Assembly: GCA_965649765.1 (NCBI GenBank)
Contig: OZ287752.1
Span: forward strand, 18,848,001-18,912,000
From: Bispira polyomma
Lineage: Eukaryota
Length of the DNA: 64,000 nucleotides
Direction: 5' to 3'
The notes under the pieces were generated by a model that saw only the letters and a program-made list of their open reading frames with translations, made no database searches and was not told the DNA's origin. Shown here piece by piece: positions 1-64,000 of the stretch; the stretch's first letter is position 1, and the number at the start of each line of letters is the position of its first letter. The translations under genes and the position numbers were made by a program.

Positions 1-1069
1 AAATAATAAAAAATGTCCTAACTATTTGATAATTATTCTAGAAGTAAAATAGTTTCTTCAAATTTTCAAAATCAAAGTGGACATTAATTTGAACATGTCT
101 CTCGTATTTTTACTACGTTTCATGATAATAACAAATATATACCAATGAAATTATTATAAATTATATAATTGGCTATGTGTAGCCGAAGTTGCTAAAAATT
201 GTGACAGTATAAAGCTAAAAAAATATTTTTGCGTCATATTTCGGGTTAACAATGAATAAAATTGCTTTAAAATATTTGTTTTTGTTTAACGCGGACCGAA
301 TTATTGGATATAATTATCAAGGACTGGTTTTAAAATAAATGTCAGTGGAATTTTACTTTACATTTGTTTTATTGTATTTATTTGTCTTATAATTCCAATT
401 AATGTCTGTTGTAATCAATGTTCATGGGTGTACAACCACATACTTAATGGAAAGATGATAGCTTTTCTGTTATAAGTGCCATTTCACATTTACAACTATT
501 TTCTCAAAGCAAACAACTCTGTCCTTGCCATGTGTACATCAATAAAATGAAAGCCTTGTCAAGGACTGAAAACTCGGTCTAGGTTTGTTGGTGTTATTCC
601 TGTAACTTTTCCATGTAAATCGTACACTTTATATTATTTAAGACGTCATTTGTGTCATATTTCTTACTTTATAGATATATCTACATTTGGTAGCATTTTT
701 GCCCTTACAATCACGGAATGTGTCACTTGAGCTATGATATCATATGACACTACATACTAAAACTAGGAGCAATCACCCAACTCTCAGGAATCGTTGTAGT
801 ATAGACATCTATTAAGAAGCTAGTTAGCCACAGTGATGGTCTTGTATCAAACGTTATGCCACAATACAATTACTTGTTTCAGATTCTGTTTCAGATTCTA
901 TTCCACACAAAATAATACTTCATTTGCTACAGTCCATGAACAGATGACGTTTTCGGGTGGTGGCCCACAATTTTGTGACGTTACCAACATCTTCTGACAA
1001 TATATCACTTTGCCATAACTAGAGGTCCATGTGAGTTTAAATATTTGCAAACCCTTTGCACTCAGCGGG

Positions 1070-3860
1070 TAAATAAATTGTCCTAGGCTCTGGGACTAAT
1101 AATGTGATGTCAGCTTTGAGAAAATATGGCCTAAAAGGCAGGGTAGGCGAGTTCGAAAAAGTTGGGTTTTAGCTTTTTCTAAAAACCATAAAATGATTCA
1201 AGTGATGTAAGCTCAACAGGGAGAAAGTTCCACAACATAGGGGCAGCAATAGAGAGAGCTCAAGATCCAGTGTTCTAGGTTTTACAAAGGAATCATAAAG
1301 ACTCTTTCCCCTTCTGAGGTTACTAACGGCAAGGTGAGCAGCAAGGTAGGACGGCTGTGGAGAGATAACAGCTTTAAAAGTAGTTACTTGAATAAGGACA
1401 TTAAATAGCAAGCCAATGTAGTTTTCGAGGTATGGAGACACATCAGTACAGATCCCAAGTCGAAAATTTACCCGACAGATAGTTTTCAATATACTGCAAC
1501 TTGTTTATATGACACTTTTTGATTCCAATCATAAGGAAATCACAGTAGTCCAGACGGCTACAGTTAGCCACAGTGTCAGTATCCAGAAACAAGTGATTTA
1601 AGATTTTTTCTTAATATCATGAATTTGATAGTAACAAGAGCGACTAATATTACTGATGTGTGTGCCAAATGAGAAAGCAGAGTCAATGATTACACCAAGG
1701 TTATTAACACTACAGGTTGCTGTATATAATTGCCCAGTAGCGGGGAATAATGATCTGAAGTACTTACTGAAAATGATAATAAATGCAGTTTTGTGAGGAT
1801 TTAATTACCATTTCGAGTACATCATCTAAGCCTGTACTAAGAAGAGACAGTCAGCAACTCAGATTTTGTAGGTGTTTAGTGGGTTGCAAAAGAGTTAAAT
1901 TTGAGTGTCATCAGCATACATATGGTGTTTAACGTTGTGATGGTTGATAAGTGTCCTGAGAGGATAACTATAGAGTGTAAAAAGTAGCGGCCCGAGAACC
2001 AACCCCTGTAGCACTTCAAAATGCAGGCTAAATGAGGATAAACACAGATCATCCAGTTTGATTTTCTGTTTTCTGGAAGTCAGATAAGATCTTATCCATC
2101 TAGGACTATGCCATTTAGTCCAAACCTCTGTTTAAAGTGGATGGTATTAAATGCTGCTGAGAGATCTTGAAGGGTTCTATAATGATTTAAGGCCAGGTTA
2201 ATGTCATTACTGATGGAGAGGAAGGCATTTTCGTTGAAGTGAAACTTGCTGGTGGTAGTTTTAAAACAAGAGGGAGAAATACCATCTTGAAGTTAAGAGA
2301 TAATAATGTATGTAATGATATCCAGGCATTCAGTGAGAATAATGACAAGGATAGGATCCAGTTCACAGGATTTGATAGAAAAGGATTTTATGACTTTAAG
2401 AACATCATTCTTAGAAAGTGTGTGAATTAGGTTGATTTGGTGCGATGCCATATTTACTTAAGTTGATATTTATACAATTTGTCTGGGTTGGTCTATTTAT
2501 GGGGGTCAGAAAGTAAAAGGGTTTTGTAAACTCATGGAGCGTGACTGTCTAGTAGTGTAGATAAAGTATGAGTATATTGTAGTCTGTATTTTTGCATGGG
2601 TGTTCAATGAGGTAAGATGCAAGAATGTCATCCCAAAATTTATCAATCTTTATCAGCAAAAGTGTCAGTGACCCAGACAACAGTAATGAGTTGTGACACG
2701 GGTTGGGCAATGATGGTTGGGTAATGAATGGGTTCGGCGTCGAGGGTGTGGTTATGAAGATGGGTAGTACATGAAACAAACTGTGTAAACCTAAAAATGT
2801 CTAAGAGGCCGTTGAAGTCTTTGGTGATTGTGTTATTAATATTATCTGTAATGTTAAAATATCCTAGTATAATAACTTCTAAAGGAATTTTTTTTTTTAA
2901 TTAGAATATTTAACGTCCACTCTAGTACCTGTTTAGGTTATATTGGGATGGGTAGTTGGAAATGCTGGAGGAAACACTGCACACAGTTGATCAAGGTTCT
3001 GCACTGAAACCAGCTGCCCACAGTAAGAAACTACCACCTTTGCCACATAGGCATCGACAAGATCGGGATTCTCACTCACGCCGCCCAGAGGTGAGAGACC
3101 AGTGATTGTGAAGCACAATGCTTGCTAAACACTAGGCCACCGCAGCCCCCAACTTCTAAAGGAAGGAGGTAGATGGTTTTAAGGAAGTTTGAGAAATCTA
3201 TAGTGAAAGCTGTCAAATAAGGACTTAGAGGTCGGTAGAGGGACGAAATGATTGAGAGCTATTTTAAATTTTGCAGTATATGTTTTCACAAGAGGGAGAG
3301 GGTTGCCAACTTTAACTTCACATCCGCACCTATCAGGCCTAGGATGGTGGCGCAGTTTGTAGCCCGGAGGCATTATTTCTCCAAGAATGAGAATATACAC
3401 TTGATGCTTAGCCAGGTCTCAGAGATGAAAGTCGCATCAAGCCACTTTGTTAAGGATTAATCGGGCATTAAAAATGTCTATTTTTAGATTAGTTGGGACC
3501 GCCACAGGGTTAATGTGTACATCACCGCAGAGAGAAGTGAGTAGACTAATTCAAGGAGAGTTGGGCGACGGTGAAAGTGAATTTTGAAAGTAAAAAAGAC
3601 ACTATTATAAGGATAGTACAAAGACCTACATACTGTATTTTCGGTTGGGTAGAGTTGTTGGCAAGTGAATATGGAATTTCAAGATAGAATTTGAGTGGCA
3701 GCCAGGATAATAAAGCAGCGGAGCACTATTTTGAGCATACTTAAACTGAAAAAGTTGTGTAAAACGGTAGAGAACAGTGATATGGACCAGGAAAAGGTTA
3801 TTTCTAAAACGAAAAACGAGTGAAGGTGTTATTCCATTAAAATAATTCCTGAACTCAACC
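1070..3860 (-). mobile_element. Degenerate L2/CR1-group LINE (endonuclease + RT remnants, 3' end near 1100), interrupted by a SINE
   Basis: Minus strand gives ETWL endonuclease motif near 3410-3425, MYADDTQ RT motif at ~1900-1925 and an FRKKLKT-like C-terminus at ~1150-1185; many stops and frameshifts. Boundaries approximate. Confidence 0.7.
2888..3150 (-). mobile_element. Full-length tRNA-derived SINE (MetaSINE-like 3' half) with 14-bp TSD
   Basis: Minus-strand head GGGGGCTGCGGTGGCCTAGTG (A box), 3' AGTGGACGTTAAA and poly(A). Direct repeat AACTTCTAAAGGAA at 2874-2887 and 3151-3164. Second copy at 32329-32500. Confidence 0.9.
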
Positions 3861-5197
3861 ATCAGTTAACAAACTAATCTTCCAAATGGTGTGGTTAATA
3901 AATTTCTGTGTTTGTATTGCTTCACAGCTAGCAAGTAATTTATGGTTTTATATATCCAAATACTGAAAGTGATTGCATGGTTCATATTTTAAAGCACTAT
4001 TCAATATCCCATGATTCTTTAAGTTGTTACTAAATAAATTTTGGATCATTAAATTTCCCTGGCATGTTTCAAAATTGTTTATAGAGAGTCCACTAAAACC
4101 ACTAAAATGTATTGTTTAAGGAATGACATATCTCATTTCTGAGCTGCATATCAGTGCATTTCTATTAATTAATTCAATTAATGACCTCCTTTAATAAAAT
4201 AGTTGGTTCAAATTTATTGGTACATCATATTTAGTAACTTTCAAATTTATATTACATTTATTCATCAAAATCATTATATAAAATTATGTGAACATAAAAA
4301 AATTATCGCCTCAATTATATTTATTTAGGTATATATTATATATAATTGGTGTATTTGGAAAATTCGGGATGACTTTGTACAACACTTAAAAATACAATTT
4401 GTTAGTGTCACCTTAGGTTTTAGGTATTTAAGTCAGAGAATTGCCTCGAATAAGGAGTTTCTTTACATGTATTTCAAAGAAACTGCTAAATCTCGACAAT
4501 TCTCCTACACATATTGAATTAATATAACCATTTGAATTTTTAGGTTTCTTGCGAAAAATACATTAAAATAAAAAATATTAATCAAGGCTGAGTGTTAATA
4601 TTTATATGGTAAAATGTGAAGTGGTGGTGATATTTGGGGTGTTTAATAGGCCACATTAAAATACTAGTGGACCGATCATAAATGTGGTGATAATCACTGC
4701 AATAGTCTAAGGAAGTCTAAAATCTGAGAAGAAGTCTGAGGATATTAGAAACTGTAGATACAGCCATTTGATCAAACGATAGAACAAATTTTACTTGCTT
4801 TCTTTCTGTATCAAGTGTAACTTCTGATCTAGCATATTTTGGGATACATGCCTTCACAAAACCTCCATGACAATGTTTGAACATTTATACAAAAACAAGT
4901 AACCTAACCATACTATATAGACATGTTGTTTTATCGGTCCGTAAACAAAAGTTGTTCATGAAGTATCTATATAGCTACAGCCATTTGATGAAAAGATAAA
5001 AAAAATCTTATTGTTTTGGTTTTTGTATCAAAGTGAACTTCGAAGCCTTCACTAGATATATGTCTCAAAGCTCAGCCAGTATAATAAAATAGCAACACAA
5101 ATAAAACTGTTAAACCTTCCAACTATTTACATTACAACAACAACCAAATGTCATCACTGTACTGTACATCTAACTTTTTGGTATTTTATGCACTTAC

Positions 5198-5557
5198 CTG
5201 GAATAATCACATTCACAATATATGAAAAACTTGTTGAACCTCCCACTGGAGCACAGGTGTACAACATTCCATCACTGTACTGTATGTCTTTAATTCTCAA
5301 GGCCATGGTGTCTATGTCATACTGGTACTTGTCTAAACTGTGACCATTGCGATAACTCACATCTTCTGTATCCACATTTTCTGTATCCACATAAACTCTC
5401 ACAATAGCTTGTGTGCCAACTGGGTTGTCTCCTTTGTACCAATACAGATATGTGGCATCATCAGGGAAAGGCTTCTCAGTGGAGCCACAAGGAATTATGG
5501 CAGTAGTTGTTACAGCAGCAAACTCGGTAAAATCCTCTTCACACACCACTTGTAAAA
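5198..5557 (-). CDS. V-set Ig exon, probable first ectodomain exon of a third receptor gene (copy C) running leftwards
   Basis: 360-bp open phase 1-1 exon with AG/GT sites. IIPC...LYWYK...LRIKDIQYSDGMLYTC V-set pattern. No further exon recognised in 1-5197. Confidence 0.75.
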
Positions 5558-6499
5558 CTGAAATATCAACTAACAATATAATTTCACATTGAAATAAGTT
5601 AAAGTTTAATGTCATTTGAATTATTGGATGTTACCGATTGCTTAGAGTGAATTACAAAAGTTGTGATAAGAGAAATTATTAGAAAATAATTAAAATATTT
5701 CATACTCACACAATATTTGTATAATTCCGTAAAATATAATACAATTCATGATCCCTTTCATTATGATAAAGGGAATTTGTTATAAACATTGAACAAGTAT
5801 ATTATATACATCCGTAAGATGTCTAAATATTATTTTAATGATAGACTAATAAAGTGGAAGGTAAACAACTTATTACATCCCTGTACTACGAAAAAGTACA
5901 TAAATAGGAAGGAGTACTGAAAGAAATGTGTATATATCTCTATATATGTGTATATAACGACTAAAAGAGAATATAGAAGGAAGTTTAAAGTGATATTATT
6001 GACATACCAATGGAGTTTACACTTAAAACTTGGCAGACAAACAAATAGACTCTTAATAAGTCACTTCATAATGTGGAAAGAACTTTGCATCATGTTTATT
6101 AATATTAATGCATTATTAGTGACTTTATCTACCAGGGTCCATATTTATATTCTGATTTGTTCATTAACTACAACCTAACACATACATCAGAATATGTGAG
6201 AATAGTGTCTCAAATGAAAAAAATAAACATTTGTGAAAAAATTAACTATAAAAGTAAAACATAATTTAATTATTTCACTTGATCAAGTTATGGTTAGTGT
6301 GGTGGCTTCTTAAGGCCACTTTAAATTTGATTTAAGGCAACTTTAGTCCATTAGTATATTGAAGTGCCCAGTACTCTATATAGCAAGTAGTACAAAACTA
6401 AATATAAGAGATTACCTCATGCTGAGTCTCAATACCTTATTTAATCTTCTGTGATAATATTACAATAGATAACTTAAAATATTTAATCAATACATTCGA

Positions 6500-6745
6500 T
6501 ACACCAGCCTTGTTTTCGGATAGTTTTTGAAATAATTCAATCTCAGCTTCCTCAGAAATACTAGCGATGCTGCGACATATGGCGCAAAGACTAACACATA
6601 TTAGCAGCCAGGTACCCATTTACACACATGGGGGGGGACTTTGTGTGAAGTACCTTGTCGAAGGATACAATCTCCAGGCCAGCAACTAGGATAGAACCTA
6701 GTCTGTCAGGTACAAAGTCAGACACTCTAACCACTAGGCTACAAA
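6500..6745 (-). mobile_element. CORE-type tRNA-SINE remnant
   Basis: Minus-strand TGTAGCCTAGTGGTTAGAGTGTCTGACT head, then GTATCCTTCGACAAGGTACTTCAC and AAATGGGTACCTGG core-like motifs. Confidence 0.65.
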
Positions 6746-7470
6746 GACTACCATGACAGAGTAATTAGTGACTTTGGACAATCATTTATATAACAGGTTT
6801 TGTACTGGATAACAAATATAAAAATGTCATTGTCAATGCTCGTAACCTAGTTAGGGCTCACAATAAATATAAATTGTGGAAACTAAAATGTATTTGCTTA
6901 CCCATTTAAAGTTAGGCTTGTCAGAATTTCTGTTCGTTGGTTACTATAACAGTCTACTAATGTAGTGGCTAATCCTGTGTGTCATTAATTTGGCAATGAA
7001 ATTTTACAGGAGGCTATATGTGGCCCATTGTCATACATCACAAATCATTGCCAGAGAGGAGACCAATTCAGACCACAAATTGTCAACCTTTTATGGCATT
7101 TGGATCAGGCAATGTGAGTAAAGATGTGTACTTTGTCAAATAGTTTAAACTCTATAAGAATTTTTCTAAGAATAATTTTAAGTATAAAAATTATTCTAAA
7201 TATAGGAACTTCAGTGAATACCAAAAATTCTTATTCTAATTATAAGAACTTTAGTACATAACAAGGAGACCATTGACAGCTAGTGTTGCTATGCTGTGCT
7301 GACTGCACCTATTTGCCTGTATATAATGCAGCACCTTGAACTGGTCTGTGTAATGACACACAGTAATAAAGGTATAACATATGCGTTGATTGATACAACT
7401 ATATTACATAAAGTATGAGATATTACACAATAAGCTACACATAAAACAATGTCACCTAACAGTGCATTAC

Positions 7471-7523
7471 CTGAGTACACTGTATTATATTAAAACAAGT
7501 ACAATTTTCTTGCAGCAGTTCAT
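7471..7523 (-). pseudogene. Possible signal-peptide exon of copy C, apparently frameshifted
   Basis: ATG + MNCCKKIVLVLI then TAA; CAG|GTAATG donor. 53 nt is one base off the phase-1 junction needed to join exon 5198-5557. Confidence 0.3.
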
Positions 7524-8092
7524 CCAATTGTTGGAGGTCAAGCAGTCAAGGTCATGTGAAAGGTCATATTTAGTGTATGAAGTGTGAAAGATTTAGTAAA
7601 ACTATAGGTTTGAGAGTTTATTTTTGTACAAATTAGCACATAGTATGCAGTATAAAGAGGGTTAAAATAGTAAATTTTTAAATTTTTAACACCCATAACA
7701 GTTCATATAAACATACATAAAACGTATCAATAATAATTACTGAACATCCAGAACAGTGAAACATAAATAGTTTCCAGCTATCTAATTAAGTATTCATTTC
7801 GGACTAGCTGTATGAGTAGTTATTATTAAAATCAGTGTAAAAAAGGTCTAGATCCCTCACTGAGACAATATTTTAGTTGTATTTTTAAATCCAAGTCTGC
7901 TTCACAAACAATATTTGAAAGCCACCTACTTGACCAGTACATTAATACTGCAACATTTTCTTCTATCTTCCGGACAAGATTTCCAAGCTATGTACTTGGC
8001 CAGTACACAAGTACTAGCGATATGACAGAACATTTCAACATTTAACATTTTATGACATCTTTAGCTTTCTTATCCATACACTGCTAGGAAAG

Positions 8093-8226
8093 CCGGGGTG
8101 ACAGGCCGAGTCCTGCAGCACCGAATCGCCTAGCGGAAAGTTCTGGTGCCCAGAGCTCTTATTCGACCCTGGTCCCCAAGTGTGAACTCAGGGGAGGTTT
8201 AGGAACCAGAACTCTCCACAAAAAAA
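8093..8226 (-). other. GC-rich candidate structured RNA motif, copy 1 (three-way junction)
   Basis: Homologous to 31950-32080 (+). Three helices whose plus-strand A-C mismatches become G-U pairs on the minus strand. Confidence 0.5.
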
Positions 8227-11200
8227 CGGGTAGCTCGCCCCGGCGACCAACAGTATATAAATAATTAAGTGAACATTTACCATTCATAAGAACCTTCAAG
8301 GTACGATATATGTGACCTGCTGTTGCCCCAAAGACGCGCTCGTACAAAATACATTAAAAAAATTGTGAACCAAAATGGTTCAAAGAACATCCTCATGTAC
8401 ATCTGCAGGTTACATAGTCTATTTTGGTTGTGGTAAAAGGGATGTGGTTCGGTAAATTTGTAGTGTTATTCCTTCAAAGCCCTGTTTCAATATGGCATTT
8501 TAAAAGGTGGAAAAAGTATTGTCCCCTCGAACAAAGAGAATGGCTATGTGCGTGGGTGGATGGGTGGATGGACAGAGCCAATCTTGGTCAGCTCATCCCC
8601 AGGGGTTAAGGTGGTTCTATACTTATTTGCAATTGTGAAGAACTCAAGTATCAGACTGTTTGTGGTAGTGATTGCTAAACTTATAACTTAAATACCCAAT
8701 ATAAAACTCCTTACAATACTTGGGGGTGTGTGAATATGCACCCATATAAATGATTTCAAATTGCAATACATGAATTTCCATGACAAAGGCATTACCACAG
8801 CTGTCCACTAAACTCAGATACTGCTAACCCGTCTAGTTAACTCATACACTGAGCAATGGTCCACCATTTTCATATTGGTATTTGTCTGTTAACTAGCTCC
8901 TAGCCATAAAATACATTTGAGGAATTCATATAGACTTCCATGTAAAAATTGCGGTACAAACATATTTAAGAAAAACTACTCGGTAAAAAAGTTTGAATGA
9001 AAGGTGAATGATGTTTAAAGTACAGTTGATATTAATCAATTTTTCGAACATGTTATGAAAACAATGAACTGCTTTCCATTCTTATTATGACTTGAATAAG
9101 TATCAATGTGTACAAAGTTTTTTGAGGGATGCATACTTCGATCATATAATTACAACATCCCAAAATATTAAGGTTATACTAATGTTAATAGAACAAGAAA
9201 GATGTTATATTTTGGATGACCTATTGATTTTTGTTCACCATGAGGAAAATGTGATCTTTCTAAAATTTTACACAAATAAATGGTAATTATTTTAAGTTAG
9301 TGCAAAAGACAGAGAAACACTGAGAAAAATTATATGTCAAATCCATGATAAAGTCAATTTTGATTGAATAGACAGGGAAATTTGCCGTGGCATCAATATT
9401 GTCCCACATTTACACCTTCCCACCTAAATATTATAAGTGTTCCCCCCAGATCTCATCACTATATTTCACTGTAGTTTATCTGCATCACAACGCGTAACAC
9501 TTATTACATTTTATGTTACTGCCATAGATCATATCTTGAGTCCAAATGTATCAGTCACATAATGTCCATGTACATCATAGGAGTGTTGTTTACATAACCA
9601 AGAGTTTGTTGTGCCCCCTCCCCTTCCATAAGTGCAAATATATGGCAAGTTTCAAGTTAGCAGCATATGATATTTGCTAGTCATTCTCCCTACACAGTCT
9701 CTCAGACATAGGAATTTCCGCTGTCAGTCTCACAATCAATTAAACAATATATCACTCATTGTAGCTGAACCAATAACCAACCTTGTTTTAACCATTTTTA
9801 CAGTTACACTAACCTACCTTATCTTGCGAAGATAAGAACTCTTTCTTATATGATTACAAGACTACAAGTCACATGCAAAGATAGAGCTCTTACAAGTTAA
9901 GACTGACATTCACCTTAAGTTTGGGTATTATCACCATATGAGTTTGGTAAATGTTGACCCTGTCTTTAAGGCCACAATATTATGATCTACCCATACCATA
10001 ATTTATGGTTGGCCAACTCCACAACATGTCACTTGTGTGTATTGACAGGTTGCTCAGAAACATCCTCATCAACTTATGCATGTTGTGTGGGAAACGTCAT
10101 CCCTACCCAGGACAATGGTCACAGCTGCATGTGCCACAATTGTAAGCATGCAGGGACACTAACCAGGGAGCAATAAATCAAAATTGAATACAAGAACATA
10201 ATCTTGAAATGGACGTGATTGAGCTAAATTTGGCACATTATACAAAAACTATTATTTGAAAGCCATATATTGTTTATCCAAATATGGTTATAATTGCGCT
10301 AACTTTATAAGTAACGTCATTGGCTGATTTACCGAAGACTGTGAGTAGGATAATGCCATAGTACTTGATCCTAACACAGTTTGACTAATTAAGAACTAAT
10401 CTGTCATCATATAACGTGATAATATGGATATACTTTGTTGTTCATTGCATGCGTAAATACTCATCTGATTAAATGTTATTTTCTTCTACCCAAAACTTAA
10501 TTATGTGGCACATATGTAAGTGATAGCTTTGTCAATAAAATTACACTCCTAAAATAACATCCTGCTTACATTCCCCAAAAAATCTGGTATTTAAAATGCA
10601 AAAATTGGAAAACATAAAATCATATTTTTGTTTAGGACAAATATAAATAAAAGATATGTAAAAATGTAACTTTATGTCAATTTTACACTTAAATTTGAAG
10701 TTATATTGTAAAAAAAACATAAAAAGCAGTAGAGTTTTGGTTTGTATCAGCACATTATTTGGTTGGGATTGGTTTTTTGATGCATCGACTGAGTGGGCGA
10801 TAATTGATGCAGTTCACAGACACTGACTCACAGCTTTACCATGTACCCACAAACCATGTGCAAACGGGACCTACCAATAAACCCTGCTCAACTTACACAG
10901 CATGTATTTTTGTTAACAAATTTATTAGTTTCTCGAACATTTAACGGAACTGGTTACATTTGTCTCACAATCCCTCCCAATAATGAAAATGTCCATCTTG
11001 ATGCTTGTCTCACTGGTGTAGCTATATATAGGAAATAGGGGTATGTCAGGTGATGTTATTAGATAAGACATACTATAGAGCAAGCAATTCTTAAGGGGAG
11101 TACTTCAAAATGTTTTACTACATCATATATGGAATGTCATAAGTTTGATGAAACCAAACCTTAGTGAAACATTTAAGACATCTATCAAGGATATGTACAA

Positions 11201-11552
11201 TGTAAAAGTTATTGATTACAATTTCATATAACACCTAAATAGGCTCAAAACAATAAGGATCAAGATAATCAAGTATTTTTTTATCCATACATATCACTAT
11301 TTTATCAATGATCATTCTCTTAACCTATACATATTCAATTTCACAATATATGTAGCATAACTTGCAAATATACCTTTCAAGCAGAATGTCTTTGCCAGCA
11401 TACACATTTTAAACTAAATTATTATCTAATAGATTATAGTTTTGTTTTAAGATAAATACATACATGAGGAAATATACCCCATCCATTAACCAAGTAAAAG
11501 TCCATTTCAAAACACCATTTAAATTAGATTGCAGTTTACAAAACATTGATAT

Positions 11553-11741
11553 TCATGGCCTGATGTTTGCATATGGTTTCTGAATTAGCGGATCTGCCAC
11601 ATTCTCATATGTAGATATATGTCTGCTTTTGCCTCAGCTCTATAAGTAGATTTATCCAGTGCGTCAAGCTTGTTTAGAAGTGAACTGAAGCTGGGTCTCT
11701 GTTCAGGGTTATATTCCCAGCATGCTGTCATCAGCTCGTAT
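11553..11741 (-). pseudogene. Copy B terminal kinase exon, frameshifted
   Basis: YELMTACWEYNPEQRPSFS matches 45401-45596; 2-bp AT insertion near 11616 shifts the tail. Confidence 0.9.
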
Positions 11742-12224
11742 CTTAATAAATATAAAAGGCCAACAGAAACATAAAATCCATGTACATTAGTTTTCTTTGT
11801 TATGTAGCATTATGCAATGGGGTTTATGGTAGTTTACTAATAGTAATTAAGAATTTAATTTAATTTAAAATGAATAATTTGATGCTAAAGTTAATTCTTT
11901 CCAAAGTGTAATGTTAGTAGTTGAGATGACCAGTAACAGATTTCAGATTATCCACATCTTGACACTTTAAGCTGGGCATAAGATGTATCAAATACTGTGG
12001 TAGTGTTCATATTTACTATCATAGTAAACAAAATTGTGGATTGATGGATTAATATTGATGTACAAGTTAAACAATTTTGCAAGCATTTAACCTTTGTATA
12101 TTTATATGTTAGTTGGTTTTTTTTTAATAAAACCAAAAAGTTTGATATTTTAATATATTCATGGTCACTTCACCTTAAACTGAATCACTGAACAACCTAC
12201 TCCACTATAATGATAAATATAAAT

Positions 12225-13262
12225 ACTTTTAAATTTGGCTACCCTTATTTGACCTTCAAGAAATGGCCCATGTCAAACCTGACCACATCAGAAGACTCTC
12301 AGCCCATGATTTTCTATAGGTTGGTGTCACATCTCAAAACTGCAGGACCAATAACAAGCGAGTTATAAGCACTTTTAAATTTGGCTACGCTTATTTGACC
12401 TTCAAGAAGGGCCCAAGGTCAAACCTGACCACATCAGAAGACTCCTAGCCCATGATTTCCTATAGGTTGTTTTCACATCCCAAAACTGTAGAACCAATAA
12501 TAAGCGAGTTTTAAGCACTTTTAAGTTTAACTACCCTCGTCTGACCTTGAAGGAGGGGCCCAAGGTCAAATCTGACTACATCAGAAGAGTCATAGCCCAT
12601 GATTTCTTATATGTTGGTTTCACATCTCAAACCTGTAGGACCAATAATAAGCGAGTTCTAAGCACTTTTAAGTTTAACTCCCTACGTCTGACCTTGAAGG
12701 AGGGGCCCAAGGTCAAATCTGACCACATCAGTAGAGTCCTAGCCCATGATTATCTATAAGTTGGTTTTACATTGCAAACCTCTAGGACCCATAATAAGCG
12801 AGTTCTAAGCACTTTTAGGTTTCGTTATCCTCGTTTGAACTTGAAAGAGGGGCCCAAGGTCAAACCTGACCACATCAGAAGACCTTAAATGAACTCTGTG
12901 GATGACCTTTAATGAAGAGCTTCAAAGTCAAATGTCTGCATGCTTGTAGAGGACATATATATCTGTTATACATATCACCTATGAAGAGATTCAACCTTCT
13001 ACTTACGAGAACTAGCCAGTAGAAAAAGATAGATAATTTTCAAAGAAATGCCCATGGCGGCCATCTTGTTTTTAAGAATGAGGCTAATTTCAGTCGCAGA
13101 GGTGTTTACATCCCAATGAAGATATCCTGCAAATTTCGCTAAGCTAGCTGATCTAGTTTTCCGCTGAGAGTGTTAACGGTGAAAATCTCTTTACGGCGGC
13201 GGCGGCGGCGGCGGCGTAGCCAAAGCTAAACCAAAGTATCCACCTCATCGGTGGATACAATT
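12225..13262 (+). mobile_element. Helentron/HINE-like non-autonomous element: ~4.5 x 147-bp tandem array, (GGC)n microsatellite, terminal palindrome
   Basis: GAC(C/T)ACATCAG recurs at 12281, 12427, 12574, 12721, 12868; (GGC)n at ~13195-13215; hairpin GTATCCACC-TCATC-GGTGGATAC at ~13237-13258. Absent from the equivalent copy A intron. Confidence 0.75.
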
Positions 13263-13495
13263 AATTGCTATTGTTTCACACATATGGAAAATGTTATTCT
13301 GAATAGACTTTTACATGGGTCAGAAAAACTGGCTCAAGGCCATTACTGATTATATGTCAAACACATGTCCTCTTTTGTTATAATGGTTTCCTAAACCTCT
13401 CGAACAATATAGCTATCATGGTAACTGATGACATGAAAATCACGGCTTATATATCTGTGTTAATTATAATACCATATCATTTAGAAATTACTTAC

Positions 13496-13592
13496 ATATT
13501 TACAGGGCAATCATTCGGTTTCTTGAGTGTCTTAGCATTTCTAACATATGCTTTGATATCTTCCTCCATCATGCCATCATATGGGACACCAC
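13496..13592 (-). pseudogene. Copy B kinase exon (GGVPYDGMMEEDIK...KKPNDCP)
   Basis: 97 bp, homologous to 46443-46539, splice sites intact. Confidence 0.9.
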
Positions 13593-13695
13593 CTGGTAAT
13601 AAATTAAGTAAAAAACATTGCAGAAGATATTTAGAAGTGTATCACAGATAACTATCTTTTATGGTAAAAGTTAAGAAATATACATACATATTTAC

Positions 13696-13806
13696 CTATG
13701 GAATAAATCTCATATTGTAGAATTCCAAAAGCCCAAATATCAGATGCTCTTGAATGAGCTCTACAATCTCCAATTACTTCAGGTACTTTCCACTGTATTG
13801 CTCCAG
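13696..13806 (-). pseudogene. Copy B kinase exon (QWKVPE...[12 protein letters not shown]), acceptor destroyed
   Basis: Homologous to 46679-46793; a small deletion removes the AG acceptor. Confidence 0.88.
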
Positions 13807-13943
13807 TGGTTAAATAAAAAGTATACACAAATAACTGAATTATTAATTGTACTGTACAGAATATATAAATAATGTATCATTAAGTAAGACAGCTGTTAAT
13901 ATATTGACCATGTATAAGTGTATTTTAGTTAAACTCATATAAA

Positions 13944-14238
13944 CAGGATTCAGAGAGTTCTCCACTGCAGCTCCACGGTTATGGAACAGTCTCCCAGTCG
14001 ACCTCAGATCAGTTGACACACTTATCGGGTTTAGGAAAAAGCTTAAAACCTATCTTTTTAACCTTGCCTACCCACCTTACCTTCCCTTGTGCACGCTCCC
14101 ACTTCCTTCCTTTCGACTTTGCAATGTCCATGGACTTAATGATTGGACCAATGATTCTGCTGTTGCGCTTTAGAAGATGCCCAGCATCAATAAAGCTCGT
14201 TAAAAAGCTATAATAATTAAATTAATTAATTAATAATT
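13944..14238 (+). mobile_element. L2-type LINE 3' fragment inserted beside a splice donor
   Basis: FSTAAPRLWNSLP...FRKKLKTYLF motif, 3' UTR and AT-rich tail. Absent at the equivalent copy A site (~46925). Same family as 63813-64000 and 36746-36910. Confidence 0.88.
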
Positions 14239-14247
14239 AAACTTCAC

Positions 14248-14355
14248 CCCTTCATCTTCTTCTTTGATCTCTCTCTGAAGAACATGCTCCTTAAATCCAA
14301 AGCCAGTCAGTCTACACGACTCACTGTCATCAACTAGCAAATGTAAGATTTCATG
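14248..14355 (-). pseudogene. Copy B catalytic-loop exon with in-frame 21-bp deletion
   Basis: HEILHL-LVDDSESCRLTGFG versus HEILHLQLSAEHVLVDDSESCRLTGFG in copy A (108 vs 129 bp). Confidence 0.9.
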
Positions 14356-15472
14356 CTGAAAAATTACAGCCATGTCATATACCGTGTTATGTACCTTTCA
14401 AAATTGTTCATGGCAGCAAATGTTATTCAAAAAACCATACAATGACAAGAGTTTAACATCTAGATTGTCAGAAGATTGAAATAAATACCATGTATCCAGT
14501 ACCAGTCAGGAGGCTACTGTTGTTGTTTGATAAACTTACACTAACATGAACTGAATATATTCATACATGAGGGAAACTTCATATCACTAGAACATTAATA
14601 CATACAGTATCATTATTTAGCTTGAATAAAAGTCAATTCTAAAAATGCAATAATATACAATGGATAATTTCATATGGCACGTTTACTTCTTTAAAAATAC
14701 AGATACTAACAGTGTGCGTAGGATATCTAGACTGGGATCTGTCCTATATGTAGCAATATTTCACTACTAATAGACAAAACATATCTGAGCTCGACAAAAC
14801 TATAATCTAAGTTATTTAGCATATTCAAGAAGTTACAGTGATGTACAACAATACAGATAAATATATAAAACAAATGTACGATTTAGCAATGGCAACAGTT
14901 GATAGCTTCGCCAATTGTGACAACTGAAAATAAAATAGTTTTGAAAGGGAATCTTAGGGACTAATAAAAATCACCTTTCCCTATTTATAGCATCATAAAA
15001 CGTTTGAGACACTATCCAGCTAGACAGTTAATTTCTGAAATAGTTTATTTTTTTTAAAACGGGTGAGGGGAAGTTTCCTATATAAAAGTTTTGTGCTGAT
15101 ATTTATTTTCATTAGAAGCATTTATGTAGCGCTAAAGTAATGGCAATACATCATTCAAGTCACTGGTTAAAAATAAAGAATAGTCCTACAGCTTTAATTT
15201 GATCAGTGTGAGTAAATCATACTCCAAAGGATAATTATAGCTCCAAAAAGAGATTTATTGGGTACCCTATGATCACCAAACTAAATCCCCAAGCACTGGA
15301 GACCACAGGATGGTATAAATTTAACTATCATGTTTTATGAATCAGTTACGTGACATTATACTATGACAGGCTGATTCTACAGCAATATTTACAGAAGGAT
15401 AAAATAATAGCAAAGAATACGTAAGCAATTATACCTACACAAATGCCTACAATGTTTCTTGTGTTTACTTAC

Positions 15473-15633
15473 ACTTTGTCGTTCTAAATATGCAAGTCCC
15501 TGTAAAGTATAAAACATCAGCTGTTCTTATTCCGATAGTATACTCAATCTTCTAGTTCAGATCTTTTTTTGCAAGAACTACTTCAGGTCTCCATTTTTGT
15601 AATATTTTGTAACAACTTTGACACTCATTGGAC
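15473..15633 (-). pseudogene. Copy B kinase exon (GPMSVKVVTKYYKNGDL), disrupted
   Basis: Homologous to 47656-47828; +1 and -13 bp indels. Confidence 0.88.
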
Positions 15634-16062
15634 CTAATGATATTACAGTAAAATGTTACAATAAAGTTATAGTTTTGGTTATTGACCTTACTGAAGCAAG
15701 CCTGATTCTGTCTCAGTAAAATTCATTTTTTCAGTATACAATTAATATTAGTGTAAATATGTTATTTGCCTCTTTCACAACTGGTCAGAATGGTGGGTAT
15801 GGACTTAAACATTTCAAATTCTAGCTTTGGTAAAATAGTTAGGACTTTGACACATTCAACTATTTGTTTAAAGCCACGTTTCATCATGACACTAACATGT
15901 ATACAATTGGCTAATAGACTTAGAATTAGGATCCATCATTATTCTGATAAACTATTAACATATACTGATGATAAATATAAAATAACTTCATTATATAACA
16001 TTTCACAAATATCCTGATTGTAATTTGGAACACTGTATCTAGCTTAAAACAATGGTGCATAC

Positions 16063-16170
16063 CTGTAATACCAAATGCATATGATTCAATAATACCTGGA
16101 TGGCTGCCAACTTGTTCTAAACAGGTGAATTGATTAAAACTGAACTAAGCCTCAGAAACTCGAATATCAT
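16063..16170 (-). pseudogene. Copy B alphaC kinase exon with nonsense mutation
   Basis: DIRVSEA then TAG (CAG in copy A, 48277-48384). Confidence 0.9.
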
Positions 16171-17061
16171 CTGTAATAATGATACAAACAAAACATTTAA
16201 GCATATTTTAATAAATTTGTTTTGTGTTTAATTAAGAGTCTCAGGCTACTACTACATAAAATTACATCAATTATATTGAACAGACAGTAATCTGTGGTAA
16301 TTTTTGAATTGCAAGTTTTACTTTGGCTTATATATTGGGCTAGTATCTTGTAATACGCTAGTATCTTGTCAGAGCCCTAGTAGATAGACATCTATAAGCA
16401 ATGCCTCAAACACTGACCTCATATGCAGGGTAATATATTGGCAAGAATTCTTAATTTACTACTTTTTTGGAATGAGGCTACAGTTCACTGTTGGGAACAT
16501 TTATACCCATGCAAACTGTATACACAATTTAATCAAGATATCTATAACGGCTTGTGAATGATAAACAAGAACATGGTGGAGTGGCCTTCAATAAAAGCAT
16601 TGGTTTTCCTCTATTTTGTAGTTTGTTGTCGAAATCAATTACAAGCAATACACCAGTTTACAGTTTTGCTATATAAGGTGAGGGCGAAGGTCGTTTAAGA
16701 ATTTGGAGGTAAGCAAATCAACTTCTGTGAGCTACGAATTTTTATATTTATACAAATGTTTATAAATTGACATGGATACATGATATATTCTGAGCATGCT
16801 CAATACCATCCCAGCAAACTAGAAAAACAGGTAGGCCACCATTTTATATATTTTAGAATGCCAGACAGAAAATTGTTGGCAGTCAATAAGGAAACCATCC
16901 CAAAACGAAAAAATCAACCAAAAATGAGAGAAAAGGATTCCATATTGACACCCACAAAGATCTGCCACATCTAGACTTAGATGCAGTCTTTGGGCAAAAT
17001 TTGAGACTATAGCTCTCTACCAGTTCTGAGATTGTTGTTGCCACTCCAATCTTGTATGCCA

Positions 17062-17236
17062 AAATTACGCTAAAGTTTAGTAGGAGCAAGATATTATGAC
17101 AGTTAACATGTCCTGAATATCTGGTGAGGCTAGATGGAATAGTTTTACTCTGTCAGTGTCAACAAAGAAATCATTTCACACAAGGTGGCGGCGGCGTAAC
17201 CGCATGCAAACCAAAGTATCCACCAGATGGATACAA
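17062..17236 (+). mobile_element. HINE-like element 3' end shared with copy A (61803-61976)
   Basis: GGCGGC run plus GTATCCA..TGGATACAATT palindrome at the same intron position in both paralogs, so it predates the duplication. Confidence 0.7.
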
Positions 17237-17283
17237 TTAACATGAGCAGATATGCCAATAATATAATATTAAATGCAACTCAC

Positions 17284-17592
17284 TTTGTTCACTTAGGTTC
17301 AGTCCACCCACCACTTTATCTCCGACACCATTACTCAGTACAACATGATACAGACCAAAGTCCTCAGCTGTTACAGGATCAAAGGTCAGTTCTATGAGAG
17401 TCTCATCCACTTTATCCCCTGCTGCTTCTACATGTATACTGTTAGCAGGTATTTTAGAACCTTCAAACATGACATCAACATGATCAGTAGTGACTGCCGG
17501 ATAAGCTTTCACTGTACAGTTTAGTAAAGCCTCTTTATTTTCTTCTGTATATGTGACCTTCTGATTAGGTGAACTCACATCAACTGGGGAAA
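17284..17592 (-). pseudogene. Copy B membrane-proximal Ig exon (open frame)
   Basis: 309 bp, phase 1-1, close homolog of 62019-62327. Confidence 0.92.
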
Positions 17593-17619
17593 CTGAAATA
17601 ATAATATAATAATAATATA

Positions 17620-18108
17620 TCAGACTTTTTTAGCGCTTATTTTTGTTATAACGAATACTAAGGCGCAAAAAAACCACAGCCAGAGCCGAAAAACATAAGT
17701 AATAGACAGAAGGAAGTCGTCATCAATGTGTCCACCGAGAATGGGAAAGAGACTATGGAGGGAATGCATCATTGAACAGATAGGTCTTTAAACTGCGCCG
17801 GAAGGAATACAGGGACGGAGCTGTCCTAATGTGTTGAGGCAAACTATTCCATAGGGTAGGGGCATCATTTGCAAAACTTTTATCAAAGTGAACCTTTGAC
17901 CTGTGTACTTTGGACTTATATTTTGCAACAAGAAGGAATCTATTTTTGGGAGCGGCTCTCCTGATGTTGACATTGCATTTGTAGTAACTCAAGTGTGGTT
18001 CAAAGTATTTAGGCAAACCTGAATCGAGAAACTTATATACTATTGTAGCAGTTTTAAAAACACACCGATACCTAACAGGGAGCCAGTGGAGTGACTTTAG
18101 AATCGATG
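17620..18108 (-). mobile_element. L2-type LINE 3' fragment
   Basis: LKSLHWLPVRYRCVFK...APTLWNSLP...FRRSLKTYLF (ORF 17753-18115) followed by 3' UTR. Confidence 0.9.
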
Positions 18109-19091
18109 AATACACAGTAACCTTTATGAACCTGTGGCTGGACTTGAAGTTGTGAGGATGCTGTCTTTGGGCTGGCGGAGGGATGGTAATACTGCCCCTT
18201 AAAATGGAGGGGGAAAGAGAAAGGGTTTTAAAATATACTGTGTGCTAAGTTATTTTTAGATATATATTATCATGGTTACATTTTTTTGGCCAAGAATTTC
18301 AACAATCTGCTAGATATTTATCATATTATAGAGCAGCCATCTTGTTCTTCATAATGGCCCCAAAATATATCCCAAGAAAGATAACTCCATGATTAATCCA
18401 GACATTAAATTTCATAAAGATATCAGCAGCAGTTGTGAGTACACTGAGCAGAGCCCATTTCCTACATTGTCGGCAATGGTAGCCATGTCGTTTTTGTGGA
18501 GCTTCCCTAAAAACATGATGTACCCATGATGAATCTATACAATTTGGTGATGATATCTATAACAGTTATCCTTTAAATGATAGATGCTAGATAGATAGGT
18601 AAATAGGGCTAAACCTTTTAAACTTTACCAAGTAAATTTGTAAAATAATGAATAAAGAAAAACTAAAATTGTTATAATCAATTTACATTTCAAGGCAAAT
18701 TAGTCATTTAGACTTGTGATCAGTACTCAAAGAAGCCATTACTCATCTATCTACAGTGCTACGCCACTGTAAATTAACCCTGTTATAGAAAATTAAGATG
18801 TATCTGAATACTTATTTTCCAAAACTGCCCACAAGCAATAATTTTAAAGTTACAAGCAAATTACTAATTTTCTGAAAGTAGCCATTATCTATTAATGTAA
18901 ACATAAACACTACTGGAATTTTGGCATGTTGTAGATTATTAAAAAGTAGCTGTACAACATATTTCACAAAACATCCTAGAAACAATAGCTCAGGAGTTAC
19001 AAGTGAATTATTCAAAGCCGCTATTGATGCCATTGCCCTTTTAGCTATACTCCCAGGCATATTAAACTTTCCTATATTGTAGAAAATCACC

Positions 19092-19265
19092 AAATATGTA
19101 AATTTTTATTAGAAATACCATTTCCTAATAACGCTATTTGTTGGAGCCATCCAACCCATTGGCCAACGCAGACATGCAAAACTTAAGGTATAGTACTACC
19201 TTAACCAGCCAATGGGCATATACAGTAGGCCATCTCCCGCGAATAGGTTCACATGAGCCTTTATA
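19092..19265. repeat. DIRS1 3' inverted terminal repeat
   Basis: Reverse complement of 24297-24475 (e.g. CTACCTTAACCAGCCAATGGGCATA / TATGCCCATTGGCTGGTTAAGGTAG). Confidence 0.9.
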
Positions 19266-19334
19266 CCCTTCAATATTGTTGCTGTAAAACTAGTAAAAGA
19301 ATTACATGCGGGGATGGCGGGAGGGAATCTATGC

Positions 19335-19428
19335 ATTAGGAAATGCTAAATATTTCTAATAAAAAATTTAATTGATATTAATTTTTTCAATTTCATACGA
19401 AATACTACTACCATTTCATAATATAGCT
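19335..19428. repeat. DIRS1 internal complementary region (ICR)
   Basis: First half is complementary to the outer left terminus (~19099-19129), second half to the outer right terminus (~24428-24470). Confidence 0.8.
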
Positions 19429-22400
19429 GAATCCAGCCTTGATGACGGAACTATTTTACTGAGAACTCCTACCACCTTAACCGCAGTGTAAATAGTTCCC
19501 ATTACACAACTACAACCAGCAAGCTTGGTTATTATAGCTTATAATACCATGCTAAAAATGTATGTACATATCATAGCAACGTTAAGTAACATAAAGTAAA
19601 ATTCACAATACCTCACAAGATGCCAGGTATTGGGCTGTTCTGTAAATCTACAGGTATAAACTGTTCAACATATCTGTTCGACATACTTCTAATGTTACAA
19701 CTGCAATCATTTTAAACACAGATGCAAACATATCATTTGAACATAAAAATGACATACTTGGACTCAATTGGGCTCAATTGGACTCAACTAAAGCATTTGA
19801 CCATTATGCAAACTGAGATCTTTGAGATAAAATTTGGTGAAAGTTTTGTGGGATTTCCAATAGCAAGCATTCAAACTCATCCAAGGAAATACCACCCGTA
19901 AAAGTCAAAGAAGCAGCCATAGAACAAATATCACGAGCTTTCACTTGACAAAGTTGCTGTGTCTCACTGTTTGACTTCTGATACACCAATAAGACAGTTT
20001 GTTTCAGCCAAAAGGAAATTGTGACTTTAAAAAAACTTTGTTATGTCCTTGTTTAAAAGCCACAAACAGGATTTTCTTATTTTACCTAAGATGCTAGGCT
20101 CTATCTAGATAGTTCTTCAAAGCTTTCACAGGGCAATGTGACCTATCCTCAACTAAACTCCTACTCAACTGAGGTTTGAAAACTGGAATAACCACTTGTT
20201 TGATAACATTTAGACCATCAGAGGCAAATTGGTTCTTTGCTAAAAAGCTGGTGATGGTGAAATAATAACCTCAGACCAATTATCCTTATAACTTATAAGT
20301 CCTGAATGAATGTCACTTATTCTCTTGCCAGAAGCCAAGGCCAAAAGAAAGACAGTCTTGTAAGTTAAAATCTTGACAGATGCCTTACATAAAGACTCAA
20401 AAGAAGCCTTAGAAATTGATAGGAATACCAGAAACAAATCCCGGTTTGGTAGGAATCTATTTGCTACTCACTTAGTCATATAGAAAACTGGCCATAAGTC
20501 GATTCAAGTCACCTTTAGTACCAAGACCATCAGCAATAGCAGTCATATACCTTGCAATAGTAAATGGTTTGAAGCCTTACTCCCCAAACAAAAAATTCAG
20601 GAAATTTGCTACATTTGGTATAGTGAAATCTGAGATCTTCACCCATTCACACCATTCCCTAAAAATGGACCACTTTGACCCATAGATCGTTTTTGGATGA
20701 AAGTCTCTAACGTTTTTTTATTTTTTTTAGCCACTTCATCTGAAAATGTTTTGAGAATCTTCAGGTCTGACGGTAAGTTTCAACCATGAAAATTCAAATA
20801 TTCCAGACTCTGGTGAAATCTGTTGCTGAATGGCTGGCTTTGTTGACAACTCCAGGAGGTCTCAAAACCATGGCATCCCTGGCTACCCTGGTGCAATGAA
20901 GATTACCCTGCACCTGTAAGCCAACAACGTTTGCACCACCTGAGGTATAAGAGCCACTGGACAAAAGACATAGGCGGCTACATCTCCCAAGTGATGTTCA
21001 ACGCATCTATTTCCTTAGCTTGACTGTCTGGGACAGGCGAGACATAGACTGACAGCTTGAAATTTTTATTTTTCACAAACAGATCGACCACAGGTTGATG
21101 CCAAATGTGACAAATCGTCTGTAAGACCTGAGAATTCAGAAACCATTCGGTCTGAATCACCCTGTCTCTGCCAGATAGAGCATTTCACAAAACATTAAAA
21201 TTCTCTGGATTGTCTCTTGGCTCTTATCTGGATGCTTCTGGCATTCGTCCCTACCAGAATTATCCACACAAGAACACACATTTCCATGGAATGTGTTCTC
21301 CCCTCTTTGTTAAGAGACGAAATGACAGTGGAGTTGTCTGTGGAAACCAATATGTTTTGAATTATAATCTGACTTTGAAAAGCTTTAAGAGCTTGAAACA
21401 GTGCCTTAAACACTAACATGTTAATGTGAAGTTTTGTCTCTATCTGATTTTACAGACCACTTGCTGCAAGATGGTTCAGATGAACACCCCAGCCCTTTTC
21501 TGAAGCATCCTTGAACAGAAGAAGCCTGAACTGCTTGTGATAGATTGGTGAACCCTACACCCTATTTGGAAGTTTTTTCCACCTTTCCAAATGTGACCTC
21601 ATGACCTGACTCAGGAATTAGAATATCCAATGACTGAGGCAAGTTCCAATTTACCTCGAGATACCACTGGTACCGCTTCATATGCAGACGAGCCTATGGT
21701 ATGCTTATCTCCATTGAAGTCATGCTCCAAATGAGAGACATAAGCTTTCTTGCAGTTGTCATTCATATTTTCAAAATAGAAGCAATCTTCCCTTGTAACA
21801 AAATTATCTTTTTTAGTCGACAAGACTACCCCATTTTGTAAGTCGAACCGGAACCCGAGAAACTTGGTGTTGTGAGATAGTGTCATTTGTAAATTATCAC
21901 CCATGCTAGCTTTAGATGAAGAAGATGTGCTAGTCTTTGAATATCTACTTAGCATTCCTGCCTTGTTTTGGATCTTAACAGGCAATCATCTATGTAGTGA
22001 TGGATCCTCAAGCCCTGAGCGAGAGTCATGAGTTTCACCTCTTATGTTACCCATGTAAATTTAATGGCTGTAACGATTTTGAATGGTAGCAAAATGAACT
22101 GTAAGACCATTCACCTACTTAGAACTGAAGATTTATTTGGTACCTTAGATGTACAGGTATAAGGAAACACAATCACCTGTAAGGTCGAGGGATGCTAGCC
22201 GCCCTGCTGCCACCAATTCCGAATTGTTTCCGTAGTTTCCATCTAGAAAATCGGAAGAAGTAAATACTGGTTTACTTGACTTTAAATCTATTACTGGACC
22301 CCATTTCCTGCCACGTTTGAAACAAGAACCAGGCAATGCTGTTCTTTACCGGAAGTATTGCGTTTTTGTAAACAGCTTCCATTAAAACTGCTGTTATTGT

Positions 22401-24296
22401 TAACCTAAATATCTGCTAGTAATTCTCGCCTAATTTGATAAAGGTGGGAGATTCTTTAAATTCAAGCAATATCCTTCCTTTAAAATTTGCCCCACTCTTG
22501 GGTGAGCATAAATGGACAGACGACCTCCTGGACACTGATAGTGATTTTCTTCTGGTGCCTCTGGAACCCCTGAAAGATTCCCTGGCTGAATATATATCCT
22601 TCCTTCTGAGTAAGGATATATAAAGAAATTGTCTCTGTTGGCTTCATGTGGATTAGAAGAATCTCTATTCACATGTGACGACTGAATAAATATATGTTGG
22701 ACCTCAGGTAACTTCTACACAGGAACAACTCATTTATTATGAAGGATGAAACTCTTAGCTTCTGTGAATCATCCTTATTGACATCTTGGAACACAACTTC
22801 AAAAAACCATCTCTCTTGCTAAAACACATATTTCCTGTCAGACATTGAAGTTTCCAGCAAACTGATGATAGCTTTCACCAAAGAACATGTAACTGAATAC
22901 AGTCCTCCATACCTTCCAAGCACTGGCACAGTCTTCTGAGTCCCCTGACTTAAGCTTAAGCATATTCTACTGAATGTTGAGTGGGTCTGATATTGGCTGA
23001 ATTGAACCAGTAGATGAGATTCAGACACACTAATGTTCTCTCTACTGACAGTTTTCAACAAAGTATAATGTTTTGAAGGTGAAACTTGAAGGAGCTTGAT
23101 AAAAAGGGGATAGTTTGTTCCTAAAAGCATCCTGAATCGTAGAAGCCTCATGAGAATGACGTTATGGAGAGACCTGGTACCACTTCATAGCTGGCTTGTC
23201 AAAAGAAATGAATTGTCCTTAAGTCAAAGAGTTATTCCTAAAGACTGAAAACTGCTTAAAAAACTCACACCTTCACCATATTCTCAGCTGGTGACAAAAG
23301 AACAGAACCCTCATTAGACTTCTTAATATGTGACTTGCGAGCAAAACTGAAAGGCTACAGTGGTGTACATGTCAGTAATTCAAAGTCCAGCCACTTCTTA
23401 ACTGCAGACAATATTTCAGCATATTTAGATGGAGATTGGTGACTCTCCTCTATCTGTATTCTAGGTGAGTGTGTAGGCACGTCTTTGGTAATCTTTTCAA
23501 TAGTGTTTAGCTATCAGAAAAGTACCTGATCTGACTTAAGATGGCTGCTAATAACTGCTTACATTTAAGTGAACCAAAGGATCAATCTTGTTAGTAAAAA
23601 TAAGACAATCATCTTCCACATCTAAAATTGAATCGGCAAACTTCTGTCTCGCTCCAATCACTGATATTTTGGGTGGTAGCGACACTCTGTCTGTAGCCTT
23701 GCCCTTGGACAAGCTAGAACGTGTAGATGAAGAGCGAACTTCGGTTGATCGTTCAGATTTCTTGCCATATACAATACCATAGGACCTCATCCTGCACTCG
23801 GATCTTCCAACAAATGTCTCCACCTGTTGAGATATAGCTGCAACAAGTAAGTGCTAGCCAAGCCCTATATTTCTATGGTAACAGCTTTGTTTACAAACCT
23901 GTGACTAGATGACGAGACCTTGTAAGTCATATCTTTGCTGGTAGAATTACTTCATTTGTGACAAAATGGCTGACAAAGACTGCTTTGAAGACGATTAAGT
24001 CAATAAGGTAAGCTAAATAATGATTTTTTTGGCACACATTCTGTTAAATTCACAGGCATGAATCAAGTTCGATCCCACGTGATATTTAACTTGAGATTCA
24101 ATCTCAAAGTGGACATAAAATTACCACAAAAAAGGGGATTTCTCTGCATCTGTTGTAGAATTCATTGTCTTGTAGATATAACTATAATTAGTTGAAGAAA
24201 TGGAGTAAAAAATCTTAAACATACAAAAGAAAAACCCGAAAGTCCAAACATGTTCAAAGATGGACCTCACTGTTGGCAAACATAATTAATAAAGTT

Positions 24297-24475
24297 TATA
24301 AGGCGTCATGTGACCCTATTGGTGGGAGGATGGACTACTGTGTATGCCCATTGGCTGGTTAAGGTAGTGCCATACCTTAAGTTTTGCCTATCTGCGTTGG
24401 CCAATGAGATAGATGGCTCCAACAAATAGCTATATTAGAAAAATGGTATAGGTATTTCGCTATAAAAATATATTT
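24297..24475. repeat. DIRS1 5' inverted terminal repeat
   Basis: Pairs with 19092-19265. Confidence 0.9.
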
Positions 24476-24519
24476 CAGCAATGCAGAGGACCCATAGGTT
24501 GTCAATGAGTGAGGTTAGA

Positions 24520-24730
24520 TGGTATCATATAAACGATCATGGCAGCCATCTTGTTTCTCAAAATGAGGCTATATCAAATGGTGGGCAACCTTTTATAGCA
24601 ATGAATATATCCAAATTTGAAGAAGCTAGCCACAATAGTTTTCCCACTGGAGTTGTAACAAAGAAAAGCGGCAGCGGCGTAGCCATGTGTGATCCAAGGT
24701 ATGCACCGGATTCATCCAGTGGATACAATT
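24520..24730 (+). mobile_element. HINE-like element 3' end
   Basis: GCCATCTTGTTT..AAAATGAGGC unit, GCGGC run and palindrome ending TGGATACAATT, as at 13060-13262. Confidence 0.7.
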
Positions 24731-25975
24731 ATACATTTAAATCAGTCAGCTTAAGTTACCTTTTCATATGATGGAAGGTCATCAATTAATTGCAAATGCC
24801 ATTTTTCAGTAATTGCATGCTTTTGTAGGAGCAACACAATTGAAGAGTTTGATTCAAAAGGATGTCTCCAATATTACACACATACCCCATTTTAAAGTAG
24901 GATGTACCTAAATATCTATTATCTGAACACCTTTGAAGAGTGATAATTTATTCGGATAATAGAATGTTAAAAATAGAGGCATTTTAAAATAAAACAATAG
25001 AAAAATATATAGAGTGAAATTGAGTTGCGGAAATATAGAAGATAACACAGGTTCTACGGTACTATACTATATATACTAAACAAGCCCCACAGTGAAATTG
25101 TTTTTACTGGTTGATAATTATTTGATGATTACTTGATGAAATTTAGAGCCCGCAATACTAATGCATACTTCAAATTGAGCCTGGTCAAAGAAAGTTTACC
25201 AACATATCACCAATTACAGCCCTTCCTGATGCAACTCCCTTTGGATCAAGAAGAAAATTGAAACTTTTCATCCTTATGCTCATAAATATCTACAAAAAAG
25301 CTTTGGGCATGTGTGGGACTAATTGTTCGGAATAAGAGTTTCATAATTGTAAAAAAGACACATTTTTCTTGGGTCATTAATGGACTACACAATCATCTTA
25401 CGAATAAAATTTTCTGGGTAATTCTTCACTGAATAACTTCTAAACCATTTATTCTTTTACATTGACATAGAAAATTAAGGGCAAGAAATATCAAGAAATA
25501 GCTGAAAGTCATAAAAATGACCAATCTTCTATGACAAAATTGGTGGATCGAAACAAAATCAGGTTGAAATTGCTCTATATCACTCAATCTTAGAGATATT
25601 TTTGAACATTTTTCTGCATTTTTTAATGAAGTTCACTTTGTGTACATTTTATGGTTTGGTGATTCGGAAATATATAATCAAACTCGCTGAAGCTCATTTT
25701 TAAGAAATTGCATTTTTGAAAACTTTGCAGAGGTTGCTTACTATAATAAAATGTTTATTGGTCTGCTAAACGTTCAAAAAGTGACTTGCCCTAAGATTCT
25801 AAGATAAGGCAGTTCCCCACAAAATCTAACTAAAAAAGCTATATTAGTTATTGAAAAGATGTAAAAATATGTCCCCAAACCTTTTTTAAAATAGTTCTTT
25901 GTCAAGCAATAACAGTCAAAGTTCAAGGTAAGCATTTAACACAAATTTCCAAGGATGCTTAGTAAAAAAAATTAC

Positions 25976-26246
25976 ACTGTACAACTACTTCTCTGCTATC
26001 ACTGTTTACACCTCCTTCATTAGTCACATCACACTCCAACTTGTCTGTACCCTGCACTGTCAAACTGTAACTCTCTGTCTGTGTCCCTACTCAGCTCACT
26101 ACTCTCTTCATACCGAAGTACAATACTCCATCTATAAGACAGCACTTGAAGAAGATTACCTCCTGTAGCTTTACAGGTCAAGGTCAGACTGGAACCTTCT
26201 GATACAGAATCTGAGGGATTCTGGATGACTGCAACATCATGTGCGA
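25976..26246 (-). pseudogene. Copy B Ig exon 8, frameshifted
   Basis: VSEGSSLTLTCKATGGN..YRW; 271 bp; deletion removes the GxYxC motif. Confidence 0.88.
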
Positions 26247-26675
26247 CTGGAATAACAAAATAACTATTAATGAACATGTATGTTATAGTTGCCATTGTAA
26301 TAATGTATGTAGTTTGTGTAATTGAAATATTTATTGATATTTGCTAAATCTGCATATGGTGTGTTGTATTAATAAAAAAATTTAAATATTAGAAATTATA
26401 AGAATATATTAATTTGTATTATCAGCCTAATTCAAACGTTGGACAACAGTCATATGTGCTTTAGTATTCACACAATTATTCACACAACTCACACAATTAT
26501 TTTATATACATCAGTTGCATTAATTTTAAGTTATGATTGTATTCTCACCAAAAAAAAACTTTTCATCAAAAAATAATAATATATGTATTATGTAGACATG
26601 ATGATTGATTATATATTGTTCATTAATACTGGTCATTATACCACATGTTTATAACACACATCTGCCAATTCTCAA

Positions 26676-26969
26676 ATTTAACTTGTAAAACTCTACTTTC
26701 AGACACAGACTGCCTTCCCTCCACATGACACGTGTATTGAGCTCCATTCAGACTCCTGTCTGTTGTCACTGTCAGAACACTTCTCCTCTTGTTACTATTG
26801 TACAGACCACTCACTTCACTGACACTGATCCCTTCATGTACACTGGTACCATCTCTGGTCTACACAATGTCAGATACAGGATTGGATTCATCAGTTGTAC
26901 AGGTGAAGGTCACTTCTGTGTGCTCTGCAATACAGCCCATTGGTGACGTTGTTAGCTTAATATCTGTGG
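26676..26969 (-). pseudogene. Copy B Ig exon 7, nonsense mutation and lost donor
   Basis: TFTCTTDESNPVSDIV* (Trp to TAG)...LNGAQYTCHV; expected GT donor reads TT. Confidence 0.85.
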
Positions 26970-27560
26970 CTGTAACTAAACAAAAATACCACCAACATAA
27001 TTTATTTTTCCATTAATTTGCATGAAAGTTGGATGCACAAAAATGTATTCCCATTTAAAATGTGTTACTCTATGTAGATGTACAGCTCATTTTCCACCAC
27101 CACTATAATCAAGGTTGTTAATGGCATGTTCCGATATTTCTAGAACAAAGCACCATAAATTTACCTGTTTAATGCATATATGTCAATTGGGCAACAACAG
27201 AAGGGTTTAAGGAGATGCTTCAAATGCAGCCAGTCTCACCTATCAACATGAAAACATCAAATAACTGAACCCTTTTTGCACCCTAAGAGTGATTTATTTT
27301 TCTAGCTCCACTCATAGTAAATATACACTTTTGGTAAAATGGTAGTATCACCACGGGCCGTGAAAATTGTTCTTTCAGTCAATTTTCGAAATTTCTATCC
27401 ACTTGAACAGTACTTCAATAGTTTTCAACAACAAAATATGTTTAATAAATTGACATCTTTTTAAAAGTTCATTAGCTTCTGTTTTAGGATTTCACCTAAA
27501 TAAGCAAAAATAGGATGATAATTCTTACATTTTAGAATTTTTGCATTGACATTAACTTAC

Positions 27561-27854
27561 ACAGAACATCCAGGTTGTACTGTTCACTCGAGTCCGTCCC
27601 TTCCACTGTACACATGTACAGAGCACCATTTAGTGTTTTATCAGCTATCACTCTCAGTGTACTGAATGTCTTCTCTGTATTGTACTGACCAGACTCAGTA
27701 CTCACATCACTGGGTGGTACTGGGACACTCTCTTTACTCCAAACAACAACAGCTGTAGTGTTGGCTTCATCAATGGTACATGTTAGAGTTACCTCTGTGT
27801 TCTCAGACACTGACCAAGTAGGTGAGGAAGTGAGGGTGACTGAGGTGGCAGAAA
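27561..27854 (-). pseudogene. Copy B Ig exon 6 (open frame)
   Basis: 294 bp, phase 1-1; LTCTIDEANTTAVVVW...LNGALYMCTV. Confidence 0.9.
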
Positions 27855-28933
27855 CTACAAAAAATATGGTAATTAAATCAGGGTGATACATGTAATGAGG
27901 TTTTACTGTTACACGGCTGTATCTCATCAGTGGTACATTTTAATGTCACTTGAGTGTTCTAAGACACTTGTCCAGTAAGTGAGGATCTGTCAGTTACTGG
28001 TTACTGAGGTTGCTGGCATTACGAAGCATAGATATATTATTCCAAGTAGTAAGAAATTAGTTTCCTTTAAAAATATTGAGTTTACAGCCAATCAATGTAG
28101 ACTTGTTAATAACACAATAAATGTGTTTACAAACTTAAATAATCACCCCTTTAATTATACACTTCACGTTACTTTTGAAGTGGCAGACAAAGTTATTTTC
28201 GGTGTTAGAAAGTTTACACAATATATCTGTAAATAATGTTGAGAATGGGTCATGTTTCAAGGTTTTGATGTCTTTTGTTTAATGAGACAACGAGAATGAG
28301 AATAATGCCCAGAATACGATATATGAATAAAGGGGTAGGTTTGCATAATTTAATATTAAATGGGTATCACAAAAGTACTACTATTATTGTTAGATAAAAA
28401 ATAATAAAATTATACATTATACCCCTGCCAGTTTTATTCACGTCTGCAAACCACTAGGCAGAGTGGCAAAACAAATTCAAAGTTCATGTTCTTACAAACT
28501 CTTTCCTGAGAGTACTGCAATATCTCTCTGTCAAAATCTTAGTACAAGTTTGGTGCAAAATTATAATGTATTAATAAGCTTTGACAAAATAATACATGAA
28601 TAACTTTCAAGTTTCCGAGATTTACTGCTTCCAGTTAATATTCACATCCCACATCCATTATTTCTCGATCTCTTATTACTAACACCACAAAAAAATTACA
28701 CTCACCTAAATGTGTTACTTAATCTAACATCTAGTTCAGTGGAACTCTGTCAAGTAAATTTTCCATTTGATAAAGACAAATCTGTAAATGTAGTACCACT
28801 GAGTCATTCTATTATAATCTACTTAACTATAGGTATGTATCCTAATTCTTTGAGCTTCAACTTAAAGGGGTTCAAATTTATTTTTCATTGCTGATTTACC
28901 ACTAACATGACACTCCACTTATATATTACTTAC

Positions 28934-29224
28934 ATCTAACATCCAGTATTACAATATCTCTCACTGTTGACTTCCCATTAACATAACACTCCACCTCCTT
29001 GACATTCAGTATTCTGTCCACTCTCAGCTCTAACACACTTATCATTATCTCTGTATTATACATCCCATCCTCTGTTGTGTCACTGGTAGAATTGACACTG
29101 TTTTCTCCTACAGTCCACACCACATCAGCAGTAGGTTGAGCCTCATCAGTCACACAGGTTAAAGGTGCTAGTGTATTCTCTGGACCAGATGGAAATTGGG
29201 TCATAGTCATAATGGAGGCTGAAA
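28934..29224 (-). pseudogene. Copy B Ig exon 5 (open frame)
   Basis: 291 bp; LTCVTDEAQPTADVVW...LNVKEVECYV; GTAAGT donor. Confidence 0.88.
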
Positions 29225-29459
29225 CTGATTGAAAAGATCCTTCCGAAAAGAGCATTTCGAAACTGAAACTTAAAACTTGTTCAGTCTGAGTTCTTTATAC
29301 AGGTTCAATATGTTTCCAATATAATGTCAGAAGCAAAATGCAATAAAACTTTGCGTGCACAAAATCTAATATCACAAAGGCCTAATATTTCCTGTCCAAT
29401 TTTGGGGTTATTTCATAGACTTTTAGGCAATCTGTTTGACACATCAATGTCCAACAAAC

Positions 29460-29749
29460 AAGTGTATGTAACAGTGTTATCAAATGACGTTGCTTTGCTG
29501 TCTCTGCTCCTGTAGAATGGAACAAGCTCCCACAGACTCTTACATCACAGGACACAAAACTATCTCAAAACCTACCTTTTCAGACTTGCTTACCCCCCTA
29601 TGTAGTTTCACCCTTCCATGTTGAATGCTTCTTGGTAATGACCTTTTGCTCGCCCATGGACTTTCGCTTTTTGGATATCCGCACCCTAGATGATGTTTTT
29701 CATCAATGTGGTGCTCTATAAATGCTTCAATTATTATTATTATTATTAT
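29460..29749 (+). mobile_element. L2-type LINE 3' fragment
   Basis: FAVSAPVEWNKLP...LKTYLFRLAYP, 3' UTR and (ATT)n tail at ~29729-29749. Confidence 0.85.
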
Positions 29750-30361
29750 AGACTGATTGTATTTTTTAAACTGACATCGTCATGTCCGTTTTGTATAGAT
29801 ACAACAATCAAATAAAAAAAATAAGGTCAAGTGATGCAACAGCTTCTGAAGCAAAAGTAAGTACCTTAGTTTTATTAGTTTGGCTATTTTTTCATCGATT
29901 TTATTACACACATGTAATTAAACTGAGATTCCAACAATTAATTTTATACTTTAACAAATTGATAAAAAAGTCATAATGAGTTTAAAAGTGAACAATTTTG
30001 CTTAATGTGAACACTTTCAGAAATTGATGATTATTTGTTTATATTTTAACTAACACATGGATTAAATGTAGATTGCAATACATATTACAAAGGAAATATG
30101 TTATTTGTTCTCATAAGATGACATACTACTTTTGTACATAGTAACACAAATATATTTGTACAGTAAACAATTGCAGCTAAGAATATGACAAAAGTAAATA
30201 ATAAATAATATGTTATATAACACTGGCACTTATAATATGACATTCACTTATCTAAAAACAATGCATTTCCAGATTTTGTCTTGATAAAATCTAGATCTTA
30301 TATCATATCATTTGATATATTAATATTAGTTAATTTTCAACTTTATACTGAGAACACTTAC

Positions 30362-30652
30362 ATTGAATAGTATATGTTTTTATGTCTAACACCAATAGAT
30401 ACACATTTTGACTTCCCTCAGCTCTACAAAACACTCCCACCCTGTTGTGTTGTCTGTCTAGTGTCAGTGTAATGGTTTGCTGACCTTCACCCAGATCTGT
30501 CCACTTCTGTTGTGTACCATCATCACTTGTCCAGATAGAATAACTTGGTGAGGGGTTTGCATCCAGTGAACATGCAAACTCTACAGAGTCTCCCTCACTA
30601 ACAGGTGGACTACTAGAGGGGTTTCCTGACAGAATGAGAGGAGGCTGAACAT
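30362..30652 (-). pseudogene. Copy B Ig exon 4 (open frame)
   Basis: 291 bp; VSEGDSVEFACSLDANPSP..W...LDRQHNRVGVFCRA. Confidence 0.9.
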
Positions 30653-31208
30653 CTGAAAAAAATAATTTGGTGAATACTATATTATAATTATTATCAGTTT
30701 GACAAAATAAAAAGACCCTTACTATGAAAATGATTATATTGTGAACTTGTATAGGGATATTATAACAGAATGAGAGGAGACTGAACATCTGTAAAATTTA
30801 ATTTAATGAATACTTTATTATAATTAATGGGGCTTTAAGTGGGAAAGTTGGCAGTGACTTGCCGATGGACTTGCTGGTTTGCAGTGTAGAATTTTGAGCA
30901 CACAAAAACACGAAAACTGCCAGTCGTTATATGACCCATACAAAGTTCTGTAAGCGATGTTCAACCCAAATAAAATAAAATCAAAACTGATCAAATCCTG
31001 AAATTCTGGTAAAATAAATATTTCTTTCCCAAAATGAAATATTGTTATTATTATTGTCACTGAAATAGTAGTGCCCTAGAGATTTTTAATTATGAGCACA
31101 ACATTATGAAAATGTCCGATTGTTGGTGTGGGACTATAAAAATTCTTCCTTTGACAAGTACCTTGCATTAAAATATTGAGCTGACCAACTATATATCAAT
31201 ACACTTAC

Positions 31209-31523
31209 ATGCCACTTCTAGTTCAAACGATTTCACCAAACTAGTATCTTCTGCTGCACATCTGTACACCTTCCCATTCAGAGTGCTATCGGCCTGTATA
31301 TTCAATGTTCTCACTCGCACTTTACCATTGTACATCTCACCATTAGTTTGTGTATAAGTCTCAGCTTTCAGGTCTCTACCTACAGGTACAGTCTGACCAT
31401 CTTTGTACCACCTCACTGTTGGTGTAGGATTACCTTCATCTGTTCTACACACCACTGTTATGTATATGTTCTCTTCTACCAAGTCTGTTGGGGCACCATC
31501 AATTGTCAGCTGAGAGGCTTTAA
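31209..31523 (-). pseudogene. Copy B Ig exon 3 (open frame)
   Basis: 315 bp; VVCRTDEGNPTPTVRWYKDG...LNGKVYRCAA. Confidence 0.9.
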
Positions 31524-31617
31524 CTAAAATATAACATTTATCAATTTGAATAAACCAATGCAACATTTTTCAAAAACAACAATAATAATGTTGTACTGCT
31601 GCATGTTTGAGTTTGGG

Positions 31618-32257
31618 TTCATTTTAAATTTTAAGCTTTTAAATTTTAAACTACTTTACTTATTTATTTGTAACATTGTATATAACCTCGCTTGTACAAA
31701 ATAAAAGTCCAAACTCTATATTTTACTCTACCTAGATTTAACCTAACAATAACTTTGACCTTCATACATAACCTTCAAACTTTTGGTAACTGTGACCAGC
31801 ATAACCACTTTAGGGACCTGCTGCCTCAGTTATAAAATACAACCCTAAATCATTTTATAGTCCTTTCTCGTTTTCTCTTCTGTCCATCTACCCATTACTT
31901 CTAAACCAATCAGTAATTAACACTTTGTTTATTAGTGTGTGAAGCCACATTTTTGGGCCCAGATCTGTCTCCTAAACCCGCTCTGAGCTCAAGTTTAGGA
32001 AGCCAGAGTAGAATAGAAGCTCTGCAAGGTAGAACCCTTTTCTAGGCGATTAGGCGCCGCAAATGTCGGGCTCCCACCTCATTTTAAAATTTAAACTGAC
32101 TTTTAAATTCTAAACCACTTTACTTATATCCTTGTAACATTGTACATATACTAACTTTGTACAAAATAAATGTCGAAACTCTATATTTTACTCTACCTAG
32201 TTTCAACCTTTTAATAACTTTGACCTTCATACTTCACCTTTAAACTTTTGGTAACTG
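31618..32257 (+). mobile_element. Probable 3'-terminal B1-A-B2 remnant of a split-direct-repeat (Ngaro-type) element
   Basis: ~175-bp direct repeats at ~31618-31793 and ~32078-32257 around a unique middle; TGTGAC junction; same layout as 55438-56827. Confidence 0.6.
31950..32080 (+). other. Candidate structured RNA motif, copy 2
   Basis: Aligns with the reverse complement of 8093-8226, with pairing-preserving substitutions. Confidence 0.5.
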
Positions 32258-32328
32258 TTGCAGTTCTTAACTGTTGGTAAAAATTTCATTTATTTCCAAC
32301 TCCAATCATTTTTTTACTGCTATCTATT

Positions 32329-32500
32329 GCCTATGTGGGAAAGGTGGTAGTTCCTTACTGTGGGCCGCTGGTTTCAGTGCAGAACCTTGATCATTTGTAT
32401 GCAGTGATTCCTCCAGCGTTTCCAACTACCTGTCCCAATATAACCTAAACAGGTACTGGAGTGGACGTTAAATATCCAAATTCAAAAAAAAAAAAAAAAA
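32329..32500 (+). mobile_element. 5'-truncated copy of the 2888-3150 SINE
   Basis: Direct homology, A17 tail, CTATCTATT on both flanks (probable TSD). Confidence 0.88.
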
Positions 32501-32555
32501 GTACAACTATCTATTACACTTAGAATGGTAATGTACCAAAGTATCTACCACTTAC

Positions 32556-32884
32556 ATTCAACATCAGTCTGTTGTGTATTAGAAGTAAAAGTTTCTCCTC
32601 TCCATCACTCCTCTCTACTTCACACACTGTATCCTGTCCATTGTGTTTTCTCTGTAGTCTAATCTCTGTAGTGTAAGACACTGACACAGCTCCTGTACTG
32701 GAGTCTACCTCTACCTCTGACAACGCACTTTCTGAACTCTCAACACTAAAGTCAGGATCTACACTGACAGTAAACAGGAGACTTCCCTTCCCTGGTTTGA
32801 CAGATGACACTTTACACTGGACAGAAGTATCTGTGTGCTCTTGAAAAGTGGGAAATACTGTGAAGCTCGGTACTTGTGGTCTCA
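32556..32884 (-). pseudogene. Copy B Ig exon 2 (C-type), frameshifted near its end
   Basis: VQCKVSSVKPG...LQRKHNGQDTVCEV; 329 bp, one base short of phase 1-1. Confidence 0.88.
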
Positions 32885-34169
32885 CTAAAAATACATCAAT
32901 TTATTTTATATGATTATTCTTTGGTGATGTTCCCTAAAATGTTTTTAAAATGTTACCCGTATATTATGCCATCATATAGCAAAAATATATGAATTATCAA
33001 TGTGATACTATTGATAAAGTTCAAATCATTTTAATTTTTAATATTTTGTCACAAAAGTTCGGCATGGGGATTAAATTATATTTGTCTTTCTAAAGCAGCA
33101 GCATCTAAAACTAGTTATAATATTTGTTATGTTGAATAATATGTATCACTATCTTACTATTAATACCTTAATTTTGGTGACCTATTGAGTGAAATATATC
33201 AAGGACTTTTGTCTTTCTGATATTTCTGATGACTGCTTTCATTTGACTGCTATTTCGATACATTTTAAAATGCAAGTCCATTACACTATATAGTTTGAGC
33301 ATCCTCTCATTTCAGAAAATATTGGAATATACAAACAAAACAAATGGAAGGTGAATAAACCCAGCATTTATATTATATGACACATGTAGTACTTTAAACT
33401 AAAACAATGTAATTCAGAATGCATATTGTTACTCATGGTGAAATAAATTTCTGATACTCGGCTCATTTTAAGCCATAGAGATAGTAACTTAAAACATTAA
33501 TTGTAACGGTATAACACCAGGCCCCTATGGAGAGATACCTTACTTCTGGGGTGGGCTAATGAGGTGTTGATCAATAGCATAATCTTGGTTTCAATAAGTG
33601 TGTATTATTTGAATTTTGCTATTATTGTCTTTCACATCGCTTGTTAACAGTATAATGGTATATTTGGTGAACGGAAGCTGCACAGTATTCTGTAGTTTTA
33701 GATATTCCTGAATGAACAGGACAAATCACCAACAGCACAAGCAGCATCCACAACAATTAGTGCATGAACTGTGTCATCAGGTGATTTATGGAATTACTAT
33801 TGTATGTCTTTATGTACTTTAGTGCCTATGACATCACTCGTGTTAAGGGCCTAGAAATTCCAGACACCTAAGGTTTAAGTAAGTGCTTGAACTTAATGAT
33901 GTGCACTTTATTTCTTATTTTTTGTATTTTAGGTTTTTAGCTAGGAGGTTATGGGTTTCTATTACTCGTTTTAGGGTTTGTCTATATTACCATTTATTTC
34001 ATTTACACTTCATACATGTTTTTACTTAATATTATTTTTTTTTTACCACATACCTTTTATAAGCTTTAACTGATACTACTTAATTACTCTACTTGTCTTC
34101 ACTTCAGGTAATCTAAAATTAAAGTGATTGACATAATTTTGGTTTACATTTAAGTAAACTAAACTCAAT

Positions 34170-35670
34170 TTAAGTTGACCATAACTCAGGTAGGGTGGCC
34201 TTAAACCTTCCAATTTGTACATAAATTTTAGAATTAAGCTAGAAATGAACTAATATACCCCACATGCTCCTAATTCTGTGTTCAAGGTCAAAATAGACAA
34301 CGTACCGGTAAAGTCACTCGGGGCTTGTTGTTTTGTAAGGTAGCCCGAAGGGGCTAGCAGGGTCAGTGTTAGGTAGGGACTTTATTAAGAACCTTTCTGG
34401 TCTGTATGACCCCAATTTCTATTGGCTGTCAAATAACCCAATTTACACAGATTCCCGCCAAATAGCCCAAGGGGTTCACTTATTAAACCAAAGTCAAGCA
34501 GGCAACACGCCATTTTTAAAATAGAAACATTTTACTTTTATCCCACCCTCATCCCCAACTTACTCCTGTAGCTGGGTTATTGGCGTCGTCTGGGAGCAAG
34601 TTTTCAGAAGGTGGGGCCCCTGTTCTCTCTCTTTATGCCCTTGGGCGCAGGGGGGGCAGAGGTTTCTCGGGGTGGGGCTTTGACCTGTCAGCAGCATAGC
34701 TCGACTGCAGTCTTGCACCTCGGGCTTCCTTTGAGGGCACTCAGGGCTCCCACCCTCTAGTCTCCAAAACACATAACTGGGAAACCAGTCTCCTCTGGAG
34801 CCACTTATTCCATACCCTGGCTGCAGGAGAAGATATAACTCTCAGTAATTGTGTGTAACTAAACATGTTGTAAACAATAGTATGTCAATTATGAAATGTC
34901 GTATGTGATGAAAAACGTATAAGAAATAGTGCTCAGTTGTTAAATTAAAACGTAAATGTAGTGGGTACAATATGATAACACAGTATGTTACACTACGATC
35001 TGTATGGCTAACCATAAGTATGTAGTTCAGATCACAAGGAAAATCATCAAGAGCCAGGACAGCTTACCAGCAAGCCAAGATCCTGGTCATGCGTGTCCAA
35101 GCCAAGCTCACACACCTTAATGTACCATTGTAATTCAAATTCCTCGAGCTCTGTCTGTTGTAACAAGGGTTTGCATTGGGCAAACATGTAAGGTCTAGTG
35201 AGGTACTAATGCATCAACCTAAGGTTTTTACGGGACTCTAAATGTGATGTGCTTTTAGTGTAGTTTTTTAGTCTATCAGCTAGAACAGGGTTGCTTTCTT
35301 GTTTTGAATTTATAAATGCCATTTCATGTATCTTAGACTAAGGTCACCTGTAACCAGTAAACGTAAACTCAAATGTAACCTTAAACCACTAAGGTTACCC
35401 TACCTTAAACCACCATCTTAATTTAAGATGGCCTTAAATTTAAATGGCATCTTGAGCTAAGATGGCCTTATATTCAAACTTATACTCAACATAGGGTAAC
35501 CTTAAACTCTTAACTTAATCTCAGTTAAGTCGTGACTTTACGACCATCTTAAAATGGTGACCTTAGTCTTATAGTTTGTACATAAAAGTAGAATAACAAC
35601 TAGAATAAACTAATTACCCCAAAGGTTATGTTATCTCTGTGTTATAAACCAATCACAAGGTCACCCTAGG
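34170..35670 (+). repeat. Old degenerate direct repeats flanking a GC-rich core; possible YR-retroelement terminal remnant
   Basis: TTTGTACATAAA..TAGAAT..CTAGAA..AACTAAT..ACCCCA at ~34214-34262 and ~35575-35621. Confidence 0.4.
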
Positions 35671-36581
35671 ACACTGACCAGGAAGGCTTATAAGCGAGAA
35701 TGTATTTTGTGCACTTGTATACACTGTGTGATGATCTGTAAACTTTGTATGTCTGATATGGAAGATGAAATTCGCTTGCTTTGTAAATGCTCTGTGCTGA
35801 AAGATATTCATTCCAAATATTTTAATGCACTCACTTTAGGTTCACCACCATCAGTTATAGATTTATTTATCAGTGTGTAAAATCATTCAAAAGTAAATAT
35901 TGGTACAAGAGAAACTCCAAATTTTAAATCTGATCATCTTTCTGTGGACTAATTACTATGTATTTTAAGTGATATATAAGCTTTAACTTTATTTCTAGAC
36001 GGGTAGAATGATCAAAATGTGTGGGAATAACACCGAAAACATAAATAGTACATCAATTTAAAAGAATTCAGTTGGTAAGATTTTGTTCTGCAAGATGGTT
36101 GTTTAAGAGGATACCATTATATATTTGCATGAGTTCATAAGTACATGAACGTTTAAATGATTTAATGTCTAATTAGGGGACATATTTGCATGGTAGATTA
36201 AATATCTAAAATAATGTCCAATAATGTTCCAACAAAGTGATAAATTATACAGCAAGTATACAGTCTACATACAGTGCATACATAGAATGTACATTGAAAC
36301 AAAACTAGATATAATGTCAGCTATCTGTATGCAAAGTATTTCTTTAAAGAAATTATTTATCAAATCAATCGATAACACAGAAAACATCACAGAAACACTG
36401 TGTTCACAGTTATTTTTACTGATAATTAGTTTAAATTATCTTTACTAACTAAATAGTGACAACAATTTTAAATTTTTATCAACCTTTCAAGAAAAACAAT
36501 GGCGATAATTAATTCCTTAAAATTGTAAATTAATCATCTTTATTCCAGTTACACAACTCAAAACTGTAAATAATTACATAC

Positions 36582-36745
36582 CTATAAGTGTAACAAGAAT
36601 TGTAGTTTGCCTGTTAGGTGGACTTCTTGTACACTTAAAACAATCCAGGTCCTCCACCCTCACATTGAAAATAGTCAGTGAATAATCCACTTCACTGTAA
36701 CTGTACCTTGTCCTGGGGTAAATGTCTTCATTAGAATACACAACC
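36582..36745 (-). pseudogene. Copy B V-set Ig exon 1, 3' half only (truncated by LINE)
   Basis: RYSYSEVDYSLTIFNVRVEDLDCFKC; G|GTATGT donor; 5' side abuts an L2 fragment. Confidence 0.82.
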
Positions 36746-36910
36746 GAGTTTAGAAAAAAGCTTAAAACACATTGTTTAAAACTCACCTACCCCTTTTATT
36801 TTCCTTCCCTTACAACATTGGCTTTGATTTTGGACTTTTCTATTGGTGTACTGATTCTGCTGTTGCGCTTTAGGAGATGCCTACCATCTATAAGGTGCAT
36901 TAAAAATTCA
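36746..36910 (+). mobile_element. L2-type LINE 3' tip
   Basis: TTTAGAAAAAAGCTTAAAAC and GATTCTGCTGTTGCGCTTTAG shared with 14030-14175. Confidence 0.85.
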
Positions 36911-38599
36911 AAATCCAATACATCAATGGTGGAACTAAATAGAACAAGGAAATATATTAATAATGAGTGTGTCTTTTTAGACCCTATTATATCCAGCCTG
37001 TGCTACATTGTTTTTATATATACATTTATTGATCTTACCTGACTAATTGTTTATTATTTTTGACTAGTTTGGATCACTGGTATATTATCAAAGCCATATT
37101 GTATAACGTTTGTGTGTTTTCAGCATTGATAAAACTTTTTTATAAAGTTTTCTTTATTAAAATGTGTATTGCAAGTAAATAATTTATGAAGTGTATCAGT
37201 CATTGCAGTTTCTCACGGTTTAGTAATCAGATCTGAGGATCAGAAGGTCCTTGGTTTGAATCCTGGTAATGATATTGGCTTGGGGTAATTCTGTAAGCAC
37301 ACAATTCTCAGTCTGAAATGGTGTTAAACAGGGTGGTGTTTAACACCTCTATTGTTCACTATATACATATAGTTTATTCTTTAATTCATACCAAACTAGT
37401 TTGAGCTACCACTTAGAAAATAGCTTTACAGGAGCATAGGGGATGCAGATGATATTATTTAATTTAGCTCCTACTGTTAACACGTTAAATAAATTGTATT
37501 TCATATAAAATAAGATAATTAATGATAATTATAATAGAAAATTTGACCATATTTTAAATATAGCTTTTAAATGTACTATATGTATTTTTGAAATACATTG
37601 TATTTTAAATTAGATATAAATGGTATTATGCCTAGTGCTAGTATGGTCAGTGATTCCCTTGATTTAGATTACAGTCCAGTCCAGTTATTTTATTGGCCAA
37701 GTCTGCACTACTTCAATTCACTTTCTACAGCCAACTCCTATTAACATAACTTTAAAAACTAAAATTGGAAAGCCGAAATGCCATTTTATAGCACACATTT
37801 ATATTAATACTTAAATTATATATTTTACTGTTTTATATATATAAATATGCCTACAATAAACCTTATAAAAGATTGTGGACATTTGATAAATTCTTTGTTG
37901 CTTTGTTCTCGTGTATTATAACTCCACCTTGAGTCATCCTGACATTAATTGTTTGAGCTATACCAAAATAGATGTATTTTTATGTCTTGTCATAAAGTGG
38001 TAATACATATAATTGCTATTTCAAATGTCTAATAGTTATATATGTGGTCAATAATCCCACGTTTCAAAGTGCCATTAAGGACACTATTTCATTGTGCAAA
38101 GAAACACAAAACACCATTTTTGAAAAGTGTACATTAGTGGACGCCAGTGAGACAGACAAAAGTTCTAGTGGTACCATGCGTCGGAAACTTTTTGTGCTAT
38201 TATAATTTTAACAGCAGAAATAAATTGTGGTTGTATTATACATGACAAATATAATTTTGATATAAACAATCAAATGTTAGAGTGCTAAGTGCCCTTGTGG
38301 AGGACCATGATGACTTATCCTGGTCTGCAACTATGGGAAGTTATGTAGTTGTACTATACACGTAGAAGGAGGGCATCATGTCCTGTCCATGTAGCAGTAG
38401 TAAATCATCGCTCATTGAAACTGTTGGAAAAGAATTTCAGACAGCAACTTCAGTTATTCACCACAGCGTATATTCGATAAAAGTCAAGAACAATTTATAT
38501 TTTGTGTGAATGAGACATTCAATCAAAGTATGTTAACTGTAACGTTAATGAATATGATGTAAGTGGTCCACCAATAATAGTACAAAAAACCAAACCTTA

Positions 38600-39400
38600 A
38601 GCAATGATTCAACAAATACTTGAAACGTCTTGACCATAAAAAAACAGTGAAAATTAAGTTGTGTTCCCAGTAACAAAACACAGGTGAATATGATCAAACT
38701 TTAGTTAAATAAATTTTTCCCGAGCTGTTTCTTATCAAGCCCCTGCTTTTTATCAAGGCAATCACAGATTCAGTCTTGAAACAGGTGGGAAAAATACCAT
38801 TCCGAAAGAGAAAGATTTAAAATGTTGGTTATGGGTGTACCTAGAATGTCAAGGCATTGATTTAGAATAACTGCTGGGATAGGATAAAGTTCACAAGATT
38901 TAATAGGAGAGGATTTCATGAGTTTTAGAACATCCTGCGCCGAGAGTGTGCTGAAATGGAATACTCCCTTGATAAAAAACCAAGGCTTGCTAAGAACCAG
39001 CTCAAAACTACAGACCGGTGTTAAAACTCAGCTTTGTCTCTAAAGTTATCGAGAAAGCTGTAGCACAAATTTTGGACCACCTCAACAGACACAACATCAA
39101 AAATTGTCACTAATCTGCCTACAGAAAGTTTCACTCTACAGAAAGTGCCATTTTTCTATCATCAATATCAATCTTGCATTGGACTGCAATGAAACAGTGT
39201 TCCTGATATACTACAAAAGACATACTTACCCAACATCTGTCGCTCCTGTGATTACCACATCCATGACATCAAAAGAATCCGAAAACACCTGTCAGTGGAC
39301 ACTGCAATAATTGTGGCTAATGCCCTTGTGAGCAGCTGCCTCCACTACTGCAACTCTCTTTGTTTGAAGAGTAAACAAGTTACAGATTAAAAAGCTCCAG
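38600..39400 (+). mobile_element. Highly decayed L2-type LINE RT fragment
   Basis: PLIKN..KNYRPV..LSFVSKVIEKAV, SAYRKFHSTESA and ANALVSSCLHYCNSL motifs across frames. Confidence 0.75.
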
Positions 39401-39419
39401 TTCAAAACTACCAGTGTGA

Positions 39420-39478
39420 TGTTTCGGCTTGGTGTGGTCGCACAGACGTCACTCCTTAGCCACTAGGCCACCGCAGCA
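39420..39478 (-). mobile_element. tRNA-SINE 5' head remnant
   Basis: GCTGCGGTGGCCTAGTG identical to the head of the 2888-3150 SINE. Confidence 0.55.
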
Positions 39479-39479
39479 T

Positions 39480-42400
39480 GTTAAAGAGGGAAATGCAATG
39501 GCTTATGGCCATATGATGAATCAGTTGACCCCTGACATAATTAGGCATGCAAAAACACCTATGCACAGTTGCAACGGAATGTGAAATATATCCACATCAG
39601 AAGGTAAAACTATACAGAATATATCACTGAGGCAATAGACTGGTTAATTGATCAGGATAAGTGAAAGGGAATTATGGGACAATTACTGATCCATCATTGC
39701 ATGCTATTGTTAACACCCATAAAAATGGTGTAGGGTATTTAAATTCTGGCAACACAGCTTTCAGTTTTATAAGCCCAGATAGAGAGGCTGTTCTTTTGTC
39801 AGATTTGAATACGTTTTTAAAAGTGGCTTAATATCATTGCAGGAACTGGTGTAGCCAATTATAAGTGTGCCAGCATTCAAGTTAATTGTGGACTTAATGC
39901 ATAAGCTTGGTTCGATGTTTTAATAGATCCCGAAGATAATTAACTTATTTTACAGTATCTAAGATTTGTATTTCCTTTGTCGTTGAACAATAATCATGAA
40001 TTGAATTCAATTGATATTACTGTTATTATTACATTATTCGGAATTACAATACCCCACAGCCGTGAAAGCATATTTAGATAGGAAAGTTAGGATGGGGCCT
40101 ATGTTAGCCCATTTGACTTAGTAGATCACCCACAATATCATTGCTCACCTCTCTTAACCAGGCCCAAGGATATTGATAAGAGAAGAGTCATATTAAATCA
40201 ATCGTACCCAGAAGCTGCATCAGTAAATAGTTATGTAACTAAGGAAGTATATGGTGGTGTTTCTTTTAGTCTAAGGTTTCCTACTGTGGACAACATTACA
40301 AAGGCCATACTTACCACAGATAACCGTAACATATTCAAGTTGATATCTTACTTGCATTGATGAATATTCCAAACGATCTTAGAGATGCACTTTAATTGGG
40401 TATCAAATGGGATGAAGCCTAGTACATTGATAAGTCATGTACTTTTGTCTGGGTCTACGAAAGTGCAATATTTCAGGGACAGAGTGTTATCATTGCACAT
40501 GTTATGAAAAAAGCTCTCGTTTTCAGATAATGTATTATATGGATGATTATATTTCAGTTACAAGTGAAGATAAAGCTAAGACAACATTTAAGCAGTTGTA
40601 CAACCTTTGCAAAAGTCTATGTCTCCCCATAAAGCTAAATGAGTTAGTCGAGCCTTGTGACAAACTCACTGGCCTTGGTATAAGTATTAACATCAACAGT
40701 TTTAGACTTAAAATTGATGAAGATAAGCTTATTAGCATTCAACAAGAGAGTACCATAATAAGGCACATGAAAAACATTTCACATAGACAATTCAAATCTA
40801 TACTAGGGAAAGTGTTGTATGTACATGAATGTGTGCTTTCTGCTAATGTGTTCATCAATAGTTAGACCAGATCATGTATGTAAAAGATACATGTTAAGCT
40901 TATTGGCCAATTTCACCTGGATTTGGATTGGTTCGTAAATGCTTCCATTATTTAATGGTGTGACATGATTTAACCCAGAACATATAAGAGGACATACTAC
41001 TCCTTGATACATATCTCACAAGAATGGGGGTATCTAGGAAAAGGAAGTCTATGCAACAACTGTCTTGGGTTTAGATCACTTAAACACTTCCATAGCACAC
41101 TTTGAAATGATAAATATCATTTTAGCAATTAGACTGTGGGGTAAGGAATGGGCTTATCAGAAATTAGGAATTTTTTGTGATACCATTGCAATAGTCAAAG
41201 TGGTTGAGACTGGCAAAACATGTGACAATATTTAGCAATATTGCAGGATCATATGGTTTTGGGTCGCAATTACATAACAATAGAAATTGAACACATTCCT
41301 TGCAAAAGAGACGTAATAGCAGATGTGCTGTCTATATTGTTTTCAAACAATGCTCCAACAAGAGACTCTGAAAAATTGCTTAAGGAAAATTGTACATAAA
41401 GGGCTATACCCATTTAATTTTTAAATTTATCTCTAAATATATAATTGCGGGTTTAACTTCCGCTGTGCACAAGTTAGCATCAAGCACTTTGCACACAGTC
41501 GTAACAGCTATCAGACAAAACCAAATCATCTGCATACCATAACCAGTGCGGACTCTCCTTGGTCTTTACTACTTACACAGGCTCAACAGAAATTGATTAT
41601 TTACCTCTTGGAATTTATGTGTAAGCAATCCATTTTACCAAGTTTATGTTAAAAAATTATGTTATCCACTACAAATCTCTTTTATGATTCAATCTCATTG
41701 TTCATTAGAAGCTTGAAGATCAATTCTAGTTTCTCACCTATTCCTAAAGGTTTATTTGACCTCCAAATACCCAGTTTTAGTCAATTTTAAATCAATTTTC
41801 GTTTCATGCTTTTCTCAGAATAACCTATTTTGCCCCCTCATTCAATAAACAAGTCGATCATACTATCAATTTGATCAGATATCACATTTGCTCACCCAGG
41901 TGCTCACCTGATAATTAAGTGTACAAAAAGTTCCATGTAGTAGACTTCAGCAATTTTAGCTAAACCAGACATATTCCCAGCCAATTTCCATTTTTTGCTA
42001 CCATTAAGTCACCCTACAAAACTGCATTGTGTACAGTCTTAACTTACTTTGACATCCCTTAGCCGGGACACCCTTTGCACATTCCACACGTCAGGGGCAA
42101 CCCTGGCCTTCAACAGTATTATTTCCATGGAATATATAATGTCACATGGCATGTGGAGATGTTCTGCTGTGTGACATTATCTCCAAGCAGCTTCCAAGTC
42201 TGCTTCTAATATTCCACTTACCCTTTCCTCCCTCGCCCCCTTAGTTGGGCTTGGGTCTAAAACTCTATGTAATAAATTTTATATTTACAACATTTATTAT
42301 ATAATATACCACTAACGTGTACAGTTAAAACTGAACTGCAAACTTGTGTTTTATTATGTACTTTCATTTATTCATATTACATTAACATACCACTTTTACA

Positions 42401-44790
42401 AATTTAGGTATCACGGGACTGTGCTAGTCACGACAGCATTGCCTGGCACCTCAGTCTACCATAAACATAAATTGCTGATAAAACTATTCTTGTCTCAAGT
42501 ATACCCTCGTTTTTGTTTCCCCTCTGGGGTTAAAATTGTTATTCTTAAAAGTCAGCCATACTGTAAATATTGATATTTAAAATTTTAAAAACCCTTTCCT
42601 CCCTTTTGAAAGGCTTAATTAGTAGTTGTTTGGTTGATATACCTTAGTTGTTGCTCCCCTCTGGGGTTCAAATTGTTATTCTCAATAATCAGCCACACAT
42701 TGTCAATAAAATAGAGAATCTTGTCTTGATGTGAATGAACATAAGCAGTGTAGCATAAACATTAATAATGGCAGCAGCAAACAAGTGTTACAACATTTCA
42801 ATGGGTTGCATTATGTGATCCTCACCAGCCAGTATAATTGGGTAGAATACTACCCCTTTTATGGATGAAGTAAATCGGGTGCAGTGTCAAGGCACGGAAC
42901 ATGTCAGTCCTGCACAACCTTAATTAAGTCAGTGTAGGGTACCAGACCATTTATAACAGGTAATACTTAGAAAGTAGGTAAACATCCCTCCCTGAGGTCA
43001 AGCTAATTTGTTTATGGTAGTTGCTGATTGACCAAGCAAAATTAACAAGTATATTTACTTATAGGATAGTGGCCAGTTTAAAATTGGTCACTGAGATAGT
43101 GACATGTAGTGACATGATAAAACAATTTCCCACCTACCCTTGCCCCTATGGATGAGGTCAATGCTCAATAGGATGTGCGAGTAATGGATATATAGTAATA
43201 GTCAATTTAGGTGTACATGATTCTATAATGTCGGATAATGAGGATAAATCTTGAGCACTCGATGAGTAGGAGGCATGTCTTGTGTTGCACCTGATTGAAT
43301 TATCAGTAAGTCATAACATCGTGTAATTGAATCCTATGCTTTGCATGTGTTAGACAGTAATTACACTAAACCAGTACATCTGTTGTATTTTTAATATGTA
43401 TTTTTTAGTGTTATATTGGTGTTTTTATTAGAGGGTCTGCGCATGATGCATTTTATAATATGGTCTTTTTAGGGTCACCCCAGGTTCGCTGATTCCCCTG
43501 GCCCTCAGAAAGTCTTATTCTTAATTGTTGTTTTGAGACAAATAAACACAACATTGTATACTTTGTGCAATGCATTTATTTGAAGTGACATGAGACATAA
43601 AAACACAACTACTGAGACTTTTAAAACACTGGTTATGAGTTAGTTTTGTGTCATTTAATATTTATATCTTGTTTTGACAAATTCCCTTTTCTGACGAATG
43701 GCACTTGGTTGAACACTTCAGGCCTGCTTTCTTACATTTACATCATAATAAATACATAAACCCTCATTTATCTTTCTTTTTCGGACGGGGTGTGTTAGAG
43801 ACCATAAATTCACTAGTATCTAAAATAGTTCAAGAATGCTTCATTACTTTCCAATATAAGAACATTACTTCTTTTATTGTGAGAAAACCAGAAATTATTG
43901 GAACTAAGTTAAGAAATGCTTTCTAAATTATTTTTCCTATGCTGTTGACTTTGTTGTTTGGAATATACTTCTTAGTTGTTTATACGTTGATAAAATGTAC
44001 GAGTATAAAAAAACACAAACCAGTCTTTCTTTACATCGCTTTCTGTCATTAGTGAAGATAAATTAATGTTGGACTACTTTATTTATATTAACAAAGGTAA
44101 ACAGTCTCTGTTTGCAAAATTACTCCATTAAATTTAGCGTCTCCATCACTTTTTAGTAAAACATAAAGTACTCTAAATGTACTGCCGCCTGTATGCATGG
44201 CTGTCTCTATATTATTTTATACTTTGCACACACTATTTTAGAAACTTTGTCATTTATGTAAAAACAAATAAAATATTTAAAAACAGTCAGCCATACTATT
44301 AACATTAATATGTAAATTTAAAATAAAAAACCTTCTCTCCCTTTAGTGGTTGTTTGGTTGATATACCTTAGTTGTTAGTCCCCTCATGTTGGCCACATGT
44401 ATGGCGTCAGTTGCTTCTGTGATGGCAGTTACGATAGTTTAGCTGTTGTTCCCCTCTTGTGTGATGTCACATACTACTGTAGAGGCTGTTTACGTTTGAT
44501 CATATACAGGTTGGTTAGGGAAATTTTCCTTATCCCCTCATTTGAGACACGTTTGGGCTTCTCTCAGTTGTTTTACTAGTTTTAATTGGCGTTTGGTTAG
44601 ACGTTGTTGGGTCTAAAATTCTATGTACCAAATTTTATACTTACGACCTTTACTGTATAAAATACCACTAACATGTAGAGTTAAAAATAAAATGCAAACT
44701 TGTATTTTACACTTGTATTTTATCATGTACTTTTATTTATTCATATTACATTAACATACCACTTTTAGAAATTTAGGTATCAGGGGACTG
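39480..44790 (+). mobile_element. Decayed Ngaro-type YR retrotransposon
   Basis: CSPLLTRPK..KRRVI, FPTVDNIT, YMDDY (RT); HFEMINIILAIRLW and IADVLS (RNaseH); SGATLAFN..SHGMWR (YR), colinear with 56866-58934. B direct repeats at 42251-42421 and 44607-44790. Confidence 0.85.
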
Positions 44791-45400
44791 GAATTGCACT
44801 ACAATTACTCGCAAGTTATAATCTGCTAATATGAGAAATTAAGTACCCAAATAGTTAAATGGAATAATATACTGTGGATGAAATATATCCTAAAATAGAT
44901 CCATATTTCTACCATGTAAAATTCATAAACATTCCAAAATGTTTTACCACATCATCGATGGAATGTCATAACTTTGAAGACACCAAAGCCTATCGAAACC
45001 TTAAGACATTCATCGAAGGTATGTACAATGTATCAAGTTATGAATTATGATTTAATATAACACCTAAATAGGGCTCATTATAATAAGAATCAAGATAATC
45101 AGGCATTATCTGATCCATACACATCACGATTTTATCAATGATCATTATTTTAACCTATACATGTTCAATTGGACAAAATATCTATGTAACATATCTATGT
45201 AACATAACTTGCAATAATACTTTTCCAGCAAAATGTCTTGACCTGCATACACATTTTAAGCTAACTTATTATCTACTAAAATATAGTTTTGTTTTAGGGG
45301 GAAATATATACATAAGAAAATAAACCCCATCCATTAACCAAGCATTAGTCCATATCAAAACACCATATAAATTACATTGTAGTCTACAAAACATTGATAT

Positions 45401-62327
<16,927 letters not shown>

Positions 62328-62810
62328 CTGAAATACACAGTAACCATTCTGAACATTTAGCAAATATATATCACTCAATGTACTTTAACTTAATTAGATA
62401 ATTAAGCATATATACAATGCTTTGAATGGGTGTAGAAAAATATAGCTGAATACACAAAAACTGCCTAGAAGCAATAATTTTAATGTTACAAGTAAATTAT
62501 TCATTTTAACCAGCGGTCAATCTGAAAGTAGGCATTTCTCATTAATGTAAACATCTACACTTGGTCTACTAAAATAAAAAAAGTAGTTGTACAACATATT
62601 TGACAAAATCACAAAGTGATAGCTCAGGAGTTACAAGTGAATTACTCAAAGTAGCTATGGATGCTATTGCTCACTTAGCTACACTCCCAGACATACTAAA
62701 CGTTCCTAGAATGTAGCCAAGTGGGGTTACAGACCTCAAAAAGACGGGTTGCACAATTGGTATCAGGGATAGGGTCTAGCAACAAATTTCAATTTTATTA
62801 CTTTGTAGCA

Positions 62811-63178
62811 GCCATCTTGTTTTTCGGAATGGGCCCAAATACAATTCCAACCAAGCTATTGACATGATACACCTCCACAACAAATTTGGTGCTGATAGCT
62901 GCAATACTTTTCCTTTAAATGTCCAAAAACCGTTTTCAGGACGGCGTAGTGGCGGACATCTTGTTTTTTAGAATGGGCCCAAATACAATCTCAAGCAAGC
63001 TATTGACATGACACACCTTCACAACAAATTTGGTGCTGATAGCTGCAATACTTTTCCTTCAAATGTCCGGAAACCGTTTTTAAGAAGGCAGCCGTGGTGG
63101 CCATCTTGTTTTTCAAAATGGGCCCAAATACAATCCCAACCGAGCTATTGACATGATACACCGCCACAACAAATTTGG
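62811..63178. repeat. ~2.6 x 144-bp tandem array (HINE-like units)
   Basis: CATCTTGTTTTT at 62813, 62957, 63102. Confidence 0.9.
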
Positions 63179-63812
63179 AAATTTTATTGGTAATTGGAAT
63201 TTTTGTTAGTAAAATTCCTATCAATTCCTAACACTTGCTATAACTGACTCCGCCGGGGAGTCGGCTCGGTCAAAACAAAAAATCCCGACACTACCTAAAC
63301 CGACCCCTTTTAGCACACACCATTATACAGGTCACAGGTTATGTGTCTGCGCACCAAGCAGACTTCCGCCTATTGTCTTCCTTACAAAATTGATCGCAGA
63401 ACGAGCACATATTATTTAGATATTTTTTTCTTTTTCCCGAGATTCGGTGTTTTTTATTTTGTGTCACATTTTTAAAATATGAGTGACAATAAGTCTTCCT
63501 CCTCTTCTAGAATATTTTACCCATTATACAGTAGAACGGACACAAATAACTATTATCTGAACACCTTTGGCGAGTAATAATATATTGGGACAAAATAATG
63601 TTTATATAATAGAGGCATTTTAATATAAAACTACACATCACTACACAAGCCCCACAGTGAAATTGTTTTCAGTGGTTCATAATGACACCTTATTTTAGGA
63701 ATTTGGACTAATTTGAACTAATATAATATTAATATTTATTGTAGACACAAAACTATACAAATACAGGTCCTACTCAGACATGCCTGGCCAAATAAAAATT
63801 CTCAACATATTA

Positions 63813-64000
63813 TTATTTATTATTATTATTATGGATTTTTAACCCGCTTTATTGATGCTAGGCATCTTCTAAAGCGCAACAGCAGAATCATTAGTCCAAT
63901 CATTAAGTCCGTGGAAATTGCAAAGTCGTAAGGAAGGAAGTGGGAGCGTGCATGAGGAAAGCTAAGGTGGGTAGGCAAGATTAAAAAGATAGGTTTTAAG
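63813..64000 (-). mobile_element. L2-type LINE 3' end, runs off window
   Basis: Reverse complement closely matches 14042-14215; (ATT)n tail. Confidence 0.9.

Follow-up and report, generated by a model that had tools for sequence, protein, structure and literature searches.

Receptors whose tyrosine kinase domain is dead are familiar as developmental co-receptors, conserved and low in copy number. The group includes PTK7/CCK4, Drosophila Otk, ROR, RYK and ErbB3, all of them conserved genes with one or few copies; PTK7, ROR and RYK are single-copy and well conserved. Invertebrates also hold expanded receptor-kinase families that, as far as the accessible literature goes, have no assigned function; in the accessible text of PMC3342872, receptor tyrosine kinase (RTK) genes are described as recurrently expanded with unknown function, EXTK among them, so that expansion alone is no pointer to immunity. 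The window analysed here, a 64,000-nucleotide stretch of Bispira polyomma DNA in which all positions are counted from its first letter, carries what is likely part of a kinase-dead receptor family that is turning over, a concrete locus for asking what such expansions do. The original prediction had seen in it a candidate immune or allorecognition cluster. We favour, with a probability of roughly 0.6, a lineage-specific birth-and-death family of kinase-dead co-receptors, represented here by an open Ig/FN3 tyrosine pseudokinase gene (copy B) and its broken tandem duplicate (copy A).

An open receptor gene and its broken duplicate

Copy B (62327-45401, minus strand) has 12 exons within the window, all open and all with GT-AG borders, which the splice model joins into 699 codons with a single terminal stop; this is the visible part of the gene, as the 5' exons upstream of the Ig exon fall outside the window. 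In order, its exons encode an Ig, an FN3 and an FN3-like domain, the transmembrane helix, a juxtamembrane part rich in tyrosines, the kinase and the tail (Table 1), and in the splice model the ectodomain, the single transmembrane helix and the tyrosine-kinase-type domain share one reading frame. The second membrane-proximal domain probably adopts a divergent FN3-like fold. Four of the five kinase exons scanned match PK_Tyr_Ser-Thr in Pfam (best E 1.2e-10). With single exons as queries, the best PDB matches of the kinase exons were generic tyrosine kinases, and kinase exon 2 found no meaningful match in the PDB. In position and phase, the six introns of the kinase part appear similar to the Tie/RET/FGFR pattern.

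Table 1. Features of the window, with position, strand and supporting evidence
Feature	Position	Strand	Evidence
Canonical V-set Ig exon, open	5198..5557	-	Pfam V-set E 2.2e-6, above curated cut-off
Copy A, kinase/tail remnant of six broken exons	11551..16170	-	Stops, frameshifts, 21-nt loss
Copy A, deletion junction	16255..17049	-	Self-BLAST; bridging contigs
Copy A, ninth Ig exon, open	17284..17592	-	Pfam Ig_3 E 2.1e-5
Copy A, seven Ig exons (32884-32556, 31523-31209, 30652-30362, 29224-28934, 27854-27561, 26969-about 26670, 26246-25976)	25976..32884	-	Pfam Ig_3/Ig_2/C2-set_2/C1-set in 7/7, E 2e-8 to 0.03
Copy A, V-like Ig fragment, split by short repeat fragment	36583..36935	-	Pfam V-set E 0.083; repeat matches; translation
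Copy B, predicted pseudokinase and tail, seven exons (48683-48518, 48384-48277, 47828-47656, 47062-46934, 46793-46679, 46539-46443, 45596-45401)	45401..48683	-	Open; Pfam
Copy B, juxtamembrane exon	48897..49043	-	Three Yxx[ILV] motifs; putative donor site, picked by frame
Copy B, transmembrane exon, basic residues after helix	49206..49330	-	21-residue window, mean hydropathy 3.56
Copy B, second membrane-proximal domain (FN3b)	53325..53585	-	Open phase 1-1 exon; weak Pfam Kre9_KNH E 0.054
Copy B, FN3 exon (FN3a)	53917..54192	-	Pfam fn3 E 1.8e-12; GT-AG, open
Tyrosine-recombinase retrotransposon (DIRS-order, Ngaro/PAT-like)	55441..61567	-	Pfam and split direct repeats
Copy B, membrane-proximal Ig exon	62019..62327	-	Pfam Ig_3 E 3.5e-4, I-set E 8e-4, both below cut-offs

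Copies A and B lie head to tail on the minus strand, and their self-BLAST matches are co-linear and same-strand: 11106-12196 with 44935-46049 (82%), 13261-13944 with 46197-46928 (76%), 14234-14753 with 46920-47467 (80%), 15293-16255 with 47468-48444 (81%), 17049-17600 with 61791-62335 (87%), 18821-19082 with 62457-62716 (75%), 24886-24995 with 63520-63631 (81%) and 25066-25118 with 63630-63683 (87%). The predicted tandem arrangement with common exons is thereby confirmed. The three stretches that had been named as shared all score far above 200 shuffles (262 against a maximum of 48, 145 against 54 and 575 against 68); the second is real but shorter than had been claimed, ending near 25118/63683 and not at 25200/63800. 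The membrane-proximal Ig exon of copy B corresponds to Ig exon nine in copy A (DNA identity 91%).

Copy A, which extends from ~36.9 to 11.55 kb on the minus strand, is a pseudogene: it has lost five exons to a deletion and is interrupted by stops and frameshifts. A stop codon (26862-26860) lies in the sixth exon of its seven-exon Ig block, and the last exon of that block, the eighth Ig exon of the copy, contains a frameshift. The kinase part carries stops at 16147-16145 and 15580-15578, a +1/-13 nt change in kinase exon 3 and, in the catalytic-loop exon, a loss of 21 nt across the catalytic loop. Opposite the deletion junction, copy B has 13.3 kb (61791-48444) carrying FN3a, FN3b, the transmembrane, juxtamembrane and first kinase exons and a retrotransposon; no trace of these five exons was found in copy A. 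A 1107-nt public contig (16149-17255) spans the junction with 0 differences in 3/3 runs. Tandem duplication with pseudogenisation, one copy open and the other dead, was correctly foreseen. The repeat fragment that splits the V-like exon (~36912-36750) appears LINE-like, judging by its further copies at 14.0-14.2 and 63.8-64.0 kb. Near 39.29-39.23 kb there is a candidate for one more small exon at the 5' side of copy A.

A dead kinase under constraint

In gap-free alignment to the active kinases phosphorylase kinase and EGFR, copy B shows HLQ in place of HRD, GFG in place of DFG and His in place of the catalytic-loop Asn, with the beta-3 lysine seemingly retained (VMVK). Given the loss of the catalytic Asp, the catalytic-loop Asn and the DFG Asp, the domain is a pseudokinase, predicted to be inactive, which agrees with the pseudokinase tail originally proposed; by architecture and residue loss, copy B is assigned to the functional class of receptor tyrosine pseudokinases. 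The dead kinase is under purifying selection: across 246 codons of kinase and tail, dN/dS between A and B is 0.37 even with a pseudogene on one of the branches, and the membrane-proximal Ig exon, the only one common to both copies, gives 0.39. Within the catalytic-loop exon a single base of 108 aligned differs, synonymously. Copy A also keeps GFG, so the catalytic loss is older than the A/B duplication.

These data bear on a reading in which every member of the family, copy B among them, is decaying and the lost catalytic residues mark early pseudogenisation. The death of copy A and the position of B's upstream exons beyond the window would fit it; the integrity of all 12 exons of B and of their splice borders, the constraint on both domains, the near-identity of the catalytic-loop exon and a catalytic loss preceding the duplication speak against it, and we regard it as very improbable.

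Further copies and relatives

Among public contigs, four kinase-exon bins reached 3.8-8.5 depth units against 0.9-1.2 at 9574-10441, where summed contig depth does not equal copy number and at most two samples of one study contribute. The B-type base at 14293 occurs on 3-8 separate contigs. Depth and the several distinct kinase-exon contigs together indicate more paralogs in the genome than A and B, in support of the expectation of more than two copies. Contig depth in these samples (two at most, from one study) also hints that copy A may be present on one haplotype only. For such hemizygosity, zero differences is a weak argument alone: run X1 had 0 differences at 5842-6669, whereas X3, from the same sample, had 10, and these per-contig counts rest on the 24 longest contigs, with 147,330 further contigs outside that list.

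In another assembly, three related kinase-exon ORFs lie on one ENA contig of 1,654,919 nt, with 38-61% identity to B and 38-85% among themselves. Since none of ten window ORFs was found by exact sequence in the protein collection, the window could not be linked to that contig. HMMER with kinase exon 3 against 1.84 billion representatives returned three matches, two of them real relatives; the other, P0002, was set aside as a false match, being a leucine-rich-repeat protein. A word-index search with the same exon among longer proteins gave three candidates, none scored. Metagenome searching found 27 loci, which were rejected as relatives: the 15 inspected matched generic kinase motifs only, presumably DDR-like, and did not match the Ig, FN3, transmembrane or catalytic-loop exons of B. 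The Atlas search yielded only generic Ig and kinase clusters. No full-length homolog of copy B was found by the word-index, HMMER or metagenome searches, and a literature search, with most subscription journals outside its reach, produced no description of an invertebrate family of Ig/FN3 pseudokinases in tandem.

Alternatively, copy B could be a pseudokinase receptor of the ordinary kind that serves development or adhesion, with a function like that of PTK7, Otk, ROR or RYK. The few recent duplicates would then be incidental products of a region rich in repeats, and the V-set exon would belong to an unrelated Ig gene. The Ig exons match Robo, neurofascin, Dscam and SYG-2 best and Otk at E 9e-4, all generic multi-Ig matches; purifying selection throughout, three retroelement remnants in or beside the genes and a V-set exon unlike the V fragment of copy A are also in keeping with it. 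However, the several further close copies indicated, together with the diverged trio on one contig, exceed one accidental duplication, and the finding of only two real relatives of kinase exon 3 in so large a collection, where PTK7, ROR and RYK are well conserved, also argues against such a receptor. We consider this explanation quite unlikely.

The V-set exon, the tyrosine motifs and the case for recognition

The exon at 5557-5198 had been taken as a third, divergent V-set exon of the cluster. It is a real and complete exon (360 nt, phase 1-1) with the Cys, Trp and DxGxYxC, and its best PDB matches are the V domains of TCR-alpha and PD-L1 (E 9e-6). No kinship to the V-like fragment of copy A was detected (19% identity, E 0.096), so that it is at most a candidate third copy; no paralog of it was detected within the window, and a word-index protein search gave two candidates, none scored. 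Summed contig depth, again not to be read as copy number, is 6.4-8.0 units over the exon and about 2 in the bins on either side. Among the variants listed, which are not a population sample and leave 677 further rows outside the listing, the one in this exon is synonymous.

In the juxtamembrane part and tail of copy B, a region chosen after seeing the sequence, six Yxx[ILV] motifs were observed against 1.06 expected (P 5e-5); over the whole cytoplasmic part there are eight against 4.2 (P 0.04). Three hexamers fit the ITIM consensus [ILVS]xYxx[IVL], which is no enrichment over the whole cytoplasmic part (1.17 expected, P 0.11) and gives P 6e-4 in the region so chosen. Three motifs fit a YxN consensus. 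The ITAM pattern as the Alr paper defines it, Yxx[IL]x6-9Yxx[IL], has no match in copy B, and one if the spacing is relaxed to 6-12.

An immune or allorecognition complex of the Alr, KIR or LILR kind, with variable V domains reading self or non-self ligands, ITIM-like motifs recruiting a SHP-type phosphatase and haplotypes varying in gene content, would be consistent with tandem copies that include a pseudogene, the hint of haplotype presence/absence, the adjoining V-set exon that is multi-copy by depth and the ITIM-consensus hexamers. Precedents, in the accessible parts of the sources, are the Alr complex, with Ig/FN3-like genes, pseudogenes and ITAMs or ITIMs, and an oyster five-Ig ITAM receptor that signals via Syk in haemocytes. 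Against it stand the lack of a strict ITAM, an Ig dN/dS equal to that of the kinase (the membrane-proximal Ig alone being comparable), the synonymous V-exon variant, a V-set exon without a tie to the kinase genes and, in the accessible text on EXTK, kinases that also expand with function unknown. The immune reading of the locus is weak, and we see in it a minor possibility. Its fullest form, a copy-number-variable recognition family joining a V-set/Ig/FN3 ectodomain, a conserved dead kinase and ITIM-like motifs into a KIR/LILR-like inhibitory complex built from RTK genes, with haplotypes varying in gene content, is unlikely; if true, it would add a new way, at the molecular level, in which invertebrates tell self from non-self.

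Comparison with known receptors

Like PTK7 and Otk, copy B is predicted to cross the membrane once and to join an Ig ectodomain to a domain of tyrosine-kinase type that has lost catalytic residues; it is likely a co-receptor or scaffold. Unlike PTK7, Otk, ROR, RYK and ErbB3, the family in the window has FN3-type domains, duplicates and dies. Nephrin, SYG-2 and Sns combine a long Ig array, a membrane-adjacent FN3 and a tyrosine-rich tail; nephrins have one FN3 and no kinase domain. The likeness to them (weak C2-set_2 Pfam matches in four exons, a SYG-2 match at E 3e-9) is generic. With EXTK, as the accessible text of PMC3342872 presents it, the locus probably shares a lineage-specific RTK expansion of unknown function; no EXTK sequence was among the matches of any search.

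The Hydractinia Alr complex has, in the accessible part of its description, 41 Ig/FN3-like genes, 12 of which are pseudogenes, some members with ITAMs or ITIMs. The window resembles Alr, LILR and KIR, as far as the sources at hand describe them, in tandem single-pass Ig (and FN3-like) genes with a domain per exon, interspersed pseudogenes and tail tyrosine motifs. Alr Ig domains are, in that same part, unusual, many without the core disulfide and tryptophan, whereas exon 5557-5198 keeps these residues; Alr ectodomains are short and the tails have no kinase domain described there, whereas the window has nine Ig exons in A and a kinase domain in both copies. The window genes, which combine about nine canonical Ig domains with a pseudokinase and lack a strict ITAM, do not share the unusual Ig domains, short ectodomain and kinase-less tail that define the Alr family. 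The oyster receptors CgIgR/CgIgIT2 are likewise multi-Ig invertebrate receptors, signalling via tail tyrosines; they differ in having five Ig domains, a classic ITAM and, in the accessible text, no kinase domain reported.

A possible mode of action

The family is likely small, copy-number-variable and of co-receptor type. Provided that B matches A upstream, the ectodomain would comprise about nine Ig and two FN3-type domains and may bind a cell-surface or matrix ligand. The ligand-bound receptor would cluster with an active tyrosine kinase, either another receptor or a cytoplasmic enzyme. This partner could phosphorylate the six Yxx[ILV] motifs found in the tail and juxtamembrane part, to which SH2 proteins would then dock; three motifs fit the ITIM consensus and three fit YxN. 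The pseudokinase would act as scaffold or allosteric partner. Unequal crossing-over in the repeat-rich array would make and remove copies. The process served by copy B could be adhesion, development or defence. Every ingredient has precedent.

Retroelements

Three retroelement remnants lie within or beside the receptor genes. The retrotransposon at 55441-61567 sits in the Ig-FN3 intron of copy B, outside the receptor coding part. Pfam matches to it are RVT_1 (E 5e-8), RNase H-like (E 0.003-0.007) and Phage_integrase (E 2.1e-5), and its split direct repeats pair 61326-61567 with 56096-56339 (95%) and 56336-56830 with 55441-55935 (97%).

Tandem duplication of an Ig/FN3 receptor gene

The window consists of AT-rich animal DNA (GC 30-41%) and carries, on the minus strand, a receptor gene (copy B, 62327-45401) and, downstream, its broken duplicate (copy A, about 36.9-11.55 kb). 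The analysis covered the window itself, searches with individual exons and public contigs aligned to the window. Self-BLAST of the window gave eight co-linear same-strand matches of 75-87% identity between 11.1-25.1 kb and 44.9-63.7 kb, and the likeness extends into the introns and the 3' flank. The duplication is real, and the copies lie head to tail, as in the original prediction. All three shared stretches named there scored far above shuffled maxima (262, 145 and 575 against 48, 54 and 68), although the second is shorter than claimed. One copy is open and the other dead, again as predicted.

In our splice model, the 12 exons of B within the window, all with GT-AG boundaries, join into a frame of 699 codons whose only stop is the terminal one (Table). 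Its catalytic-loop exon aligned without gaps with phosphorylase kinase and EGFR, and in this alignment HRD is replaced by HLQ, the loop Asn by His and DFG by GFG. In the glycine-rich loop the sequence is SKGRYS, and the lysine of beta-3 is seemingly retained. Lost catalytic residues are the usual criterion for calling a pseudokinase; judged from its sequence, the B kinase domain is one by the usual criteria, in line with the predicted pseudokinase tail. Its six kinase intron positions presumably resemble the Tie/RET/FGFR pattern.

Copy A retains nine Ig-type exons, namely a V-like fragment at 36.9-36.6 kb, split by a repeat fragment, and eight more with Pfam Ig matches (E 2e-8 to 0.03), followed by six kinase/tail exons. 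No trace was found in A of five B exons, from the first FN3-type exon (FN3a) through the first kinase exon. Copy A is dead: stop codons interrupt it at 26862-26860, 16147-16145 and 15580-15578, its reading frame shifts in the eighth Ig exon, in kinase exon 3 and in the tail, and 21 nt spanning the catalytic loop are lost. In three of three runs, public contigs span both the 16147 stop and the junction left by the deletion (16149-17255) without a single difference, so that neither is an assembly error; among the contigs listed, none bridges the 15580 stop or the 21-nt loss. These runs represent at most two samples of one study, perhaps the window's own source animal, and therefore do not constitute population evidence.

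Features of the locus (window coordinates)
Feature	Position	Strand	Remarks
B Ig exon	first B exon in window	-	further Ig exons past base 64000
B FN3 exon		-	Pfam E 1.8e-12
B second membrane-proximal domain		-	no good Pfam match
B transmembrane helix		-	hydropathy 3.56
B juxtamembrane exon		-	one donor and one acceptor around exon picked by frame, inferred
B kinase/tail, seven exons		-	PK_Tyr_Ser-Thr in 4 of 5 scanned (Pfam)
V-set exon	5557-5198	-	open
Catalytic-loop exon, A and B	14248-14355; 46934-47062	-	99% identical
Tandem duplication, acceptor and start of A's fourth Ig exon	30605-30826		86 nt, 81%
Ngaro/PAT-like tyrosine-recombinase retrotransposon	55441-61567	-	split direct repeats A1...B1 A2 B2, 95% and 97% alike
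DIRS-like element	~19800-24000		heavily decayed
RT fragment	~40090-40870	+	decayed; between B and A
~146-nt tandem repeat	12218-12883		4-5 copies; A's last intron only
Tandem units of ~139 and 144 nt	50381-50818; 62805-63178		within B introns
LINE-like fragments	1169-3460; 14042-14235; 17753-18244; 36831-36914; 38770-39027; 63808-64000		

Constraint, signalling motifs and possible function

Between A and B, the kinase and tail (246 codons) gave dS 0.231 and dN 0.086 (ratio 0.37), the membrane-proximal Ig domain (102 codons) dS 0.179 and dN 0.069 (ratio 0.39); d ranged from 0.14 to 0.23 over six stretches of intron or flank. The kinase ratio therefore indicates purifying selection on the dead kinase during much of the period after the duplication. 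No replacement excess was found in the single membrane-proximal Ig domain comparable between the copies. The near-identity of the catalytic-loop exon stands against 78% for the sixth kinase exon and 80-87% for the introns, and reflects either local gene conversion or strong constraint. We favour, with a probability of about 0.6, a kinase-dead co-receptor whose family turns over in a repeat-rich array. General decay of the family, of which copy A would be one instance, ranks below this reading and is highly improbable.

The cytoplasmic part of B contains eight Yxx[ILV] motifs, three ITIM-consensus hexamers and five YxN. Against 20,000 shuffles, Yxx[ILV] and ITIM gave P 0.04 and 0.11 for the whole part, and P 5e-5 and 6e-4 for the juxtamembrane part plus tail, a region picked post hoc. 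No ITAM with the Alr spacing (x6-9) was found in this part. Receptor tyrosine kinases generally carry docking tyrosines next to the kinase domain, and alone these do not indicate immunity. That B is simply a developmental pseudokinase of the ordinary sort, duplicated by chance, also ranks below the co-receptor and is quite unlikely. As a co-receptor, B would bind a surface or matrix partner through its Ig/FN3 ectodomain; an active kinase would phosphorylate the juxtamembrane and tail tyrosines, on which SH2 proteins could dock, the pseudokinase serving as scaffold, and the family would turn over through unequal crossing-over in the repeat-rich array.

The immune or allorecognition role originally proposed would accord with the tandem arrangement, with the V exon and with the ITIM-like motifs, but is rather unlikely; a gene-content-variable, RTK-derived inhibitory recognition complex is unlikely. 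Overall, the original observation was confirmed and its interpretation supported in part.

The locus resembles tandem immunoreceptor arrays in genomic behaviour and PTK7/Otk-type pseudokinases in protein design, neither likeness implying orthology to a named family, whereas it misses two defining features of Alr. Published sources describe pseudogenes, ITAM/ITIM motif definitions and unusual Ig domains in the Alr family (10.1101/2022.03.04.482883), independent expansions of EXTK kinases of unknown function in several lineages (PMC3342872), 40 receptor tyrosine kinases and five unassigned tyrosine kinases in oyster (PMC4883820), and 30 RTKs, two unassigned, in Lymnaea (PMC11589774); PMC11999971 and PMC6994640 were further comparison sources. 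Among the accessible papers listed by literature searches, none describes a tandem invertebrate Ig/FN3 pseudokinase combination.

The V-set exon and copy number

The third, divergent V-set exon that had been predicted is real: it is complete and phase 1-1 (Pfam E 2.2e-6), carries the canonical Cys, Trp and tyrosine corner, and best matches TCR-alpha V and PD-L1 V in PDB. Its assignment to the family fared less well: identity to A's V-like fragment is 19% (E 0.096), the rest of the window yielded nothing significant, and the 5.2 kb downstream of the exon show no second Ig exon resembling that of A. The exon could represent a paralog of A and B or part of a different Ig gene.

Depth in the public runs was expressed in units of the mean depth of long exact contigs at 7.6-17.3 kb (21.5, 81 and 18.5 in X1, X2 and X3), with a likeness threshold of 82%. 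It reached 0.9-1.2 units in bins 9574-10441, 1.6-3.3 in bins 4800-5233 and 5668-6535, 3.8-8.5 in four kinase-exon bins, 6.4-8.0 in the V-exon bin and 6.8-23 at position 14293 of the catalytic-loop exon, where 5, 3 and 8 separate contigs (X1, X2, X3) carry the B-type base. An intron stretch present in A but not in B (14782-15215) gave 1.7-2.3 units and a second gapped contig. Because summed contig depth is not itself copy number, the kinase and V-exon bins and the B-type contigs only hint at more than two copies genome-wide, as predicted, with several more close paralogs of the kinase and V exon outside the window.

The 7.6-17.3 kb region showed one unit and no differences among the contigs listed, of which X1 and X3 contributed six apiece (6412 nt) and X2 seven. 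In three runs, contig depth over 7600-17300 amounts to roughly half of the depth at 4.8-6.7 kb, hinting that this block is hemizygous. At 5842-6680 (~1.4-2.1 units), two runs from one sample disagree: the first has 0 differences, the second 10 substitutions and 3 gaps. The only V-exon variant among those listed, at 5301, is synonymous. Most simply, one haplotype alone would carry the 3' part of A together with the interval between A and the V exon; alternatively, the 4.8-6.7 kb region itself was recently duplicated. Both amount to copy-number complexity.

Kinase exon 3 has three related ORFs, with likenesses of 61, 54 and 38% to B and of 38-85% among themselves, each recorded on a 1,654,919-nt ENA contig. 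Another ORF, which shares 97% with one of the three, is recorded on a contig of 2,539,073 nt. If their equal length means that the three records share one contig, as we infer, a related assembly would hold a diverged kinase cluster.

Mobile elements and repeats

The Ngaro/PAT-like element has gag-like, RT, RNase H and recombinase frames, is slightly decayed (a stop lies between RT and RNase H) and is absent from copy A. The DIRS-like element, with recombinase- and RNase-H-like fragments by inspection, sits within the eighth intron of A, flanked by the two intron stretches that A has in common with B; the RT fragment resembles the same retrotransposon order. Genome-wide, the ~146-nt repeat is extremely abundant, with a depth of ~20,000 units. 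By inspection, the LINE-like fragments, one of which lies within the V-like exon of A, appear to be non-LTR reverse-transcriptase remnants.
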